This document shows, piece by piece, positions 1 to 64,000 of a DNA stretch of 64,000 bases. The notes below the pieces were generated by a model, which ran no database searches, was not told where the DNA came from, and was given only the letters and a program-made list of their open reading frames with translations. Made by a program: the position numbers and the translations under genes. The stretch covers positions 1-64,000 of IMG/VR virus record IMGVR_UViG_3300031951_021456; one strand, 5' to 3'. Each line of letters starts with the position of its first letter. Positions within the stretch are counted from its first letter, which is position 1.

Positions 1-102
1 GTGAAAGTTAATCATTGTTCAGTTGAACGAAGTGAATTAGGTCATTGCAAACCTGAAGCTGTTCATTTTAAGCCGAAACAAAAACGCGGCTGGTTTAGAT
101 AA
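1..102 (+). CDS. 3' part of small Cys-containing hypothetical protein, paralog of 280..489 (5' end probably outside the window)
   Basis: Open frame VKVNHCSVERSELGHCKPEAVHF...; shares GHCKPEAV with 280..489. Confidence 0.65.
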   Translation: MKVNHCSVERSELGHCKPEAVHFKPKQKRGWFR

Positions 103-108
103 CATTTA

Positions 109-128
109 CACACACACACACACACACA
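109..128. repeat. (CA)10 microsatellite in the leader of ORF 137..283
   Basis: Direct reading. Confidence 0.95.
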
Positions 129-136
129 TTAAAACA

Positions 137-283
137 ATGAAAGAACAAGTTACTATTTCAAAAGAAGAATATGACGAACTTTTATATGCTCGGAAAAAAC
201 TCTATGCTCTTGAACGGAGCGGTGTAGACAATTGGCAGTGGTATGATGTTGCAATGGAAGAAATGGATAATGAAGATTTATGA
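137..283 (+). CDS. 48-aa hypothetical protein (GVDNW family), not in ORF track
   Basis: MKEQVTISKEEYDELLYARKKLYALERSGVDNWQWYD...; paralog at 516..683; ATGA overlap with next gene. Confidence 0.75.
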   Translation: MKEQVTISKEEYDELLYARKKLYALERSGVDNWQWYDVAMEEMDNEDL

Positions 284-489
284 TGCAAGAGCTTAAATTT
301 TGTAAAGACTGTGACCACTACCGCATGGTTGCCAATGGTTCTGATGAATGCAAGTGCCCATGGATACCAAAAGAGATTAATTTGGTATCTGGAGAAAACC
401 GGGAATTGTACTGTTTTATAGAGCGTACCCCGAGGGGTCATTGCAAACCTGAAGCTGTTTACTTTACATCCATACAAAAACATTTTTAA
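280..489 (+). CDS. Small Cys-rich hypothetical protein
   Basis: CxxCxH...C...C pattern; ATGA coupling. Confidence 0.7.
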   Translation: MMQELKFCKDCDHYRMVANGSDECKCPWIPKEINLVSGENRELYCFIERTPRGHCKPEAVYFTSIQKHF

Positions 490-515
490 TTCTAACTTCT
501 ATTTAATTTAAAATT

Positions 516-683
516 ATGACAAAACAAACCTGCGACACTATTACAATCACAGTAAAGGAATATGACGAACTTTTACATGCTTGGAAAAAACTAATTGCCC
601 TTGAGGGTGGTGGCGTAGACAATTGGGAAGGGTATTATGATGCAATGGAAGAAATGGATGATGAAGAAGATGATGAATATTGA
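516..683 (+). CDS. 55-aa hypothetical protein (GVDNW family), not in ORF track
   Basis: EYDELLHAWKKLIALEGGGVDNWEGYYDAMEEMD matches 137..283. Confidence 0.75.
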   Translation: MTKQTCDTITITVKEYDELLHAWKKLIALEGGGVDNWEGYYDAMEEMDDEEDDEY

Positions 684-724
684 ACAAGCACACTAACAAC
701 TATCAATAAATTTAATCAAACAAA

Positions 725-1477
725 ATGGAACTTCAGCAACTTGACTGGAAAAATTACACAACTGAAACGAATATTTTCAACTATAAAATTCCAAATGTTG
801 ATGAAAATATTGCCACGATTGAAGTAATATCTACTAAGAATAGTAATAGCGGTGAAACAAAATCTGTAGTAACTATTAATAAGACCACAACTAATAAGGT
901 TCTGAAAGAGTGTACTCCAGCTTTTGTTAAGCGTTCTTTTTTTGAACTAATTAAAACTAAATCCCCATTTGATTATCGTTCTCTTACACTAGAAGATTAC
1001 CTATTTTCTGATGATAGCATTTTATCTGAAGATATATCGGAGAAAAATTTGATTTGGTTTTATTTTAGTGGAGATATGTTGTTTAAGACGAATGGAATTC
1101 CGATTGCCACACCAATATATTATGATTATAATTGTACTCCATTTTCAAACGAATATTGCTATCTTAAACCTTTATTAAATTATTTAAAAGAACATCCATG
1201 GGTCGTAAATAAAGAAGACCTTGAAATTGAAAACATACCATATTATAATTCTGAAAAGAATCGTGATAGATGTATTAGGGATATTTGTATTTGTCCAGAT
1301 CAAGATACCTATGATAGAGTTTATCAACAGTATAGTGGAGATAAATATTTTTCTCGTAGAATTAGAGAAGCTATTTCTAGCCAACTGTTTATGTATAATT
1401 CTGAAAAACACCATGATTGGCTCGGTATCGCACCTTTTCTAAAAAATCCACCCAAACAACTGGCACAAGACTCTTGA
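725..1477 (+). CDS. Hypothetical protein
   Basis: 250-aa ORF on the majority strand. Confidence 0.75.
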   Translation: MELQQLDWKNYTTETNIFNYKIPNVDENIATIEVISTKNSNSGETKSVVTINKTTTNKVLKECTPAFVKRSFFELIKTKSPFDYRSLTLEDYLFSDDSILSEDISEKNLIWFYFSGDMLFKTNGIPIATPIYYDYNCTPFSNEYCYLKPLLNYLKEHPWVVNKEDLEIENIPYYNSEKNRDRCIRDICICPDQDTYDRVYQQYSGDKYFSRRIREAISSQLFMYNSEKHHDWLGIAPFLKNPPKQLAQDS

Positions 1478-1502
1478 CCTTTTGAGAAAACTCTGCTAAC
1501 TT
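1445..1502 (+). promoter_or_regulatory. Sigma70-type early promoter with upstream half-palindrome
   Basis: TTGACC(1474)-17 bp-TAACTT(1497) with extended TG; AACTGGCAC at 1458-1466. Confidence 0.7.
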
Positions 1503-1514
1503 AAGTAAGTCAAG

Positions 1515-1572
1515 AGATGAGGCAGCAATCAAAAAGCTCTAGACATTTAATCTAACCAGCAAACTCATCTAG
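1515..1572 (+). ncRNA. CAGCA stem element copy 1, inner anticodon-like hairpin (TTT)
   Basis: AGATGAG/CTCATCT outer stem, GCAGCAA, inner TAGA-CATTTAA-TCTA. Confidence 0.65.
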
Positions 1573-1592
1573 TAACACACCACACAAAAATT

Positions 1593-1823
1593 ATGAAAAC
1601 TCATAGACAACTTGAACCACATGAAGTCCAGATGGTTCAAGAGCATGTTGATTTGGAAGCACGAATTCAGCGATTTCAGCAATTCATTCAAAATCCAGGA
1701 AATGTGAATTTTTCAGAAGCTGAAATTGCTAGAATGAAAGCTCAAGAGATGGCTATGAGCATGTATTTGAGCATCTTGAGTGATAGACTAGCTGTAGTAT
1801 TTAAAGAAACTGGAAACGGTTAA
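1593..1823 (+). CDS. Small coiled-coil phage protein (crAss001_48-like)
   Basis: EHVDLEARIQRFQQFI...QEMAMSMYLSILSDR pattern. Confidence 0.6.
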   Translation: MKTHRQLEPHEVQMVQEHVDLEARIQRFQQFIQNPGNVNFSEAEIARMKAQEMAMSMYLSILSDRLAVVFKETGNG

Positions 1824-1837
1824 TTAAATACAATAAA

Positions 1838-1875
1838 AAGTTGATACAGCATCAACAAAACAAACAATCAACTTG
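1838..1875 (+). promoter_or_regulatory. CAGCA stem element copy 2 (no inner hairpin) abutting the RBS of the DUF2828 gene
   Basis: AAGTTGAT-ACAGCA...ATCAACTT-GAGG-N6-ATG(1885). Confidence 0.65.
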
Positions 1876-1884
1876 AGGTTAATT

Positions 1885-3348
1885 ATGACTTTTATTCAAG
1901 CTCTTAAAAGTGAATTGAATACCACTACAACTGAAAATGGCGCAAAGGCTTATAATTCTACTACAAATGAATGCCTGGATCTTTATGGCTCAATCGGTGC
2001 ATGTCGTACTAATTTGACTCATGCAGAACGTCTCTTCTTTAATGCATATGAGCAAGACCCGGAAACTGCTGTAAGAATTCTATTCTATTCAAGGGATATT
2101 CGGGGCGCAAGTCAAGGCGAACGTGCAGTGTTTAGGGCATTAATGCCGAAACTTGCACAAAAGAATCCTAAGGTAGCTTCCCGCCTAGTTTCACTGATTC
2201 CATACTACGGTCGCTGGGATGATCTCCTGTGCCTTGAAGGAACTTTGGTTTGGACTGAGGTACTTGAGACTATCAAAACTCAACTAAATGAAGATCTTAA
2301 TAGTGAGAAAGTATCGCTAGCTGCAAAATGGATGCCGAGTATCAATGCTTCTTCAAAAGAAAGCAAGCGTCTTGGTCGTCTAATTGCAGATCACATGGGC
2401 TGGTCAGAACGACAGTACCGGAAGAATCTTGCAACTCTACGAGCAAAGATTAACATCGTAGAAACTTCAATGTGCAAAAAGGATTGGAGTTCTATTGATT
2501 ATGAACGTCTTCCTTCCCGCGCTGCGATGATGTATCGCAATGCATTCAAAAAACATGATGAGGATCGCTATTCTGAATATCTCTCTCGTGTAGAGAACGG
2601 TGAAGCAAAGATCAATACGGGAACTCTTTTTCCTTATGATATTGTGAATAAGTATCTCTACAAAGGTTCTACCAACGATAAGACTCTTGAACAACAATGG
2701 GATGCTCTTCCTGATTATATGGAAGGTTTGGAATTCAACGGACTTGTTGTTGCTGATGTTTCATATTCAATGACATGGAATGGGGGAATGCCAATGGCTG
2801 TATGTCTCTCTCTTGCAGTTTATATTGCTGAGCGCAATCAATCAGAGATTTGGAAAAACAAATTTCTAACTTTCTCTCAATCTCCAACACTTGAAACTAT
2901 TCTAGGTAACACTATTGAAGAAAAAATCAGACATATTCTCAAATCAGATCCGGGAGGAAACACTGATCTGATGGCTACATTTAAAGTAATTCTTGATTCC
3001 GCAACTTCCAATAATGTCGCAGCAAATGATATGCCACAGAAACTGATCATTGTTTCTGATATGCAATTTGATCAGGCTTGCAGATCTAACAAGCGTACTA
3101 ATTTTGAACAGATTCAAAAGCTGTATCGTAAGGCTGGTTACGAAATGCCAGAGCTAGTATTCTGGAATGTAAATGCAAGTGCTAATGTGCCTATTCAAGC
3201 TGATGACACTGGAACAGCTCTTGTTTCTGGCTGTAGTCCTGCTATTCTGAAGAGTGTTTTGAGTGGTAAAATCATATCTCCAGTAGAAGTGATGATGAAT
3301 AGTCTTTATGTGGAACGCTATGATCCAATTGGACTAGCCTTTGCATAA
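1885..3348 (+). CDS. DUF2828 family protein with C-terminal vWA domain (Ro60/TROVE-like architecture)
   Basis: TTENG, RDIRG..GER, YGRWDDL, LAAKWMP, MIDAS-like DVSYSM, SDMQFD, VFWNV; GAGG RBS before ATG 1885. Confidence 0.85.
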   Translation: MTFIQALKSELNTTTTENGAKAYNSTTNECLDLYGSIGACRTNLTHAERLFFNAYEQDPETAVRILFYSRDIRGASQGERAVFRALMPKLAQKNPKVASRLVSLIPYYGRWDDLLCLEGTLVWTEVLETIKTQLNEDLNSEKVSLAAKWMPSINASSKESKRLGRLIADHMGWSERQYRKNLATLRAKINIVETSMCKKDWSSIDYERLPSRAAMMYRNAFKKHDEDRYSEYLSRVENGEAKINTGTLFPYDIVNKYLYKGSTNDKTLEQQWDALPDYMEGLEFNGLVVADVSYSMTWNGGMPMAVCLSLAVYIAERNQSEIWKNKFLTFSQSPTLETILGNTIEEKIRHILKSDPGGNTDLMATFKVILDSATSNNVAANDMPQKLIIVSDMQFDQACRSNKRTNFEQIQKLYRKAGYEMPELVFWNVNASANVPIQADDTGTALVSGCSPAILKSVLSGKIISPVEVMMNSLYVERYDPIGLAFA

Positions 3349-3357
3349 ATAAACGGA

Positions 3358-3417
3358 AAGATGGTTCAGCAAATTTACAAAAACTGTTTTGCTATAACTG
3401 TTCCTCAAACCATCTTG
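3358..3417 (+). ncRNA. CAGCA stem element copy 3, inner anticodon-like hairpin (GCT)
   Basis: AAGATGGTT/AACCATCTT outer stem, CAGCAA, inner ACTGTT-TTGCTAT-AACTGT; late-promoter-like ATAAATA at 3345. Confidence 0.7.
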
Positions 3418-3423
3418 TTAAAC

Positions 3424-3533
3424 CGGGAAGTAGCTCAATTGATAGAGCAACGTAAAATGGATCTTGTTAAGATCTTAACCGCATTTAAAAGCTTTGGGTG
3501 CCGTGGTTGTAGGTTTAAGTCCTACCTTCCCGA
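3424..3533 (+). tRNA. tRNA-Pro(TGG) with 38-nt insertion (3453-3490) in the anticodon stem
   Basis: CGGGAAG/CTTCCCG acceptor, GCTC/GAGC D stem, ACG[insert]GC-TTTGGGT-GCCGT anticodon arm, GTAGG-TTTAAGT-CCTAC T arm. Confidence 0.8.
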
Positions 3534-3536
3534 TTC

Positions 3537-3574
3537 GTGGTAAGATCGTTTGAGATTTTCTTCTTACCACTTTT
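3537..3574 (+). terminator. Hairpin plus U-tract (terminator or processing signal)
   Basis: GTGGTAAGA...TCTTACCAC-TTTT, 16-nt loop. Confidence 0.45.
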
Positions 3575-3579
3575 CTAAT

Positions 3580-3631
3580 TAGATGATTCAGCAATTAATC
3601 TCTTACTGCTAATAAGACCAAAATCATCTAG
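3580..3631 (+). ncRNA. CAGCA stem element copy 4, canonical anticodon stem-loop (GCT)
   Basis: TAGATGATT/AATCATCTA outer stem, CAGCAA, inner TCTTA-CTGCTAA-TAAGA. Confidence 0.75.
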
Positions 3632-3644
3632 TCTAAATAATCAA

Positions 3645-3716
3645 AGCGGAGGAGTGTCACGGTAGCACGAGGGTCTCATAAGCCCTAAGAGTAAGTTCAA
3701 TTCTTACCTCTCGCCA
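3645..3716 (+). tRNA. tRNA with CAT anticodon (Met-like), bulged acceptor stem
   Basis: AGGGT-CTCATAA-GCCCT; GTAAG-TTCAATT-CTTAC; acceptor GCGGAG/CTC(T)CGC. Confidence 0.7.
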
Positions 3717-3743
3717 TTGATAGATTAATCTATCATATTTTAA

Positions 3744-3779
3744 ACCGATTTTAAAATTACAAATGACCATTTGATCGGT
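3744..3779 (+). promoter_or_regulatory. Candidate structured leader element A
   Basis: ACCGAT...TTAAA...TGACCATTTG-ATCGGT; covaries with 4468..4504. Confidence 0.5.
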
Positions 3780-3798
3780 ATGGTTTGGGAAAAATTAA

Positions 3799-4386
3799 AT
3801 GTTTAAATCTAATCTTGTTGCAACTATTCAGGTGAATGGAATCCCACTAAGGGAATTTGGTAGCAATGTATATCTACCATATGATACAGAATATCAAATT
3901 ATGTTAAAAAATAAGACCATTCTCAGGCAAGCGGTAAGAGTTACAATTGCTGGGGAAAGTATGTGGGATGGTAGTATTGTTTTAAATGGTCGTGAAACTT
4001 TTGATTATGGTAACTTTAATAGAAATAACAAGTTTAAATTTAAAAAACTTTCTGAGAATGGATCGCATAATTATCCATTTTTATTTGAAGATTGTTTAAT
4101 TATTATTCGCTTTGTTTCGGAAACTGTACCTATTATGGATTTGGATATGAATAAAAAAGCAACATATAATAAAACCGGATTTACTCCTAATGTTTCAGAT
4201 TGGGAAACCGTGTGGCCTGATTCTGAAGAAACAATGTTCTTGAAGTTAAATGGAGAATTTAAACATAAACAAATTGTGGAACCAATCACAGTAAAAACGA
4301 AGATTGAATGTAAATCATGTGGAACCAAAAATCCAGCAGGGTTTGAATATTGTTCAACATGTGGAGATAAAGTTATATTCAATTAA
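3799..4386 (+). CDS. Phage protein with C-terminal zinc ribbon, paralog of 4523..5224
   Basis: VNG..LREFG..VY.P...EY; C-terminal CKSCG...CSTCG. Confidence 0.8.
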   Translation: MFKSNLVATIQVNGIPLREFGSNVYLPYDTEYQIMLKNKTILRQAVRVTIAGESMWDGSIVLNGRETFDYGNFNRNNKFKFKKLSENGSHNYPFLFEDCLIIIRFVSETVPIMDLDMNKKATYNKTGFTPNVSDWETVWPDSEETMFLKLNGEFKHKQIVEPITVKTKIECKSCGTKNPAGFEYCSTCGDKVIFN

Positions 4387-4395
4387 TTAATAATT

Positions 4396-4452
4396 TAGAT
4401 GATTCAGCAATCTTAAAACTTTCTTATTGGTTTAGAAAACAAAATCATCTAG
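4396..4452 (+). ncRNA. CAGCA stem element copy 5, inner hairpin with TTGG loop
   Basis: TAGATGATT/AATCATCTA, CAGCAA, inner TTTCT-TATTGGTTT-AGAAA. Confidence 0.7.
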
Positions 4453-4467
4453 TCTAAATAAAAACTG

Positions 4468-4504
4468 ACAGACTTAAACACTAAAAACTGAGCATTTAGT
4501 CTGT
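4468..4504 (+). promoter_or_regulatory. Candidate structured leader element B
   Basis: ACAGAC-TTAAA...TGAGCATTTA-GTCTGT. Confidence 0.5.
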
Positions 4505-4522
4505 ATGCTCCCAAAGATAAAA

Positions 4523-5224
4523 ATGATGTACCAGAACAATCTTGCAGCGGCAATTAAGGTAAATGGAAACATTCTCCGAGAGTTTGGGGATACTGTTTAT
4601 ATTCCATTTGGCTCCGAATATCAAATTCGCCTAAGAAATTTAATTAGCTCTAGAGTTAAACTAAATGTTGAAATTGATGGACAAAACGTAACTGATGGTG
4701 GTCTAGTTTTAAATGCACTTCAATCAATTGATCTAGAGCGGTTTATTAGAAATGGAAATTTAACCACAGGCAATCGCTTTAAGTTTATTGAGAGAACTTC
4801 AAAAATTGAGAATCATCGTGGAATTAAACTAGAAGATGGTTTGATTATCATTCGCTATGAGTTTGAAATTCCACAAGTTACCTTCAAATCCTTATCCCAA
4901 CCAGTCTGGGATGCTTATGGTACTGCTAGGGTTGGGGGGACATATATAAATTCAGTATCGCAAAGATCAGTTTTCTATAATGAAACAGGAATTACTGTAG
5001 AAGGCTCTAAGAGTAATCAACAATTTAGTACAACAAATTGGCGTGGATCTTCGGGGGGAGAATATACCATAATTTTTAAACTCTTAGGTGAAACTGAAGA
5101 GAACAAAAAAGTAAGAGAACCAGTAACTGTAAAAACAAAACTTGAATGCAAAACTTGTGGAACCAAAAATCATGCGACATCTAAGTTTTGTTCAGAGTGT
5201 GGAACAGCTTTAGAAATCCTATAA
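4523..5224 (+). CDS. Phage protein with C-terminal zinc ribbon
   Basis: Paralog of 3799..4386; CKTCG...CSECG; start 4523/4526 by alignment with the paralog. Confidence 0.8.
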   Translation: MMYQNNLAAAIKVNGNILREFGDTVYIPFGSEYQIRLRNLISSRVKLNVEIDGQNVTDGGLVLNALQSIDLERFIRNGNLTTGNRFKFIERTSKIENHRGIKLEDGLIIIRYEFEIPQVTFKSLSQPVWDAYGTARVGGTYINSVSQRSVFYNETGITVEGSKSNQQFSTTNWRGSSGGEYTIIFKLLGETEENKKVREPVTVKTKLECKTCGTKNHATSKFCSECGTALEIL

Positions 5225-5260
5225 GATAAAAACTTTCCATAAATAGTCTTAAAAACTATA

Positions 5261-5704
5261 ATGGAAAAGTTATTTAAGCTTCTTAGTGATACACAAGCAA
5301 CACTCTTTGTTTTGTTTCAAAAAACTTGGAATTATCATCACAATGTTCATGGAACTGACTTCCCTCAGTTGCATGAACTTTTTGGTGAGCAATATACTGA
5401 AATGTTTGAGGAGATTGATCGCCTTAGTGAGCACATGAGATATCTCAACATTCGTCCAGTGTCCAGAATGGAGCGGATCGTAGAGGTTGCAGCCATTGAG
5501 GGGCCAGCAAACGCCAATCAGGAGCTTGATGCCCGTGGGATGGTAGAGCAGCTTCAGAGCGACAATGAGATGCTAATAGAGATGTTGAAGGATGTATCTG
5601 AAGAAGCCGAAAGTCAAAGGAGCTATGCAACGGCTAATCTTTCTCAAGATTTAATGGAAGCTCATGGTAAAAGTGTGTATAAATTGAGGTCATTTTTACA
5701 ATGA
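5261..5704 (+). CDS. dps: Dps / ferritin-like DNA protection protein
   Basis: YHHNVHG..F..LHELF.EQY....EIDRLSEH ferroxidase motifs; late-promoter-like ATAAATA at 5239. Confidence 0.9.
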   Translation: MEKLFKLLSDTQATLFVLFQKTWNYHHNVHGTDFPQLHELFGEQYTEMFEEIDRLSEHMRYLNIRPVSRMERIVEVAAIEGPANANQELDARGMVEQLQSDNEMLIEMLKDVSEEAESQRSYATANLSQDLMEAHGKSVYKLRSFLQ

Positions 5705-5770
5705 AATTCAGATATCTAAACAGTGCAGTGTAAGTGACTAAATAGATTCACTGTTAATCGGTGAATAATT

Positions 5771-6025
5771 ATGTTAAAGATTAGATGTAAACTTTGCAAT
5801 AGTGAAGTGGTTGCAAAGCCTGGGCAGTCTTCTAGCTGCAAGTGTTCAAATATGGCAACAATTCGTGGTGAATCTATTTCGGCCTTAGATTTATCTCAAG
5901 TTGTAATAGTTTCAGGTGTTCCTTCATTTAAGCAAACTAAGACTATTTTAACTTCTACAGATTTAATGTGGCAAGAGGAGCGTAGAAAAAGAGGAGTGAA
6001 AAAACTTAGCTTTGAGGAGCGGTGA
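5771..6025 (+). CDS. Small Cys-rich phage protein
   Basis: CxxC...CxC. Confidence 0.7.
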   Translation: MLKIRCKLCNSEVVAKPGQSSSCKCSNMATIRGESISALDLSQVVIVSGVPSFKQTKTILTSTDLMWQEERRKRGVKKLSFEER

Positions 6026-6079
6026 CAGTTTTTGATCTGTCCCTAGAGATCTAAGCACACTTCTAGCTGCTGCTATGCT
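6022..6079 (+). promoter_or_regulatory. Palindrome-associated early promoter
   Basis: GTGACAGTT-N4-ATCTGTCCC, 30 bp, TATGCT. Confidence 0.7.
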
Positions 6080-6103
6080 TAATAGACAAACCACAAACCC
6101 CCA

Positions 6104-6400
6104 ATGAACCTAAGCATTAAATTTGATCCTCTCACTAAAACCTTCCATTATCCTGATGGTGTTACTGAGACTTTGGATCAATACAATACCCGAAATGAAA
6201 GATTTGATTATATTCAAGCTCTTCAAAATGCTCTGGATCTACTGAAAGTTCTTTATCAGAATCCTGGATGTCTTAATCAGAAAGAATATCTTAAAGCAAA
6301 AGAAAAAATTCAAGAAGAGTTTGAATATTGGCAAGCTAACATCTTTCATGAGTATGAAGATGCTCGGGAAGATGATCCATGTAATGTCCACTTTACTTGA
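6104..6400 (+). CDS. Hypothetical protein
   Basis: ORF directly behind promoter. Confidence 0.7.
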   Translation: MNLSIKFDPLTKTFHYPDGVTETLDQYNTRNERFDYIQALQNALDLLKVLYQNPGCLNQKEYLKAKEKIQEEFEYWQANIFHEYEDAREDDPCNVHFT

Positions 6401-6409
6401 TTTTCAACC

Positions 6410-6559
6410 ATGAATGATCGCACTCGCCAAAACTGGCAAAAAATCAAAACTGCCCTAGAAGAATCAAACAAAACTGATTGTTATCTTTATACAAGAGCAT
6501 GTGAGATTGTAAAATCTGGAAGAGATCCAATGGAGGGGGGATTGTTTCGCCCTCTATGA
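6410..6559 (+). CDS. Small cyanophage-type hypothetical protein, not in ORF track
   Basis: MNDRTRQNWQKIKTALEESNKTDCYLYTRACEIVKSGRDPM; ATGA overlap with next gene. Confidence 0.7.
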   Translation: MNDRTRQNWQKIKTALEESNKTDCYLYTRACEIVKSGRDPMEGGLFRPL

Positions 6560-6753
6560 TTTTAAAACAAACTTGGATTACTCCAAAATACTATGACCAT
6601 CCAGAACTTGATCATTCTTCAACTAATCAAAAGCTTCTTTGTATTGAGTTTATTGATGAATCTTCAATAAAGGCGATTTCAGAAAAAGCTGCACGAATGA
6701 GAGCCCTTGAATTTTTTAATGAACCTTATGAACCACCAGAAGATCAACACTAA
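6556..6753 (+). CDS. Hypothetical protein
   Basis: Translationally coupled ORF. Confidence 0.55.
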   Translation: MILKQTWITPKYYDHPELDHSSTNQKLLCIEFIDESSIKAISEKAARMRALEFFNEPYEPPEDQH

Positions 6754-6851
6754 AGAAAAAGAGAAACAAAAGGAAGATTCAAACCAAGAATCTAAAAGTA
6801 ATGAAGATCTTAGCTACCTCAATCAACATGATGATGGTTGTTGATTTTTAT

Positions 6852-6924
6852 GCTCCATTAGCTCTCTGATGAAAGCGTCGCCCTCATAAGGCGAGAAAGG
6901 TGGGTTTGATCCCCACATGGAGCA
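6852..6924 (+). tRNA. tRNA with CAT anticodon (Met or Ile2)
   Basis: GCTCCAT/ATGGAGC acceptor; TCGCC-CTCATAA-GGCGA; GTGGG-TTTGATC-CCCAC. Confidence 0.85.
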
Positions 6925-6981
6925 TTACAATGTCTCAACTGTCCATCATTGTTTGACAAACAGAGCATTGTGGGTTAAACT
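6924..6981 (+). promoter_or_regulatory. Sigma70 early promoter with palindrome half-site
   Basis: AACTGTCCA(6937), TTGACA(6953)-17 bp-TAAACT(6976). Confidence 0.75.
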
Positions 6982-7040
6982 TAAAATGAGAGAAATCTCA
7001 GCAACCCACTCTTTACTTAAGAACCAAAACACCTAGCCAC

Positions 7041-7265
7041 ATGTCAGAGCAAACATTTGCAGAAAAGTTTAAAAAAGAGAATTACACTCTACAGAGAGCA
7101 CTTGACCGGGAGGTAATTCTACCTATTGATAAGCCCAAACTCTGGAAAAAAATCTTGAAGCATTTTGAAGATGAGGGTATTGAATTTTATGGTGAGATTG
7201 AAGCCGATTATATTATGATTCTTAATCGCATTTCTGAAGAACTTAATATCCAAGTGATGATCTAA
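7041..7265 (+). CDS. Hypothetical protein
   Basis: ORF behind promoter. Confidence 0.7.
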   Translation: MSEQTFAEKFKKENYTLQRALDREVILPIDKPKLWKKILKHFEDEGIEFYGEIEADYIMILNRISEELNIQVMI

Positions 7266-7498
7266 TGTCTGAACAAGTTAAAGTTCTACTTGAAACTGAA
7301 GATTTTCGTTTTGTAATTCGGGGAAAAATTTCCCACAACGATATGCCAGACTATAGAATACAAACAAAGCATCCTAGATTTGATGTTTGGAGAGATTCAG
7401 TGCTACTTGATAATGGCATTCAATGTTCATATGCAATGGAAGATCTTGAATATGCTAAAATGCTAGTTGGTCTTCCAGCATATATCAAAAATGAATAA
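7265..7498 (+). CDS. Hypothetical protein
   Basis: TAATG coupling. Confidence 0.7.
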   Translation: MSEQVKVLLETEDFRFVIRGKISHNDMPDYRIQTKHPRFDVWRDSVLLDNGIQCSYAMEDLEYAKMLVGLPAYIKNE

Positions 7499-7718
7499 AG
7501 AGACTTTACTCAGATTCTTTGGAAATAGCCTGCTAATTATCGGATATTGTGCCATTCTTTACAGTGATTTTAAAATTGGACTATCTATTAAATTTTTAGG
7601 AGGTCTTCTGATTATGCCATCTCTAATTCAACTGAAGATGTGGGATGGTATAATAATTACTTCATTTTTCTCCTTCATTGAAGGCACACGAATTATTCAA
7701 TTATATTTCTTCCAATAA
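7491..7718 (+). CDS. Small membrane protein
   Basis: Hydrophobic segments; ATG at 7491. Confidence 0.65.
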   Translation: MNKETLLRFFGNSLLIIGYCAILYSDFKIGLSIKFLGGLLIMPSLIQLKMWDGIIITSFFSFIEGTRIIQLYFFQ

Positions 7719-7720
7719 TT

Positions 7721-8080
7721 ATGAAAATCTCTAGAGCACATAAAAATTTTGCAGCTCGGTTAAGGCATCAAACTTCTCTAGAATATCCTGAACGATTTCT
7801 AGGACCTAATTGGAAGGATGTACTGAACTTTTGGCTCTATTTGGATACTTTGAGTCGTGAAGAACTTAAGATAGTTCATAATCGTTATTGTGCTTTAGGG
7901 TGGGCGGAATCCCTAAAGAATCTTACACTGAATGCTGCCAAAGTTACTATCGGCTATGAATATGAAGATGCAGCTTGGTTGGCACCTACTTCATTTGCAT
8001 CTGCTTATGCAACCCTTGAACTCATTGGTTCTCATAATCTAGAGGCCTTTACATTTCTTCCCTTGTTTTTGAATCTATGA
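7721..8080 (+). CDS. MKIS/GPNW paralog family, array 1 copy 1
   Basis: LEYPERFLGPNWKDVLNFWLYLDTL...ATLELIGSHNL..FLPLF. Confidence 0.85.
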   Translation: MKISRAHKNFAARLRHQTSLEYPERFLGPNWKDVLNFWLYLDTLSREELKIVHNRYCALGWAESLKNLTLNAAKVTIGYEYEDAAWLAPTSFASAYATLELIGSHNLEAFTFLPLFLNL

Positions 8081-8436
8081 AAATCTCTAAAACTCATCAA
8101 AGACTTGCCGATCGCTTAAATGACCAAACCGCTCTAGAATACCCTGAACATTTTCTAGGACCCAATTGGAAGAATGTATTGAACTTTTGGTTTTATTTGG
8201 ATACTTTGAGTTATGAAGATCTTGAGATAGTTTTTAATCGTTATTTGGCTTTAGGGTGGGTGGACCACCTAAAGGATCTTACAAGGAATGTTGCTAAAGA
8301 TACTATCGGCAATGATTATGAATATGCAACTTTCCGTGCAACTCCCACCTATGAATCAGCTTATACAACAAGTGAACTCATTGGCTCTCATAATCTAGAG
8401 TCCCTTAAGTTTCTTCCCTTGTTTTTGAATCTATGA
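8077..8436 (+). CDS. MKIS/GPNW paralog, array 1 copy 2
   Basis: Same motifs, ATGA overlap. Confidence 0.85.
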   Translation: MKISKTHQRLADRLNDQTALEYPEHFLGPNWKNVLNFWFYLDTLSYEDLEIVFNRYLALGWVDHLKDLTRNVAKDTIGNDYEYATFRATPTYESAYTTSELIGSHNLESLKFLPLFLNL

Positions 8437-8786
8437 AAATCTCTAAAACTCATAAAAGATTTGCAGCTCATTTAGATAACCAAACCGCTCTAAAATACCC
8501 TGAACGTTTTCTAGGACCTAATTGGAAGGATGTATTGAACTTCTGGTTGTACTTGGATACTTGGAGTGCTGAGGATACTGAGATAGTTTTTAATCGTTAT
8601 TGGGATTTGGGGGTGTGTGGACCCCTAAAAGGTCTTACCTGGAGAACTGCTAAAGATACTATCGGTATTGAATATGCATCTGTTGCTTGGGATGTACCTT
8701 TTACAATTGGAAGTTCTTATGCAACCCTTGAACTCATTGGTTCTCATAATCTAGAGTCTTTGACTTTTCTTCCTTTGTTTTTATAA
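8433..8786 (+). CDS. MKIS/GPNW paralog, array 1 copy 3
   Basis: Same motifs, ATGA overlap. Confidence 0.85.
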   Translation: MKISKTHKRFAAHLDNQTALKYPERFLGPNWKDVLNFWLYLDTWSAEDTEIVFNRYWDLGVCGPLKGLTWRTAKDTIGIEYASVAWDVPFTIGSSYATLELIGSHNLESLTFLPLFL

Positions 8787-8788
8787 TT

Positions 8789-9220
8789 ATGACACTTTAC
8801 AAAGCAGATGTTTGGCTAGGAAGCAATTCTGGATTTCAAACCGTTGAAATAAATTCAAGTAGCATTGTTGGAGTCACGGAACAAATAAAAACAAGATATC
8901 ATGTAAAATCTGAAAATATACGAAACATTAGGACAGTTAATGATGAAAATGCCACCGATTCTGGTTCCCTTATTGGGATTGGAGGTTTATTTCTATTTGT
9001 TCTTTTTGCATTGTATCCAACTATAGTTCTCACTATCTTATTTGGAGGAACTGGAGCATGGCTAATGACAAAACTTTCAGGAAAACCATTTAGCAGTATT
9101 TGCGAAAAGAAAAATAGAAAACTCTATAATAGTATTCTAATTGTTAGTCTTCTCTGTGGAGGATTTGGATTTTATGTTGGAAATAATATTCAGATTCAGC
9201 AAAACTCACAAGAAAAATGA
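8789..9220 (+). CDS. Membrane protein interrupting array 1
   Basis: 2-3 hydrophobic helices in C-terminal half. Confidence 0.75.
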   Translation: MTLYKADVWLGSNSGFQTVEINSSSIVGVTEQIKTRYHVKSENIRNIRTVNDENATDSGSLIGIGGLFLFVLFALYPTIVLTILFGGTGAWLMTKLSGKPFSSICEKKNRKLYNSILIVSLLCGGFGFYVGNNIQIQQNSQEK

Positions 9221-9627
9221 AAATCTCAACAGCACATCAAATATTTGCTGATCGTTTAAAAGACCAAACAGCTCTAGAATGCCCTGAACGATTTCTAGGA
9301 CCTAATTGGAAAGATGTACTGAACTTTTGGATTTATTTGGATACTTTGAGTCGTGAAGATTTTAGGTTACTTAATAAGCGTTATTATGCTTTAGATGTAG
9401 ATGCTAGAGTTTTTGCTAGGGACAATGCCTTTAAAGCTGCTGAAGCTACTATAGTTCACGAATATGGAAATGTAGCTTGGTTGGTAACACCTACATATGC
9501 ATCTAGTCATGCAACCCTTGAACTCATCGCTTCACATAATCTAGAATCTAGTCATGCAACCCTTGAACTCATCGCTTCACATAATCTAGAATCTCTTAAG
9601 TTTCTTCCTTTGTTTCTAAATCTATGA
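9217..9627 (+). CDS. MKIS/GPNW paralog, array 1 copy 4 (internal 45-bp duplication)
   Basis: Same motifs; SSHATLELIASHNLE twice. Confidence 0.85.
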   Translation: MKISTAHQIFADRLKDQTALECPERFLGPNWKDVLNFWIYLDTLSREDFRLLNKRYYALDVDARVFARDNAFKAAEATIVHEYGNVAWLVTPTYASSHATLELIASHNLESSHATLELIASHNLESLKFLPLFLNL

Positions 9628-10040
9628 AAATCTCTAAAACTCATCAAAGACTTGCAGATGATCTAAACAGGTTGCACGACCTTCAAGGTGCTCTAGACCA
9701 TCCAAAATATTATCTGGGATCCAACTGGAAAGATGTCATTAACTTTTGGTTATTTCTAGATACTTTGACTATAGCACAATTATGTATTATTAATCATAGA
9801 TATTTGGCCTTGGATCGCGATGATAAGAATGTTTTAATATCCGTTTGGGATACTTATACTGGATGTGAGAAATTTTACTATCAGGTTGCTTATGAAGCAG
9901 TTTGTGCAGTTTCAAAACCAGCTTCATTATTTTGGATTCCTAGCGCAAAAGCTAAAGCAACAATAGAAATTATGGTTAGGGATGATCTCCTAAATTCTAA
10001 AAAATCTTTAGTTTTTCTTCCTTTATTTATAAATATATGA
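9624..10040 (+). CDS. MKIS/GPNW paralog, array 1 copy 5 (divergent)
   Basis: LGSNWKDVINFWLFLDTL...FLPLF. Confidence 0.8.
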   Translation: MKISKTHQRLADDLNRLHDLQGALDHPKYYLGSNWKDVINFWLFLDTLTIAQLCIINHRYLALDRDDKNVLISVWDTYTGCEKFYYQVAYEAVCAVSKPASLFWIPSAKAKATIEIMVRDDLLNSKKSLVFLPLFINI

Positions 10041-10825
10041 TATCATTTAATAGTCTCTCAAATCTAGGAAGACTTGGAAACCAAATGTTTCAATATGCTT
10101 CCCTCAAAGGAATAGCAAAACATAGGGGTTTTGATTTCTGCATCCCAATGAAAGATGTTGCAGGTAAAATTGACATTAATGTGAGAAATTCAGATGCAAA
10201 TATTTACAATACATTTAAACTAAAAAATGTAAATTATAATATCACACAAAATCCACAAATTAGAGAAAAAACATTCAATTTTGATCAAGACTTGTTTGAG
10301 AACTGTCCAGATAATGTAGATCTATTTGGGTATTTTCAAAATGAAAAATATTTTGAACACATTGAAGAAGAAATAAAAGAAGATTTTGCGTTTTCAAATA
10401 AAATACAAGAATTATGTAGAAATTTTTTAGGTGCCCGCGAATATATTTCATTACATATTAGGAGAGGAGATTATATCAATAATTCAAATCATCCAGTTCA
10501 ACCACTTAATTATTATGAAGTAGCTCTTAAAGAACTGGATGTTAATATTCCAGTAATAGTCTTTTCGGATGATTATGAATGGTGTAAAACCCAAACAATA
10601 TTTGAATCATCTCGCTTTTTAATTTCTGAAGGCAATTCAACAGAAATTGATCTTTGCTTACAAACTTTGTGTTCTTATCATATTATTAGTAATTCATCAT
10701 TTTCTTGGTGGGGTAGTTATCTAGCTAAAAGCAAAAAAACAATAGCGCCAAAGATTTGGTTTTCAGGATCTTTAATAAACAATGAATGTTCTGGTATATA
10801 TAGAAAGTCTTGGATCGTAATTTAG
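10037..10825 (+). CDS. GT11 alpha-1,2-fucosyltransferase-like
   Basis: GRLGNQMFQYA, GYFQ, HIRRGDY, SNSSFSWW. Confidence 0.9.
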   Translation: MISFNSLSNLGRLGNQMFQYASLKGIAKHRGFDFCIPMKDVAGKIDINVRNSDANIYNTFKLKNVNYNITQNPQIREKTFNFDQDLFENCPDNVDLFGYFQNEKYFEHIEEEIKEDFAFSNKIQELCRNFLGAREYISLHIRRGDYINNSNHPVQPLNYYEVALKELDVNIPVIVFSDDYEWCKTQTIFESSRFLISEGNSTEIDLCLQTLCSYHIISNSSFSWWGSYLAKSKKTIAPKIWFSGSLINNECSGIYRKSWIVI

Positions 10826-10827
10826 AC

Positions 10828-11610
10828 ATGAATAATCTTTGGGATGTTAATCAATCAATGATTGACAATTACTTGCAAGCATGTAGAGAATTTACAAATA
10901 ATGATGAACTCTTTTGTAATTTTAAAAGAGATTCTAGATATACTCCTGTTCTTGAGCATTTAACTGAAGAAGATGCTCGGCTATATTTTTCAGAGATGAA
11001 ATCTAAAGAAGCTTTAACCAATATAGTTTTAGATTCTGTTAAAGAAAATGATCTTTATGGAACACCAGTAATAATCAATCATTCAGAATTAGGAGCAATA
11101 TCTCCAACAACAGTTAGGTATCTTAAAAACTCCTTGGATATTGTTGCTGGCTTTAAAGATAATCTTCCCTTTAAAAAGGTTCTAGAAATTGGTGGTGGAT
11201 ATGGAGGTCTGTGTAAAGTTTTTAGTTCCTTTAATAAATTTAATTCATATTATCTTGTAGATTTTCCTGAAGTTAATGGTCTTTCTAAGAAATATTTGAG
11301 TAATTTTAAAGATATCAGGAACAAAACCTATCAAATTTCAACTAATACTCTCAGAGAAATTAAAGACATTGATTTAGTCATTAGCAATTATGCTTTCTCA
11401 GAATGCTCAAGAGAAGTTCAAGAAACTTACTATAATCTGTATATTAAGAACGCAAAGAATTTTTATTTAGTGTATAACAACTTTACCGAAAATAATATGA
11501 ACTCTGAAGCATTTATTGAAAAAGCCTCTAAAGATTTTGAGATTTCATTTGAGACAGAGCTTCGCCCACCCCACACTGTTCACATCATCTACGGGAAAAA
11601 TGCTAATTGA
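10828..11610 (+). CDS. Putative sugar O-methyltransferase
   Basis: LEIGGGYGGL SAM motif, ISNYAFSE. Confidence 0.8.
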   Translation: MNNLWDVNQSMIDNYLQACREFTNNDELFCNFKRDSRYTPVLEHLTEEDARLYFSEMKSKEALTNIVLDSVKENDLYGTPVIINHSELGAISPTTVRYLKNSLDIVAGFKDNLPFKKVLEIGGGYGGLCKVFSSFNKFNSYYLVDFPEVNGLSKKYLSNFKDIRNKTYQISTNTLREIKDIDLVISNYAFSECSREVQETYYNLYIKNAKNFYLVYNNFTENNMNSEAFIEKASKDFEISFETELRPPHTVHIIYGKNAN

Positions 11611-12271
11611 TTTGAAAAAAATTCCAGCATATTATATTAATCTTTCTCATCATACCGAGAAAAGAGATAAAATGGAGACGTTATTAAGAAAACTCGGGTT
11701 TAATATGATTATTAGATTAGAAGGATATAACTATCCAGATAATCCCTCAGCAGGCTGTTCTAGAGCGCACTATGATGCTCTATTTAATTATCATAGCGAG
11801 AGGGGATGTCCTTTTATTCTTTTTGAAGATGATGTAATTTTGAATGAAGAACAATGGCTAGATGGAATCATTGATATTCCTAATGATGCAAGTGCATTAT
11901 ATTTGGGCACCTCAACTTGGGGTAGAATGAATGGCCATAATGGAGAATATATTCAATATGATGTGCTCCAAGATCATCCAGGAGTTTTAAAAATTTATAA
12001 TATGCTCGCAACTCATGCAATTTTATATTTAAATAAAGAGTATGTTAATATGATAAGACGAGCAGCATTTCACACTGGTTATGTAATTGAAGATTATAAT
12101 GACGTTGCATTTGCAGAATTGCAGAGATATTTCAAGGTTTATGCTCTTGATAATCCACTATTTTTCCAGACAAGTAATTTAAATGCTACAAATAAGAAAA
12201 TTACTTCAATAAATCATACAGAATGTATGGAAATCAACCCACTTCAATTTTATCCCTATTCTTTAAAGTAA
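11600..12271 (+). CDS. GT25-like glycosyltransferase
   Basis: YYINL, GCSRAH, FEDD. Confidence 0.75.
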   Translation: MLIDLKKIPAYYINLSHHTEKRDKMETLLRKLGFNMIIRLEGYNYPDNPSAGCSRAHYDALFNYHSERGCPFILFEDDVILNEEQWLDGIIDIPNDASALYLGTSTWGRMNGHNGEYIQYDVLQDHPGVLKIYNMLATHAILYLNKEYVNMIRRAAFHTGYVIEDYNDVAFAELQRYFKVYALDNPLFFQTSNLNATNKKITSINHTECMEINPLQFYPYSLK

Positions 12272-12936
12272 TGTATAATATTTCTGCAGATTGTCAAGTT
12301 AAAACTCTCAATGACATTTACACCAAATATTTTGGATATCCCTCAACAGGTTTCTTTGTTGAAGTTGGAGCGTATGATGGTGAATTTGTGTCTAATACCT
12401 CATTTCTTGCAGATATGGGTTGGAATGGTCTCTATATTGAACCAATCTATGATTACTATAAAAAATGCTTAAAACGTCACGAAAAAAATAATGTAACAGT
12501 TGCAAATGTTGCAATTGGCCTTGAAGAAGGCGAAGTTAAAATTTATCGCGGAGAAACACTTTCAACGCTTAATGCTGAGCAAGTAAATCGTTATAAAGAG
12601 ATTGATTGGTCTTCTCATATTAATTTTGAAGAAACTACCTGCGATCAGATGCGTTTGGATACATTGATGAAAAAACTAAATGTGCCAAAAAACTTTGATA
12701 TTCTTGTTGTTGATGTTGAGGGTAAAGAATCTGAAATATTCCAAACATTTGATTTGAATGAGTGGTGCCCTAAAATGTTGATTGTTGAGCTTGAAGATGA
12801 GCATCCCTCATTTCAAAATTATCCAGATTTGATTGAAGAGATTAAGTGTCTGAGGAAATTCATCAAATCAAAAGATTATACAGAAATCTATAGAGATTCA
12901 GTAAATACTGTATTTGTTTTAGGAGAATTATCATGA
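12271..12936 (+). CDS. FkbM family methyltransferase
   Basis: FVEVGAYDG..SNT, W.GLYIEP, VDVEG.E. Confidence 0.9.
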   Translation: MYNISADCQVKTLNDIYTKYFGYPSTGFFVEVGAYDGEFVSNTSFLADMGWNGLYIEPIYDYYKKCLKRHEKNNVTVANVAIGLEEGEVKIYRGETLSTLNAEQVNRYKEIDWSSHINFEETTCDQMRLDTLMKKLNVPKNFDILVVDVEGKESEIFQTFDLNEWCPKMLIVELEDEHPSFQNYPDLIEEIKCLRKFIKSKDYTEIYRDSVNTVFVLGELS

Positions 12937-13661
12937 AAAATATCTGCATTTTAAATATTGCAACAAATAAGTATATTCAATTTGTCAATCCACTATTAGA
13001 TTCAATTGATTCTAACTTTTTAACGGGTCATAAAGTTGATGCTCTAGTCTTTACAAATCAAGAACTGGATGTAGAATCTGACAGAATTAAAATTTCTCAG
13101 ATTGAACATGAGCCCTGGCCAATGCCAACATTAAAACGTTATCATTATTTTATTAAAGAAAAAGAGCATATTCTTAAGTATGATTATTGTTTCTATCTTG
13201 ATGTTGATATGTTAATTGTAGACAAAGTTGGTGAAGAAATCTTAAGCGATTTAGTTGCAACTCAACATCCAGGAATGTGGTCATATTCTTCAGAACAATT
13301 TACATATGAAAGGCGCCCACAGAGTTCTGCATATGTTCCATTTGGAATTGGAAACAAATATTATGCTGGTGGATTTAATGGTGGAACACCTCACAATTTT
13401 CTAAAAATGTCTGAAGTCATTGTGGATAATGTCAATAAAGATTTTGATAATGGTATTATAGCTGAATGGCACGATGAATCTCATATGAATCGTTATCTTA
13501 TTGATAAACCTCCTACTCTTGAATTGAATCCATCATATTGTTTCCCTGAAGGGGCAGACTTTGATGGAAAGCCGACAAAATTTTATCCATACGGCTGGAA
13601 AGTTCCTTTCTCACCAAAAATTATGGCATTACAAAAAAATCACAGTGAATTTCGCAAATGA
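12933..13661 (+). CDS. GT6 (ABO-type) glycosyltransferase
   Basis: IATNKY, YLDVDM, YYAGGFNGG, WHDESHMNRY. Confidence 0.9.
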   Translation: MKNICILNIATNKYIQFVNPLLDSIDSNFLTGHKVDALVFTNQELDVESDRIKISQIEHEPWPMPTLKRYHYFIKEKEHILKYDYCFYLDVDMLIVDKVGEEILSDLVATQHPGMWSYSSEQFTYERRPQSSAYVPFGIGNKYYAGGFNGGTPHNFLKMSEVIVDNVNKDFDNGIIAEWHDESHMNRYLIDKPPTLELNPSYCFPEGADFDGKPTKFYPYGWKVPFSPKIMALQKNHSEFRK

Positions 13662-14410
13662 AATTAGACTTAAGAAGTATTCCAATTTATTATATTAATC
13701 TAGACAAAGAAACAGAAAAAAATAAAAGAACTCAATTGCTTCTACAGCAAATGGGATTTAAAGATATTCATAGAATCTCAGCAACTGAGCATAGTGCTGG
13801 GAGGATTGTTGGCTGTGCCAGATCTCATCATAAGATTCTTTCCCAACTTTCATCTCCTGCAATTATTATTGAAGATGATTGTGCACTTAATAAAGAATTT
13901 GATGGTTTTATTGACATCCCTGAAGATTCCGATGCTGTATATCTTGGCATTTCTCATTGGGGTAGATATTTAAATCATTCTGGTCCATATGTTCACACGT
14001 CTAAAACTATTACTGAATGTGTAAGAGTTCATAATATGCTTGCAACACATGCAATTTTATATTTGAAACAAGATTACATTAACAATTGTGCAAGAATAGC
14101 GAGATATTATGGATATACTATACATTGCCATGTTGATATTGGATTTGCAGAGTCTCAAAAATATTTCAATGTTTATGCCCTAGATGAACCACTTTTAAGG
14201 CAATATGAATGGTCTGCAATTACAACTGGACGACTTTCTGAAAATTCTATTGATATATCACAAGCGGAAAACTTTTATCAGCAGATTTTGAAAGATGATT
14301 CAAATTTTTATAAGCTAAATGAGGAGTTCAAATCTCCTTTTCGTCTGTTAATAAGTAGACGTGATGTCAATGGCATTCCTGGCTATTTTGTTCCAACTAG
14401 AATTATATGA
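13658..14410 (+). CDS. GT25-like glycosyltransferase
   Basis: YYINL, GCARSH, IEDD; paralog of 11600..12271 (shared NMLATHAILYL). Confidence 0.75.
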   Translation: MKLDLRSIPIYYINLDKETEKNKRTQLLLQQMGFKDIHRISATEHSAGRIVGCARSHHKILSQLSSPAIIIEDDCALNKEFDGFIDIPEDSDAVYLGISHWGRYLNHSGPYVHTSKTITECVRVHNMLATHAILYLKQDYINNCARIARYYGYTIHCHVDIGFAESQKYFNVYALDEPLLRQYEWSAITTGRLSENSIDISQAENFYQQILKDDSNFYKLNEEFKSPFRLLISRRDVNGIPGYFVPTRII

Positions 14411-15300
14411 AAAGTATTGTAACTGGCGGATGTGGATTTATTGGTTCACATATTGTTGATAAACTTATTGAGAATGGGCATGAAGTGATTGTCATTGACA
14501 GTCAAACATCCTCAACGAGAACTGAATATTTCTTTAACAATCTTGCAACGTATCATAAAAAAGATCTAACACATTATGAAGAAGTTGAAAAACTTTTTGA
14601 TGGAGTAAACTATGTTTTCCATTTAGCATCTGAAATTTCAATACCATATTGCATTGAAAATCCCAGAGAGACAATGCAAAATAATGTTATTTCTACTCTT
14701 AATGTTTTAGATGCATCTAAAAAACATTCAGTTAATAGAGTCATATTTTCATCAACTTCAGCGGTTTATGGTAATGGACTTTGGCTCCCAAATTATGAAA
14801 CTAATGGTGTTGATTGTTTGAATACATATTCAATTTCAAAGTATTCAAGTGAACAACTCTGTAAAATGTACTATAAGTTATATGGTTTACAGACAATTAT
14901 TTTTAGATATTTTAATGTTTATGGTGAACGTCAACCTATAAACGGAAGTTATGCTCCAGTTATTGGAATTTTTCTTAAACAGAAGAAAAATAATCAACCC
15001 CTAACTCTTATAGGTGAAGGATATCAAACTAGAGATTTTATTCATGTTTCAGATGTTGTATCTGCAAACATTTTAGCATCTCAAAAAGAAAATTTAGAAT
15101 TTGGTGGTGTTTTTAATGTTGGGACTGGCATCGGAACGAGCATTGAAACTGTCGCAGATTTAATTTCTAAAGATCATTTATATCTTCCAGAACGACCCGG
15201 TGAAGTAGTGCATTCAAGAGCAAATATAGATAAAATTAAAGAGCAATTAAATTGGGAGCCAAAAATTGATGTATTAAAATGGATCAAAAAACAACTATGA
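14407..15300 (+). CDS. NAD-dependent nucleotide-sugar epimerase/dehydratase
   Basis: TGGCGFIGS, YSISK, RYFNVYG, RDFIHV. Confidence 0.9.
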   Translation: MKSIVTGGCGFIGSHIVDKLIENGHEVIVIDSQTSSTRTEYFFNNLATYHKKDLTHYEEVEKLFDGVNYVFHLASEISIPYCIENPRETMQNNVISTLNVLDASKKHSVNRVIFSSTSAVYGNGLWLPNYETNGVDCLNTYSISKYSSEQLCKMYYKLYGLQTIIFRYFNVYGERQPINGSYAPVIGIFLKQKKNNQPLTLIGEGYQTRDFIHVSDVVSANILASQKENLEFGGVFNVGTGIGTSIETVADLISKDHLYLPERPGEVVHSRANIDKIKEQLNWEPKIDVLKWIKKQL

Positions 15301-16046
15301 TTGAAGTCTTTATTTTTACATTCAATCGGCCAGATTTTTTGGAGATTCAAGTTGACTGTCTCAAAAAGTTTATGGTGAATAAGTTTAGATTAAATATCAT
15401 TCACGATACAAGAACATTTCAATTTTCTCAAGACTTCATTGATATATGTGAAAAACTAAGAAGCAAATATAAAGATCTAGAAATTCTCTTTCAGCAACAT
15501 TATACTCTAGAATCTCTATCTTCTTCTCAATATCATGCCAAGGTTTTGCAGTGGACTACCGACAAATTAGTTGCATTTTCAAATGAAGAAATATGCCTCT
15601 TTCTAGATCATGATATTTTTCTAGTTGAAGAATTTGATCTAATTGAGGAATTAGATGGCTACGATATCATGGGTCTTCAACAATCTCGCTCTGATGTTAA
15701 ATATGTTTGGCCAGGTCTTGTTGCTTTTAAGGCTAATCTAGCTACAGAAATTGATTGGAATTGTGGAGAGTATTATGGTCAGCTTTTAGATACTGGTGGT
15801 GGAACTTCTAAATTATTAAAAAATCCACAAGTTTGTTATAAGAGCTATAATGTTGAATATCCAGAAATGTATAAATCTTGGCATCTAAAAGATTTAAATA
15901 TAACATTCGGCTATAACTTTGAACTACATAATGAAAAGTTTCTACATTATAGAAATGCATGTAGTTGGGATACACAGTATATTCTAAGAGACACAAATAA
16001 AACTGAAATTTTATTTTCAATACTTAAAGATGTTTTGAATGGATAA
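15297..16046 (+). CDS. Putative GT-A fold glycosyltransferase
   Basis: TFNRP...FLDHD DxD motif; island context. Confidence 0.6.
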   Translation: MIEVFIFTFNRPDFLEIQVDCLKKFMVNKFRLNIIHDTRTFQFSQDFIDICEKLRSKYKDLEILFQQHYTLESLSSSQYHAKVLQWTTDKLVAFSNEEICLFLDHDIFLVEEFDLIEELDGYDIMGLQQSRSDVKYVWPGLVAFKANLATEIDWNCGEYYGQLLDTGGGTSKLLKNPQVCYKSYNVEYPEMYKSWHLKDLNITFGYNFELHNEKFLHYRNACSWDTQYILRDTNKTEILFSILKDVLNG

Positions 16047-16848
16047 GAATAAATCAATCTATAAACTCTCTAATCTACCTCCAATTTTTTACATTAATCT
16101 TGATGATCATGAAAAGCGTCGTAGATATATGGAGAATCAATTTTCATATTGGGAAATTGAAAATTATACTAGAATTTCTGCATATGATGGAAGAAATTCA
16201 GATCTCAGTGAAATATTAAGGGGAACATACCCAGAAAATATGACGAGTGGAGAAATTGGATGTACTTGTAGTCATTTAAAGGCTATTCAACATTGGTATA
16301 AAAATTCAGAGACTCCCTATGCAATCTTTATGGAGGACGATGTTGATATTAGCATAGCTAAATTTTGGAATTTTACCTTTTCAGATTTTATCTCCAGAGC
16401 ACCCTATGCCTGGGATTGTATTCAGTTAGCAATTATTTCAACAGGTGATATAAATGTTTCAATCCATACAAGATTTGTTAATAGTTTCTCTACAGCTTGT
16501 TATGTTATTACTCGTCGGTATGCAAAAAAACTTATAGATTTACATGTAAGAGATGAAACTTATCGTTTAGATAATGGCGTAAAACCAAGAGCAACTGCAG
16601 ATGATTTGATATATAATGCTGGCCTCACATATTCCTGTCCATTATTTCTCTATACTCTAGAATTGGGCTCTTCAATACATCCAGAACATTTAGATGCATT
16701 TCACCGAAATTCTTATGAGGGCGTTTATAATTTTTGGTCTCAAATGGGAGCACAATTAACTTTAGATCAAATTACTGACTATAATCCATATTTGGGTCGT
16801 GTCAGTGTGTCATCTGGTCAAGTGGCACAAGAAAATACCAACACTTAA
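16039..16848 (+). CDS. GT25 glycosyltransferase
   Basis: YINLD...RR, ISAYDG, GEIGC..SH, MEDD. Confidence 0.85.
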   Translation: MDKNKSIYKLSNLPPIFYINLDDHEKRRRYMENQFSYWEIENYTRISAYDGRNSDLSEILRGTYPENMTSGEIGCTCSHLKAIQHWYKNSETPYAIFMEDDVDISIAKFWNFTFSDFISRAPYAWDCIQLAIISTGDINVSIHTRFVNSFSTACYVITRRYAKKLIDLHVRDETYRLDNGVKPRATADDLIYNAGLTYSCPLFLYTLELGSSIHPEHLDAFHRNSYEGVYNFWSQMGAQLTLDQITDYNPYLGRVSVSSGQVAQENTNT

Positions 16849-16885
16849 AAATTATGCTAGATTAAAGAGGTGGGATAAAAATCTA

Positions 16886-17590
16886 ATGCTTATTGAACAA
16901 CCATTTCCAAATAATTACCCAGAACCCTCTATTTTAAGGCAACCATATTCTGCACTAATAGCAACCAATGCAAATAGAAATCTTTCAATAATCACTCTTG
17001 AAGTTTCACCAGATAGCGTACCAGAAGATGAAGACAATAAATTACTATTTAAATTTACTAGATCTGGAGATCTTAAAAATCCTCTGATTGTTTATTATAA
17101 TGTAACTGGCACCGCAGAATATAAAAAAGATTATAAAGCTTCCTTTTCAGAATCTGAAATACAGCAACTTTTTATCCCATCTGGTGTGTCTTCTGTTATT
17201 GTTGAAGTTATTCCAATTGAAGACCGTAAATTAGAAACAGATGAAACTGTGATTTTGTCAATTGTTCCAGATGATTCTTATAATTTGGGAACAGTAGATG
17301 ATGTTTATGGTGTTATTCGTGGAAATAAAGCTGCATTTGCCTGGTTAAATTATGCACCCATTGCAGCTTTTGCTACACCTCTTGTACTTTCACCATGGGA
17401 TAATAACATTTATTCTAGAGATAAAACGGGTGATTCTGAGAAAAAAGAGCCACCCAACGTTCCAAAACCCGAATGTATTTCTAATTGCTATTATGTTCCA
17501 GAACCATTTTCAATTTTAGCTATATTTGAGGGCTATAAAAAAACCCGTAAATTTCGTAAACTAAGTAAAAGAGTTAAATCACATGATTGA
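16886..17590 (+). CDS. Calx-beta-like domain protein with degenerate PEP-CTERM-like tail
   Basis: V.ED....L.F.FTRSG....L.V.Y...GTA...DY...ETVIL; VPEPFSILAIF followed by basic tail; start moved behind promoter. Confidence 0.6.
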   Translation: MLIEQPFPNNYPEPSILRQPYSALIATNANRNLSIITLEVSPDSVPEDEDNKLLFKFTRSGDLKNPLIVYYNVTGTAEYKKDYKASFSESEIQQLFIPSGVSSVIVEVIPIEDRKLETDETVILSIVPDDSYNLGTVDDVYGVIRGNKAAFAWLNYAPIAAFATPLVLSPWDNNIYSRDKTGDSEKKEPPNVPKPECISNCYYVPEPFSILAIFEGYKKTRKFRKLSKRVKSHD

Positions 17591-18014
17591 TATTGTTTTT
17601 TCTCAGCCTGAAGGTCTCTCCAAAAGTGGCACAAGAAAGTGGAATAAAGAAGTTAAATCTATCAGGTTTCTCGGGGAGGCCCAGAAGGTTATTCATATAA
17701 ATGATACTAATTTTCCAGATCTCAATTATAGACATTTTGAAACCCATGCTGCTTATTATAAATTTACTAATGATAGAGAAAACTGGAATTATTTCTTAAC
17801 CTTTTTTAAAGACTTAGCTCCTACATCTGTTTTAGAATTATTTTATAACTTTAATAATTATGGTTCAGTTGTAGATGAAACAACAATTGGAATATTCATA
17901 AAAAATTTACTCACACAAATAAAAGAAATGCATGAAACAATATTGAGGTGTGAATCTGAAATTGAGGATCTTAAGAGTTCTGTAAGGAGTTTAGAGTGGG
18001 ATGCTAGGTCTTGA
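17583..18014 (+). CDS. Hypothetical protein, C-terminal coiled coil
   Basis: ORF overlapping the upstream stop. Confidence 0.7.
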   Translation: MIDIVFSQPEGLSKSGTRKWNKEVKSIRFLGEAQKVIHINDTNFPDLNYRHFETHAAYYKFTNDRENWNYFLTFFKDLAPTSVLELFYNFNNYGSVVDETTIGIFIKNLLTQIKEMHETILRCESEIEDLKSSVRSLEWDARS

Positions 18015-18039
18015 CACCGGCTCTCCAACGTGCTATGAT
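18011..18039 (+). promoter_or_regulatory. Sigma70 promoter
   Basis: TTGACA-17 bp-TATGAT with extended TG. Confidence 0.8.
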
Positions 18040-18065
18040 CAACATAAGTCGCAAACCCATCCCAA

Positions 18066-18620
18066 ATGAACCAATCTGAGATTTCTATTGAAATTGAAAA
18101 AGTTGAACAGCAACTTTCAGAGTTGCGAGAAAAATTAAAAAAATCTGAAACAAAAACACCAAGAGAAGCAAAAATTGGAGACAAATTGGCTGATGGTTCC
18201 ATTGTTGTTGAAACATTTCCAAATGCCATTTTAGTTGTTGCTCCCAAAGAGACCGAATATGTTATTAATTCAACAGATGTTCTCGGTGATTATATTTTGT
18301 CTTTTGATTTGGCTTTTGGTAAAATTTCGTATAGTAATAGTCATGAGTGGTTTGCCCCATCATTAGAAATTCTGGAGAGTTCTATGCGAAAGGTTCCAGA
18401 TGCCTTTAATGAAAAGGAATATTACATTTCAACTACGAAAATTACACCAACCACTCAGAGTATATCGGCTTCCGGCGTAATTCAACATGGCTTTGTATAT
18501 TTTGGGTTCTTAGGTGGCCCCGGCCGCCGAGCCTGGAGATATTTTCACAGCTCCAATCAGGTAAAACGTGGTCCTAAATTTAAAATACACCAAAGACTTT
18601 TCCGTTTCATTGCATTTTAA
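18066..18620 (+). CDS. Hypothetical protein, possible DUF1566/Lcl-like C-terminus
   Basis: WFAPS..YY.STT..VYF..G...RLFR. Confidence 0.55.
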   Translation: MNQSEISIEIEKVEQQLSELREKLKKSETKTPREAKIGDKLADGSIVVETFPNAILVVAPKETEYVINSTDVLGDYILSFDLAFGKISYSNSHEWFAPSLEILESSMRKVPDAFNEKEYYISTTKITPTTQSISASGVIQHGFVYFGFLGGPGRRAWRYFHSSNQVKRGPKFKIHQRLFRFIAF

Positions 18621-18766
18621 ACCAATGAAACTTTCAAAAACAGATCTAAAAAATCTTGATAGGGTTCTAACCACTACACTCAAATTGATTCCAAATTCTA
18701 ATAAAACAGATATTTCTACAATTGAATTAAAAGAACTACAAGTGAGAATACAGGAGGAAATAATTT

Positions 18767-19546
18767 ATGAGGATTAAGCAATTAAGTGATTTACATTTAG
18801 AATGTAATTATCCAGGTGAATATTTTGATCCGGGTGAAGGTGATGTTCTTATTTTAGCTGGAGATATTCTTAATGTAAAACATTTTAAGACCGATGGGTA
18901 TTATAACGATATTTACCGTAAATTTTTAGATGATTGTTCTAAAAATTTTCAGGAGGTGTTATATGTAGCTGGTAATCACGAATTCTATTCTTATACCTAT
19001 GAAAAGACTCATACAAAATTAAGAGAAATCCTACCAGATAACATACATTTTCTCCAAAATGATGTCTTTGAGATTGGTGGAATTTATTTTATAGGATTCA
19101 CATTTTGGACCAATTATTTCAATGAAAATCCTATAGAAATGTGGGATTCAAAAAACTACATGAATGATTATAAAGCTATAAGAATTGGTCCTAATTATAG
19201 AAAAATACAGCCATATGATATCTTGGATGAGCACAAAAAACATTTGAGATTTCTTAATGAAAAATTGGAACTTCTTAAAAACGAAAGAATTTTCGTAATT
19301 AGCCATCATAGCCCAACTCTTCAATCCATTGCAGAACAGTATAAAACCTCCCAATGCAATGGATCATTCTGCAGTGATTATGATGAATTAATTATAAGCA
19401 ATCCACAAATAAAAAATTGGGCTTTTGGTCACGTTCATACTGCCTTTGATTTTTATAATGAATCCTGTAGAATGACCTGCAACCCTCGCGGCCGCCGCTG
19501 GGAATCCACAGGGTTCAATAAGAATTTTACCATTGAAATTCCATGA
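18767..19546 (+). CDS. Calcineurin-like metallophosphoesterase
   Basis: SDLH, AGD, GNHE, HH, GHVH, NPRG. Confidence 0.9.
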   Translation: MRIKQLSDLHLECNYPGEYFDPGEGDVLILAGDILNVKHFKTDGYYNDIYRKFLDDCSKNFQEVLYVAGNHEFYSYTYEKTHTKLREILPDNIHFLQNDVFEIGGIYFIGFTFWTNYFNENPIEMWDSKNYMNDYKAIRIGPNYRKIQPYDILDEHKKHLRFLNEKLELLKNERIFVISHHSPTLQSIAEQYKTSQCNGSFCSDYDELIISNPQIKNWAFGHVHTAFDFYNESCRMTCNPRGRRWESTGFNKNFTIEIP

Positions 19547-19670
19547 AAAATTTTATTTTCAATCGCATAATCACTTATATCATTTTAACCGAGCCTGGTT
19601 TTAAAGAACAAATTGTGATTATTCTCACGCTATTAAAACTTAAAATACAAACATTTTTTAAAAACCTCAA

Positions 19671-20264
19671 ATGATTGACACTGATGATCTAAAACAACTT
19701 AATATTTTAACTGCCAATCTAAAAAAAGATAGTGAATCCACTGCTAATTACACAATAGAACTTCTTGAATGTCTTCTTAAGCGGTATAATCTAAGAGTTT
19801 CACTTAATTCAGAAATTGAAATGGAAGACATTCCAGATGAGATCATAAAAACATTGAAAGAAGGAAGAGTTCCAACAGTGGAAGATTTGCTTCCATTGGA
19901 TTCAGAAACGCAAAATATTCTTATTATGGAAATGATTTGGTTTGCTGGTATGAATAGAATTGCATCTTATAGTCATGATGAAGACCTAGAGGAAGGAGAA
20001 CCTTCACCAATTGAATGTATTCTAGCGATGCAGGATGTTTCTATGGCGCATTCGTATGGTAGCTATCTATTTGCAGCTCTTGCATTATTAATGTCAGCTA
20101 TTCCATCATATGATTTTGTCAATGCTCTATGTAATAATTTTGAAGATACTCCAGAAAACATTAAAAATATTATAAATCATTTCGTTGAAGTTGTCATTTC
20201 AATCCATTCTAGGCATGTTGAAGATATGACTTGGTTCTTTGATTTTAAAGATGATGAAGTTTGA
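19671..20264 (+). CDS. Acidic hypothetical protein
   Basis: 197-aa ORF. Confidence 0.7.
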   Translation: MIDTDDLKQLNILTANLKKDSESTANYTIELLECLLKRYNLRVSLNSEIEMEDIPDEIIKTLKEGRVPTVEDLLPLDSETQNILIMEMIWFAGMNRIASYSHDEDLEEGEPSPIECILAMQDVSMAHSYGSYLFAALALLMSAIPSYDFVNALCNNFEDTPENIKNIINHFVEVVISIHSRHVEDMTWFFDFKDDEV

Positions 20265-20407
20265 TGAATGGTTTCATGAGCAAGACTATTTTGGCTCAAG
20301 GAGTAAAAAGTTCTTTAATGAGTGTGAGCTATATTTAAAGAAAGGTAATGGTATGGAATTAGAGGGCGAACGTATTTTTCTTTCTTGGATTAAGGAAGCA
20401 TTTGAAA

Positions 20408-20644
20408 ATGGCAAAAAAACGTAGAGGGACAATAAAGGTTACACCACCAGCAAATATTCTTCCACAAAAATCAGATCCCTCTGATGTACCATTTCATGTG
20501 GCTTTTCCGATTGAAATGCACCATTTAGATAATGGAGAAAAGAAAATTTGTTGGTTTAAAGATAAGATTGATTGCCAGAAATATATTGCACGTTATAAAC
20601 TTAAAGTTAATCAAATCACTATACAAAAAACCAAGGCAAAATGA
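20408..20644 (+). CDS. Cyanophage-type hypothetical protein
   Basis: FP......KKICWF......KYI.RYKL. Confidence 0.65.
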   Translation: MAKKRRGTIKVTPPANILPQKSDPSDVPFHVAFPIEMHHLDNGEKKICWFKDKIDCQKYIARYKLKVNQITIQKTKAK

Positions 20645-21111
20645 TTAAAACAATCTCTGGAAATATTATTGATCTTGCAGAAGAGGGAAAATTTGACTAT
20701 ATTATCCATGGGTGTAATTGTTTTCACTCAATGGGCAGTGGCCTTGCTGGCCAATTAGTTAAACGATATCCCATGATTTTGGAAGCCGACAAGACAACTA
20801 AGCGTGGGGATATTGAAAAGTTAGGAACTTGGACTGCCACTAAGGTTCATAATAATGGGAATCAATTCACAATTGTTAATGCATATACACAATTTTTCTT
20901 TGGGGTGGGCGGAGATGTTTTTGAATATGCTGCTTTTGATAGATTTTTAGATGAATTTAATATATTTTTGGGGATGACACGATTTAATCAAAAACGAATA
21001 GCATTCCCAAAAATTGGAGCTGGACTTGCTGGCGGTGATTGGATTCGCATTTTGGGATCAATTGAACGTTTTGCACAAACACAAGATGTCACTGTTGTTG
21101 AATATGTATAA
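20641..21111 (+). CDS. Macro domain protein (T4 Tk.4-like ADP-ribose binding/hydrolase)
   Basis: HGCNCFHSMGSGLA, NAYTQ, FPKIGAGLAGGDW. Confidence 0.9.
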   Translation: MIKTISGNIIDLAEEGKFDYIIHGCNCFHSMGSGLAGQLVKRYPMILEADKTTKRGDIEKLGTWTATKVHNNGNQFTIVNAYTQFFFGVGGDVFEYAAFDRFLDEFNIFLGMTRFNQKRIAFPKIGAGLAGGDWIRILGSIERFAQTQDVTVVEYV

Positions 21112-21311
21112 TGAAATACAGAATCAAAAAGACAATAGATATTGGTGGATGTCCACAATTTATACCACAATTTAAAAAGTTTGGAATTTATTGGGACTTC
21201 TGGGAAGTTAATTTTCCGCCACATAAAATATCTTTGGGATTTAAAGAGGATGCTGAACGTTTCATTCAAAGACAAAAACAAAAACCAAAAGATGAATTTT
21301 TTTATCTTTGA
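21111..21311 (+). CDS. Hypothetical protein
   Basis: Coupled ORF. Confidence 0.6.
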   Translation: MKYRIKKTIDIGGCPQFIPQFKKFGIYWDFWEVNFPPHKISLGFKEDAERFIQRQKQKPKDEFFYL

Positions 21312-21390
21312 TGTGCCATTTCAAGAACCGTCCATAATTTATCCATTTTGAGCAAAATGCCTTATGATTAATCAGTCCCAGAAAAAAAGC

Positions 21391-22383
21391 ATGTTACCCG
21401 AAATCAGCCTTAGAGAATACGATTTTTCAGACTTTCAGATTTCGAATTTTGTTAATGATTTTTGGAAATCTGGAGTTCATCTTTTTAGAGAGAAACATAA
21501 TTTTAATGCCACAAATGAAATGATCGTTTCATTTTTTTCTGAACACCTTTCAGAATATTTAATTTCTCAAAATCATTATAATATGCTCTTCAGAACCATT
21601 AACTGCATTGTTCATATTGAATATGCAGCTCATGGTACTGCTCGTGCCCGGTTGTATGGATCTAGAGAAGAGGTGGATAGAGTTAAGAAATTGTTCAGTC
21701 AACATTTCGGTGAAATCGGTGCAACTATAGAGTGGGTTTATAATCAAAAAGGTGACACAATTACTCTACCTCTTAATATGGATCAGTATCCAATCAAAGA
21801 GTTTTATCCATTTCTTGGTGAAAAAACTCTAGAGAGTTATTATGATGAATTTATGAAATCTAATTCATCTATTATGGTTCTTATTGGACCATCTGGAACA
21901 GGGAAAACTACATTTCTTCGTGGTCTTATTGGTCACACAAATAGCAAAGCCACACTTTCATATGATTCTAAAGTTTTAGAAAATGACGACTTTTTTGCCG
22001 AATTCATCAAAGACGATGAGTGTGATATTCTAGTTCTTGAGGATGCTGACAATTTCATTATACCACGCAAAGAAGGTAATATGCTAATGATGAAATTCCT
22101 TAATGTTGGCGGCGGATTGGTGAGTTCGTCCAATAAGAAGATCATTTTTACTACAAATCTCCCATCCATTAAAGAGATTGATTCTGCACTAATTAGACCT
22201 GGACGATGCTTTGATATTCTCCATTTTGATAAATTATCGGCTGAAGATGCAAATAAAGTTGCAGAAAAATTAAACTTTGAGAATGTATCATTCTCTGAAG
22301 AGGTTACCTTAGCTGAAATTTTTAACACCAAGCCTTTTTCCAGCGCGATTCAACCCAAAAAAGTCGGGTTCAATGTCTCTTAA
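21391..22383 (+). CDS. AAA+ ATPase (BCS1-like), paralog of 49317..50351
   Basis: GPSGTGKT, LVLEDAD, FTTN, DSALIRPGR. Confidence 0.85.
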   Translation: MLPEISLREYDFSDFQISNFVNDFWKSGVHLFREKHNFNATNEMIVSFFSEHLSEYLISQNHYNMLFRTINCIVHIEYAAHGTARARLYGSREEVDRVKKLFSQHFGEIGATIEWVYNQKGDTITLPLNMDQYPIKEFYPFLGEKTLESYYDEFMKSNSSIMVLIGPSGTGKTTFLRGLIGHTNSKATLSYDSKVLENDDFFAEFIKDDECDILVLEDADNFIIPRKEGNMLMMKFLNVGGGLVSSSNKKIIFTTNLPSIKEIDSALIRPGRCFDILHFDKLSAEDANKVAEKLNFENVSFSEEVTLAEIFNTKPFSSAIQPKKVGFNVS

Positions 22384-22467
22384 GCATTCTACATTGAACC
22401 CCAAAAGTCAACTTCTAGTAGTCTAGAAGCATTTAAGCCCAAACTCACAACCACACTTAAACTCAAC

Positions 22468-22743
22468 ATGGCTCTAACTGACCGAGATAAAAACTATATG
22501 CAAGAGGCCTTTGGGACCACTTCTCTTGTCACTGATTACCGTACCGAAAGAAATGTTGTTCTAACAATGGAGGATGTCATTGCACAACTCAAACACATTA
22601 GCAGCCCAACTGAAGATGAAGTTAAAGAAACTCTAACTGAACAATCACTACAAAATGATGCATTTTTCTTTGATTTTGGTCATAGGCTAGGAATGAAGCG
22701 TTGTGCAGAATTAACACTACAACTACTTGAGAAACTACAATGA
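22468..22743 (+). CDS. Hypothetical protein
   Basis: ORF. Confidence 0.65.
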   Translation: MALTDRDKNYMQEAFGTTSLVTDYRTERNVVLTMEDVIAQLKHISSPTEDEVKETLTEQSLQNDAFFFDFGHRLGMKRCAELTLQLLEKLQ

Positions 22744-22973
22744 ATAAAATTTCTGAACGAGTTATTGAAGAGCTTAATGAAGCTGCAAGTCACATTAGAA
22801 ATGCTCTAAGTTTTGCCTCAAGATCAGAGAACCCCGCAACTATTTGCAATCTTGATATGATTCTTCGTTCTATTGAAAATATTCCAGCCTACGATGCAAA
22901 CGTTGAGGCCAGAAAAATGCTACAACAAAAACTTATGCAAATGATGAATGGAGAGCAACCACCAACCCTTTGA
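22740..22973 (+). CDS. Cyanophage-type hypothetical protein
   Basis: L.EA.SHIRNALSFASRSE.P. Confidence 0.7.
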   Translation: MNKISERVIEELNEAASHIRNALSFASRSENPATICNLDMILRSIENIPAYDANVEARKMLQQKLMQMMNGEQPPTL

Positions 22974-23202
22974 AGGGTTCTGTGAAATAGAATTAAAGGA
23001 AACTTCTCATTTCATTGAGACTGATGAAGAACCAAATAGTTTTACTCTTTGGTTCTATCGGAGAGAAACAGAGGAGTTTCCTTTAGATGATTTCTTAAAT
23101 GACTTACAATTAAATAATTTTGGCTGGAATGAGCCAACTCACGAATTATTCTTTAAATCAAAAGACAACGAACTTTATTCGGTTAGTTTTACAAAACTCT
23201 AA
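22948..23202 (+). CDS. Hypothetical protein
   Basis: ORF. Confidence 0.6.
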   Translation: MESNHQPFEGFCEIELKETSHFIETDEEPNSFTLWFYRRETEEFPLDDFLNDLQLNNFGWNEPTHELFFKSKDNELYSVSFTKL

Positions 23203-23208
23203 ATACAA

Positions 23209-23385
23209 ATGATTCTCCAAAAAGAAATGACAACTGAAGAATGGAACGAGATGGATTCCATAAGACGCGCCATAAGAGATATGCCATCTTCAGTTTCTCC
23301 TGAAAAAATGGAAAGGTTTACTGAACTTTTTGTTAGGACTTTATCTAATGCGGATGATGCTCATCCAAATGATCGTTCAATTTGA
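23209..23385 (+). CDS. Small hypothetical protein, not in ORF track
   Basis: MTTEEWNEMDSIRRAI..PSSVSPEKMERFTELFVRTL. Confidence 0.6.
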   Translation: MILQKEMTTEEWNEMDSIRRAIRDMPSSVSPEKMERFTELFVRTLSNADDAHPNDRSI

Positions 23386-23540
23386 ATTTTACTAATAAAA
23401 CTACCCTTCTTTTTTAAAAACCATGATCTTTAACCCTCCAAACCAGGCTTTACAAGCACTCATTGAAGAGAATAAAAAACTTAAATTAGAGAATAAACTC
23501 CTAAAGGAGCAAATTAAAGGGAAAATTTACGACGTTTAAT

Positions 23541-23777
23541 ATGAAATTTAAAATTTACTCCAAAGATGGATGTTCTTATTGCGAACAAGTTAAAAAATTA
23601 TTGAATACCCTCTGTCTAGACTTTATCGTTTATAATCTAGGAGAGCATTTTTCAAAGGATGATTTCTATTATGAATTTGGTGAGGGATCAACATTCCCTC
23701 AAGTTGTTGTTAATGATAATAATATTGGTGGGTGTAAAGAAACAATTGAGTTTCTCAGAGAGCAAAAAATAATTTAA
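23541..23777 (+). CDS. nrdC: Glutaredoxin
   Basis: CSYC, TFPQV, IGG. Confidence 0.9.
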   Translation: MKFKIYSKDGCSYCEQVKKLLNTLCLDFIVYNLGEHFSKDDFYYEFGEGSTFPQVVVNDNNIGGCKETIEFLREQKII

Positions 23778-24130
23778 TGGAAGAAGTTAATACTGATGTA
23801 GAAAGAGCCATAGATTATGCATTTTGTGATAATAAATTTATTCTAAATTTTTATGTTTACCTAAAACAAAAAGAATTTAAAAGAGTTGATGCACAGAATT
23901 TTTTAGATAGTAATACTGCGAGTAATCTGCAATCATTAATCAACGATCTTTCTTCTTATCTTGAGGGTGGTCAGGATCCACTTCATTCTTACTTGAGAGA
24001 AGCTTATGGATATCTGTCAAAACCTAATGCAAGGCGAATAAAAATATATCTTGAAAAGATAATTTTAGACACTAAAAAATACATTTATGATAAGAGGCCA
24101 GGAAGAAGAGCAAAAACTAAAGATAAATAG
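23777..24130 (+). CDS. Conserved T4-like cyanophage protein
   Basis: VERAIDYAF...YLEGG...LREAYG.L.KP.AR. Confidence 0.75.
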   Translation: MEEVNTDVERAIDYAFCDNKFILNFYVYLKQKEFKRVDAQNFLDSNTASNLQSLINDLSSYLEGGQDPLHSYLREAYGYLSKPNARRIKIYLEKIILDTKKYIYDKRPGRRAKTKDK

Positions 24131-24276
24131 GGGCATGGAGTTCATGCTTCATAATAAAAAAATAAGGAGGAAAGAACTTTTTAGAATTATCATTGATAAG
24201 GGAATTTCCTTTCTTTCAAGGGAAATTAGCCTGAAGTTTGAATTTACAATTACCAAAAAACATTCAGGTAAAAATA

Positions 24277-24495
24277 ATGTATAGCCTTATTGCAACTCTA
24301 TTAATTCTCATTTCTTTTTGTTTTCTAATGTTGGGTGGAATTATTGTTTTCCTCGCCCTTAATTTTTACTCTCCAGCTCCCAGATTACACCCAGAAATGT
24401 ATAATCCAGATGGGAGCATTAGACCAGATATTCTCTATTCAGTAACATTTGACCAAAACTATGACGACGACAACGAAGACTACGAAAAAGCCTAG
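24277..24495 (+). CDS. Small membrane protein
   Basis: N-terminal TM helix, HPEMY..DG. Confidence 0.65.
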   Translation: MYSLIATLLILISFCFLMLGGIIVFLALNFYSPAPRLHPEMYNPDGSIRPDILYSVTFDQNYDDDNEDYEKA

Positions 24496-25027
24496 GGTAG
24501 CAGTAGAATTGCCGGCTAATCCATTTATATTTGAGATTTTAGAGCTTGCTGTAAAGCAACGAACAAATGCCAAAAAGGCTGAAGTCCTTCAGACTTATAA
24601 GGATCCTTCGTTGATGGCTGTGCTGATTTGGAATTATGATCCTAGCCTTGAATCTGTTTTGCCACCTGGAAGTGTGCCCTTTGCAGAAGCAAAAGAGATT
24701 GGAGTAATTGGAAATGACAGCTCATTTTCAGACAGCTTAGGTAAGCAATTAAAATCAGATGAAATGCTAGATTCTTATGGAAGCAACAGCAAAACATCAA
24801 TCCGTAAAGAGTATGTAAACTTTTTCAATTTTATTAAGGGTGGCAATGATTCTCTTTCTAACATAAGAAGGGAAACAATGTTCATTAATCTTCTATATGG
24901 ACTACACCCCAAAGAAGCAGAAATTCTATGCCTAGTCAAAGATAAATGCCTACAAGAAAAATATCCAATATCTTTTGATGTGGTAAAATCTGCATTCCCC
25001 GAAATTCAATGGGGAAATAGAGTATGA
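24461..25027 (+). CDS. Conserved T4-like phage protein (DUF6433-like)
   Basis: LIWNYD...LPPG.VP...RRETMFI.LL.GLHP.EAE. Confidence 0.8.
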   Translation: MTTTTKTTKKPRVAVELPANPFIFEILELAVKQRTNAKKAEVLQTYKDPSLMAVLIWNYDPSLESVLPPGSVPFAEAKEIGVIGNDSSFSDSLGKQLKSDEMLDSYGSNSKTSIRKEYVNFFNFIKGGNDSLSNIRRETMFINLLYGLHPKEAEILCLVKDKCLQEKYPISFDVVKSAFPEIQWGNRV

Positions 25028-25181
25028 CAGATAAAGTAAAAGAATATTTTCAAAAGCAGATTGAATTAAAAGAGATACAAAAGATTGAAGATGATCTTTT
25101 AGATGAAATGGATATACTCTGGCAGTTTCTTTCAACAGAAGAAATAGCATATATAGATCAGAAAAACCGAGAAAATAATAA

Positions 25182-25352
25182 ATGAGTGGATTTGCAACAG
25201 TTATTATTAATGATGATGAGTTAAATAAACTCGTCAAAAGATATAAGAAGATTAAAAAGTACATGAAAAGCAATTATTATACTTTAAAGATTCTAGACAA
25301 AACAGAAACTATAGTTACACAATTATTAATGGAGAATAAGCCTGATGATTAG
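25182..25352 (+). CDS. Small hypothetical protein, not in ORF track
   Basis: MSGFATVIINDDELNKLVKRYKKIKKYMKS. Confidence 0.6.
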   Translation: MSGFATVIINDDELNKLVKRYKKIKKYMKSNYYTLKILDKTETIVTQLLMENKPDD

Positions 25353-25353
25353 A

Positions 25354-25680
25354 ATGGGACAACACTGTCTTCTTAATTTGTATGGCTGTAATGCTGAAAT
25401 TTTAGAAAATGTTGAGTTTATGCTCACTACTCTAAAAACTGTAGCAAATGAATGTGGGGCAACAATTTTACATTGTGCTCATCATAAATTTGAACCTCAA
25501 GGTCTTACAGCGTTTTTATTGCTTTCTGAATCTCATATTTCTGTTCACACATATCCAGAACAAAATTCAGCTGCATTTGACATTTTCACTTGTGGACAAG
25601 CAGATTCAAAATTAGGAGTACAGTATATTCTCAATTCTATTCCATCAGATTATCACACTTTAATTGAAGTTGGTCGCTAA
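25354..25680 (+). CDS. speD: S-adenosylmethionine decarboxylase
   Basis: MGQH, F.PQG.T...LLSESHISVHTYPE, DIFTCG. Confidence 0.92.
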   Translation: MGQHCLLNLYGCNAEILENVEFMLTTLKTVANECGATILHCAHHKFEPQGLTAFLLLSESHISVHTYPEQNSAAFDIFTCGQADSKLGVQYILNSIPSDYHTLIEVGR

Positions 25681-25904
25681 CCCACTTGACACCTAGGAGA
25701 AACTATGCTAGGGTATTATCCCCCAGAACCCCCACCACCAGGAAATAAAAGACTAAAGCTTTTAGTTCAAAATCTAGAAAATATTGTTGAACTGTTAAAG
25801 GAAGAACTTATAACACCTGAAGTTACAAATCTTGTTGATGTATCTAAGTTAATGGAAACGATACAAGCAGAAGAGGAACCAGACTATTATGAAGAGGAGG
25901 ATTA

Positions 25905-26096
25905 ATGTACGATTTAGATCCCTTTGAGCGTGAATTAGCCCTATTTGCTAACAGAGTAGATATTATAGTTGGACTACAGATGGGTAAAAAACTTTCGGCT
26001 GAGGATGCATACAAAGAAATTAAATATAGGTTTAAAACTCTTAAACAATCAAGAAAAACATTAAAAGGAGAAAAGAATAAAAATGAGCAATGTTGA
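25905..26096 (+). CDS. Cyanophage-type hypothetical protein
   Basis: FERELALF..RV.II..L..GK...EDAY.EIK. Confidence 0.7.
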   Translation: MYDLDPFERELALFANRVDIIVGLQMGKKLSAEDAYKEIKYRFKTLKQSRKTLKGEKNKNEQC

Positions 26097-26739
26097 GTTA
26101 GTTACATATAATGAAAATGCTGAAAAAATAATTGCTTATTGTGCTAGGGTATCAAATCCTAAAAATCAAAATAATGAATCCTTTGAGAACCTAATCAAAT
26201 ATTGTATTAAGGAGAAGCATTGGAGCATTTTTACTATGGCTGACATGACAGTTGAAATTAATTGTCAGCTACCTATTGCTACTCAAATTCTCAGGCATAA
26301 AAGTTTTGATTTTCAACAATTTTCACAAAGATATGCTGATATCACTGAAATTACAGAAGACATTCCAATTCCAGATTTAAGAAAACAAGATCTAAAAAAT
26401 AGGCAAAATTCAACTAATGATTTAAATTCTTATCTTAAGTTGACACTTCAAGAAGAAATTAGAGAACATTTTGAGCGTTCCAAATCTTTATATAAAAAAC
26501 TTCTTGAAAATAATGTAGCAAAAGAATGTGCAAGAATGATTCTCCCTAATGCTACAATGACTCGCTTATATATGAAAGGAAATCTAAGATCTTGGATAAC
26601 TTACATTGCATTAAGAGAGAAAAATGGAACACAACTGGAGCACAAAATTGTTGCCCTACAATGCAAAAAAATTTTTAATCAATGTTTTCCAACAATTTCT
26701 AGTGCTCTTGGTGGACTAGATAAAGAATGGATCGTTTAA
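26083..26739 (+). CDS. thyX: Flavin-dependent thymidylate synthase
   Basis: YCARVSNP, QILRH.SF.FQ.FSQRY, KECAR, TQ.EH. Confidence 0.92.
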   Translation: MSNVELVTYNENAEKIIAYCARVSNPKNQNNESFENLIKYCIKEKHWSIFTMADMTVEINCQLPIATQILRHKSFDFQQFSQRYADITEITEDIPIPDLRKQDLKNRQNSTNDLNSYLKLTLQEEIREHFERSKSLYKKLLENNVAKECARMILPNATMTRLYMKGNLRSWITYIALREKNGTQLEHKIVALQCKKIFNQCFPTISSALGGLDKEWIV

Positions 26740-26751
26740 GGAGCTAAACTT

Positions 26752-27000
26752 ATGGCATTATATCCAATTATCAATACTGAAACAGGTGAAACTAAAACAA
26801 TTGAAATGAGTGTTCATGATATCACTCAATGGTATAAAGATAACCCAAATTGGAAAAGAAATTGGTCTCAGGGTTGTGCATCACCCGGTGAAGTTGGAGA
26901 ATGGAAAGATAAACTGATTAAAAAGAATCCAGGATGGAATGACATACTCCAAAAAGTCAACAAATCTGCCGGATCTCAAAGTAAAATTGGAAAAATCTAA
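26752..27000 (+). CDS. FmdB-like small phage protein
   Basis: YP.IN.ETGE; syntenic before phoH. Confidence 0.65.
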   Translation: MALYPIINTETGETKTIEMSVHDITQWYKDNPNWKRNWSQGCASPGEVGEWKDKLIKKNPGWNDILQKVNKSAGSQSKIGKI

Positions 27001-27753
27001 ATGACAAGAAAAAGAAGGGCAACAGATTCATTAAATTCATTCAAAACTCAAAAGCGCTCAAAAAGAACTATCAGCTTAGAGTTGCTCCATAAAATGCACC
27101 CTCTAACTGAAAATCAAGAAAAATTATTTCAATCATATGAAAATGGCAAGAATATTCTTGCTCATGGTTGCCCAGGAACTGGTAAAACTCATGTTCTCCT
27201 TTACAATGCATTAAAGGATGTTCTCAATGAAAAAACTCCTTATGATAAAATCTTTATTTTCAGATCTACAGTTCAATCATTAGATATTGGGTTTTTGCCT
27301 GGTAACATTGGTGAAAAGATTGCACCATTTGAGGCACCATACCGAAACATGGTTAAAAGCATGTTTAATCTTTCAACAGATGAAGAATTTGAAATGATTT
27401 ATGGTCTTCTTAAGACCGAAAAAATTCTAGAATTTGATTGCGTTTCATTTTTACGGGGAACAACTTATGATAATTGCATTCTTATTGTTGATGAATGTCA
27501 GAATTTAAATTACCATCAACTTTCAACAATTATCACAAGGGTTGGACAAGATACCAAAATTTTCTTTGCGGGTGATTCTAGGCAGTCAGATTTAACAAAA
27601 CAAAGTGAACGTAATGGGTTCATTGAGTTTACTAAGGTTCTTAATCAAATGGAGTCTTTTGATCTAATTCAATTCACTATTGATGATGTTGTCCGTTCTA
27701 ATCTAGTTAAAGAGTTTCTTATGGCTGAGCAAAAAGTTTATGAGCGCATTTAA
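27001..27753 (+). CDS. phoH: PhoH-like ATPase
   Basis: GCPGTGKT, IGFLPG, SFLRG.T, DECQN, GD.RQSDL. Confidence 0.92.
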   Translation: MTRKRRATDSLNSFKTQKRSKRTISLELLHKMHPLTENQEKLFQSYENGKNILAHGCPGTGKTHVLLYNALKDVLNEKTPYDKIFIFRSTVQSLDIGFLPGNIGEKIAPFEAPYRNMVKSMFNLSTDEEFEMIYGLLKTEKILEFDCVSFLRGTTYDNCILIVDECQNLNYHQLSTIITRVGQDTKIFFAGDSRQSDLTKQSERNGFIEFTKVLNQMESFDLIQFTIDDVVRSNLVKEFLMAEQKVYERI

Positions 27754-28444
27754 AGAAAAATTAAAAAAAATCTCAAGACCAATTTTTGAGCAATTAGATC
27801 TAAATTTTCCAATCTTAACACGAACTACAATTGATGGAATTAGATATTATAAAATTGAAAATATTGAGGAGCCTAAGACATTCATCTCTGTTACCTCAAT
27901 TACTTCCAATTACTCTAAGGAAAAAATTAAGGAGTGGAGAAAAAGAGTTGGAGAAGATGAAGCGAACCGAATTACTAAATTTGCAACAGCACTAGGAACT
28001 CAATATCATGCAATTGTTGAATGCTATCTAAAAAATGAAGAGCTTCCAGAAAAATCAGATCTCGCAAAATATCTTTTTAGTAATGCTAAATCTCACTTAA
28101 ACAGAATTGGTAAAATTCATACCATTGAGCAGCCACTTTATTCATCGTTTTGGGAATTAGCTGGCACTCCAGATATCATAGCAGAATTTGATGGTGTTTT
28201 AAGTGTCATTGACAATAAGACTTCAAAGGAGCCAAAAAAATTAGAATGGATTGAAGGTTATTTTGTTCAATGTTTTGCTTATGCTCTAATGTATGCTGAA
28301 CATTTTGGAACAATGCCAAAACAATTAGTCATTATTATGTCATGTCAAAATGGTGATGTTGAAGTTTATATTGAAAGAGATCTCATAAAATATGTAAAAA
28401 TTTTGAGACAATACATTAATAAATTCATTGAAGATAAGAAATGA
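27740..28444 (+). CDS. PD-(D/E)XK exonuclease (Cas4-like)
   Basis: SVTSI, WRKRVG, AGTPD, IDNKTS, Q..AY. Confidence 0.85.
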   Translation: MSAFKEKLKKISRPIFEQLDLNFPILTRTTIDGIRYYKIENIEEPKTFISVTSITSNYSKEKIKEWRKRVGEDEANRITKFATALGTQYHAIVECYLKNEELPEKSDLAKYLFSNAKSHLNRIGKIHTIEQPLYSSFWELAGTPDIIAEFDGVLSVIDNKTSKEPKKLEWIEGYFVQCFAYALMYAEHFGTMPKQLVIIMSCQNGDVEVYIERDLIKYVKILRQYINKFIEDKK

Positions 28445-28704
28445 ACACAGCCGAAGAACTACAAAAAGAAATAGAAAAAAAATTCCTGTGCCCAGAAAAG
28501 TTTACCAAAGAGATTGAAAGGATGGTTTCAAGTCGTGATGACTTAAATTATATTACGGCAATTACTGAATATTGTGAAATTAATGGGATTGATATTGAGT
28601 CTATCACAAAACTTATCTCTAGTAGTCTTAAAGATAGAATAAAAACTGATGCTACTCGTTTAAATTTTATTAAAAGAACATCTAAATCTAGATTGCCGTG
28701 GTAA
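28441..28704 (+). CDS. gp33: Late-transcription coactivator gp33
   Basis: F..EIE...YI.AI..YCE...I....KLIS..LK. Confidence 0.85.
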   Translation: MNTAEELQKEIEKKFLCPEKFTKEIERMVSSRDDLNYITAITEYCEINGIDIESITKLISSSLKDRIKTDATRLNFIKRTSKSRLPW

Positions 28705-29291
28705 ATCCATATGAAGCATATGTAACATATCTTGCATTAAAAAGACATTTCTCTTCTGAACAATATGATTATTTCAAATACAATGGAAAAATAAGATGTT
28801 CAGAAGAATCCTTTAAAAAATGTAGAGAGCGGTTTTTCTTTGAAAAATTGAGCCGAAAGAAAAAACCACAGGAAATAATTGACCTTTTTGTTTCAAATTT
28901 TGTTGCAGTTGACAATCCGTCTTCACTATGGATTGGAGATATTGTCAAAAATGGTGAATCAATCTATAAGGAAAGTCAAAAAATAAGAGAATCATTATCT
29001 TATATTTTTGAACAAGACTTAAGAGAATTGACTGATAATAGTCATCTATATGAATTAGTAAAAGTTGAAGGCTCAAAGCATCCAAAAATAATAAAACTTT
29101 TCTTAAATAAAAATATAAGATTTGAAACCTTTTTCATTCTTATTAAATGTCTTGAACTTAAGAAAAAATATGATCAAGCTCTTGATGATCCAATCTGGAA
29201 AATAATTAGTAATAAAATTTCAAAATACGAAAACTTTTTTCGCGGGGATCTCTCTAAATACAAGGGCATTATACGAAAACATATCTCATGA
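28698..29291 (+). CDS. gp59: Helicase loader gp59
   Basis: YLALKRHF...YDYFKYNGK...FFFEKLSRK. Confidence 0.88.
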   Translation: MVNPYEAYVTYLALKRHFSSEQYDYFKYNGKIRCSEESFKKCRERFFFEKLSRKKKPQEIIDLFVSNFVAVDNPSSLWIGDIVKNGESIYKESQKIRESLSYIFEQDLRELTDNSHLYELVKVEGSKHPKIIKLFLNKNIRFETFFILIKCLELKKKYDQALDDPIWKIISNKISKYENFFRGDLSKYKGIIRKHIS

Positions 29292-29608
29292 GTTTTTTTG
29301 ATTCAACTGTTGTTCAAGATGAAGCTGAGTACACTAGAAAGCTAATTAAAAGATTTGCAGAACTTCCACTTGTAATAACCCTATCAGAAGAGGAGATTCG
29401 TAGTTGGGTAAATGATATGGAAGAGTTATTAGATAAGACTAAAATCTTTTTCACTCGCCTAGGATTATCTGACGATAAAGAAGCACAAGAAATCAAACAT
29501 AAAGCCGATATCTATGCGAAATTGATTGGAAAAAATTATTTTATGGAAGCATTAGACGAGGTGCAAATAGTAATTAATGAAGTAAAGAACCAACTTGATA
29601 AACAATGA
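29288..29608 (+). CDS. DUF1825-like cyanophage protein
   Basis: MSFFDS.VVQ...RL.LSDD.EA; synteny between gp59 and gp32. Confidence 0.7.
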   Translation: MSFFDSTVVQDEAEYTRKLIKRFAELPLVITLSEEEIRSWVNDMEELLDKTKIFFTRLGLSDDKEAQEIKHKADIYAKLIGKNYFMEALDEVQIVINEVKNQLDKQ

Positions 29609-30182
29609 TTTATTAAATAGAATAAAATATAGAATAAAGCAGCACCATAAACTATACGAATTACCTGTTATTGCTGAATATTGGGAAGAGATATTTGCAA
29701 AATCTATTGAAGATATTGAAGGTTATACTGATTGGAGACCAGATCGTTCACATTCCGTTGGTAAAGATCAAATATGCACAATAGATGGAAATACGTTAAA
29801 GATCTCAAATAAGAGCGGAAAATATAATATCATTAAAAGAACCCTTCAAATAAGTGGTTCAAGAAGTGGTGAATATAAAACACTCAAGCAAAAATTGAAG
29901 TTCTTTTCAGATAAACAGGAAGATGTTTATGTGTGTCTAGCAACAAACACCAAAAAATCCATAAGAAATGAATATTATTTATTCTCATTCAACACAAAAA
30001 TACTAGACTATTCGGAAGCTATATGGGAACCTAAGATCTCAAAGGCTGGAAAACAAAATGGTTGGCACTGTAAAACTGATAATTATTATGCCTGCATACA
30101 ACAATCTCTAAGTGGACAATTGTGGACAACTATTAACACTCTTTCAACAAATTTAGAACCGGAGATTGTAAAAATTGATTGA
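29595..30182 (+). CDS. Hypothetical protein, possible restriction endonuclease partner of the methyltransferase
   Basis: E..WEE...D...ISNKSG; overlaps MTase start. Confidence 0.5.
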   Translation: MINNDLLNRIKYRIKQHHKLYELPVIAEYWEEIFAKSIEDIEGYTDWRPDRSHSVGKDQICTIDGNTLKISNKSGKYNIIKRTLQISGSRSGEYKTLKQKLKFFSDKQEDVYVCLATNTKKSIRNEYYLFSFNTKILDYSEAIWEPKISKAGKQNGWHCKTDNYYACIQQSLSGQLWTTINTLSTNLEPEIVKID

Positions 30183-30921
30183 CTTATATTGTGGCGATTG
30201 CCTAAAAATTCTTCCTAATATTGATTCAAATATAGTAGATTTAGTGCTCGTTGATCTTCCATATAAAATGACGGCAGCCAAATTTGATGTTCTTATTCCT
30301 TTTGAACCACTTTGGGAACAATATAATAGAATAGCAAAGGAAAATGCGGCATTTGTTTTTACTGCATCTCAACCTTTCACAACTCTTCTTATTAATTCAA
30401 ATCTAAAAAACTTCAGATATGAATGGATTTGGGTAAAACCTCAAGGAACTAATCCAATGGTCAAAGACCATCAACCACTTAAGTCGCATGAGAATATTAT
30501 AGTTTTTTATAGGAAAAAGCCCACATATAATCCCCAGATGACTATATCAACGCCTTATGGTGGATTTAAATCAAAAACGAAACAGATTGGTGAAGTCTAT
30601 GGGGATTTAAAATCTAAGCATAGGACAAACCCAGAAGGAACAAGATATCCAAAAACTGTCTTGCATTATAAGCAAGAAAAGGGTCTTCATCCAACTCAAA
30701 AGCCAGTTGGATTGATGGAATATTTAATTAAGACCTACACAAACGAGGGAGAGGTGGTTTTGGATAACGCTTTTGGTAGTGGGACAACTGGAGTAGCTGC
30801 CAAAAAAACTGGAAGAGATTTTATCGGCATGGAGATAGATGAAGATTATTTCAATATTGGTTCACAGAGAATAGCTAAAACACCTAAACTAAATACATTA
30901 GATAAAATATTTGGTTGGTAA
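30175..30921 (+). CDS. N4/N6 DNA methyltransferase (beta class)
   Basis: GDCL, DLPY, HPTQKP, VLDNAFGSGTT. Confidence 0.9.
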   Translation: MIDLYCGDCLKILPNIDSNIVDLVLVDLPYKMTAAKFDVLIPFEPLWEQYNRIAKENAAFVFTASQPFTTLLINSNLKNFRYEWIWVKPQGTNPMVKDHQPLKSHENIIVFYRKKPTYNPQMTISTPYGGFKSKTKQIGEVYGDLKSKHRTNPEGTRYPKTVLHYKQEKGLHPTQKPVGLMEYLIKTYTNEGEVVLDNAFGSGTTGVAAKKTGRDFIGMEIDEDYFNIGSQRIAKTPKLNTLDKIFGW

Positions 30922-30978
30922 ACCATTGATTTTCAAGAAGCCTCCAAATTAAACAACATACATCGCAAACAACGTTAA

Positions 30979-31926
30979 ATGGATTTCAAACAATTTAAAA
31001 AGCGCAGTCAAACAAACATTGGTGCTCTCACCGAAAAACTCTTAAAAGATTCTGAGAATCAAAAAGGTAGCTCATATACTGAAAACACGAACGAATTTAA
31101 ACTACAGACCGATAAATCTGGTAATGGTCGGGCAATTATTAGGTTTCTTCCAGATCCTGTGGATCCTGAAGGCATTTTCTACGTTTCCCTTTATAATCAC
31201 GGCTTTAAAGTTGGAAACAAATGGCTAATTGAAAATTGCCCAACCACTCTAGGCAATGATAATCCTTGCCCTGTTTGTGAAGCCAATGTTGAACTTTGGA
31301 ATAGTGGTATTGAATCTAATAAAGGTGTTGCACGAGATAGAAAGCGCAAACTTTCTTATTATGCAAACATTTATGTCATTAGCAATCCTGCAGATCCTTC
31401 TATTGAGGGTCAGGTTAAACTCTTTAGATTTGGTCAAAAGCTTCTGGATAAAATCAAAGCTGCATCAAAACCCGAATTTGAAGGCGATACTGTAATTCTT
31501 CCTCATAATTATTGGGAAGGTGCAAACTTCCGTCTCATTTCTAAGACTGTAAAAACTACAATAGGTGGCAAGGAAGTAAATATGCCAAACTACGATGACA
31601 GTCGCTTTGAAGACAAATCAGTCTTTCTTGGTGGTGATGATGATCAAATTGAGGAGGTGCATAATCAACTTATTCAAATTCGGGAACTTGTTGATCCTTC
31701 TAAGTTTAAGTCATACGATGAATTACAAAAGCGGTTTTCCTCTGTTATTAAAACCCGTTCAGTTCATTCTGTAGAAGAACAAGAAAAGGATCTTAACGAA
31801 ATGCTTTCTGATAAAGAAGACATTTTAGCCGAACTTGAAAGTTCTTATAGTAAATCTAGAGAAGTTCTCTCCGATAGTGATGAAGATGAGGATCTTAAGC
31901 GTTTTATGGCTCTTGCTGATAGCTGA
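30979..31926 (+). CDS. gp32: Single-stranded DNA binding protein gp32
   Basis: DKSGNGRAIIRFLP, ENCPTT...CPVCE, RKRKLSYYANI, acidic tail. Confidence 0.95.
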   Translation: MDFKQFKKRSQTNIGALTEKLLKDSENQKGSSYTENTNEFKLQTDKSGNGRAIIRFLPDPVDPEGIFYVSLYNHGFKVGNKWLIENCPTTLGNDNPCPVCEANVELWNSGIESNKGVARDRKRKLSYYANIYVISNPADPSIEGQVKLFRFGQKLLDKIKAASKPEFEGDTVILPHNYWEGANFRLISKTVKTTIGGKEVNMPNYDDSRFEDKSVFLGGDDDQIEEVHNQLIQIRELVDPSKFKSYDELQKRFSSVIKTRSVHSVEEQEKDLNEMLSDKEDILAELESSYSKSREVLSDSDEDEDLKRFMALADS

Positions 31927-31983
31927 AGCCAGTTAAACAACTGAACACTCTCCACCCCACTTGGTCAACAGGTGGGGTATTAT
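31926..31983 (+). promoter_or_regulatory. Palindrome-associated early promoter overlapping a hairpin after gp32
   Basis: AAGCCAGTT-N4-AACTGAACA, 30 bp, TATTAT; hairpin ACCCCAC/GTGGGGT. Confidence 0.65.
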
Positions 31984-32002
31984 TATGGAAATTGCAACAT
32001 TC

Positions 32003-32380
32003 ATGAAAATCTCAACAACACATAAAGAATTTTCAGATCGCTTAAATGACCAAACTGCTCTAGAATATCCCGAACATTTTCTTGGACCTAATTGGAAAGA
32101 TGTATTGAACTTCTGGATTTATTTGGATACTTTGAGTGTTGAAGATTTTAGATTAATTATTAATCGTTTTTGGGATGTATGTGCAGATGCTAGAGTTTCT
32201 GCTAGGGACAAGGCCTTTAAAGCTGCTGAAGCTACTATAGGTAATGATTATACAAATATGGCTTTGTCTGCCGCTGCCGCTGCCGATGGCCCTGCTGGGT
32301 CTTCTTATGCAACTCTTGATCTCATTGGTTCTCATAAGCTAGAGTCTCTTAAGTTTCTTCCTTTGTTTTTAACGAAATGA
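32003..32380 (+). CDS. MKIS/GPNW paralog, array 2 copy 1
   Basis: Family motifs; start at MKIS. Confidence 0.85.
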   Translation: MKISTTHKEFSDRLNDQTALEYPEHFLGPNWKDVLNFWIYLDTLSVEDFRLIINRFWDVCADARVSARDKAFKAAEATIGNDYTNMALSAAAAADGPAGSSYATLDLIGSHKLESLKFLPLFLTK

Positions 32381-32781
32381 AAATCTCTAAAACACATCAA
32401 AAATTTGAATATCTGTTAAGATATAGTGATCATCACGTCCGTCGTCGCCAAACTACTCTAGAATACCCTGAACTATTTCTTGGACCCAATTGGAAAAATG
32501 TCCTGAACTTCTGGATTTATTTGGATACTTTGAGTGATGAAAAGCTTAATTTAAGTGATGAAAAGCTTAATTTAATTGATAGGCTCTATTCGTCTTTAGA
32601 TGATTTGGGGACCTTAAAGATATTTTCTTGGAAAGCTGCTAAAGATACTATAGATAATGAATATGCAGATGCAGCTTGGTGGGCCACTCCTACAATTGTA
32701 TATGGTTATGCAACTCTTGAACTCATCGCTTCACAAGAGCTTAAGTCTCTTAAGTTTCTTCCTTTGTTTTTAACGAAATGA
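32377..32781 (+). CDS. MKIS/GPNW paralog, array 2 copy 2
   Basis: Family motifs; 21-bp duplication. Confidence 0.85.
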   Translation: MKISKTHQKFEYLLRYSDHHVRRRQTTLEYPELFLGPNWKNVLNFWIYLDTLSDEKLNLSDEKLNLIDRLYSSLDDLGTLKIFSWKAAKDTIDNEYADAAWWATPTIVYGYATLELIASQELKSLKFLPLFLTK

Positions 32782-33143
32782 AAATCTCTAAAACACATAA
32801 AGAATTTGCAGATGATTTAAAAGACCAAACTGCTCTAGAATACCCTGAACGATTTCTAGGACCCAATTGGAAGAATGTCCTGAACTTCTGGATTTACTTG
32901 GATACTTTGAGTGATGAAGATTTTGATATAGTTACTAAGCGTTATTTGGATTTAGATGCAGATGCTAGAGTTTCTGCTTGGGACAATGCCTTTAAAGCTA
33001 CTGAAGCTACTATATGTGATGATTATGTATATGTAATTTGGTACTCTGCCGGTATAGATGCATCTGTTTATGCAACCCTTGAACTCATCGCTTCACATAA
33101 GCTTGAGACTCTCAATTTTCTTCCACTGTTTCTAACCCCATGA
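32778..33143 (+). CDS. MKIS/GPNW paralog, array 2 copy 3
   Basis: Family motifs. Confidence 0.85.
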   Translation: MKISKTHKEFADDLKDQTALEYPERFLGPNWKNVLNFWIYLDTLSDEDFDIVTKRYLDLDADARVSAWDNAFKATEATICDDYVYVIWYSAGIDASVYATLELIASHKLETLNFLPLFLTP

Positions 33144-33505
33144 AAATCTCCACCGCCCATCAAAAATTTGCAGATCGGTTAAATAACCAAACTGCTCTAG
33201 AATACCCTGAACTTTATCTAGGACCCAATTGGAAGGATGTATTGAACTTCTGGTTGTACTTGGATACTTTGAGTCGTGAAGATTTTAGGTTACTTAATAA
33301 GCGTTATTATGCTTTAGAAGAAGATGCTAGAGTTTCTGCTAGAGACAATGCTTTTAAAGCTGCTGAAGCTACTATAGTTCACGAATATGGAAATGTAGCT
33401 TGGTTTGTAACACCTATATATGTATCTAGTCATGCAACCCTTGAACTCATTGGTTCTCATAATCTAGAATCTCTTAAGTTTCTTCCTTTGTTTTTAACGA
33501 AATGA
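33140..33505 (+). CDS. MKIS/GPNW paralog, array 2 copy 4
   Basis: Family motifs; core near-identical to 9217..9627. Confidence 0.85.
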   Translation: MKISTAHQKFADRLNNQTALEYPELYLGPNWKDVLNFWLYLDTLSREDFRLLNKRYYALEEDARVSARDNAFKAAEATIVHEYGNVAWFVTPIYVSSHATLELIGSHNLESLKFLPLFLTK

Positions 33506-33870
33506 AAATCTCAACAACACATCAACAATTTGCAGATCGTTTAAGAAACAAAAGAGCCATAAAACATCCAGAAGAATTTCTAGGTAAAAATTGGAAAGAT
33601 GTTTTGAACTTTTGGATCTTTATAGATACTTTGAATGAAGATCAGTGGAAGAGTATTAAAGATGCTCATTATTCTTTAAGACTCCATGAATGTAATCTTG
33701 CTATTGATGCTGCTATTGATGCTGCTTGGCTTGCTGCAGGCGCCGGTGGATGCGATGCTGCTTTGTTTACTTCTGGTTATGCTGCTTGCGAAATTATAGG
33801 TTCTCATATACTTAAAGAACAAGGTAAATCTTTAGTCTCCTTTCCACTATACTTAAAATTTTCTCAATAA
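33502..33870 (+). CDS. MKIS/GPNW paralog, array 2 copy 5 (divergent)
   Basis: FLGKNWKDVLNFWIFIDTL. Confidence 0.8.
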   Translation: MKISTTHQQFADRLRNKRAIKHPEEFLGKNWKDVLNFWIFIDTLNEDQWKSIKDAHYSLRLHECNLAIDAAIDAAWLAAGAGGCDAALFTSGYAACEIIGSHILKEQGKSLVSFPLYLKFSQ

Positions 33871-34823
33871 AATTTATCACTTCTTTTAAGTTTCTCATTA
33901 ACATATTGACTTCCACCGATTTTATAATTACTATAAGACTCTGCATCATTTATAACAACTCCAAGATATGTAGGCTTAAGAACATAAATTTCTCTTTTTT
34001 TATTATTAATATTTAATTCATAATCATAGTTTAAAACACTACTTAAAAATGTTGAGCTACCAACGCGGCTCAATTTGCCCTGATCATAATATTCAAAATA
34101 ATAAGTATTACCCGAAGTTGAATTTTCATTTAGCATGTAAGTAACACTTTCATTATTTTCAGAAATTTCTGGATTTAGATCTACTGGAGTGTTCTCGACA
34201 TCATATGTAAACGAATAAACCTTATTATCAGAAAAAGGAATAAAAACTGAAGTGATTCTAAAAATTCCATTATAAGATAAATCATTTACATTTGAAATAG
34301 TAATAGAATTTCCAACTTTAAGATTTTCAATAGGATCATTCATGGTAACCGTAACGACATTTAATTCATTACAAAAAATCTGAGTTATTTTTTTAGAAAT
34401 CGCTGCAATAAAATTTCCATTGGTCTTCCATTCTTTTTGAATTTTAAGACCTGCTGGTAAAACTGTAATACCGGCAGATGTTTTTAATTCTTTTGTTTCG
34501 TAATGGTGAACATCATAAATGCTATCGTATGAACCATATTTTTCAATTAAATATTCTTTAAACGAAAAATCATCCAAGGGCCATTCATCTCTTATGTTGA
34601 TGATATTATTTGAAAGGAGAATGACCCAATCTAAAGTTTCATCTTCATAAAACTTTTCTGCAACTTGTTCTGGCCGTTCATTACCTAAAACATTATACTT
34701 ATTAAAATATACGAGATTACCAAAAATATCATCGCGTATTTTATTTTTTCTAAAGAGATTCTTTATTTGAATGTTTAATTCACTATATTCAAAATTAGGA
34801 ACACTGCGAAAATAGAAAGACAT
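33864..34823 (-). CDS. gp53: Baseplate wedge subunit gp53
   Basis: YF...PNFEY, ERPEQVA..FY....LDWVILLSNNI....EWP. Confidence 0.85.
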   Translation of the reverse strand: MSFYFRSVPNFEYSELNIQIKNLFRKNKIRDDIFGNLVYFNKYNVLGNERPEQVAEKFYEDETLDWVILLSNNIINIRDEWPLDDFSFKEYLIEKYGSYDSIYDVHHYETKELKTSAGITVLPAGLKIQKEWKTNGNFIAAISKKITQIFCNELNVVTVTMNDPIENLKVGNSITISNVNDLSYNGIFRITSVFIPFSDNKVYSFTYDVENTPVDLNPEISENNESVTYMLNENSTSGNTYYFEYYDQGKLSRVGSSTFLSSVLNYDYELNINNKKREIYVLKPTYLGVVINDAESYSNYKIGGSQYVNEKLKRSDKFY

Positions 34824-34825
34824 TG

Positions 34826-36187
34826 TTAAAAACCGATCTCATCCATTGGAAGTTTTTGATAATCATCAAAATATAATGGCTCAAGTTCTTGAAATTGCAT
34901 ATCAAGAGAATAAGCAGTCATTGTATTTTCCGCATCATCATAAGTCATATATTGATTTGAAGGTGTATAATTCACATTAAAAATCTTAAGTGCACAAGTT
35001 TTCATTTGACCGATTGCTTTATGTTTCTTGTCGCTTTTTCCATTAATATATTCAATTTCATAAATCATTGGAGTTTTAAGAAAAATATCTGCAACACCTT
35101 TTCGTGCTGCCATTGATTGTTTAAATACTCTTATAATTTGCCTGACTTGTTTTGCTTCTTTTTTATTTCTTGGGGTTAAATCAAATCTAAAGCTAAATGG
35201 TCGCAATTCTGGACTTTGGAAGAGAAGTTCTAAATTTGGATTTAAAACCGAACCATAAGCTCTACTAAAAAAGTTACTCTGAGATCCTATAGACATTCTA
35301 GCAAAGAAAGAATGTAAATAATTGGATATCCCAGCATTTGACTCTTTATCTCTGAGTAAATTTTCAAAGGTACTCTTAATACTATCAAATTGTTCCTTTA
35401 ATTCTTTTTGCTGCAATGTTAAGGATGTGAATCCAGCGGCTTGTTCAATTGCATTCATAGTATCTGTATTCCAATTCACCATATTGCTATCTGATATCCC
35501 ACCTTGAATTGGAAGCATTATTGTTGACTTTATAATTTTTTCAGTAGTATCAAATCGTTCTAGACGCTTTAATCCATCGGTTGTAAAGGCTCGTGGCTTA
35601 TAATTTATAACTTTAAACTTAATAAAGTCTTGTTCAAATTTATTTTCTTCTAGCGTTTCAGGATAAAATAACTTTACTGGAAATGGTATAAATTCTTTAT
35701 CTGCAGTATTTGCTGGAACACCTTCAACGAGAATACTGGGCAATTTTTCAGAATCTATAGCATAATCACCATCTTCACCATTTAAGGGTTCAGTAAATCT
35801 TGAAAGGCCATTTGAGATTATTTCTTCTGGCTGAAGAGTTTTAATTTGATCTCTTCGCAGTTTCTCAACATTTCCTTTTTTATATACATCATTTATTAAA
35901 CTTTTCTTAATAATTTCCGATTCATTTTTATTAACAACTTTCACTACATAATTATCACTCTTATTTGAAGTTATTTTTGCAACCTTATTACCATTTGGCC
36001 TAATCTCAAATACTGTTGTATCACCAGTGCATTGATTAATTACTGTTTCATATTTTCTTTCTGATGTTGTTAAGTTTAATTCAACACTTATTGGTGCCGA
36101 TGGGTTTATACTTTGCGCAATGGTAGAAGGATTTTTTTCTGTTAATGTGGCTTTAAATGGCGGAAGTGTTACAGTTTTACAGGCCAT
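34826..36187 (-). CDS. gp48: Baseplate tail-tube cap gp48
   Basis: NPNLELLF..P.LR.F.F.F...PR...EA; NYTP; FQELEP. Confidence 0.85.
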   Translation of the reverse strand: MACKTVTLPPFKATLTEKNPSTIAQSINPSAPISVELNLTTSERKYETVINQCTGDTTVFEIRPNGNKVAKITSNKSDNYVVKVVNKNESEIIKKSLINDVYKKGNVEKLRRDQIKTLQPEEIISNGLSRFTEPLNGEDGDYAIDSEKLPSILVEGVPANTADKEFIPFPVKLFYPETLEENKFEQDFIKFKVINYKPRAFTTDGLKRLERFDTTEKIIKSTIMLPIQGGISDSNMVNWNTDTMNAIEQAAGFTSLTLQQKELKEQFDSIKSTFENLLRDKESNAGISNYLHSFFARMSIGSQSNFFSRAYGSVLNPNLELLFQSPELRPFSFRFDLTPRNKKEAKQVRQIIRVFKQSMAARKGVADIFLKTPMIYEIEYINGKSDKKHKAIGQMKTCALKIFNVNYTPSNQYMTYDDAENTMTAYSLDMQFQELEPLYFDDYQKLPMDEIGF

Positions 36188-36208
36188 TATCAGTCATTTA
36201 ATATAAGC

Positions 36209-36216
36209 TATTTATA
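36209..36216 (-). promoter_or_regulatory. T4-type late promoter
   Basis: TATAAATA on minus strand upstream of gp48. Confidence 0.75.
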
Positions 36217-36817
36217 ATGGAATGAAGATTGGTAGAAAGGTTGGAATCTGTAAAAAGTATTCAAGCTCATGCGGCTTTATTCTATAAAACTTACTTTGAA
36301 GTCCACTATACAAATAAGTTCTATGGACACTTTCAACATATTCAGGTGCTCTTTCCCAGTGAAAATTGAAGCCTTTAAAATACACTGGATGTATTGAATT
36401 TAACATAATAACCGGAAATACATCATAATATTTACCCTTTGTCTTGGCAATATACTTAAAGGTATAGATTCCATGAAGATCCATTGCCTCTTCAGCTCTG
36501 CCCATTTTACGCAGAAGCTCTAGAATAAGATTAAAGTATTGCGGAGGAGATAAGCCCGGTGGCATCTTTTCAACAAAATTTTTAATTGCATAGAACTCAT
36601 CTGCTTCTTCTTTAAGCTCTTCAACTTGTCTAATAATTGATCTAGGTTCTTCTTGACCAGAAGCCTTTAATCTATTCGTAATTGTCTTTAGTTGATCTGA
36701 GAGCCGCTGAAGTCTTATTTCACTTGCTTTACCTAATCTTGAAAAAAATCCTTTAAGAGCTTGCATTGTGCCAAAAGCAGCTTTCGCGATGTTGCTCATT
36801 TTTCTTGGAAATTTCAT
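36212..36817 (-). CDS. gp2-like DNA end protector domain protein
   Basis: YTF.Y.AKT...YYD.FP......F.G.NFHW; adjacent to gp4. Confidence 0.6.
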   Translation of the reverse strand: MKFPRKMSNIAKAAFGTMQALKGFFSRLGKASEIRLQRLSDQLKTITNRLKASGQEEPRSIIRQVEELKEEADEFYAIKNFVEKMPPGLSPPQYFNLILELLRKMGRAEEAMDLHGIYTFKYIAKTKGKYYDVFPVIMLNSIHPVYFKGFNFHWERAPEYVESVHRTYLYSGLQSKFYRIKPHELEYFLQIPTFLPIFIPL

Positions 36818-37263
36818 AGCCACAGCTCCTTTTCAGTTACGAGTTTGAATATAAATCCATGGTCTATACAAAATCTTTGAGCTGCTTCCCATTTGGCTAA
36901 ATTTTTCGCATAAGTTTTAGTTTCAGTAATATATGTTTTACTTCTTTTTCTAGGTGATGGTTTCGGTGGCATAGTTTGCCTTTTAGGTTTTATTTCAAGA
37001 ATATACTTCTTTATTTCTCCAGATTGTTCCTTTATCTCTACAAATAAATCTGGAAAATATCTTCTTATTTTTTTAGTTGTTGGGTCAAAATATTTAATTT
37101 GAATAGATTCACTGCTCCATGAAAGAATATCTGGCTGTAAATCACACCAATGAAAAGCCTTTAATTCATAGCTACTTCTATAAACTATATTTCTAATATC
37201 TCCAATGTATTTTTGTGGATTTACTGGATTAAAGAAATTTTGTATATAATTCTTTTCTGCCAC
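36814..37263 (-). CDS. gp4: Head completion nuclease gp4
   Basis: P.NPQKY.GD...IVYRSSYE, RYFPD, EIKPK.QT, N.AKW.AA. Confidence 0.9.
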   Translation of the reverse strand: MAEKNYIQNFFNPVNPQKYIGDIRNIVYRSSYELKAFHWCDLQPDILSWSSESIQIKYFDPTTKKIRRYFPDLFVEIKEQSGEIKKYILEIKPKRQTMPPKPSPRKRSKTYITETKTYAKNLAKWEAAQRFCIDHGFIFKLVTEKELWL

Positions 37264-37267
37264 ACTA

Positions 37268-37297
37268 ATAAATAGAATACATGGAAGTCTTATTTAT
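37268..37297. promoter_or_regulatory. Face-to-face late promoters for divergent structural operons
   Basis: ATAAATA at 37268 (+) and 37291-37297 (-). Confidence 0.6.
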
Positions 37298-37299
37298 TT

Positions 37300-37968
37300 A
37301 TGTCTTTACAAGCTAATATTAGCCCAAAACCTATATCAGCTTTAAAGAATACGATTCTTAGTCCTTCTTTAACGTCTCATTTTGCTGTAAAAATTGTACC
37401 ACCAGCTAATGATAGTTTCACTAAATTTATAACCGCTGAAGGTAGGTTTAAAAATTTTAATTTATCCAAACTAGATGAATTAACCCTACTTTGTAGCGAC
37501 GCCGCTCTCCCAGGGAGTAGTTTGTTTACACATGAAGTGACCAATGATTATCCTGGTGTTACAGAAAAAATGGTCTATCGTAGACAATATGATGACTATT
37601 CATCCTTCAATTTTTATGTTGATTTAAACTACGAAATAGTTGAATTTTTTGAAAGTTGGATAAATTATATTGTTAATGAAAATGATAGAACCAAATATGA
37701 GAATTACAGTGCATCATATAGAATGAAATTTAGGGAAGATTATGCAGGTTCAATGGCAATCACAAAATTTGAAAGAAGTATGGGAGCAGTAATTAATACT
37801 CAAAATACTACACCATCACTTTCTGGACCAAGAGTGAACTATCAATTTATTCAAGCATTTCCAATTTCAATAGATCCAATGCCAGTCTCATATGAAAACA
37901 CAACAGTTCTCAAATGCAATGTGAATTTTACTTACTTAAGATATATCCGAGAAAGACTCACTAAATAA
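37300..37968 (+). CDS. Tail tube / tail-tube initiator (gp19/gp54-like)
   Basis: LLCS.A.LPG, FYVD..Y....FFESW..YI, AFP.SI. Confidence 0.8.
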   Translation: MSLQANISPKPISALKNTILSPSLTSHFAVKIVPPANDSFTKFITAEGRFKNFNLSKLDELTLLCSDAALPGSSLFTHEVTNDYPGVTEKMVYRRQYDDYSSFNFYVDLNYEIVEFFESWINYIVNENDRTKYENYSASYRMKFREDYAGSMAITKFERSMGAVINTQNTTPSLSGPRVNYQFIQAFPISIDPMPVSYENTTVLKCNVNFTYLRYIRERLTK

Positions 37969-37990
37969 CACAAATAACAACATTCAAAAT

Positions 37991-38713
37991 ATGCCATTAC
38001 CCACAATTGTAACTCCGATTTATGAACTCACTCTTCCTTCAACTGGGCAAGAAATTAAATATCGCCCATTTGTTGTAAAGGAAGAAAAAATTCTTCTGTT
38101 AGCATTGGAGTCTGAAGATCTTAAAGAGATCACAAATGCAATGAAAATTATTATTTCAAATTGCATTAAAACTAAGAATATTAAAGTAGAATCACTTCCT
38201 TCATTTGATATTGAATATATCTTCCTAAACATTCGCAAAAAGTCTGTTGGCGAAGAACTTGAATTGAATATTCTTTGTCCGGATGATGGAACCACTGAAA
38301 TTAAAGTAAAAATTGATATTGATGATATTGAAGTCAAAAAGAATCCGAATCATACCAATAAAATTGAAATTAGTAAAGATCTCATTCTAGAGTTAAAATA
38401 TCCGTCTTTGGATCAATTTATTCGCAATAATTTTAATCCAGAGAATATTACAGTTGATCAATCATTTGATCTTATCATTGATTCTATTGATAAGTTATAT
38501 GATAAAGAAAATGTGTATGCTCAAACTGATTATACAAAAGAAGAGTGGCTACAATTTTTAGATCAAGTTAATTCGGCACAGTTTATAAAAATTCAAGAAT
38601 TTTTTGAGACCATGCCAAAACTTTCACATACAATTGAAGTTGTAAATCCTAAGACTAAAGTAGAAAGTGAAGTTACTCTTGAAGGGTTAGGAGCTTTTTT
38701 TACGTCTCAATGA
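37991..38713 (+). CDS. gp26: Baseplate hub protein gp26
   Basis: MPLP....P.YEL.LPS....KYRPF.VKEEK.LL, FFETMPKL, LEGL..FF. Confidence 0.9.
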   Translation: MPLPTIVTPIYELTLPSTGQEIKYRPFVVKEEKILLLALESEDLKEITNAMKIIISNCIKTKNIKVESLPSFDIEYIFLNIRKKSVGEELELNILCPDDGTTEIKVKIDIDDIEVKKNPNHTNKIEISKDLILELKYPSLDQFIRNNFNPENITVDQSFDLIIDSIDKLYDKENVYAQTDYTKEEWLQFLDQVNSAQFIKIQEFFETMPKLSHTIEVVNPKTKVESEVTLEGLGAFFTSQ

Positions 38714-38880
38714 TGTATATGAGTCTTAAGACATATTATGAATTGAATTTTGCCATGTGTCAATTTCATAAATGGAGTCTTGAGTCTTTGGAAAATATGT
38801 TACCATATGAGAGGGAAGCATATACACTACTATTACAAAATCATCTTGAACAAGAAGAACAAGAAAAACAGAAGAAGTAA
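38710..38880 (+). CDS. gp51: Baseplate hub assembly protein gp51, not in ORF track
   Basis: YY..NFAMCQFHKWSL..LENMLPYERE.Y..LL..HLE. Confidence 0.8.
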   Translation: MMYMSLKTYYELNFAMCQFHKWSLESLENMLPYEREAYTLLLQNHLEQEEQEKQKK

Positions 38881-38883
38881 ATC

Positions 38884-40719
38884 ATGGCACGCTCCAATCC
38901 AAGAAAAAAGAATCTTCCTGATCTTGATACCGTCTTAAAAGAGTTGAGAGAGGAAAATAAACAAAAGCAACCTCAGGTAGAAAATACCCCCCAACAAACT
39001 CAACAAAAAAGTCCAGGAAAATATTCATCTCCTCTAGTAAGACCATCAAGCAGTAAAAATTGTTGCAATTGCTGCAAAGATATGCTAGCAGTATTGAGCA
39101 CTATCAATGACTCTGCAACAAAAATTTTATCTGCCCTTAAGGCCGAACATCTTCTAGATAAAAAGACTGCAGAAAAATTTAAAAAAGATCAGGAAGAGAA
39201 TGAGCGTAGAGAAAAAGAGAATCTCTTAGAATCTTCAGGAAGAAAATTATCAACTTCATTAAAAAGGGCTGTTGCACCTTTAACAAATGTATTAGACTCA
39301 ATTTTCAAATTTCTTTTATTTACATTAGCTGGACGAGTTGTAGGTAAAATTCTCAAGTGGTTTGCAGATCCTTCAAATGAAAGAAAAGTAAAGTCATTAA
39401 CTAGATTTCTTAGAGATTGGTGGCCAGCAATACTTGGCGCCTTTGTTTTATTTGGAACTAGATTTGGAGCTGCAATTAGATCAACAGTAAGAATGGCAAT
39501 TTCAACCATTCTTTATCTTAAGAAGATTGGTATTCCAGGTATCATTGCTGGTTTAAAGAAATTTGGTAAATTTGGTCTAATTGCTGGTGGAGTTACTGGA
39601 GCAGCTTTTATTGCTAATAAACTTTTAAATCCTGATAAAAAAGAAGATAAACAATCAGATAATCCAAATACAAATAAAGAACCAGAGAGATCTACAACAA
39701 CTCCACCATTAAAAATGGCTGGAGGAGGATTAGTTCCTAGATTGAGCATAATGTTCCCGGAGGAAAGACATGTAGATGAGATAAGTTATGCTGAGGGTGG
39801 TCCAATTGATAATGCAAGTGGCATTTCAATTACTGGAGCTGGCCCAGATACTCAGTTAATAGCAGCTCAACCTGGAGAAATAGTTATTTCAAAGGCTGCA
39901 GTAGATAAATTTGGGGCAGATACATTTTTAAGAATGAATCTCGCTGCCGGTGCAACAAATAAGCCAAAGTTTGCTGATAATATTCAATTGGCAAAGCAGG
40001 GTGGTATGGTTGGTAAAATGTCACCACCACCTTCTCCTAATAATCAAAATTTTAATATAGCTGCTCCAAATCTTACTTTTCCTGTTAATAATTCATTTTC
40101 TCAGCGCAGAGGAAATTCAAAAGTTTCCTTCAATATTCCACCACCAAATCAAAAGATTAAAAATTCTCAAATTAACTATAATTTAGCAAATTCATCATTT
40201 CCACGGATAAGTTTGGATAATCATAGTCAGAGTAATAAAAACTATGACTCAAGAACTTTGTCTAGTAAATATAATTTAATGTCTCCAAATTTATCACAAG
40301 ATAAATTTACAAATTATAATTCAAACCGATACAAACTTGTATCAAACAATTCAACAGAAGAGCCTAGACAAACTTCTAGAAATTCTCCCATGCAAATGGC
40401 TAAAATGGGTGGAAGAGTATTGGCTAGAAATAAACCTCAGCAATATTCAGCATCTTATGGACTAAAAACCGAAGAACCACCGATAACTTTCAATATAAAG
40501 ACTCATTTAGCATCAAAACCTGAAACAATAACTGCGCCTAGACCTAGAATTGCAAGAACTATAAACATTTCAGAACTTCCAGCTATTGATCTAAGAGCGA
40601 ATAAAATAGTTAATAATCCTCAGGCTCAGTCAGAAGTTCCAGATTTTTCTGCAATTCCAAGATTATCTGATCGTTATGGTGATAATGGAACTCTTGAAAT
40701 ATATGGAATTGAATTATAA
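38884..40719 (+). CDS. Baseplate hub / tape-measure-like virion protein
   Basis: Coiled coil, hydrophobic helices, GAGPDTQL...PGE.V motif; position after gp26/gp51. Confidence 0.6.
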   Translation: MARSNPRKKNLPDLDTVLKELREENKQKQPQVENTPQQTQQKSPGKYSSPLVRPSSSKNCCNCCKDMLAVLSTINDSATKILSALKAEHLLDKKTAEKFKKDQEENERREKENLLESSGRKLSTSLKRAVAPLTNVLDSIFKFLLFTLAGRVVGKILKWFADPSNERKVKSLTRFLRDWWPAILGAFVLFGTRFGAAIRSTVRMAISTILYLKKIGIPGIIAGLKKFGKFGLIAGGVTGAAFIANKLLNPDKKEDKQSDNPNTNKEPERSTTTPPLKMAGGGLVPRLSIMFPEERHVDEISYAEGGPIDNASGISITGAGPDTQLIAAQPGEIVISKAAVDKFGADTFLRMNLAAGATNKPKFADNIQLAKQGGMVGKMSPPPSPNNQNFNIAAPNLTFPVNNSFSQRRGNSKVSFNIPPPNQKIKNSQINYNLANSSFPRISLDNHSQSNKNYDSRTLSSKYNLMSPNLSQDKFTNYNSNRYKLVSNNSTEEPRQTSRNSPMQMAKMGGRVLARNKPQQYSASYGLKTEEPPITFNIKTHLASKPETITAPRPRIARTINISELPAIDLRANKIVNNPQAQSEVPDFSAIPRLSDRYGDNGTLEIYGIEL

Positions 40720-43451
40720 TGAATAGTTTTACTAGATCTTCTTTCATTCCAAAGAATAATGCCATTTATCCAAAATGTATAAAAGATCCTTTAGTTCTTG
40801 GGCTAAAATCTATTAACAATAATATGCGAAGAATGGACGCATATGTTGTATTAGGTTTAAAGGGAAAAAGAAAACTCAAAGAAGAGGAAGAGCGGCGAAA
40901 TAAACAATCAAATCGTCGCAAAAAGGAAAGTTCGTTAGAGAGGCAGAGAAAGGCAAATCCAATACTTTTTTTAAAAGATTCTCTCCCTAGAACAGGTTTT
41001 TTGGATGCAATAAGAAATTTTATTCTTTATACCGTAATGGGAAAAATGGTCCCATTCGTATTAAAAAATTTACCAGCCATTCTTAATGCATCTAAACTTC
41101 TCATACCAGTTTATAATTTTTTTGAAAACTTTTTGGGAAATGTTTTGAAGGGGGTCGTGAATGCTATAGATTTTGGCTATAGCATTCACGACAAAATGCG
41201 AAAACTTTTAAAGGATGTTACAGGAAGTAAATTTGAAAAAACATTTGACGATTTAGAAAAAAATCTCAATAATTTTTTAAATCTTGCTATCATTGCTGGA
41301 TTAGCGATTGGTGGAGCTGGAATTGGTAATATTGCTAAAGGGAGAAAAACTGGACTTAATTCTCTTACCGTACAACAACTTAAAAAATTAGCAAAAGAAA
41401 AGGGGCTAAAGGGTTATAGTAAATTCAGAAAAGCGGAACTCGTTGATTTATTAGAAAATAAACCGAAACCCGTAGCACCAGTAGCGAAACGAACTAAAGT
41501 TGGTGCTATTCCTGGTGCAAAATTTTTCGGTAAATTTGGCAGAGTATTTGGAAGAATTCCAATCATTGGTGGTCTTATAGATTTTGCTGTTTCACTTATG
41601 TTCGGTGAAAAAATTGGAAGAGCTGCAGCTAGAGCAGTTGGCTCAATGTTGGGTGCAGCTCTTGGGACATTTATTCCAGTTCCTGGTGTTGGAACCATTA
41701 TTGGTGGAATTTTGGGAGACATTGTTGGAGGAGCGCTCTATGACACACTTGAATCTTTCAATAAACCAAAAAGAATGGCTTCTGGTGGTCAAGTTGGAAG
41801 AAAAACTACTAATGTTTCAAGAAAAATAAGAGCAAAAAGAGTACAAAAACCCTCCAAACAAATTGCACAGAGAACCTCTCCAGGAAAACATGTTGGTGGT
41901 AAAGAAGAAATATCTAAACTTTTCCCAGATAGTGACGATTCAAATACGATGAGTTCTTTGAGAGTCTTATCTAAAAACTCATCAATTATGAAGAGCGGTG
42001 GAGTTTTAGGTAAGTTTCTTAGTTCTGGAGTTGAATTGATGGCTCTAGGTCAGAAAATAGAAAGACAAACTTTAATCGGCCTTGAAAAATATCTAGCCTA
42101 TGTGATTGACGCTTCCATTGCAGAAAAATCTAATGTAAATTCAAAAGCTCTTGCTGGAACAATGCTCGCAATGGCTGAAGGTGGAATTGTTCCAGAAAAT
42201 AGAACTCTTATTAGTTCTAGAGACACAACTGGAACTGTAGTTGCTAAAGATATTGTAAAATCATTTAATTCTATGATGAGTAATAAAAGTGCGGCGATTT
42301 TACAAAATATTAAAAGTGAAATTTCCTTATTTAAGCCTGGTGTAACTCCTGGGGCAATTGAGCCCACTTTTAGTGGAGAAATCGGTGGGTATGGATCATC
42401 TGAAGAACAGGCTCTTTTAAAGGCCATACGTTTTGCAGAGGGAACAACCTCAAGTTACGGTGTCATATTTGGTGGAGCTATTATCCCAGAATTAGCAGAG
42501 GGTAAAATGACAGTGAAAGATGTCATTGATATGGGAAATAGCGGAAAACTTCCATCTAAATTTGGTGGAAGAAATGCCGGTTATGGTTCGGGTTCTGCCG
42601 CAACTGGCGCATATCAGTTTATGCCTTATACTCTGGAAAGTCTTATTAAAGATGGAACATTAAATCTTGGTGATCTTTTTACACCAGAACTGCAAGATAA
42701 AGCTGCATTAGCATTGGCAAAACGAAGAGGAGTTACCTCAGAAATGTTAAGAAAAGAAGGCCTTAGTGCAAATATTTCAGCAAAACTTGCACCAGAATGG
42801 GCATCTTTTCCTACTTTATCTGGTGGTAGTTATTATGGTCAACCATTTAAAGAATTAAGTTCTTTACAGAAAATATATAAAGACACTTTATCTAAATCGT
42901 CAATTTCTACTTCTGGTTCAAACCCAATTTCGGTTGGATTAGATTTACTCAAACAGGGTTTTACAGTTGCTGAAAATAGATTTTTCACAAAATTTCAGGG
43001 TTTTAATCCTGCTGGAACGTCAATTGTAGGTAGACATTCAAATAGTGCAGATCATGCCGAACATTCCCTAGATGTAACTGATTGGCGTGGATCTGAAAGT
43101 GAAGGTATTGAAAGACTTAAAAAATTATTTAAAAAGTTATACCATAATAAAGAAAAAATGGGAATAGTAGAATTAATTTTTGATCCAATTGGCCATTGGT
43201 TTGATGGTATGCGTTCGTATTCTGCAGATCCTATAGGGGGTCATCATAATCATTTGCATATTAGATTTAAAACTCCAGCGAGCAAATCAATTTTCTCCCA
43301 GCAATTAAAATCATCAGTATCATATAATAAGAACATTAATTTAGCTTCAAATCAACCCACATCATTGGTTACAAATTATATAAGTAATAAGAATACATAT
43401 ACTGATAACTCACAACAAACACAAATTTTAATTCAACCTATTCTTACATAA
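40719..43451 (+). CDS. Tape-measure-like virion protein with Rho-N-like, lysozyme-like and Zn-peptidase-like domains
   Basis: Gly-rich hydrophobic helices; ALLKAIRFAEGT...ATGAYQF...EWASFP; H...LDV...HHNHLHI. Confidence 0.65.
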   Translation: MNSFTRSSFIPKNNAIYPKCIKDPLVLGLKSINNNMRRMDAYVVLGLKGKRKLKEEEERRNKQSNRRKKESSLERQRKANPILFLKDSLPRTGFLDAIRNFILYTVMGKMVPFVLKNLPAILNASKLLIPVYNFFENFLGNVLKGVVNAIDFGYSIHDKMRKLLKDVTGSKFEKTFDDLEKNLNNFLNLAIIAGLAIGGAGIGNIAKGRKTGLNSLTVQQLKKLAKEKGLKGYSKFRKAELVDLLENKPKPVAPVAKRTKVGAIPGAKFFGKFGRVFGRIPIIGGLIDFAVSLMFGEKIGRAAARAVGSMLGAALGTFIPVPGVGTIIGGILGDIVGGALYDTLESFNKPKRMASGGQVGRKTTNVSRKIRAKRVQKPSKQIAQRTSPGKHVGGKEEISKLFPDSDDSNTMSSLRVLSKNSSIMKSGGVLGKFLSSGVELMALGQKIERQTLIGLEKYLAYVIDASIAEKSNVNSKALAGTMLAMAEGGIVPENRTLISSRDTTGTVVAKDIVKSFNSMMSNKSAAILQNIKSEISLFKPGVTPGAIEPTFSGEIGGYGSSEEQALLKAIRFAEGTTSSYGVIFGGAIIPELAEGKMTVKDVIDMGNSGKLPSKFGGRNAGYGSGSAATGAYQFMPYTLESLIKDGTLNLGDLFTPELQDKAALALAKRRGVTSEMLRKEGLSANISAKLAPEWASFPTLSGGSYYGQPFKELSSLQKIYKDTLSKSSISTSGSNPISVGLDLLKQGFTVAENRFFTKFQGFNPAGTSIVGRHSNSADHAEHSLDVTDWRGSESEGIERLKKLFKKLYHNKEKMGIVELIFDPIGHWFDGMRSYSADPIGGHHNHLHIRFKTPASKSIFSQQLKSSVSYNKNINLASNQPTSLVTNYISNKNTYTDNSQQTQILIQPILT

Positions 43452-44755
43452 TGAAAGATTTAAGGCCAGAAATACAAGTAAAACGACTTGAAATTCTATC
43501 AAATAATGGCAAATCAGTTGAAATTTCTAGTGGACTTGCTCAACTTTACTATTATGAAAGTATTCTTGAAAATTCGGTAAAAGCAGATATAACTTATGCA
43601 GATACTGGTAGCCGCAATTATCCTGGAGAGACTTTTTCTTCATCTGAAGCGAATGATGCAGATCTTCAATATGCAGAAAAAGTCTTTATGGATATTGAAG
43701 ATGAAGAGACGGGTAGAGTTCAATTTATAACACCAGAAACCTGCCTACATTTCATTACTAGACCAAAAATTGTAGGAAATACTCGTTCAGAAATAATTTC
43801 AGCTAATCTTGCAAGCAAAGAATATTTAAATAATCAATTTGAGAGCGCGAGAGTTTCTAGAACATATGAAGGAAAAATATCAGAAACTATAAAGAGAATT
43901 TTAAGAAATCATTTACAAACATCTAAGACAATATTCATAGAAGATACTCTTAATAATCTAAAAATAGATGGAAGAATTGATAATAGTTCAATGCCATTTC
44001 AAGTTATTAGAGAACTTTCCAAAAAATCAATACCAATACTTCCATCTAAAACATCTGAAGGATATACGGCTGGTTATTTTTTCTTTGAGACCTCTGATGG
44101 TTATCATTTCAAATCTATTGATAATCTTCTATCTCAAACACCAGTGAAAAAATACATAATGAACAATACGATTGATTTGCCATTTGGATATGATGGAAAA
44201 ATCTTAAAGTATGAATTCAGAGAAGGACCATCAATAATCAATCAAATGAAAGCTGGAACCTATAATTCAACAAGAATTACATTTAATCCAATAACACATG
44301 AATATAAAAGAGAATCTATAAATGCAAATCAACAAAATAAAGGATCAGTAAGATCTGGGAAAAATCTTCCAAATATCCCAGAAGAATTAAACCAATCAAC
44401 AAAAACCACATTTTCAACTCTTGATATTGGTCAAATGCCTTATGGAATTTCTATAGATGATCAAGTTCAAACATCTGAACAAGAAAATTTTAAAGTGAGA
44501 GAAATATTAAATCAAAGTATAATGAGATACAATCAACTCTTTTCATTGCCTCTTACTGTAACTATATTTTGTGATGTTTCTCTTCATGCTGGAGATATGA
44601 TTGAATGTGTATTTCCAGAGGTTTCATCAAAACAGACACAAACTCTCAGTAAGAAAAAATCGGGTAGATATCTTGTTACGGATCTTTGTCATTTTATTTC
44701 ACCAATTGGTCCAAATTATACTAAAATGATTCTTGCAAGAGATAGTTATGGTTAA
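43451..44755 (+). CDS. Baseplate hub (gp27-like)
   Basis: YYESIL, YFFFETSDGYHFKSID.L, L.AGD...SGRYLV..LCH, ARDSYG. Confidence 0.75.
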   Translation: MKDLRPEIQVKRLEILSNNGKSVEISSGLAQLYYYESILENSVKADITYADTGSRNYPGETFSSSEANDADLQYAEKVFMDIEDEETGRVQFITPETCLHFITRPKIVGNTRSEIISANLASKEYLNNQFESARVSRTYEGKISETIKRILRNHLQTSKTIFIEDTLNNLKIDGRIDNSSMPFQVIRELSKKSIPILPSKTSEGYTAGYFFFETSDGYHFKSIDNLLSQTPVKKYIMNNTIDLPFGYDGKILKYEFREGPSIINQMKAGTYNSTRITFNPITHEYKRESINANQQNKGSVRSGKNLPNIPEELNQSTKTTFSTLDIGQMPYGISIDDQVQTSEQENFKVREILNQSIMRYNQLFSLPLTVTIFCDVSLHAGDMIECVFPEVSSKQTQTLSKKKSGRYLVTDLCHFISPIGPNYTKMILARDSYG

Positions 44756-44774
44756 TAAATATCAATAAAAACTG

Positions 44775-46931
44775 ATGAAGATACATATTGGAATTATTGA
44801 ATCAGATTTTGATGAAAAGAATTCAAATCATAGTTTATGGTCCAATGAATCTGAAATCAAAGGATGGGGCAAAAGATATAAGGTAAGAATACCAGGTGTC
44901 CATTCCGAAGATAAGGCAGTTACACCATCTTCTGCATTGCCGATTGCAGAAATTATTTATCCAGTAACTGCAGGAACTGGTCATGATGCCTGCTATCAAA
45001 CAGATAATCTAAAACCTGGATCTACCGTCATTCTATGGGAAGATGACAATAAAAGACTTTTTATTACTGGATGTAAGGGTAATAATGAAAAAACAAATTT
45101 ATTCCGTGGCGAACCTAATCAAGGTTTCATTCCTTATAGTTTAACTCTTAGTGGTCCTTCTTTTAACTTTTCAACTGTTGATAATAAATTTTTTGAGTCA
45201 ACTTCAAATGCAGCCTATCTCAATAATTGGGCTAATTTTTATGAACTATCCGATGGTAAAAGAACTTCCCCACTAACTTCATCTTCAATATGTGAAAGAG
45301 CACCATTAGGTCAAATACAAATTACCATACAAAATTTCATTAAAGATATAAATGAAGCAAAGCTGTGGTTAGCTAAACAGAAGAAATCTTTACAACAACC
45401 AATACAAGTTGGAATTTCAACTGGAGAAAATCTTAATAAAAGTATTGACAATCAACAGTTATTTCAGAATATTCAAAAACCAGTTACTCAAACATATTCA
45501 ATTGATCAATGGCTAACAAGTAAGATACAAAATGTATCAAAAGATATTTCTAAATTCTTGAAAGATGTCTCAAATAGAATTGAAACTGGTGTTACTAATC
45601 TGATAAATGATGCACTAAAGAAAGTATATTACACATTGTTTCCAAAACAACAGCAGGAATTAAAAGTAAAAGTAGAAACTGCAAATGATTTGATAGCTTG
45701 CCTCTTCAGAAAAATTGTTCGCAATTTATTAAAAATGGTTGCAAACTTTCTGAAAAGTGCTGCAGATAATATCACGAATCCTGCAATTTGCATAATTGAA
45801 AATTTTATTGGGGGTTTATTTGGAAAAATTCTTGGGTTGATTACAAGTGCAATTGATGCAATTCTACAACCACTAAATGCAATTTTAGGAATTTTTGATA
45901 TTGCTTCTGATCTTCTTAATATTGTTGAAGATGTTTTAACCACTCTTTCGTGTGATGAACAACCCTCTTGCCCAAAAATTCAAGAATGGAGTCTTTGGGA
46001 AGGAACAGAATCGGTTTTCACTACTACAAATTTTTCAGATATTTTTAATAAGATTAAATCTTTCTCAGCATCTGTGCAGGATTCTATTGATCCAGATAAT
46101 TTTAATTTTGATCTAGATTTTTCAGATATTTTTGCAAATAATTGTAATGTGGGTGCTCTTGCTTGCGGGCCACCTACAGTCAAGTTTATTGGAGGAGGTG
46201 GTTCTAATGCATCTGGAAATGCAATCATTAACTCTTTAGGTCAAATTATTGGGATTGACATTACTTCTTCTGGTAGAAACTATTCGTCACCTCCTGTAAT
46301 AAAATTCGCAGACAATTGTGGAAATGGTTCAGGTGCGATAGGGCGAGCAGTAATTGGACCAGTATTTGTTAGTATCCCAAGTAGTTCTATAATTGGGTTA
46401 AATACAAATACTTCTGGTATATCAACAAACACAACTAATACTGGAATTGGAACTACTGTTATAGAAACAACTGGAGTAATTAATGTAATTATAGAAGACA
46501 CTGGAAATGGTTATCTTCCAGTATCTGATGGAAGTCTTGGGGCAACTGGCTTGACACTATCAGATAAATTAATTAATCCAACTATAAAATATCCAATAAG
46601 TTCAAATGGCTCATATTCAGTAATCATGAAGTTATGTGAAATTATTATTGATGATGGTGGATTCGGTTATAATCAATCGGATACAATTTTAATAAATCCA
46701 TCAAATGGAGCAGTAGCTAGACCATATTTTACAACAGGTGGCTCTCTCTATAAAATTGAGATTCTAAGTAAAGGTGAAGGATTTATTGAACCTCCAAATA
46801 TTACAGTTGTTTCAAAAACAGGATTTAATGCAGTTTTGATACCTAGATTATGCGTAGAACAAATAGGCGAACAAATAAATTCAACTGCACTAGATAAGAT
46901 AATTGATGTCGTAGATTGCCCCGGAAAATAA
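44775..46931 (+). CDS. gp5-like baseplate central spike protein
   Basis: N-terminal OB-fold pattern G.RYKVRI.G.H....LP.A; G..Y...P repeats. Confidence 0.7.
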   Translation: MKIHIGIIESDFDEKNSNHSLWSNESEIKGWGKRYKVRIPGVHSEDKAVTPSSALPIAEIIYPVTAGTGHDACYQTDNLKPGSTVILWEDDNKRLFITGCKGNNEKTNLFRGEPNQGFIPYSLTLSGPSFNFSTVDNKFFESTSNAAYLNNWANFYELSDGKRTSPLTSSSICERAPLGQIQITIQNFIKDINEAKLWLAKQKKSLQQPIQVGISTGENLNKSIDNQQLFQNIQKPVTQTYSIDQWLTSKIQNVSKDISKFLKDVSNRIETGVTNLINDALKKVYYTLFPKQQQELKVKVETANDLIACLFRKIVRNLLKMVANFLKSAADNITNPAICIIENFIGGLFGKILGLITSAIDAILQPLNAILGIFDIASDLLNIVEDVLTTLSCDEQPSCPKIQEWSLWEGTESVFTTTNFSDIFNKIKSFSASVQDSIDPDNFNFDLDFSDIFANNCNVGALACGPPTVKFIGGGGSNASGNAIINSLGQIIGIDITSSGRNYSSPPVIKFADNCGNGSGAIGRAVIGPVFVSIPSSSIIGLNTNTSGISTNTTNTGIGTTVIETTGVINVIIEDTGNGYLPVSDGSLGATGLTLSDKLINPTIKYPISSNGSYSVIMKLCEIIIDDGGFGYNQSDTILINPSNGAVARPYFTTGGSLYKIEILSKGEGFIEPPNITVVSKTGFNAVLIPRLCVEQIGEQINSTALDKIIDVVDCPGK

Positions 46932-46932
46932 A

Positions 46933-47514
46933 ATGAGCACTAAAAAATTATCAACAATTCGTTATGGAAATAAAGATGCTGAATTAAAATTTGGCCATCT
47001 TCATTCCGATGGAAAAATTTCAGCATTTATTGTAAGAAGTGGAACTGATCCTAATCATTATATTTCCATGGATTCTGAAGGAGCCCCACATAGAAAACAT
47101 GGAACAATTTGCAGATCAACAGGTGCTTTTCAAATAAAAGCAGGAGATAATGTAAAATCCACTGGTATTGAAGAAAATATTGGGGTTTATATTGAAGCTG
47201 TTGATGGTGATATTGTTCTTAATGCCAGAAATGGAAGAGTTAGAATTATTGGAGAAAATATTGATCTCATTGCGAGAGGCGCAGATGGACAAAATGGTAA
47301 CATAAGTATTGATGCAAATGAGAAGGTAATTATAAATGCCTCAAGCGTTTCTATTAATTCAAAAGTCTCAACGCGAATTGTATCAGAAAAAAGAGTTGAA
47401 ATGATTGGTAAAGCTATACTTAACTGTTATGGTGGTTTAATTGATTTTGCAGATGGATCAACAAAAATTAATGGCTCTAAAGGTGGTTCAACATTTGAGG
47501 ATTTTTTTAAATGA
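46933..47514 (+). CDS. Baseplate spike-associated protein (beta-helix-like)
   Basis: GDIVL.A.NGR.RI...NI.L.A; synteny. Confidence 0.6.
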   Translation: MSTKKLSTIRYGNKDAELKFGHLHSDGKISAFIVRSGTDPNHYISMDSEGAPHRKHGTICRSTGAFQIKAGDNVKSTGIEENIGVYIEAVDGDIVLNARNGRVRIIGENIDLIARGADGQNGNISIDANEKVIINASSVSINSKVSTRIVSEKRVEMIGKAILNCYGGLIDFADGSTKINGSKGGSTFEDFFK

Positions 47515-48137
47515 AAGTTCCTGATTTTTATGTTGGTAAAAGACTATTTGTTGGAGATGGTGAACCAATTGCTCTAGGCCTCGGTCCAACAGAAGTACGA
47601 GGTTCAGCTTACATTGAAGGTCCACTTCTAGTGGGGGATGCAACAAAATTTCCAACAATTACTGCAGCCTTAATGGTTGCCCCGCAAATAAATTCAGATG
47701 TAAAAACTCCAGCTTTTTGGTCTGCTTATTTTCATGGCGGCGTGCGTGTTAAAGGAACAATAATTGCTGATACTATTGCTGCAACTCAATCTAAACCTTT
47801 TATCATTGATCATCCAACAAAACCAGATAAAAAACTGGTGCATGTTGCACTAGAGGGTCCAGAGAATGGAGTTTATGTAAGGGGTAGATTAACAGATTCT
47901 TCAATTATTGAGCTACCAGAATATTGGAAAAATTTAGTAGATGAAAAAACAATTACAGTAAATTTGCAAACAATTGGAATTGAGCAGCAATTAATTGTAG
48001 AAGACATTAAAAGCAATCAAATTTTTGTTCGTAGCAATATAAGCTTAAATATTGATTGTTTTTATCATGTCTATGGGACAAGAAAAGATATAGATAAACT
48101 TAAAGTTGAGGTAAATCCAGAAGATTATGGCCTTTGA
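47511..48137 (+). CDS. Virion structural protein with C-terminal chaperone-like domain
   Basis: F.IDHP......L.H..LEGPE.GVY.RG...I.LP.YW..LVD. Confidence 0.65.
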   Translation: MKVPDFYVGKRLFVGDGEPIALGLGPTEVRGSAYIEGPLLVGDATKFPTITAALMVAPQINSDVKTPAFWSAYFHGGVRVKGTIIADTIAATQSKPFIIDHPTKPDKKLVHVALEGPENGVYVRGRLTDSSIIELPEYWKNLVDEKTITVNLQTIGIEQQLIVEDIKSNQIFVRSNISLNIDCFYHVYGTRKDIDKLKVEVNPEDYGL

Positions 48138-48819
48138 ATACAATAAAAACTTTGGAGCATTCATTCGCAAAAAATATGGTTATCCTATAGAAGATTATGA
48201 AGTAGATCCAAATTCTTTAGATTTTGGTCTTGAGTATAATATAAATGTTGCAGCAGTTTGGGTTGGGAATTCTCCAATGCAATATGCTTACTGTGATTTA
48301 ACGAGTGATACTTCTTTAACATTAAGTCACTCTTCTGGTTCATTAACCGAATTTATACTTAATGCAAATAACCTTAATATAAATTCAAGTGCAAAAATTT
48401 CATTAAATTCACCCATTGTAGAATGTTCAACTGAAATTAAAGCACCTCTAGGAACTTTTATTAATCTTTCGGCTCCATATAAGATGTTTGATATCAAACA
48501 TCCATCAAAAGAAAATATGAGACTTAGACATGCCTGCCTTGAGGGTCCTGAAATTTCAGTTTTCATTAAAGGCAGATTACAAGGTAAAGATACAATTACT
48601 CTTCCAGAATATTGGAAAGAATTAATTGATCTTGAAAGTATCAATGTAAGTCTTACACAAATTGGAAGAAATCAGGACTTATTTGTAGTTTCAATTAATG
48701 ATAAAGAAATAAAAATTTCCTCAAATTTAACTAACTTTATAGATTGCTTCTACACAATTATGGCCACAAGAAAAGATGTTGAAAAATTGGAGGTTGAGGT
48801 AAATGAGTACACGCCCTGA
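48127..48819 (+). CDS. Virion structural protein, C-terminal domain paralogous to 47511..48137
   Basis: FDIKHP...RLRHACLEGPE...LPEYW. Confidence 0.65.
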   Translation: MAFEYNKNFGAFIRKKYGYPIEDYEVDPNSLDFGLEYNINVAAVWVGNSPMQYAYCDLTSDTSLTLSHSSGSLTEFILNANNLNINSSAKISLNSPIVECSTEIKAPLGTFINLSAPYKMFDIKHPSKENMRLRHACLEGPEISVFIKGRLQGKDTITLPEYWKELIDLESINVSLTQIGRNQDLFVVSINDKEIKISSNLTNFIDCFYTIMATRKDVEKLEVEVNEYTP

Positions 48820-48976
48820 AACGAAAGAGTCTTTAAGAAATCTATTTACCGCTAAATGGAATTTGCCAAAAGCTGCAGATAATGCGAATCTTTCATACAA
48901 AGAAATGAAAATAATTTTTAATGAGTTTTGTGAGCTTAATCCTCCATCCTTTGAACCAGATCTAGAAGTGTCATAG
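48803..48976 (+). CDS. Small cyanophage-type protein, not in ORF track
   Basis: RPET..S...LFTAKWNLPKAA..ANL..KEMKI.FNE.C. Confidence 0.65.
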   Translation: MSTRPETKESLRNLFTAKWNLPKAADNANLSYKEMKIIFNEFCELNPPSFEPDLEVS

Positions 48977-49034
48977 TGGGCATTTAACTGTTGAAAAATT
49001 GATTTAAGCTATCTATAAATCACAAACACCCAAA

Positions 49035-49247
49035 ATGAATGATTGCCCTGGGGAATTTTATGATGAACATGAAATTGATTATAATGATCTAAATTTAACA
49101 GTTGTCATTTATCGCAAAAACGAAGATTATCTTTTACTGCGAAGAGAATTTGACACGATGATGGAAGCATTGAATTATGCTCAAGATATTGCTGGAGAGT
49201 TTAAAGTTATTGGAGTTGTCAGAAAAAATTATCCAGTGACAGTTTGA
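49035..49247 (+). CDS. Hypothetical protein
   Basis: ORF behind palindrome promoter at 48953. Confidence 0.65.
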   Translation: MNDCPGEFYDEHEIDYNDLNLTVVIYRKNEDYLLLRREFDTMMEALNYAQDIAGEFKVIGVVRKNYPVTV

Positions 49248-49316
49248 TAACTGCCCTATAATGACTCAATTGGCTTTCATAGTTGCTATGCTATGGAAGC
49301 CACTTTAAATGAATTC

Positions 49317-50351
49317 ATGTCTGATACTCCAGTTTCTTTCAATTTAGGTACACCTGAACTTGCGCAGTCTATCACAAATCATTTTATCACCAGAAGATAT
49401 CTGAACGGTGGTAGCTCACATTTAAAGACTTTGAAAATTGAATATGATTTGCAAAATCACGATCCCCAACAGCTTATTGATTTGTTTGTAAATATTGGAT
49501 ATAAAGTGATAGGTTGCCTAAGCACTGACTCATTATTATATAATGAACATAATTTAATTTATACTCGGTTCTTACGTGGTGGTTATTCTAATATTAGTAT
49601 TCATGGTGATAAGACTAATTTTGATGAAATTGAAAATCTTATTTTATCAAAATTCAACAAGTGGGATGGCAACAATAAATCTAAAATAAAATGGTGTTTT
49701 CTCAATGATTGTGGTAAGATTGAGTATCTAGAATCAAATTTAGAGGAAAAAAATCCACCCTTCACAGAAATGTATCCATTTCTTAATGGTGAAAGTCTTC
49801 ATGATTATTATGAGCGATATAACAATTCTTCTGCATCTATTCTCCTTTTGCAGGGTCCACCCGGTACTGGTAAAACTACATTTATTCGGGGGTTACTACA
49901 GCATCTTAAAAAGAGTGCATTATTGTCTTATGATGATGCAATCTTAAAAAGTGATAATTTTTTGAATATTTTCATTAAGGATAATAATATAAATTTTCTA
50001 GTTTTTGAAGATGCTGATGCTTATCTGACCTCTAGAGAATCTGGTAATAAGGTGATTCATAAATTTCTCAATGCTGGTGATGGTCTCATTTCTAAATCTA
50101 ATAAGAAAATTATCTTCACTACAAATCTTCAAAGTATTACCGATATTGATTCGGCACTTACTCGGCCAGGAAGGTGTCATGATATTTTACAATTTCGTAG
50201 TCTCACTACAGATGAATCTATTAAAGTTGCCAGCATTTGTAAAATCGAAATTAAATTACCAGAAAAAGAATATACAATTGCAGAAATATTTAATACACAA
50301 ACCAATACTGAGAAGAAAGTAATCCGAAATATTGGGTTTGGCAATCCATGA
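49317..50351 (+). CDS. AAA+ ATPase (BCS1-like)
   Basis: GPPGTGKT, FEDAD, FTTN, DSALTRPGR. Confidence 0.85.
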   Translation: MSDTPVSFNLGTPELAQSITNHFITRRYLNGGSSHLKTLKIEYDLQNHDPQQLIDLFVNIGYKVIGCLSTDSLLYNEHNLIYTRFLRGGYSNISIHGDKTNFDEIENLILSKFNKWDGNNKSKIKWCFLNDCGKIEYLESNLEEKNPPFTEMYPFLNGESLHDYYERYNNSSASILLLQGPPGTGKTTFIRGLLQHLKKSALLSYDDAILKSDNFLNIFIKDNNINFLVFEDADAYLTSRESGNKVIHKFLNAGDGLISKSNKKIIFTTNLQSITDIDSALTRPGRCHDILQFRSLTTDESIKVASICKIEIKLPEKEYTIAEIFNTQTNTEKKVIRNIGFGNP

Positions 50352-50707
50352 AAATATCCAACACCCATCAAAGTTTTGCAGATAATTTTAATCTCCAAAC
50401 TGCTCTATATTATCCTGAACAATTCTTGGGTCCCAATTGGAAAGATGTACTGAACTTCTGGCTCTATTTGGATACTTTACATTATGAAGTTCTTAGGTTA
50501 ATTGACATGAGATATTATACTTTAGGGGAAATAGGGACATTAAAGAAACTTTCTTGGAATGTTGCTAAAGATACTATAGGTCTTAAATATGCAGATGCAG
50601 CTTGGCACGCCAGCCCAACACTTGCAGATGGTTGTGCAACCTGTGAACTTATCGGCTCACACAATCTTAAGTCTTTGAATTTTCTTCCCTTGTTTTTGAA
50701 TCTATGA
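50348..50707 (+). CDS. MKIS/GPNW paralog, array 3 copy 1
   Basis: Family motifs. Confidence 0.85.
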   Translation: MKISNTHQSFADNFNLQTALYYPEQFLGPNWKDVLNFWLYLDTLHYEVLRLIDMRYYTLGEIGTLKKLSWNVAKDTIGLKYADAAWHASPTLADGCATCELIGSHNLKSLNFLPLFLNL

Positions 50708-51063
50708 AAATCTCTACAACACATCAAAAATTTGCAAATGATTTAAAAGACCAAACTGCTCTAGAATACCCTGAATATTTTATAGGTCCCAATTGGAAAG
50801 ATGTTCTGAACTTCTGGATTTATTTGGACACTTTGAGCGGTGAAAAGCGTAAGATAATTAGCAATCGCTTTGATAATCTTGAAGAGCTGGGCCGATTAAC
50901 AAGTATTACTCTGAAAGCTGCTGAAGATACTATAGGTGTTAAATATGTAGATGCAGCTTGGAGTGCCCCTCCATCATTTGCATCTGCTTATGCAACCTGT
51001 GAACTTATCAATTCACATAATCTAGAGTCTTTTAATTTTCTTCCTTTGTTTTTGAATCCATGA
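50704..51063 (+). CDS. MKIS/GPNW paralog, array 3 copy 2
   Basis: Family motifs. Confidence 0.85.
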   Translation: MKISTTHQKFANDLKDQTALEYPEYFIGPNWKDVLNFWIYLDTLSGEKRKIISNRFDNLEELGRLTSITLKAAEDTIGVKYVDAAWSAPPSFASAYATCELINSHNLESFNFLPLFLNP

Positions 51064-51473
51064 AAATCTCTAAAATACATAAAAAATTTGCAGATCATTT
51101 AGATGATCAAGATGCCCTAAAATATCCTGAAGAATTTCTAGGTACTAATTGGAAAGATGTTTTGAACTTCTGGATTTATTTGGACACTTTGAGTGATGGA
51201 GAACATAATTTAATTAATGAACATAATTTAATTAATGAACATTATTACAATTTAAATTGTATTCATGTAAAAGAAGCCAATAAGAAAGCTACTAGACGTA
51301 TTATAGGTTACTATTGTGCAAATGCAGCTTGGAATGCCACTCCTACAGTTGCATCTGCTTATGCAACCATTGAACTCATTGGTTCTCATAATCTAGAGTC
51401 TATTAATTTACTTTCATTGTTTTATCAATCAGAAACTTTTAAGTGTCACTTCAAAAACTGGACTAGCACCTAA
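51060..51473 (+). CDS. MKIS/GPNW paralog, array 3 copy 3
   Basis: Family motifs; 18-bp duplication; altered C-terminus. Confidence 0.8.
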   Translation: MKISKIHKKFADHLDDQDALKYPEEFLGTNWKDVLNFWIYLDTLSDGEHNLINEHNLINEHYYNLNCIHVKEANKKATRRIIGYYCANAAWNATPTVASAYATIELIGSHNLESINLLSLFYQSETFKCHFKNWTST

Positions 51474-51525
51474 ATCAACCTGAGGACAAACAGCTATTAT
51501 GATAAAAGTTAATTCACTCAAAGAC

Positions 51526-52560
51526 ATGACAAATCTTCCATATGATGCTGTAGTTTTTATTGGCAGATTTAATCCACCTCATCATGAACATTTAAACATC
51601 ATTTGTCGCGCTTTTGAAACTCTTTCACATAAGGTAATTATAATTATTGGTTCAGCAGGAAAGCCAAGATCATATAAGAATCCCTTTTTTGAAAACGAAA
51701 GGGAAAACCTCATCATTACAAGCCTGCTACATGATTATGGTCATCATACAACACAGACCGAAAATTTTCATATCTTCCATAGCATTGATTACATTTATGA
51801 TAACAAAAAATGGGCAGATGAAATCAAAAAGCAAGTAAAAACGGTAACCGCAGAAACTGACAAAATTGCAATCATTGGTCACCGAAAAGATCAATCATCA
51901 TTCTATCTTGACCTATTTCCCGAGTATGATTTGATTGAACAACCAATGACTCAAAATCTTAGTTCCACAGATATCCGAAAACTCTACTTCAAAGAATCCC
52001 CCAATCTCAACTTTCTTTCGGGTGTTATTACAGATAGTGTAAGTGAGTTTTTGAAAGAATTTTCAGAAACTGAAGATTTTCAGATGTTGGTGAGAGAAAG
52101 GGAGTATGAGGAAAATTATAAGAAGCCCTTTTCACTTTTACCATATCCTCCAGTATTTGTAACTGCAGATGCTGTAGTTTTTTCTGGGAATCAAATTCTT
52201 TTGATTGAACGAGCCAACGAACCTGGAAAGGGTCTATTGGCTCTTCCTGGTGGATTTTTGGATGCTAACTCGGATGCTTCACTCCAAGATGCAATGTTTC
52301 GTGAACTTAAAGAAGAAACTGGTCTTGAATTAACTGAAAAAGATATCACAGAATTCAATGTATTTGATGCAATTGATAGAAGCTCAAGAGGCCGAGTGAT
52401 CACTATGGCATATACTTTAAATGTTCCAGATCGGTTTTTACATCAAGTCATAGCATCTACAGATGCAAAAACTGTAGATTGGTATCCTATCTCAAGTCTA
52501 AACCGAAGACAGTTTTTTGAAGATCATTTTGAAATTATTTCTCAATGTGGAGGGTTTTGA
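51526..52560 (+). CDS. nadM: Bifunctional NMN adenylyltransferase / Nudix ADP-ribose pyrophosphatase
   Basis: FIGRFNPPH..H, KNPF...ER, SSTDIR; Nudix box ALPGGF...RELKEETGL. Confidence 0.9.
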   Translation: MTNLPYDAVVFIGRFNPPHHEHLNIICRAFETLSHKVIIIIGSAGKPRSYKNPFFENERENLIITSLLHDYGHHTTQTENFHIFHSIDYIYDNKKWADEIKKQVKTVTAETDKIAIIGHRKDQSSFYLDLFPEYDLIEQPMTQNLSSTDIRKLYFKESPNLNFLSGVITDSVSEFLKEFSETEDFQMLVREREYEENYKKPFSLLPYPPVFVTADAVVFSGNQILLIERANEPGKGLLALPGGFLDANSDASLQDAMFRELKEETGLELTEKDITEFNVFDAIDRSSRGRVITMAYTLNVPDRFLHQVIASTDAKTVDWYPISSLNRRQFFEDHFEIISQCGGF

Positions 52561-52562
52561 AC

Positions 52563-52886
52563 ATGTCATGCTTTTCCGAACAGCGTCACCAGTTGAATCT
52601 CAGGATCCAGCAGGAGAGCAAGGAAAATCTTAAACATTATGGTTTGAATGTATCGGATCGGGTATTGGCGATCTTAATGGCAAACTACTGTTGTGAAATG
52701 GGTAGGCTTCTTGATGAAAATGGTTTATTGGCTGGCTTAAGTGATGATTGTTTTTATTGGTATGATAATCACAAAAAGAGAGATAAGAGTAAAAGAGATG
52801 AAAAGATGAAACAACTTAAGGAACTACAAGATAATCTACAAGCCCAATTAAAAGAAGTAGAAAATCAACTCAAGGAGCTAAATTGA
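52563..52886 (+). CDS. Hypothetical protein
   Basis: ORF with coiled-coil end. Confidence 0.6.
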   Translation: MSCFSEQRHQLNLRIQQESKENLKHYGLNVSDRVLAILMANYCCEMGRLLDENGLLAGLSDDCFYWYDNHKKRDKSKRDEKMKQLKELQDNLQAQLKEVENQLKELN

Positions 52887-53233
52887 TTGTGACAAATCAA
52901 CCACTTTGGAAGCAACTGGAAAAAGGAAACTGGACAAAAGTTATTGAATTATTGCAGGACAATTTGATCACATTATTCAATTCTGAGGCTAACAAGGCTA
53001 AAATGCCAGAAATAACTTTATGTAGGGATTGCATACATTGGGAATGCAATATTGCTAACTCAGAACTTGAAAATTATCCAAGGAATATTAAACCTTCAGA
53101 TGGTTGGATTGATGGTCAATGTAGTAAACTTAAATATGAAACTTATATTTCAACTTATGGTGGCAATCAGTGTCCTGTTGTATTAATTGAAACTGATGCA
53201 AACTTTTGGTGTGCATGTGGTAGTCCAAAATGA
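52883..53233 (+). CDS. Cys-rich hypothetical protein
   Basis: C.DC.HW...G.C...F.C. Confidence 0.6.
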   Translation: MIVTNQPLWKQLEKGNWTKVIELLQDNLITLFNSEANKAKMPEITLCRDCIHWECNIANSELENYPRNIKPSDGWIDGQCSKLKYETYISTYGGNQCPVVLIETDANFWCACGSPK

Positions 53234-53583
53234 AAGATGAACATTTAAGAATATTGAGACATATGCTGGGCCTAACCGATTTATACAAAGCAATTCCAGA
53301 ACCATATAGAAATTATTATTGTGCTAATCCTGGCAATGAAATTTTACATGAATTGCAAACACTAGGAATGGTTAAACTCTATAATATTTGTGATAATTAT
53401 GAATGGTTCACTACAACAGATTTAGGAAAATCCAAAGCCATAGAAAGCTTTTGGAAATTACAAAAGCCTAAAAAAGCTAGGAGATATGTATGCTTCTTGA
53501 GGATTAAAGATATTTATAATCAGCTAACATTTAAAGAGTTTTTAACACTCCCAGAATTTAAAACACATCGTACCAATTGCTAA
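53230..53583 (+). CDS. Hypothetical phage protein
   Basis: ILRHMLG...YRNYYCA; ATGA overlap. Confidence 0.7.
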   Translation: MKDEHLRILRHMLGLTDLYKAIPEPYRNYYCANPGNEILHELQTLGMVKLYNICDNYEWFTTTDLGKSKAIESFWKLQKPKKARRYVCFLRIKDIYNQLTFKEFLTLPEFKTHRTNC

Positions 53584-53590
53584 CTCACTC

Positions 53591-53959
53591 ATGATAAACA
53601 TTCTAGTCATTTTATTTCAACTCTATTTTTCAATTCCAATTTCTCAAAGTAATCCTTTTTGGATCTTTAATGTTTGGTTTTATTCTCTAGGTTTTATCAG
53701 TCAATTGATTATTCTTTATGCAATTTTAACACAGCCTGGAGTTTTTACCTTTATTGAAAATGAAGTCAGAAACATCTATTATAAAAACCTGGCATCTCAG
53801 GAAGAAAGATTTTCCTATTATGCTACAATTGTTATTGAATTCATTGAGCTGTTTCTTTTTCTTTATTTTGGACTTTATAATGTTTTCATAGCTTATTCAC
53901 TTTACCTTGGAACTTTTTATCTCATTCGGCATTTTCTATTCTCAACTGAAAAATCGTAG
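53591..53959 (+). CDS. Membrane protein
   Basis: Multiple hydrophobic helices. Confidence 0.65.
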   Translation: MINILVILFQLYFSIPISQSNPFWIFNVWFYSLGFISQLIILYAILTQPGVFTFIENEVRNIYYKNLASQEERFSYYATIVIEFIELFLFLYFGLYNVFIAYSLYLGTFYLIRHFLFSTEKS

Positions 53960-54014
53960 ACAGTTCTCCTTCTGTCACTGGTTGGTTGAGACAACGGGCC
54001 ATTTCACCTATAAT
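53957..54014 (+). promoter_or_regulatory. Palindrome-associated early promoter of NAMPT
   Basis: TAGACAGTT-N4-TTCTGTCAC, 30 bp, TATAAT. Confidence 0.75.
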
Positions 54015-54043
54015 GTTCTTAACACTAAAACATTCAAAATCAA

Positions 54044-55420
54044 ATGACAATTTCTAAATCAATCGTCTGCAACACAGATCTTTACAAATATTCTCAGCCT
54101 TATCAATATCCTAAAAATACCCAAGCTATTTTTTCGTATATTGCAAGTCGCGGTGGAGATTGGGATCAAAGTGTTTTCTTTGGACTTCAAATGTTCCTAA
54201 AAGAATATCTTGAACCGAGAGTAACTACTGAAGATATTGATTATGCTCAAGAATTGATTCCAGCACATGGGCTTCCTTTTTATAGAGATTTGTGGGATTA
54301 TATTGTTGATGCACATGACGGAAAACTGCCACTAAAAATCAGAGCAGTTCCTGAAGGAACTGTAGTTCCAACTAAAAATGTTCTAGTTACAATTGAACCA
54401 ACAGACCAAAACTGCTGGTGGCTTGTAGATCACGTTGAATCTCCTCTTCTTAGGGGAGTCTGGTATCCCACTACCGTTTGCACTAATTCTTATTTGAGCA
54501 AAGCAATCATCAAAGAGTATCTAGAAGAAACTGGATCACCAGAATTGCTATCAACTCGTTTGAGTGATTTTGGATTAAGGGGAGTTTCATCTTTTGAATC
54601 TTCTGGAATTGGAGGTGTTGCACATCTAGTTCATTTTGATGGAACTGATAATGTAAATGGATCTCAATATGCTAGACATTTTTATAATAGAAAGTTGACT
54701 GGGCTTGAATCCATTCCAGCAATGCAACATTCTACAGTAACATCTTGGGGTAGAGAAGCTGAAGTTGACTCATATCGCAATATGTTGAGTCTATTTGGGT
54801 TTCCTAAAGCTGTTATTGCCTGCGTTAGTGATAGTTACAACATTTATGAGGCATGTGAAAATCTATGGGGAGACCAATTACGTGAAGAAGTTATTAATTC
54901 TGGTGCAATTGTTGTTGTTAGATCTGATAGTGGGGATCCAACAGTCGTTCTACTTAAATGTCTAGAAATTCTTGATAAGAAATTTGGACACACGGTAAAC
55001 TCTAAAGGTTATAAAGTCTTGAATAATGTGCGCCTCTTTCAAAGTGATGGAATCAAACATGATCTAATTTCTAGGATTCTTTATCTTTTCAAGGCCGCTG
55101 GGTTCTCTACTGATAACATTGCCTTTGGTCAAGGTGGTGCACTACTTCAACAACTTGATCGGGATACTCAAAAAGAAGCAATGAAAGGTTCTGCAATTAT
55201 GATTAATGGCATTTGGTATGAAATGTATAAGGATCCAATTACAGATCCAGGTAAAAGCTCTTTCAGGGGTCGCTTAGATTTATTCCAAACTGATGATGGA
55301 GTTTTCACTGCGAAAGAAGGTTCTTTCAATTACCCATCAGCTCTAAGAAATGTTTTTGAAAATGGTGATCTTTATCATGTTGAAGATATGGATACCATTA
55401 AGGCTAGGGTCACCTTTTAA
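54044..55420 (+). CDS. nadV: Nicotinamide phosphoribosyltransferase
   Basis: TDLYK.S, FFGLQ, WYPTTV.T, DFG.RG, VSDSY, R.DSGDP, FG.GGALLQ..DRDT, KDPITD.GK.S. Confidence 0.92.
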   Translation: MTISKSIVCNTDLYKYSQPYQYPKNTQAIFSYIASRGGDWDQSVFFGLQMFLKEYLEPRVTTEDIDYAQELIPAHGLPFYRDLWDYIVDAHDGKLPLKIRAVPEGTVVPTKNVLVTIEPTDQNCWWLVDHVESPLLRGVWYPTTVCTNSYLSKAIIKEYLEETGSPELLSTRLSDFGLRGVSSFESSGIGGVAHLVHFDGTDNVNGSQYARHFYNRKLTGLESIPAMQHSTVTSWGREAEVDSYRNMLSLFGFPKAVIACVSDSYNIYEACENLWGDQLREEVINSGAIVVVRSDSGDPTVVLLKCLEILDKKFGHTVNSKGYKVLNNVRLFQSDGIKHDLISRILYLFKAAGFSTDNIAFGQGGALLQQLDRDTQKEAMKGSAIMINGIWYEMYKDPITDPGKSSFRGRLDLFQTDDGVFTAKEGSFNYPSALRNVFENGDLYHVEDMDTIKARVTF

Positions 55421-55455
55421 AGTGGCCTAAGCTTTCTACACTCACCCTCAAAATC
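55408..55455 (+). repeat. 48-bp direct repeat copy 1 (contains promoter palindrome)
   Basis: Identical to 56598..56645. Confidence 0.9.
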
Positions 55456-55491
55456 TACTATACTATTAAAGGTTAAATACAATTCCTAATT

Positions 55492-56046
55492 ATGAGTACA
55501 TTTAATCCAACACTATTCACTCAAATGGAGCTACCATCTAGTTCTTACGACATCGAAAACCTATCATTGGAAGAACTAGATGCTTTATTGCCAGAACTTG
55601 AAACTAAATTGCAGTCTCTAGAAACACCCCCAATTGATGAGGTAGTTGAACAAAAGTTTAATAATGAATGGGAATTAATTTTTGGTTGTCTGGAAGAGGA
55701 GTATAACTCAGATTTAAATACAACAAAACAGGTGCTATATATCTATACTGCTTTTGAAAATTTACTTAAAGAACTAATTGGAGATGAAAATACAAAATTA
55801 TTTCTGAGGATCTCTAAACAATGTATCAACGAGAAGTCATTTAAATATGTTAATCGTATATATTCAAAAGTTGATACGCCGGTTGAAAATGCTACAATTA
55901 AGCTATTTTTCAGCATTCTACAGAACAAGTTTGGTAAACTCAAGAATTGGGAATTGAAAAGTAATATTAATTATATTACCACAGAATATCCAGAGCTAAA
56001 AGAAACCTGCTCCATTCTTAAAGAACTTCAAATCATTACCTTTTAA
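55492..56046 (+). CDS. Hypothetical helical protein, distant paralog of 56053..56586
   Basis: Shared F...WE, L..L..DE, YSK, LKS.I.Y. Confidence 0.7.
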   Translation: MSTFNPTLFTQMELPSSSYDIENLSLEELDALLPELETKLQSLETPPIDEVVEQKFNNEWELIFGCLEEEYNSDLNTTKQVLYIYTAFENLLKELIGDENTKLFLRISKQCINEKSFKYVNRIYSKVDTPVENATIKLFFSILQNKFGKLKNWELKSNINYITTEYPELKETCSILKELQIITF

Positions 56047-56052
56047 TTCATC

Positions 56053-56586
56053 ATGCAAACACTCCAAAATCCCCAAGAAGTCAAATCACTAATTGAACAA
56101 ATCAAAAGGCGTAAATTTGAGATTGAAAATTCAAAGACAATTAAAGATTTAATTGCAGATTCTTTTCGTGAAAGATGGGAAAGAGTTGAAAAAAATAAAA
56201 TTGAAAAATTTCAAAAAGTTATTCAACATGCTCAAACTTCTCTAAGAGTTGAAATCTCAATCATTGAATCCCTGCGTCAACTTGTAGATGATGAATTTGT
56301 TCAGAATCTAGAATATGGATTTTCGCTCGTTCGTAAAACAAATGATTTGCGCTCTATTAAGAGTGTTTATTCTAAATATCAACATGATGAGAAACTTCGC
56401 CAGGTTTTGAAGCTTATCACTTGCGTTTATAAGTATAATACTGAAACTGATAAGCTAGCATTAAACATGATTAAGTTTAATTTAAAATCTAGAATTAAAT
56501 ATGCAATTCTTTGTCCGCATTGTGGAGAAGTCGCTAAAAGTATTCTAACAAATATTCAAAACACCAAGGTTCTTCAGCTTCCATAG
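56053..56586 (+). CDS. Hypothetical helical protein
   Basis: See paralog 55492..56046. Confidence 0.7.
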   Translation: MQTLQNPQEVKSLIEQIKRRKFEIENSKTIKDLIADSFRERWERVEKNKIEKFQKVIQHAQTSLRVEISIIESLRQLVDDEFVQNLEYGFSLVRKTNDLRSIKSVYSKYQHDEKLRQVLKLITCVYKYNTETDKLALNMIKFNLKSRIKYAILCPHCGEVAKSILTNIQNTKVLQLP

Positions 56587-56597
56587 GATTTATCAAA

Positions 56598-56645
56598 GGT
56601 CACCTTTTAAAGTGGCCTAAGCTTTCTACACTCACCCTCAAAATC
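56598..56645 (+). repeat. 48-bp direct repeat copy 2
   Basis: Identical to 55408..55455. Confidence 0.9.
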
Positions 56646-56659
56646 CATTATTCTACATC

Positions 56660-56935
56660 ATGACAGCAGAACCCCTTTTCGTTTATGAAAATTCTTGGTC
56701 ATCACCACGATTTCTATTCAAACAAAACATTGGTGACTTTGTTGGTGCTACTTCTTTAAGTATCAATCTTGATGAGTTTACTGAAAATAAAACATTTTTC
56801 GGAAGATCTGGAAGTTTTAAAGTAAGTGGAGATTACTCAAATGTAAAGAGATTTGGTCAACTTCTTGAACGAGAATATGGTAAATATCTTTCGCTTGAAG
56901 CTGACTGGCCCTACTACGATTCACTTGTTTATTAA
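56660..56935 (+). CDS. Hypothetical protein
   Basis: ORF behind promoter. Confidence 0.65.
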   Translation: MTAEPLFVYENSWSSPRFLFKQNIGDFVGATSLSINLDEFTENKTFFGRSGSFKVSGDYSNVKRFGQLLEREYGKYLSLEADWPYYDSLVY

Positions 56936-56945
56936 TTTTTAGAAC

Positions 56946-57644
56946 ATGTTCATCTCATTTGCTCTAGCGCACACCCTTAGCACTGCACCAGTACAAATTC
57001 CATTTCTTGTCACTGAGCCTGTAACAATTGCTCGTAGTTATGGGAGCCGCTCTAGTTCTTTTCGCTCTAGTTCTTTTCGCTCAAGTTATTCTGCACCATC
57101 TCGTATTCGTGTAAACTCTACATCTGTTCAAAGGGTTTCACCTCCAAGGACAATTAATATCTCTAAACCAGCCAATTCATCTTTAACACCAAAACTTGGG
57201 CCAACTCTACAGAAAACAACCTTGAAAAGGTTGGCAGATAAAAATGGGATGGTTCCAATTACTAAATCTGCTCCACCAAAACCAGTTCTAGTTTCGGCAC
57301 CAAAAACAACTCCACCTAAAACTATTATTTCTGCTCCTCGTCCAAAAAATACAATTGCTGCACCATCAACCTCAAGGTATTATCCACAGCCATCAAATTC
57401 ACCAGTAATTATTCATCAAGATTCATCATTTTCAAATCCTTGGATGTGGATGTATCTTATGGATAACCGAAACCAAGCTCCTCAAATTTCAACAAATGCT
57501 GCACTTAGAAATTTGAATGGTGATACTGTCAGCACCAAAATTGTGACACGGGAAGAGAGAAATCCACTTAAGGATTTTCTTCTTATTTCTCTTGGTCTTG
57601 GTTGTGGTATTCCTGTTGGGTATCTTTTCTTAAACAAAAAATGA
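56946..57644 (+). CDS. Low-complexity Ser/Pro/Thr-rich membrane-anchored protein
   Basis: Hydrophobic N-terminus, RSSSF repeats, WMWMYL, C-terminal TM helix. Confidence 0.7.
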   Translation: MFISFALAHTLSTAPVQIPFLVTEPVTIARSYGSRSSSFRSSSFRSSYSAPSRIRVNSTSVQRVSPPRTINISKPANSSLTPKLGPTLQKTTLKRLADKNGMVPITKSAPPKPVLVSAPKTTPPKTIISAPRPKNTIAAPSTSRYYPQPSNSPVIIHQDSSFSNPWMWMYLMDNRNQAPQISTNAALRNLNGDTVSTKIVTREERNPLKDFLLISLGLGCGIPVGYLFLNKK

Positions 57645-57665
57645 AAACTCCAGAATGATTCATAT

Positions 57666-57684
57666 GGCTCATAACTGAGCCTTT
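57666..57684 (+). terminator. Short hairpin before tRNA-Leu
   Basis: GGCTCA-TAAC-TGAGCC-TTT. Confidence 0.45.
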
Positions 57685-57687
57685 AAC

Positions 57688-57771
57688 CGGCCTCTGATGG
57701 AATAGGTAGACATAGTGGACTTAAAATCCCCTGTCCGTAAGGGCGTAAGAGTTCGAGTCTCTTGGGGCCGA
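57688..57771 (+). tRNA. tRNA-Leu(TAA)
   Basis: CGGCCTC/GGGGCCG acceptor, CTTAAAA anticodon loop, long variable arm, AAGAG-TTCGAGT-CTCTT T arm. Confidence 0.9.
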
Positions 57772-57859
57772 TTTAAACGATAAAGAATCCTTATCAAAAA
57801 CACCTTGACAGTTCAAACCACTTCGGTTATCGTTAAATCAACCAAGCAAATGAGCCTCA

Positions 57860-58222
57860 ATGAACTTAATCAATTTGATTATAGAAGGAATCCCAACAAA
57901 AAATGACCATACCTTAAAGGTGAATAAGCCACTACTAATTTTTAAAATTGCAATTCAAGCTCCATTTCAGATCTTTAACATACTTTCTAGTCAAATTGCT
58001 TTCCTTAGTGCCAAAGGAATTGATTTTCTATACATTGTTATACGAAAACCACACATTAGTACAATTGTATTTTCCAGTCTTCTGGGAGCTTTAAATCTTC
58101 TTTTTGATCAAATTTCTGAAATTTGTAGAAAATTGATTCAAGCAATTGATTTCATTTTCCCAAAATACTATCACTACATTCAATTATCATCCAAAGAGCA
58201 AGAAACAAATGAACATTCTTAG
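57860..58222 (+). CDS. Hydrophobic hypothetical protein
   Basis: ORF behind TTGACA promoter (~57805). Confidence 0.6.
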   Translation: MNLINLIIEGIPTKNDHTLKVNKPLLIFKIAIQAPFQIFNILSSQIAFLSAKGIDFLYIVIRKPHISTIVFSSLLGALNLLFDQISEICRKLIQAIDFIFPKYYHYIQLSSKEQETNEHS

Positions 58223-58445
58223 AGCCTGGATCTTAAAACTTAATAGAGCAGATCGTAATGCAACTGTAAACTGGTTAAACATAATCATTCGGTTATTGAT
58301 TATCTCTATTATTCTTTTCCCCAGTGCATTACTCATAATCTTAGTTGAGATTATTAATAAGGTTTTAAATGGAATTTATGATAAAACTTATAATTTTATT
58401 GATATGTGGTTCCCACCAGTAAAATATACAAAAATTACCAAGTAA
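58209..58445 (+). CDS. Small membrane protein
   Basis: TM helix; ATG at 58209. Confidence 0.55.
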   Translation: MNILRAWILKLNRADRNATVNWLNIIIRLLIISIILFPSALLIILVEIINKVLNGIYDKTYNFIDMWFPPVKYTKITK

Positions 58446-58477
58446 TCAAACCCAACCAATCAACCAATCAAAGAACA

Positions 58478-58708
58478 ATGGCATTCAAAGTTTCGTTTAC
58501 CACTAAAACCAAAAAAATCACCATTTACCCACATTGGCTCATTCTTGAAATTTGTATTGCGGTTCCACTGATTATTATTGGTGTATTGGTTTTAATTGGC
58601 TATGGCTTATTTGCCACTCTTCTATTTGCTATTAACAAGATGATTGATACAGTTCAATATCTTATCCCATCTGGAATTAACGTAAGCGATAGAGAGCAAA
58701 ATAAATAA
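58478..58708 (+). CDS. Small membrane protein
   Basis: TM helices; ATG at 58478. Confidence 0.55.
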   Translation: MAFKVSFTTKTKKITIYPHWLILEICIAVPLIIIGVLVLIGYGLFATLLFAINKMIDTVQYLIPSGINVSDREQNK

Positions 58709-58727
58709 TTTCAGTTGCAATGATAAA

Positions 58728-59006
58728 ATGGACTACACCATCACAACTTGTTTTAGATGGTTACTGTTCCCAAAAAATAAAAAGGAGATCGTAAAAATCT
58801 ACAAGATTGAAGGATTTCCTTTTTCATTTGACCGTCTTCCTGAACTAGCAAGAAATGAACCTGAAATAATCAGCGAAGCTAATGAAAAAATGGCAATAAG
58901 AATTGAACAAATGTCTAGGTGGTCTAATTATCTAATAGCAGAAGAAGCACATCCATTTTTCTTTGATTTGAAACTAAAAAATCCAGAAGAACTTCCAACT
59001 ATTTAA
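58728..59006 (+). CDS. Cyanophage-type hypothetical protein
   Basis: IVK.Y.I.G.PF.FD.L...S.YLI.EE.HP. Confidence 0.7.
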   Translation: MDYTITTCFRWLLFPKNKKEIVKIYKIEGFPFSFDRLPELARNEPEIISEANEKMAIRIEQMSRWSNYLIAEEAHPFFFDLKLKNPEELPTI

Positions 59007-59016
59007 ATACTCATTC

Positions 59017-59047
59017 ATAAATAGTGCATAAGTTATTTTATGCACTA
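59017..59047 (+). promoter_or_regulatory. Late promoter and leader hairpin of the tail-fibre gene
   Basis: ATAAATA then TAGTGCATAA-GTTATT-TTATGCACTA just before ATG 59051. Confidence 0.65.
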
Positions 59048-59050
59048 AGA

Positions 59051-62000
59051 ATGGGGTTATCAAGACTTAGCCAACTGTTATCAAATATAACCGGAAGAAC
59101 TTTATATGTAAACCCTGATTCAATAGATGCAACAGATTCTATTGAAAATCGTGGCAATTCTCCAACAAGACCTTTTAATGGTCTAAACCGTGCAATCGCA
59201 GAAGCTGTAAGATTCTCATATCAAACTGGACCAAATAATGATAGATTTGCTAGATGCACCATTATTCTTTCCCCTGGTTATCATAGAGTAACTAATCGCC
59301 CTGGATGGATTCCAGATGGTTCAAATAATTTCATATTAAGAAACGGAACAACTTCAAGTAATTTCTCTCAATGGGATATTAATACTAATTTTGATTTTAA
59401 TTCAAGCAATAATGCACTCTATAAATTAAATTCAATACATGGTGGAATTTTTCTACCTCGTGGTGTTAGCATTATTGGTCAAGATTATAGAAAAACTATA
59501 ATTGTTCCAGATTATATTCCAAATCCTGAAAATGATTTAATTGAAAGATGTGGAGTTTTTCTTCTTACTGGTCAGAACTTTATTAATGAAATAACCATTG
59601 AAGACCCTTCAGAGAGTGTTTATATTGATTACACAAATAATAGATATTCTCCAAAATTTTCACAACATAAATTAACAAACTTTGAAATGGCAGATGGTGT
59701 AAATCCAGTTGCCATAAATGATGGAATTATTGAATATTCATCTACTAGAACCGATCTTCAAATGTATTATGAGAAGATCGGTCTAGTTTTTGGTGCATCT
59801 TCAGGTAGAGAAATAAAACCAGATTATCCCTCATCTTCAGTTGATATTCAACCAAGAATTGATGAATATAGAATTGTTGGTTCAAGAGGAAAGGAAGTCT
59901 TATTAAGTGCAATACAAGCTGGAAATGGTATTACCGCCACAACCACAATTACTGCAACTCTCTCAGAGCCTATTAATGATTTAGATGTAAATACTCCAAT
60001 TAGAGTTCAAGGTGTTCCAGTTTCTGGATATGACGGCCAATTTATAATTAAACAAATCATTAGTCCAACTCAAGTAGTTTATGAAGTTTCAGTTGCTCCA
60101 ATAGTTGCAAATCCATCTTTAGCTTCATCAACTGCAACTTTAAATATTTCTGTTGATACTATCACATCTTCTTCGCCTTATCTTTTTAATCTAGCAAGTA
60201 AAACTGTTTGGGGGAGAAATGGCCTTGATGTTGATGGCTCTAAAATTTCTGGCTTTAAGTCAGTTGTAGTAGCTCAATTTACTGGAATTGGCCTACAAAA
60301 AGATCCCAAAGCATTTGTAAAATATAATACAGCTTCTGGAATTTTTGAAGATTTTTCTGCTTCAGGTAACGAAAATATTCAAACATCTAGTAGAGCATAT
60401 TATAAACCCTCTTATGAAAACTTTCATATTAAGGCGAGTAATGATGGTTATGTTCAAGTAGTTTCAGTATTTGCTATCGGTTATGCCCATCAATTTTTAT
60501 CAGAAAGTGGTGCAGATCAATCCATCAATGCTTCAAACTCTAATTTTGGTTCAAAAGCCTTAGTTTCTCGTGGATTTAGAAGTTCAGCATTTGTTCGTGA
60601 TGATGTTGGTTATATTACACACATTATTCCACCGAAAGAAATTAAAACTACTGAAAATGCAATCACATACGATTCAATTGATGTTGGCATTACAACCTCA
60701 GTTGGACTAGCATCTCGCTTGTATTTTTATAATAAAAAATCTCTCGCTTCTCCCCCAGATTCTGTCATTGAAGGATTTAGAATTGGTGCAAACCCTTATG
60801 ATTCATTAAGAGTTGTTATTAATTCTAGAGAATATTTTTCAACAATTGTGATGCCAAACTCGGCTAAAACGGGTGAAAAATCATATTCTGTTGGTAGAAG
60901 TAATGCTGGAATCAATAGTATCACTTCAGATACATTTACATTAACTGAAACTCATACATTTGTATCTGGGGAATCTGTAAGAGTTATTAGTGAAACTGGG
61001 CAACTTCCAAATAGTCTAAATTCTGGATTGTATTATGTCATTACTACTGGTAATCCAAATGAAATTAAACTTGCTCAAACCTTCACAGATGCCTTAACAG
61101 GAACAGAACTGTCTGTGAGCCCCTCTGGGGGGCCTCTGAGCATCGTTAGTCGGGTCTCAGACAAAGTGGCCGGAGAAATTGGACATCCTATTCAATTTGA
61201 TCCTAATAATGGTTGGTATATCACTGTAGCAGTTTCTTTTGATAATCTTTTAAATAGCATCTATTATAGTTTGAATACAGTTTCAAGAATAGCGACTCAA
61301 AGAACATATTTTTATCGTAGAAATGACAATCGTAGTTTGGGTGATACAATATATAAGCTTCGTTATGTTATTCCATCATCTGTTGATGCGGCTAGACCTC
61401 CTCTTGACGGCTATATTATTCAAGAGACTAATAGTACAATTGGCAAATCAAATACTGAAGTTGAGTCACAATTTAATCCATCAACAACTACATTAAATTC
61501 AACATTCCAACTAAGAAACCAAAAGTTGATTGCCAATGCAAGTTGGTCAGCAAATACTGCAACTTTTGAATGTGAAGTTTCTCATAAACTCTCCATTGGT
61601 TCTGAAGTTGAAATAAAAAATGTAAAGAGCACTAATAATACAACTAGCCTAGATAACTTAGGTTATAATGGAACATTCATTGTTACTGAGATTGTTAATG
61701 GAAAAATATTCAAAGTCATCCTTGAAACTAATCCTGGAACATTTACAAACAACACATCACAAAGAACCGTAGATTCACCTTATTTTATAAGAAAAAAATA
61801 TAATAATATCTTCTACATTTATAAAGTTGAAGAGACTAAAAAACATATTCCCGGTGTTCAAGATGGAGTTTATTATCTTACTATACTGAATTCGTCAAAT
61901 TATCCTGCAGTAGAACCCTTTAGGAATAAAGGATATTCTCAACCAATTCAAAATCTTTATCCTCAGAAGAATAGGGACAATCCAATTTCTGATCCAAAGG

Positions 62001-64000
62001 AAACGGCTTGTTATACTCTTCCTGATCCTCTTGGGCAGGTTGTTGTAAATAATCCACAATACTCACTCACAAAAGAAACTTTACAAAGAGTTTTTCTTGA
62101 GAATGCTATTGGTATTGGTGTCACAAATATCATTTCAAATAGTGCTGGAACCGCTCACACAATTTATACCACATTAGATCATGGACTTGATCCAATTACT
62201 TCAGTTTCAATTACGTCTCCTGGAAATGGTTATGGAATTGGATCTGGGAGTAATGAAACTTACTATAATGCTAAATTAGTTAATATTTCTTCATCCGGTG
62301 AAAATGCAACAGCGAGTATTATTGTAAATTCAAGTGGATCTATCTCTAGTATTCGTATTATGGATGGTGGCAGCAATTATAATGTTGGAGATAGATTAAG
62401 TGTGGTTGGAATTGCAACGACAACTGGATATACAGTTGGAATTGTAAGTGTTGCATCAATTTATAGTCATGTTGGAGAAACAATAAAGGTCAATAAAACT
62501 TTAGACCGATACAATACCAGTTATAGAATTACTGGAATTACAAGTAGTAGAGCGATTCAAGTAAGTTCTGCCTCTTCAATAATCTCTCCATCTATATCTG
62601 GAATTGGAAGTGTTTCAATTGGACAATGTTATGCTGAATTGACCGGAAAAGCCATTGCAATCTCATCAGTCGTCCATTCATCTGGAATTGCAACTATAAC
62701 AACAATTGATTCACATGATTTATACGTTGACAATAAAATTCTTTTTGGTGGATTTACTGAAAGTCCATTTAATAGAGAGTTTTTAGTGAATGGTGTTGTT
62801 GGTCTCAATACATTTACAGTAGCTACAGGTAGTACAAATATTTCTGTATCTTTCACTCAAACTCCATATGCCTATAGACAAGGTGCAGCTTCTAATGGTG
62901 GCTCTTATACTAATGACAATGAAGGTTTAAGAACTAGAATGATTCCTTTATATTCTGGAATCACTACAACTTTATCTGGAAACATTAATTCCACTATAAC
63001 TACAATTAATGTTTCAAATGCAGTTAATTGTGGTCTAAAAATTGGAGACTATTTACAAATTGATGAAGAATTTGTAAGAATTTCAACAACAGTTGTTTCC
63101 AATACCCTTACTGTTTTTCGTGGGGTTTTGGGTTCAAGAAGTTCTTCACATTCTTCTGGAGCTATTGTTTATAAGATTGGCATTGTTCCCATTGAACTTA
63201 GACGCAACTCTTTACTTCGGGCAAGTGCACATACATTTGAATATAATGGCTTTGGATCTGGAAATTATTCATCAGCTCTACCAGATAGACAAGATAGAAC
63301 CTTATCCCAACAGGAAGAATTATTAGCACAATCAACCAAAGAAAATGGCGGCATCGTTGTTTTTTCTGGGATGAATGCAAATGGTAGTTTTTATGTTGGA
63401 AATAAAAAAGTTAATTCTGCAACTGGAACCGAAGAAATTTTTGAGACTCCAATACCTACTATTACTGGCGAAGATGTCAGTACATTAAGTGGTTACAATA
63501 ATGTAAATACATTTGAAGCGACTATTAATCGCTCTCTGTTTGTTGAAGGTGGGGCTAACAAAAATCTTATTTCACAATTTGATGGACCCGTTGTTTTTAA
63601 TAATAAAATAGTTTCAAATTCTGAAAGAGGATTTGAAGCATCTTCAATGCTATTATATGGTCAAGGATTAACACCAAGAAATTATACAATTGGTTCATCT
63701 GAACCGAAATTATCTGGAAATCCTGGTGATGTTCAATATAATTCAGAGCCAATAAGTGGTGGATTTTTAGGTTGGGTCTATACCACAAATAATCGTTGGG
63801 AAAAATTTGGAAAAATCGGAAGCAGTGGATTATCTGTTGATAATAGTGTCGGAGTTTCTAGTAATGGCTCTTTTGTTGGACTTTCAACTCTTATTGACTT
63901 TAAGACAAGTGGAATTGTTCTGACTTCTTCATATGATTCAGTAAGCGGGATTACAACATTAAATTTTTCTGGTGCTTCACCTTTAGGTAATAGTATTGGT
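59051..64000 (+). CDS. Large tail-fibre / virion structural protein, runs off window end (absent from ORF track)
   Basis: MGLSRLSQLLSNITGRTLYVNPDSIDATDSIENRGNSPTRPF N-terminus typical of T4-like cyanophage fibres; same frame is open at the window end. Confidence 0.85.
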   Translation, partial: MGLSRLSQLLSNITGRTLYVNPDSIDATDSIENRGNSPTRPFNGLNRAIAEAVRFSYQTGPNNDRFARCTIILSPGYHRVTNRPGWIPDGSNNFILRNGTTSSNFSQWDINTNFDFNSSNNALYKLNSIHGGIFLPRGVSIIGQDYRKTIIVPDYIPNPENDLIERCGVFLLTGQNFINEITIEDPSESVYIDYTNNRYSPKFSQHKLTNFEMADGVNPVAINDGIIEYSSTRTDLQMYYEKIGLVFGASSGREIKPDYPSSSVDIQPRIDEYRIVGSRGKEVLLSAIQAGNGITATTTITATLSEPINDLDVNTPIRVQGVPVSGYDGQFIIKQIISPTQVVYEVSVAPIVANPSLASSTATLNISVDTITSSSPYLFNLASKTVWGRNGLDVDGSKISGFKSVVVAQFTGIGLQKDPKAFVKYNTASGIFEDFSASGNENIQTSSRAYYKPSYENFHIKASNDGYVQVVSVFAIGYAHQFLSESGADQSINASNSNFGSKALVSRGFRSSAFVRDDVGYITHIIPPKEIKTTENAITYDSIDVGITTSVGLASRLYFYNKKSLASPPDSVIEGFRIGANPYDSLRVVINSREYFSTIVMPNSAKTGEKSYSVGRSNAGINSITSDTFTLTETHTFVSGESVRVISETGQLPNSLNSGLYYVITTGNPNEIKLAQTFTDALTGTELSVSPSGGPLSIVSRVSDKVAGEIGHPIQFDPNNGWYITVAVSFDNLLNSIYYSLNTVSRIATQRTYFYRRNDNRSLGDTIYKLRYVIPSSVDAARPPLDGYIIQETNSTIGKSNTEVESQFNPSTTTLNSTFQLRNQKLIANASWSANTATFECEVSHKLSIGSEVEIKNVKSTNNTTSLDNLGYNGTFIVTEIVNGKIFKVILETNPGTFTNNTSQRTVDSPYFIRKKYNNIFYIYKVEETKKHIPGVQDGVYYLTILNSSNYPAVEPFRNKGYSQPIQNLYPQKNRDNPISDPKETACYTLPDPLGQVVVNNPQYSLTKETLQRVFLENAIGIGVTNIISNSAGTAHTIYTTLDHGLDPITSVSITSPGNGYGIGSGSNETYYNAKLVNISSSGENATASIIVNSSGSISSIRIMDGGSNYNVGDRLSVVGIATTTGYTVGIVSVASIYSHVGETIKVNKTLDRYNTSYRITGITSSRAIQVSSASSIISPSISGIGSVSIGQCYAELTGKAIAISSVVHSSGIATITTIDSHDLYVDNKILFGGFTESPFNREFLVNGVVGLNTFTVATGSTNISVSFTQTPYAYRQGAASNGGSYTNDNEGLRTRMIPLYSGITTTLSGNINSTITTINVSNAVNCGLKIGDYLQIDEEFVRISTTVVSNTLTVFRGVLGSRSSSHSSGAIVYKIGIVPIELRRNSLLRASAHTFEYNGFGSGNYSSALPDRQDRTLSQQEELLAQSTKENGGIVVFSGMNANGSFYVGNKKVNSATGTEEIFETPIPTITGEDVSTLSGYNNVNTFEATINRSLFVEGGANKNLISQFDGPVVFNNKIVSNSERGFEASSMLLYGQGLTPRNYTIGSSEPKLSGNPGDVQYNSEPISGGFLGWVYTTNNRWEKFGKIGSSGLSVDNSVGVSSNGSFVGLSTLIDFKTSGIVLTSSYDSVSGITTLNFSGASPLGNSIG

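Follow-up and report, generated by a model that had tools for sequence, protein, structure and literature searches.

Large paralog families are rare in tailed phages, and 40 copies of one small protein are unusual. In T-even phages, the products of the IPI-type locus begin with a conserved capsid-targeting sequence at the N-terminus, behind which lie variable anti-restriction proteins that are injected, and large eukaryotic DNA viruses have multigene families such as MGF360/505 of ASFV and the ankyrin/host-range families of poxviruses. Homogeneous poly-immunity loci and poly-immunity proteins, including the mostly alpha-helical Imm5 and Imm5_like types, have been described in the bacterial polymorphic toxin systems (Zhang et al, 2012; PMC3482391). 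The phage family analysed here is best read as a new, virus-only family that evolves by birth and death and has expanded in a lineage-specific manner.

Family repertoire and genomic setting

The window, i.e. the whole 64,000-nt stretch of DNA that was analysed, contains 13 family ORFs of 117–138 aa on the plus strand, and all 13 are intact. Within the window, the HMM built from these 13 sequences recovered precisely the same ORFs at E 1e-41 to 1e-61, with the next match at E 0.1; the positions and intact frames reported in the initial annotation were confirmed. The count of 13 was correct for the window but understated the family in the whole genome (G000; 247,932 bp), where 40 copies, 40/40 of them intact, are distributed over 16 clusters and make up 6.37% of the DNA. 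Besides these copies, G000 has one 387-aa ORF with the N-terminal motif alone. Judged from its gp32 and baseplate genes, the phage is T4-like.

The genes had been assigned to arrays of five, five and three; the membership stood, but the first array was found to be 3 + 2, split by an unrelated gene. Array A comprises family genes 1 (7721–8080, 119 aa, HMM E 4.5e-59), 2 (8077–8436, 119 aa) and 3 (8433–8786, 117 aa), and after the interruption genes 4 (9217–9627, 136 aa) and 5 (9624–10040, 138 aa), of which the last is divergent (HMM E 4e-42) and 93.5% identical to its orthologue in the related phage L053. The interrupting plus-strand gene (8789–9220, 143 aa) has no family HMM match, and Pfam and PHROG searches of its product gave none; with a soluble N-terminal and a hydrophobic C-terminal half, the product is a predicted membrane protein, and it is 100% identical in L053. 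Array B contains genes 6 (32003–32380, 125 aa from the MKIS start), 7 (32377–32781, 134 aa), 8 (32778–33143, 121 aa), 9 (33140–33505, 121 aa) and the divergent gene 10 (33502–33870, 122 aa). The 76-nt gap between gp32 and this array holds a GC-rich hairpin on the plus strand (31954–31978; 10-bp stem, 6 G-C pairs) with no T run after it. Array B represents an insertion because in Synechococcus phage B23, the nearest cultured relative, gp32 directly adjoins the baseplate genes. Array C consists of genes 11 (50348–50707, 119 aa), 12 (50704–51063, 119 aa) and 13 (51060–51473, 137 aa), the last with a longer and altered C-terminus.

All ten family-to-family junctions, that of genes 1 and 2 among them, are ATGA overlaps, in agreement with the joining described earlier, and the same overlap is seen between the start of gene 11 (at 50348) and the stop of an upstream AAA-type ATPase gene, and with a downstream glycosyltransferase gene (at 10037). 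The proposal that the arrays lie downstream of early promoters was not borne out, as sigma-70-like sites near them are no commoner than in shuffled sequence (22 observed vs 20.1 ± 4.6 shuffled, 18 vs 14.8 ± 3.4 and 19 vs 18.2 ± 4.0). Two arrays begin by overlapping, or 2 nt past, the upstream gene and therefore lie inside longer co-directional gene strings. The neighbours of the family include gp32, baseplate genes, ATPase, NMNAT-Nudix, glycosyltransferases, UvsW, DenV and RNA ligase, and no toxin domain was seen among the flanking genes. Translation of the family genes would take place within long, translationally coupled co-directional strings, surrounded by genes for replication, nucleotide metabolism and glycosyltransferases.

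The copy number varied among related phages; against 40 in G000, about 30 copies were found in a second complete 243-kb phage (G001), where a few copies are decayed, and 0 in B23. No family member was found in prokaryotes by a pattern scan over 185,579 prokaryotic species genomes, and a profile search gave 439 family clusters at 50% identity, every one unnamed. The family had not been recognised in the initial annotation, and searches of Pfam, PHROGs, NCBIfam, PADLOC and PDB sequences likewise gave no match to the family domain, with no HMM match near any curated cutoff. The sole real match was RHH_1 in the N-terminal extension of a distant relative, P0211 (24.7 bits vs Pfam cutoff 20.5). Variants of 198–209 aa carry an HTH-like N-extension, and some other relatives are tandem fusions. 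Such architectures are shared with antitoxins, Acr-Aca fusions and poly-immunity proteins, a likeness that is suggestive only.

Protein architecture and selection

Among the 13 proteins, the mean amino acid identity is 0.73 in the N block (residues 1–45), 0.30 in the core (46–96) and 0.67 in the C block (97–119), and the corresponding nucleotide identities are 0.83, 0.62 and 0.81. The N-terminal consensus is MKISxTHQxFAxRLxDQTALEYPE, and S4, G28, N30, N36, F37 and W38 are invariant across 106 sequences. Neither signal peptide nor transmembrane segment is visible in the family sequences, and their median pI is 5.65. The AlphaFold model of family gene 9 is an all-helical single domain (pLDDT 96.9, pTM 0.90). 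A structure search, suggested earlier as a check, returned no trustworthy neighbour of this model, the recurring one (8ows_A) reaching a Z of just 3.5–4.8, and the fold of the model is apparently new.

In the core, entropy falls as hydropathy rises (rho −0.43, p 0.002), and within every core helix it peaks at a period of 3.6–4.0 residues; the variable positions are polar, the buried Ala/Leu positions are fixed and the core stays alignable. As this variability is helically periodic and located on polar positions, it marks a variable face. The centre is indeed variable as had been noted, but with buried Ala/Leu fixed, the label hypervariable fits one helix face and not the whole segment.

The omega values from 12 independent sister pairs were 0.19 for the N block, 1.28 (95% CI 1.02–1.63) for the core and 0.32 for the C block; these are simple Nei-Gojobori counts on paralogs that also recombine, and the core excess above 1 is marginally significant. 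Purifying selection acts on both ends, and the core value lies marginally above the neutral one. Synonymous divergence is similar in ends and core (pS 0.38/0.37/0.42), and no specially constrained silent stretch was found in the family genes. Thus, the DNA-level conservation earlier ascribed to the ends goes no further than conserved amino acids and codon bias would lead one to expect. The suggested scaffold plus variable surface was upheld by the confident all-helical domain, the constrained ends, the core omega above 1 and the periodic polar variation.

Recombination and repeats in the core

The family was compared with that of a close relative in which the flanking genes are 90–100% identical. 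A single chimeric gene occupies one site; its 5′ 147 nt resemble g82081 and the remainder g82434, the informative sites being split 17:1 vs 9:45 (p 3.5e-9). In one positional orthologue the core has been exchanged, identity dropping to 55% between flanks of 97–98%. Family gene 4 contains a perfect 45-nt in-frame tandem duplication (9501–9594; SHATLELIASHNLES twice) that is absent from the positional orthologue and so occurs in one of the two compared phages only. Furthermore, the paralogs group by genome, with 2 label changes against 19 expected, and 0/500 shuffles gave a value that low.

The family cores hold in-frame tandem micro-repeats. These include a CTGCCG run repeated three times in gene 6 (32268–32285; AAAAAA), a 21-nt in-frame repeat of 2.5 units in gene 7 (32529–32580; LSDEKLN twice), an Ala-rich relic repeat of 12 nt and 2.3 units in gene 10 (33699–33726; AIDAAIDA) and an 18-nt in-frame repeat of 2.6 units in gene 13 (51201–51246; NLINEH twice). 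The cores of G001 consist of a 12-nt coding minisatellite (GCC GCC NGG NAT) with a variable number of units; matches to this pattern lie within family genes in 134 of 134 cases in G001, and G000 has 0. The 186 units of G001 vary at nucleotides 7, 10 and 11 only, exactly the positions at which the common unit GCCGCCAGGAAT has its three adenines, and silent-site variation is nil. About seven unit types occur, the states of nucleotides 10 and 11 being coupled (TCT only), and the exposed repeat positions use G/R/W and D/Y/S/N only. Protein-binding hot spots typically contain such residues. Diversification of the family thus involves recombination, seen as a chimera, core replacement, copy-number change and in-frame micro-duplications. 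The recombination, the repeat slippage, the interrupting membrane-protein gene and the true family size had been missed in the initial annotation.

Possible roles and comparison with known systems

On balance, we favour the reading that the family is a repertoire of binders or inhibitors acting in the infected-cell cytoplasm, with a helical scaffold and a variable face. Family members, small proteins of about 120 aa, would be soluble, all-helical and slightly acidic, the N block (about 45 aa) and the C block (about 25 aa) co-folding as the constant part of a compact domain, and the three middle helices would keep the buried Ala/Leu fixed with a rapidly changing exposed face. Variants would arise by point substitutions that positive or diversifying selection favours, by unequal and ectopic recombination among paralogs with the conserved blocks as crossover sites, by in-frame micro-duplication and, in the sister lineage, by shuffling of the 12-nt coding minisatellite. 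Each copy would recognise another variant of a polymorphic protein of the host or a competing element, such as a defence effector or toxin. We infer an anti-defence or immunity-like role, which would be the most economical reading. A more specific form of the repertoire is possible and is offered tentatively, namely combinatorial recognition by a new helical fold whose variable face of two residues per turn is re-dealt by paralog recombination independently of reverse transcriptase. The re-dealing in the G001 lineage would proceed via the GCC GCC NGG NAT minisatellite, with silent positions homogenised and three exposed-residue bases kept polymorphic, and the targets would be polymorphic host defence or toxin proteins.

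It is unlikely, by our estimate, that all copies instead act alike through the N and C blocks, the core being a tolerant, slippage-prone helical spacer and the copy number reflecting dosage or recombinational duplication and not target diversity. The blocks could bind a single conserved partner from phage or host, or carry a small active or metal site of H7, N30, N36, D42 and E102, and the very low omega of both ends and the residues invariant in 106 sequences agree with this. The 387-aa ORF suggests that the N block may work as a module, and an N block so strongly conserved throughout, its first residues included, could mean that all copies dock to one partner while the core has another role; likewise, the conserved polar S4, H7, N30, N36, D42 and E102 could make up an active or ligand site common to all copies, in which case they would share a biochemical function and not act purely by binding. 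The micro-repeats, the variable unit number of the G001 minisatellite and the few decayed G001 copies fit the same reading, and variation in a repeat-prone core could partly reflect tolerance of change. However, a core omega above 1 is beyond near-neutral, the variation is confined to polar positions of one helical face with buried Ala/Leu fixed, and all 40 G000 copies are intact. In G001, homogenisation erases silent variation, yet three nucleotides (two residues) stay polymorphic, which is hard to account for unless diversity is selected.

Packaged internal or virion proteins of the IPI type, in which the constant N-terminus would direct the protein to the capsid and the variable part would be an injected anti-restriction factor, are very unlikely. 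The phage is T4-like, the family is polymorphic among close relatives, and the invariant N-terminus (MK/TxS..HQxF..) has what we take to be a loose resemblance to the T4 capsid-targeting sequence. Against this, the N-terminal helix is integral to the modelled globular domain (pLDDT about 96) and not a detachable leader, the consensus on inspection has no (L/I)xE protease-site pattern after the first helix, the long variants carry the equivalent residues internally, and the genes lie among replication and metabolism genes outside the head module. That the first helix (IS..H..F/L...L) is the HTH recognition helix of regulators modulating host or phage transcription is highly improbable. The 198–209-aa variants do align the family N-terminus with a typical HTH-like pattern (...ETARILGISVSHSxLLRxIN), their N-extension has weak structural matches to HTH domains (AcrIIA1 N-terminal domain at Z 3.4, homeodomains, C.EcoT38IS), and one relative has an RHH domain. 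The short form, including all 13 window genes, starts with what would be the second helix, is without the preceding one and therefore has no complete HTH; moreover, Pfam HTH models match no variant, long ones included, the proteins are acidic to neutral and not basic, and the HTH structural scores (VIA Z 2.4–3.4) are far below a trustworthy level. Template-directed adenine mutagenesis of the core by a diversity-generating retroelement (DGR) or other programmed mutator, to which the G001 variation exactly at three adenines with zero silent change would point, is barely credible and for G000 and G001 largely refuted, as there is neither reverse transcriptase (no Pfam RVT_1 match at E ≤ 1 in either, with matches in control genomes) nor a separate template (no template-like array outside family genes), the few unit types with coupled states indicate shuffling of existing units and not per-site mutagenesis, and G000 is without any perfect repeat.

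With large paralog families rare in tailed phages, forty intact orphan copies at 6% of a 248-kb genome indicate strong selection. If the copies bind variable host proteins, the repertoire would be rich in new inhibitors of bacterial defence or toxin systems; as binders they would also offer a naturally occurring, well-folding helical scaffold, very small at about 120 aa and with a variable face open to design, and a case of phage recognition diversity generated without a retroelement. The G001 minisatellite form is a clean natural experiment in which concerted evolution and diversifying selection act together. Even with a mundane function, the family would add an apparently new fold and hundreds of metagenomic clusters at present without annotation.

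Among the known systems, the link with immunity proteins is weak. Poly-immunity loci resemble the family in having tandem small cytoplasmic paralogs without an adjacent toxin gene and with occasional tandem fusions (PMC3482391), and in their fast turnover through recombination. Ala-rich helical repeats in many family relatives recall Imm5_like proteins, and the language-model neighbours of a repeat-type member include viral clusters labelled Imm5_like/DUF6931; the Atlas feature score for this comparison is 0.83–0.87, which is no more than a lead, and TM in the Atlas structure search was ≤ 0.42. Neither G000 nor G001 had a match to the Imm5_like HMM (PF21805) at E ≤ 1, and hmmscan of many family members gave nothing, Imm5 and Imm5_like (PF14423/PF21805) included. 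The virus-only family differs from Imm5-type proteins in sequence membership and in having no toxin domain among its flanking genes, and structure searches with the family yielded no match. The IPI-type locus shares the T4-like phage, small proteins, a constant N-terminus with a variable remainder and differences among close relatives, but it is one locus whereas the family has 40 copies over 16 sites, with both ends conserved and predicted to fold with the core as one domain. Anti-CRISPR and other anti-defence arrays likewise consist of small, fast-evolving phage orphans that are co-transcribed in strings, and, as in some relatives of the family, a DNA-binding-type module stands in front in Acr-Aca fusions, of which AcrIIA1 (HTH N-terminal and inhibitor C-terminal domain) is one; structural similarity to AcrIIA1 is limited to that N-extension and its N-terminal domain (Z 3.4, not significant), and Acr loci hold unrelated proteins whereas the family comprises dozens of paralogs that share one fold. 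Eukaryotic-virus multigene families have other folds and other hosts, and DGR variable proteins differ in that G000 and G001 have neither reverse transcriptase nor template repeat; both share with the family lineage expansion, birth and death, a constant scaffold with variable surface and recombinational copy-number change. In function, the favoured repertoire would be comparable to bacterial poly-immunity loci and to phage anti-defence gene arrays.

Family genes and their genomic surroundings

The family is real, larger than first reported and not accounted for by the known families. The 13 family ORFs were found in the window at the positions claimed for them, all intact on the plus strand and encoding 117-138 aa, and a family profile matched only these 13 ORFs there (E 1e-41 to 1e-61), the next match having an E of 0.1. 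The initial annotation had placed them in three arrays of five, five and three; the count of 13 was correct and the arrangement of the first array (array A, 7721-10040) was not, as it is really 3 + 2, interrupted by an unrelated gene of 143 aa (8789-9220) predicted to encode a membrane protein with a hydrophobic C-terminal half. Pfam and PHROG searches gave no match for this gene, which is 100% identical in L053, a contig of a close relative, whereas the family genes on both sides of it differ. The coupling by ATGA overlaps held for every family-to-family junction, each being a 4-nt overlap, and the same overlap joins the upstream ATPase gene (50348) and the downstream glycosyltransferase gene (10037) to the arrays. 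No Shine-Dalgarno-like sequence was found ahead of the family gene starts.

All three arrays sit inside long co-directional gene strings. Array A is preceded by three small conserved phage ORFs (phrog_552, phrog_481 and phrog_2318) and followed by a glycosyltransferase block. This glycan-synthesis block (10037-17590) comprises ten consecutive co-directional genes of ~240-300 aa each, with GT11 fucosyltransferase-like, GT6, two GT25, Methyltransf_21 and NAD-dependent epimerase/dehydratase genes and several unknowns, and is 92-99% conserved in the related phage L053. Array B (32003-33870) is separated from the upstream gp32 gene by a 76-nt gap with a GC-rich hairpin (31954-31978) of 10-bp stem, which lies right after gp32 without a T run behind it and may serve to stabilise an mRNA 3' end or to mark where the mRNA is processed. 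A DNA methyltransferase gene (30175-30921) lies upstream of gp32. Array C (50348-51473) stands between an AAA-type ATPase gene and, directly downstream, a NadR/NatV-like NMN adenylyltransferase-Nudix fusion gene (51499-52560; phrog_395 plus MutT/NUDIX). Three tRNA genes are present in the window (3646-3715, 6851-6925 and 57688-57771), two being tRNA-Met(CAT) and one tRNA-Leu(TAA). The arrays had also been described as lying downstream of early promoters, which was not borne out: sigma-70-like matches were no commoner around them than in shuffled sequence. Early or middle (non-structural) expression would be compatible with the gene neighbourhood.

The window covers the initial 64 kb of its virus record. 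The whole genome (G000; 247,932 bp, 33% G+C, rated complete) was searched with the profile and contained 40 intact full-length family genes in 16 clusters, 36 on the plus and 4 on the minus strand, with a summed length of 15,795 nt (6.37% of the DNA). An additional 387-aa ORF (G000:92611-93771; L048:8612-9775) has a recognisable family N motif, LENPEQVLGPNCKSILDFWESLDE, at its start and no other family part; the ~320 aa that follow are unrelated and gave no Pfam match, which hints that the N block is reusable as a module. By its gene content the phage is classed as T4-like, with gp32, baseplate wedge, tail-tube-cap, UvsW, DenV and RNA ligase genes. Its gp32 is closest to that of Synechococcus phages B3/B23 (50% identity); a cyanophage host was dropped despite this, and the host was left open, because the genome is without psbA. 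IMG/VR labels the record a "provirus", yet its genes are those of a lytic T4-like myovirus; both the host and the IMG/VR classification look uncertain.

A word-indexed search returned 135 family homologues, a second query with a repeat-type member more than 531, and an exhaustive profile search 439 clusters at 50% identity, none of them carrying a name or Pfam domain. Copy number in relatives, a check named by the initial annotation, was ~30 in a second complete phage (G001, IMGVR_UViG_3300042560_001323; 243,166 bp with direct terminal repeats), 7-8 in each fragment of close relatives of G000 and zero in the cultured phage B23. In B23, gp32 directly adjoins the reverse-strand baseplate genes, which makes the five genes of array B (32003-33870) an insertion between them. 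A further synteny comparison with B23 at the DenV locus found the region not collinear. Queries of both the G000 and the G001 type found no family copy in 50,697 records of deposited phage genomes, and the genomes of 185,579 prokaryotic species, scanned by pattern, gave none either. Within the reach of these searches, only large uncultured T4-like phages have the family.

Selection on the ends and the core

The divergent middle and constant ends were evident from the mean amino acid identity among the 13 genes: 0.73 for residues 1-45 (the N block), 0.30 for residues 46-96 (the core) and 0.67 for residues 97-119 (the C block). Among 25 typical paralogs, pS was equal across these regions (0.38, 0.37 and 0.42, respectively), and non-synonymous divergence was 0.11, 0.44 and 0.17. 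Twelve phylogenetically independent sister pairs, with bootstrap over codons, put omega at 0.19 in the N block (95% CI 0.14-0.26), 1.28 in the core (1.02-1.63) and 0.32 in the C block (0.22-0.45). Because pS is equal in all regions while omega is low in both end blocks, the codon data indicate that the ends are kept by purifying selection on the protein, and not by gene conversion or DNA-level constraint. Gene conversion as the source of the conserved ends was rejected, since silent sites are not specially conserved there. The ends had been called conserved even at the DNA level; their high identity stood and a special constraint did not, the silent-site identity merely tracking codon bias. 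The core, on these estimates, evolves faster than silent sites by a modest margin.

Variability in the core falls as hydropathy rises (rho -0.43, p 0.002) and is strongest at a period of 3.6-4.0 residues in all three core helices, and the fixed positions include L52, L59, A67, A71, A74, A75 and A87. The periodicity and the fixed Leu/Ala match the pattern expected if a constant scaffold of helices exposes a variable face, as the proposal of a scaffold plus variable surface would predict. The main rival holds that the proteins share one function exercised through the conserved blocks, the core being tolerant and prone to repeats. The purifying selection on the ends and the repeats described below would suit it, and the core omega above 1 and the face-restricted variability would suit a selected surface; we regard the rival as rather improbable.

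The repeats take an unexpected form in G001, where 15 genes (for example at L055:4141-6171 and L055:16719-18029 and in L056 and L059) have a core of 8-16 tandem perfect 12-nt units, GCC GCC NGG NAT, coding for AA[G/R/W][D/Y/S/N]. In 186 such units nucleotides 1-6, 8, 9 and 12 are essentially invariant, with no silent-site variation, and the first Ala codon is GCC in 186/186 although the genome has ~33% G+C. Only nucleotides 7, 10 and 11 vary; in the common unit, GCCGCCAGGAAT, these are its three adenines, and the units are limited to ~7 types with coupled states. At least three AAxx units were present in 138 of the 378 database homologues retrieved, and in G000 the repeats are relics alone (g33502 and g212058, named by genome position). 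Variation restricted to adenines is the hallmark of a diversity-generating retroelement. That reading was rejected because neither G000 nor G001 has a reverse transcriptase and no template-like array occurs outside the family genes; the ~7 coupled unit types are therefore read as a coding minisatellite. We interpret the G001 core as a homogenised minisatellite, in which unequal exchange would homogenise the 12-nt units within and between genes and selection would keep the bases for the two exposed residues polymorphic.

Origin of the variants

In-frame tandem duplications, perfect or near-perfect, were present in four members of the window, with lengths of 45 nt (9501-9594), 21 nt (32529-32580), 18 nt (51201-51246) and 12 nt (33699-33726). 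G000 was compared with L053 and L054, contigs of its close relative, in which the flanking genes are 90-100% identical (pS 0.02-0.17, omega 0.04-0.5). Ordinary family orthologues showed 91-97% identity with omega raised to 0.33-0.47, and a 45-nt duplication was found in G000 alone. At 84268, the positional orthologues are identical in residues 21-46 and unrelated in the core (overall identity 55%, pS 0.33), and the flanking UvsW and DenV are 97% and 98% identical; the cassette here has been replaced. At 82 kb, two adjacent family genes in G000 correspond to one in the relative, which is chimeric: its first 147 nt match g82081 and the remainder g82434 (informative sites 17:1 vs 9:45, Fisher p 3.5e-9), with the breakpoint where the conserved N block ends. 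Such a chimera is, from its site pattern, the product expected from unequal crossing-over between tandem paralogs.

The tree of G000 and G001 copies gave a near-complete split by genome, with 2 label changes against 19 expected and 0/500 shuffles as low, and sister copies in G000 were frequently in different arrays. Thus, the family has expanded, or been homogenised, separately in each lineage, and its copies move between sites. Decayed copies with in-frame stops or truncation numbered ~3 in G001 and 0/40 in G000. These patterns argue for birth-and-death dynamics, and the family is best described as a virus-only birth-and-death multigene family that diversifies through substitution (with omega above 1), through recombination and through slippage of repeats.

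Predicted fold, longer relatives and possible function

The AlphaFold2 model built from a 106-sequence alignment is a single domain of very high confidence (pLDDT 96.9, pTM 0.90) with helices at residues 5-14, 18-21, 24-27, 31-42, 46-58, 61-78, 81-89, 94-104 and 115-118. Six positions are invariant (S4, G28, N30, N36, F37 and W38), and H7, L20, P23, L27, P29, W31, V34, Y40-S45, T100 and E102-I104 are nearly so. With a median pI of 5.65, the soluble family proteins are only slightly acidic, and a DNA-mimic reading was dropped for that reason. As in the initial annotation, the family was not recognised, Pfam, PHROGs, NCBIfam, PADLOC and PDB sequence profiles all being without match. The Foldseek check proposed there returned no structural neighbour for two confident models at E<0.1 in PDB, AFDB clusters or BFVD. 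With Foldseek, VIA-align wide and ESM Atlas together, neither model reached Z>=5, and TM exceeded 0.5 only to one uncharacterised phage protein. A Foldseek-independent aligner gave the short-form model a best Z of 4.0 among 48,161 PDB chains, where its own guide expects mostly helical models without a clear Foldseek match to reach typically ~Z 14, and in ESM Atlas the short-form TM was <= 0.34. The fold and family appear new, and the best-supported description is that of a new small helical fold with conserved fold core and termini and one variable face.

Longer homologues carry extra modules ahead of the family domain, and tandem two-domain fusions also occur. A ~75-aa Cys-containing N-terminal extension, NQAAQNMVSFWEDP...CMCAQGQ...ETARILGISVSHS, is present in two copies in G000, in variants of 209 aa (G000:99412-100040; L048:15412-16041) and 198 aa (101656-102251; L048:17656-18252), and in four copies in G001. 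It includes an HTH-like ETARILGISVSHS segment, and the architecture recurs in G001 (L055:4141-6171) and many metagenomic homologues. Another front module is FlbD-like and of beta type, and in P0211, a distant relative, this place is taken by a ribbon-helix-helix domain of CopG type that passes the Pfam cutoff. In the model of the 198-aa variant (pLDDT 88.8, pTM 0.85), the extension had weak HTH-like structural matches (Z 2.4-3.4). The recurrent neighbour 8ows_A, from a polymorphic-toxin/immunity complex, scored Z 3.5 and 4.8, within what the tool gives as noise for helical proteins; the 4.8 was that of the family domain of the 198-aa variant, for which it was again the top neighbour, below a trustworthy level.

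Among the language-model neighbours of a repeat-type member are viral clusters that bear the labels Imm5_like, DUF6931 and DUF6197 (score 0.83-0.87). The Imm5_like and DUF6197 Pfam HMMs matched nothing in G000 or G001, and the literature on the phage group and on Imm5_like / DUF6931 in phages yielded nothing relevant. From the anatomy of the family and these analogies, we lean towards a cytoplasmic repertoire of binders or inhibitors of polymorphic host proteins as its function. Since the HMMs were negative and the structural Z low, the parallel with poly-immunity is one of analogy and not of membership in those immunity families. The family falls within a known kind, that of diversified viral multigene families and poly-immunity-like arrays. 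It is in architecture that its arrays and tandem fusions resemble poly-immunity loci and poly-immunity proteins (Zhang et al, 2012; PMC3482391).

What the first reader, a model, noticed from the sequence alone, without database searches (positions are those of the whole stretch)
38693..38880. Candidate programmed -1 frameshift fusing gp26 to gp51, analogous to tail-chaperone G/GT
Seen: gp26 ends GCT TTT TTT ACG TCT CAA TGA. The heptamer T-TTT-TTT (38695-38701) is in the X-XXY-YYZ register, and the -1 frame continues without a stop (TAC GTC TCA ATG ATG TAT) into gp51. The pair lies immediately before the tape-measure-like genes. Established: long-tailed phages use a -1 frameshift between two chaperone ORFs preceding the tape measure gene. 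Inference: gp26/gp51 here may be the T4-like equivalent. An ATGA overlap also allows ordinary translational coupling.
Basis: partly seen in the sequence, partly recalled or inferred. Interest (0 to 1): 0.6.

Follow-up and report, generated by a model that had tools for sequence, protein, structure and literature searches.

The report
Tail-chaperone frameshift site, T4-like phage
The run of T's at the end of this phage's gp26 gene is a conserved slip site that most likely lets ribosomes read on into the small "gp51" frame, giving a short and a long tail-assembly chaperone from one gene; this was described for T4-like phages in 2022, but genome records still do not annotate it.

Summary
gp26 (37991-38713) ends GCT TTT TTT ACG TCT CAA TGA, T_TTT_TTT (38695-38701) is in X_XXY_YYZ register, and the -1 frame is open from 38683 to 38880.

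In this one AT-rich sequence the heptamer is no more than chance. The comparative evidence is strong:
- All 81 distinct related junctions carry T_TTT_TTY in the same register.
- The codon before it varies (AGT, AAT, TCT, GAT, GCT) but always ends in T.
- The gp51-like part is always in the -1 frame, and 46 of 81 have no start codon for it.
- In 15 of 81 a -1-frame stop abuts the heptamer.

T4 gp51 aligns end to end with the predicted fusion, and T4 gp26 ends at the shift point. Phages with both genes have no T-run. The gp26 N-domain model matches solved tail assembly chaperones (HK97 2ob9 and three others).

So gp26 is the short chaperone and gp26-"gp51" (296 aa) the long one, as in lambda G/GT.

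It is not new. Vladimirov, Gautam and Davidson (Virology 2022) identified these genes; I could not read that paper. Ribosomal versus transcriptional slippage is not settled here. Interest is modest.

The parts
37300..37968 (+). Tail-tube-like protein (222 aa), at the position of the gp54-type tube initiator and corresponding to lambda V in gene order
   Evidence: Pfam PF23849 Phage_TTP_2 E 3.7e-14 and phrog_45 'tail tube' E 1.2e-27. The same position is annotated as baseplate tail tube initiator in phi-Grn1 and S13. The major tube gene lies elsewhere, at G000:C1 161769-162392 beside sheath and portal genes.
37991..38713 (+). gp26 homologue, the short tail assembly chaperone (TAC-N), 240 aa, the 0-frame product
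   Evidence: Pfam T4_baseplate E 1.8e-68 and phrog_150 E 2.5e-73. It is the only copy in the 248-kb genome. AF2 model pLDDT 85.3; residues 1-~90 match solved TACs 3fgx Z 8.2, 2ob9 Z 7.4, 3klu Z 7.2, 5ir0 Z 4.8.
38695..38701 (+). Slippery heptamer T_TTT_TTT, the shift site
   Evidence: Read directly. T_TTT_TTC (75) or T_TTT_TTT (6) sits at the same place in 81 of 81 distinct junctions. The preceding codon always ends in T although its amino acid varies. In 15 of 81 a -1-frame stop abuts the heptamer.
38701..38880 (+). The -1-frame extension (59 codons plus stop). Joined to 37991-38701 it gives the predicted long chaperone TAC-NC of 296 aa
   Evidence: The frame is open. It aligns end to end with the C-terminus of T4 gp51. 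Residues directly after the shift are conserved (R, I/V/L, A/S, L, x, H ... L-E-N-Y-Y). AF2 gives a small three-helix domain, pLDDT 80.
38710..38880 (+). The 56-aa ORF as a gene caller sees it ('gp51'), with its ATG overlapping the gp26 stop as ATGA
   Evidence: phrog_634 E 3e-20, matching only profile positions 60-114 of 121. The nearest SD-like AGGAG (38689-38693) lies 16 nt upstream of the ATG.
38884..40719 (+). 611-aa protein at the tape-measure position (identity not shown)
   Evidence: Only PHROGs of unknown function (phrog_35029 E 1.8e-47) and no similarity to T4 gp29. Assigned by position only.
40719..43451 (+). 910-aa protein. Its N-terminus is related to that of the 611-aa protein, and it carries a lysin-like region; possibly a tape measure with a lytic domain
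   Evidence: phrog_35997 is shared with the 611-aa protein; phrog_90 and phrog_12490 (lysis), weak phrog_23574 'tape measure' E 0.002; Rho_N/SAP-like motif at residues 213-242.

Best explanation
gp26 is the tail assembly chaperone of this T4-like phage. Most ribosomes translate it to the TGA at 38711 and release the 240-aa short form (TAC-N). A minority slip back one base on U_UUU_UUU (38695-38701). Both tRNA-Phe re-pair perfectly, and translation continues in the -1 frame for 59 more codons. This gives a 296-aa long form (TAC-NC) whose C-terminal three-helix domain is what annotators call 'gp51'.

By analogy with lambda G/GT, the shared N-terminal chaperone domain would coat the tape-measure protein, and the rarer extension would bring in tube or hub proteins. 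Neither form would stay in the virion.

Shown here: the site, its conservation, the fold, and the end-to-end alignment of the fusion with T4 gp51. Inferred: that the slip is ribosomal, that it is a minority event, and what the extension binds.
For: 1. Nucleotide-level conservation. 81 of 81 distinct junctions have T_TTT_TTY in register. The preceding codon is AGT 27, AAT 19, TCT 17, GAT 9 or GCT 9, so it always ends in T. Elsewhere in gp26 these amino acids use a T-ending codon 30-78% of the time, and Phe is TTT 68% of the time.

2. The extension depends on the shift. It is always in the -1 frame and always open. 46 of 81 have no ATG, GTG or TTG before or near its start. In 38 of 62 distinct peptides the first Met lies at position 19 or later, beyond conserved residues. 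In 15 of 81 a -1-frame stop abuts the heptamer, which pins the shift to it.

3. Breadth. The same site occurs in Kyanoviridae, Aeromonas phages 65 and Aeh1, a KVP40-like phage, Cronobacter S13, Stenotrophomonas Yut2, Xanthomonas X1 and Ralstonia RSP15.

4. Natural control. Phages with two family members (T4, RB69, Bp7, avDM1, Berthold, GAP161) encode the long form as a separate 247-251-aa gp51, and their gp26 has no T-run (GAG TTC TTT, TTT GTT, TTT CTA). The ten single-gene genomes checked, this one included, have one copy, against two in T4, the only two-gene genome counted this way.

5. Fold. The top four of 48,161 chains are all tail assembly chaperones.

6. The T-run is only six T's in 75 of 81 junctions. 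From memory, that is short for polymerase slippage, whereas U_UUU_UUC is a classical tandem-slip heptamer.

7. Literature. gp26 and gp51 are hub assembly chaperones, and gp51 is absent from the T4 particle (PMC3004832). Poly-T -1 signals in TAC-N genes of T4-like phages are cited as known (PMC12846349).
Against: No protein, ribosome-profiling or reporter data exist for this phage or, as far as I could find, for its relatives.

No conserved downstream RNA structure was found. Alifold on the gapless alignment gives none, and the window's best hairpin is only -4.4 kcal/mol. Lambda G/GT also works without one (from memory).

This phage, unlike most relatives, has ATG codons at 38710, 38713 and 38719, so the extension could also be made on its own.

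The title of Vladimirov et al. [quoted passage not shown] I could not read the paper, so I do not know whether that refers only to T4's two genes (as PRFect summarises) or also to the poly-T sites.

The conserved Phe-Phe motif fixes part of the T-run for protein reasons.
Confidence: 0.72

Rival explanations
1. Transcriptional slippage. RNA polymerase stutters on the T-run and adds one U to a fraction of transcripts, and normal translation of these gives the same 296-aa fusion.
For: The signal is a homopolymer run. Extending it by the third-position T of the preceding codon would help polymerase slippage as well as tRNA re-pairing. The title of Vladimirov et al. [quoted passage not shown] No stimulatory RNA structure is conserved.
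Against: The run is exactly six T's in 75 of 81 junctions, seven in this window, and is never longer than eight in the junctions read. From memory, known bacterial slippage sites need about eight or nine. Selection has not lengthened the run. Contigs from four runs show no length variant at the run, but contigs hide rare variants and none of the RNA contigs crosses the site.
Confidence: 0.12
2. No recoding in this phage. The 56-aa ORF is translated on its own from ATG 38710 by termination-reinitiation at the ATGA overlap, and the heptamer is an inherited relic.
For: An ATGA overlap and two more in-frame ATGs at 38713 and 38719. The closest relatives (L003-L005, Bellamy) also have an ATG near the start of the extension. 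Vibrio phages K413 and YC show that a free-standing extension with its own ATG exists in nature.
Against: The heptamer is intact, in fact a T7 run, with the preceding GCT ending in T, and the -1 frame is open across the junction. The residues before the ATG (Y-V-S) fit the conserved pattern I/V/L then A/S. No SD lies at a usual distance from the ATG: AGGAG is 16 nt upstream. K413 and YC, which do rely on an ATG, have lost the T-run, whereas this phage has not. The genome has no second gp26-family gene that could supply a long form.
Confidence: 0.1
3. Chance. A T-run in an AT-rich gene end beside an overlapping small ORF, with no function.
For: 133 in-register slippery heptamers in 71 ORFs of this window, six of them near stops. 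One is T_TTA_AAG at 12262, beside an ordinary TAATG overlap.
Against: Conservation in 81 of 81 relatives at a third codon position where the amino acid varies, and loss of the run exactly where a separate long gene or an ATG exists.
Confidence: 0.02

Closest known systems
T4-like tail assembly chaperones TAC-N / TAC-NC (T4 gp26 / gp51), Vladimirov, Gautam and Davidson, Virology 2022;566:9-15
   Same: Same protein family (PF12322), same two products, and same poly-T signal as cited from that paper. T4 gp51 aligns end to end with the fusion predicted here, and T4 gp26 ends at the shift point.
   Different: T4 and its close kin encode the two forms as two genes, divergent in T4 and tandem in GAP161, with no T-run. 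This phage has one gene plus the slip site. I could not read the paper, so I cannot say how much of the comparative detail given here is already in it.
Lambda gpG / gpGT and the conserved -1 frameshift of long-tailed phages (Xu, Hendrix and Duda 2004; Levin et al. 1993)
   Same: A short and a long chaperone share an N-terminus. [quoted passage not shown] The gene order is tube-like gene, chaperone, then large proteins. The long form is expected to be rare: 3-4% in lambda (PMC9603447). The N-domain has the chaperone fold.
   Different: No detectable sequence similarity. gp26 is larger (240 aa) and has a second domain (residues ~90-240) absent from HK97-type chaperones. The extension is only about 60 aa. 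The heptamer is U_UUU_UUY, not G_GGA_AAG (lambda's heptamer from memory).
Phage P2 gpE / gpE+E' (Christie et al. 2002)
   Same: A contractile-tailed phage with a -1 frameshift on a T-run (T_TTT_TTG, from memory) between two chaperone frames ahead of the tape measure.
   Different: An unrelated sequence family and a simple baseplate. It was not examined here.
Vandenendeviridae / Andersonviridae chaperone locus with invariant GTTTTT motif (PMC12846349)
   Same: A start-less -1 extension annotated as intergenic or as a hypothetical protein, with a conserved poly-T motif at the 3' end of TAC-N.
   Different: Different phage families. Their motif is GTTTTT rather than a full T_TTT_TTY heptamer.

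Membership tests
T4 gp26/gp51 family (Pfam PF12322 T4_baseplate; PHROG 150) | Full-length match to the family profile above the curated cut-off | tested here: met
   231 bits against a cut-off of 24.5, profile positions 2-218 of 219; phrog_150 E 2.5e-73.
T4 gp26/gp51 family | The C-terminal extension of the long form (PHROG 634) is present and aligns in order with T4 gp51 | tested here: met
   phrog_634 E 3e-20 for 38710-38877. T4 gp51 residues 147-246 hit the same PHROG. The alignment is colinear across the junction.
Frameshifted tail assembly chaperone pair (G/GT type) | [quoted passage not shown] | tested here: met
   T_TTT_TTT at 38695-38701, with the -1 frame open from 38683 to 38880. Conserved in 81 of 81 relatives.
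Frameshifted tail assembly chaperone pair (G/GT type) | The second frame has no independent start, so it is expressed only as a fusion | tested here: inconclusive
   True for 46 of 81 relatives. This window has ATGs at 38710, 38713 and 38719.
Frameshifted tail assembly chaperone pair (G/GT type) | Tail-assembly-chaperone fold | tested here: met
   Predicted model only. Residues 1-~90 against 3fgx Z 8.2, 2ob9 Z 7.4, 3klu Z 7.2 and 5ir0 Z 4.8, which are the top four of 48,161 chains and all chaperones. Foldseek probability for 2ob9 is 0.80.
Frameshifted tail assembly chaperone pair (G/GT type) | Location between the tube gene and the tape-measure gene | tested here: inconclusive
   The upstream tube-like gene is present. 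The downstream 611-aa and 910-aa proteins are not identifiable as tape measures by sequence. The protein at that position in a KVP40-like relative hits tape-measure phrog_58 at E 7e-10.
Frameshifted tail assembly chaperone pair (G/GT type) | Two products are made in a fixed ratio, both are needed for tail assembly, and neither is in the virion | not testable with these tools
   Only literature on T4: gp51 is required but absent from the particle, and gp26 and gp51 are listed as hub assembly chaperones (PMC3004832).

The most novel reading that the evidence does not exclude
The U_UUU_UUY slip site is the ancestral way of making the long chaperone across the whole T4 superfamily (Kyanoviridae, the deep Straboviridae lines, Menderavirus, RSP15-like phages). 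It works as a true, unstimulated ribosomal -1 frameshift. On this reading the T-even two-gene arrangement arose once by duplication and fusion, and the Ackermannviridae-like branch later lost the heptamer. Within that branch, Kuttervirus phages such as bering keep a start-less -1 extension behind only a T_TTC, which would need a non-canonical recoding signal that has not been described. Parts of this may already be in Vladimirov et al. 2022, which I could not read.
Probability: 0.3. Interest if true: 0.5.

Novelty: already known. Interest (0 to 1): 0.3.

Why it matters
The result settles an old annotation puzzle. Cyanophage 'gp51' is only about 20% of the length of T4 gp51, and gp51 was reported 'missing' in Aeh1 (Sullivan 2010). 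The rest of the protein is gp26, joined by a frameshift.

None of the 15 single-gene GenBank records that I opened annotates the join. Callers either truncate the extension at the first ATG (34-57 aa) or leave a gap. Several hundred phage records carry a close gp26 homologue, so the same omission is likely common.

For biology, it puts T4-like phages under the same rule as other long-tailed phages. It also gives a natural pair of solutions to the same need, one gene with a slip site or two genes, for studying why the ratio of the two chaperone forms matters.

As a discovery it is not new, so its value lies mainly in confirmation and annotation.

Tried and rejected
- **Complex prediction.** There is therefore no test of what the extension binds.
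- **Locus searches.** An alignment-based search of IMG/VR failed because no conserved stretch was found. Single distant queries (RSP15, phage 65) gave only 1 and 5 loci.
- **RNA structure.** RNAalifold on a gapless alignment of 77 junctions gave no consensus. Per-sequence folds of the 60 nt downstream give a mean z of -1.3, with 27% below -2. Hairpins are lineage-specific: a 14-bp stem in S-PM2, nothing of note in the window. I did not pursue covariation. An upstream GAGGG about 9-10 nt before the heptamer is at a dnaX-like distance, but it encodes the conserved Glu-Gly, so it is not separable from protein constraint.
- **Tape measure.** BLASTP of the 611-aa and 910-aa proteins against T4 gp29 and the KVP40-like protein at the tape-measure position found nothing.
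- **Sequencing runs.** Only assembled contigs were available. There is no length variant at the T-run, and the one RNA run does not cross the site, so the runs say nothing about polymerase slippage.
- **Extension fold.** Foldseek with the 59-aa extension model found nothing, and Pfam has no family for it.
- **L008.** It first looked like an exception, but that was my script overrunning a stop. It has AAT TTT TTC GCA TAG like the rest.
- **Prior paper.** Vladimirov et al. 2022 is not held in the library. Its content is known to me only through two citing papers.

Full report
**1. What is in the sequence**

The ORF 37991-38713 ends GCT TTT TTT ACG TCT CAA TGA. T_TTT_TTT occupies 38695-38701, with its first T at a third codon position. 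The -1 frame reads TAC GTC TCA ATG ATG TAT and runs on to a stop at 38878-38880. That frame is closed upstream by a TGA at 38680-38682, so only about 30 nt are available for a shift.

The first ORF is a full-length member of Pfam T4_baseplate (E 1.8e-68). The 56-aa ORF matches phrog_634, 'baseplate hub assembly catalyst', but only profile positions 60-114 of 121.

Upstream lies a tail-tube-like gene (37300-37968). Downstream lie a 611-aa and a 910-aa protein that I could not identify as tape measures by sequence. The window is the first 64 kb of a 248-kb virus record that occurs in freshwater metagenomes.

**2. Chance**

At 33% G+C the window has 133 in-register slippery heptamers in 71 ORFs. 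Six lie within 30 nt of a stop, including T_TTA_AAG at 12262 beside a plain TAATG gene overlap. The case rests on comparison with relatives.

**3. Comparison with relatives**

A search of IMG/VR with gp26 returned 80 loci at 44-100% identity. I added GenBank phages through tblastn. In every single-gene locus that reaches the junction, except the three described below, gp26 ends NNT TTT TTY.

Over 81 distinct junctions:
- The heptamer is TTTTTTC in 75 and TTTTTTT in 6.
- In 78 of them one codon separates the heptamer from the stop.
- The preceding codon is AGT (27), AAT (19), TCT (17), GAT (9) or GCT (9).

So the amino acid before Phe-Phe changes freely while its third base stays T. This is the reverse of the usual pattern, and neighbouring third positions are only 30-50% conserved. 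Elsewhere in the same genes, T-ending codons make up 75% (Asn), 62% (Ser), 30% (Ala) and 78% (Asp), and Phe is TTT 68% of the time.

The gp51-like part is always in the -1 frame and always open, for 56-67 codons.
- 46 of 81 junctions have no ATG, GTG or TTG from the upstream -1 stop to 12 codons past the heptamer.
- In 15 of 81 a TAA in the -1 frame (from ...C TAA TTT TTT) abuts the heptamer, so the shift can occur nowhere else.
- The residues read right after the shift are conserved: R in 54 of 62, then I/V/L, A/S, L in 50 of 62, x, H in 48 of 62, then L-E-N-Y-Y.
- In 38 of 62 distinct peptides the first Met comes only at position 19 or later.

The window's Y-V-S-M-M-Y fits this pattern without an indel.

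The same site occurs far outside the cyanophages: Aeromonas phages 65 and Aeh1, KVP40-like phi-Grn1, Cronobacter S13, Stenotrophomonas Yut2, Xanthomonas X1, Ralstonia RSP15, Methylophilales phage Melnitz and phage C48C1.

None of the 15 single-gene records I opened annotates a join. The small ORF is cut at the first ATG (34-57 aa) or left unannotated.

**4. The natural control: T4**

In T4, genes 26 and 51 are divergent neighbours. T4 gp51 (249 aa) matches the gp26 family profile over its full length in residues 1-201 (E 3.9e-52), and phrog_634 in residues 147-246.

When aligned, T4 gp51 is colinear with the predicted fusions...DVF|KLLVNPDEIF... against ...AFF|YVSMMYMSLK... T4 gp26 ends ...EFF|ELL*, exactly at the shift point.

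The six two-gene phages examined have a long gp51 of 247-251 aa and no T-run in gp26. The codons there are GAG TTC TTT, GAA TTT GTT or GCG TTT CTA, or the motif is absent.

A profile search counts two family members in T4, the only two-gene genome counted this way. It counts one in this genome, S-PM2, S13, Aeh1, phage 65, phi-Grn1, RSP15, K413, bering and X1.

On a maximum-likelihood tree the gp26 and gp51 of the two-gene phages together form one side of a branch with 98/96 support. The single-gene forms lie on the other side. This fits one duplication, but the root is not determined.

**5. Exceptions**

Vibrio phages K413 and YC have no heptamer (TCA CTT TTC AAG TAA; GAG GCT TTC ATG TAA), but they have a proper ATG for the -1 ORF.

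Salmonella phage bering (Ackermannviridae) has GAG ATT TTC ATT TAA. Its unannotated -1 extension has its first GTG/ATG 12-13 codons in. I cannot explain how that extension is expressed. The three group together next to RSP15 on the tree.

**6. Fold**

An AF2 model of the window's gp26, built from 39 sequences, has pLDDT 85.3. An exhaustive structural scan of 48,161 chains put four chains on top, all aligned to residues 1 to about 90:
- 3fgx, Z 8.2
- 2ob9, the HK97 tail assembly chaperone, Z 7.4
- 3klu, YqbN, Z 7.2
- 5ir0, Z 4.8

The first three are described as phage tail assembly chaperones in PMC9603447, and 5ir0 as the chaperone of the satellite PLE1 in PMC12987554. Foldseek gives 2ob9 its highest probability, 0.80, although at a poor E-value.

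Z values of 7-8 are not decisive on their own. Four chaperones out of four top hits is what carries weight here.

The rest of gp26 (residues ~90-240) has no clear match. The extension models as three helices at pLDDT 80, with no match in the PDB.

**7. Mechanism**

The best reading is a -1 ribosomal slip of two tRNA-Phe on U_UUU_UUY, giving a 240-aa short form and a 296-aa long form.

I found no conserved stimulatory RNA structure. Some lineages have a hairpin a few bases downstream, such as the 14-bp stem in S-PM2, but the window's best is -4.4 kcal/mol. I therefore expect low efficiency, as for lambda G/GT (3-4%, as cited in PMC9603447). That expectation is inference.

Polymerase slippage would give the same protein. 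Against it, the run is only six T's in 75 of 81 junctions, and from memory known bacterial sites need more. The contig data could not test this.

In this phage a free 56-aa peptide started at the ATGA overlap remains possible as an additional product. As the only route it is unlikely: the heptamer is intact, no second family gene exists, and the lineages that do rely on an ATG have lost the T-run.

**8. What is known**

- Leiman et al. 2010 list gp26 and gp51 as hub assembly chaperones, and say gp51 is absent from the particle.
- Sullivan et al. 2010 noted that cyanophage gp51 is about 20% of normal length and that gp51 is 'missing only in Aeh1'. They offered no explanation. Both points follow from the frameshift, and the Aeh1 extension is there, start-less and unannotated.
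- One GenBank record, Acinetobacter phage Berthold, already calls gp26, gp51 and gp28 'tape measure protein assembly chaperone'.
[quoted passage not shown] The paper is not held in the library.
- PRFect summarises that paper as showing that some T4-like phages carry a short gene and a long fused gene instead of frameshifting.
- PMC12846349 cites it for poly-T -1 signals in TAC-N genes of T4-like phages.

So the kind is known. This genome is one more instance.

**9. Verdict**

The finding is already in the literature at family level. What remains open is the mechanism (ribosome or polymerase), the efficiency, the partner of the extension, and the Kuttervirus exception.

I left out no step for safety reasons.

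Noticed in passing
L102 (Aeromonas phage Aeh1, NC_005260) 2205-2384: gp51 was reported 'missing only in Aeh1' (Sullivan 2010). An unannotated, start-less 60-codon -1 extension follows GAT TTT TTC GAC TGA at the end of gp26, so the long form is encoded after all.
   Followed up: yes
L099 (Salmonella phage bering, Kuttervirus) 2290-2490: gp26 ends GAG ATT TTC ATT TAA with no slippery heptamer. A homologous extension still lies in the -1 frame, unannotated, with its first GTG/ATG only 12-13 codons in, and a terminator-like hairpin follows it. How it is expressed is unexplained.
   Followed up: partly
L089 (Vibrio phage K413) 3040-3310; L090 (Vibrio phage YC) 3170-3420: In these relatives the T-run is lost and the extension has its own ATG. 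This is a third way, besides the slip site and the second gene, of encoding the extension.
   Followed up: partly
L106 (Cronobacter phage GAP161) 1501-2794: In Pseudotevenvirus the long gene (gp51, 247 aa) and the short gene (gp26, 185 aa) are tandem on one strand between gp54 and gp25, unlike T4's divergent pair.
   Followed up: no
window 38884-43451: The 611-aa and 910-aa proteins after the chaperone share an N-terminal region (both hit phrog_35997). The 910-aa one also has a Rho_N/SAP-like motif (residues 213-242) and lysin-like regions. Neither is recognisably a tape measure by sequence.
   Followed up: partly
window 12262-12273: T_TTA_AAG lies in register 9 nt before the stop of ORF 11516-12271, and the next gene overlaps as TAATG. 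It looks like a frameshift site but is most simply a chance heptamer at an ordinary gene overlap. It shows how common such sites are at 33% G+C.
   Followed up: partly
window 3646-3715, 6851-6925, 57688-57771: Three tRNA genes: two tRNA-Met (CAT) and one tRNA-Leu (TAA).
   Followed up: no
L082 (S-PM2) about 3225-3265: A 14-bp hairpin (TGTTCTATAATAAT ... ATTATTATAGAACA, about -13.5 kcal/mol) starts 9 nt after the heptamer. Similar but non-homologous hairpins occur in some other cyanophage lineages and not in the window.
   Followed up: partly
whole record G000 (window = C1:1-64000): IMG/VR classes this 248-kb record as a provirus, yet its gene content is that of a T4-like lytic phage: sheath, tube and portal at about 160-164 kb, and hub and chaperone genes in the window. 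The runs that hold it are freshwater and 'fungus metagenome' samples.
   Followed up: no
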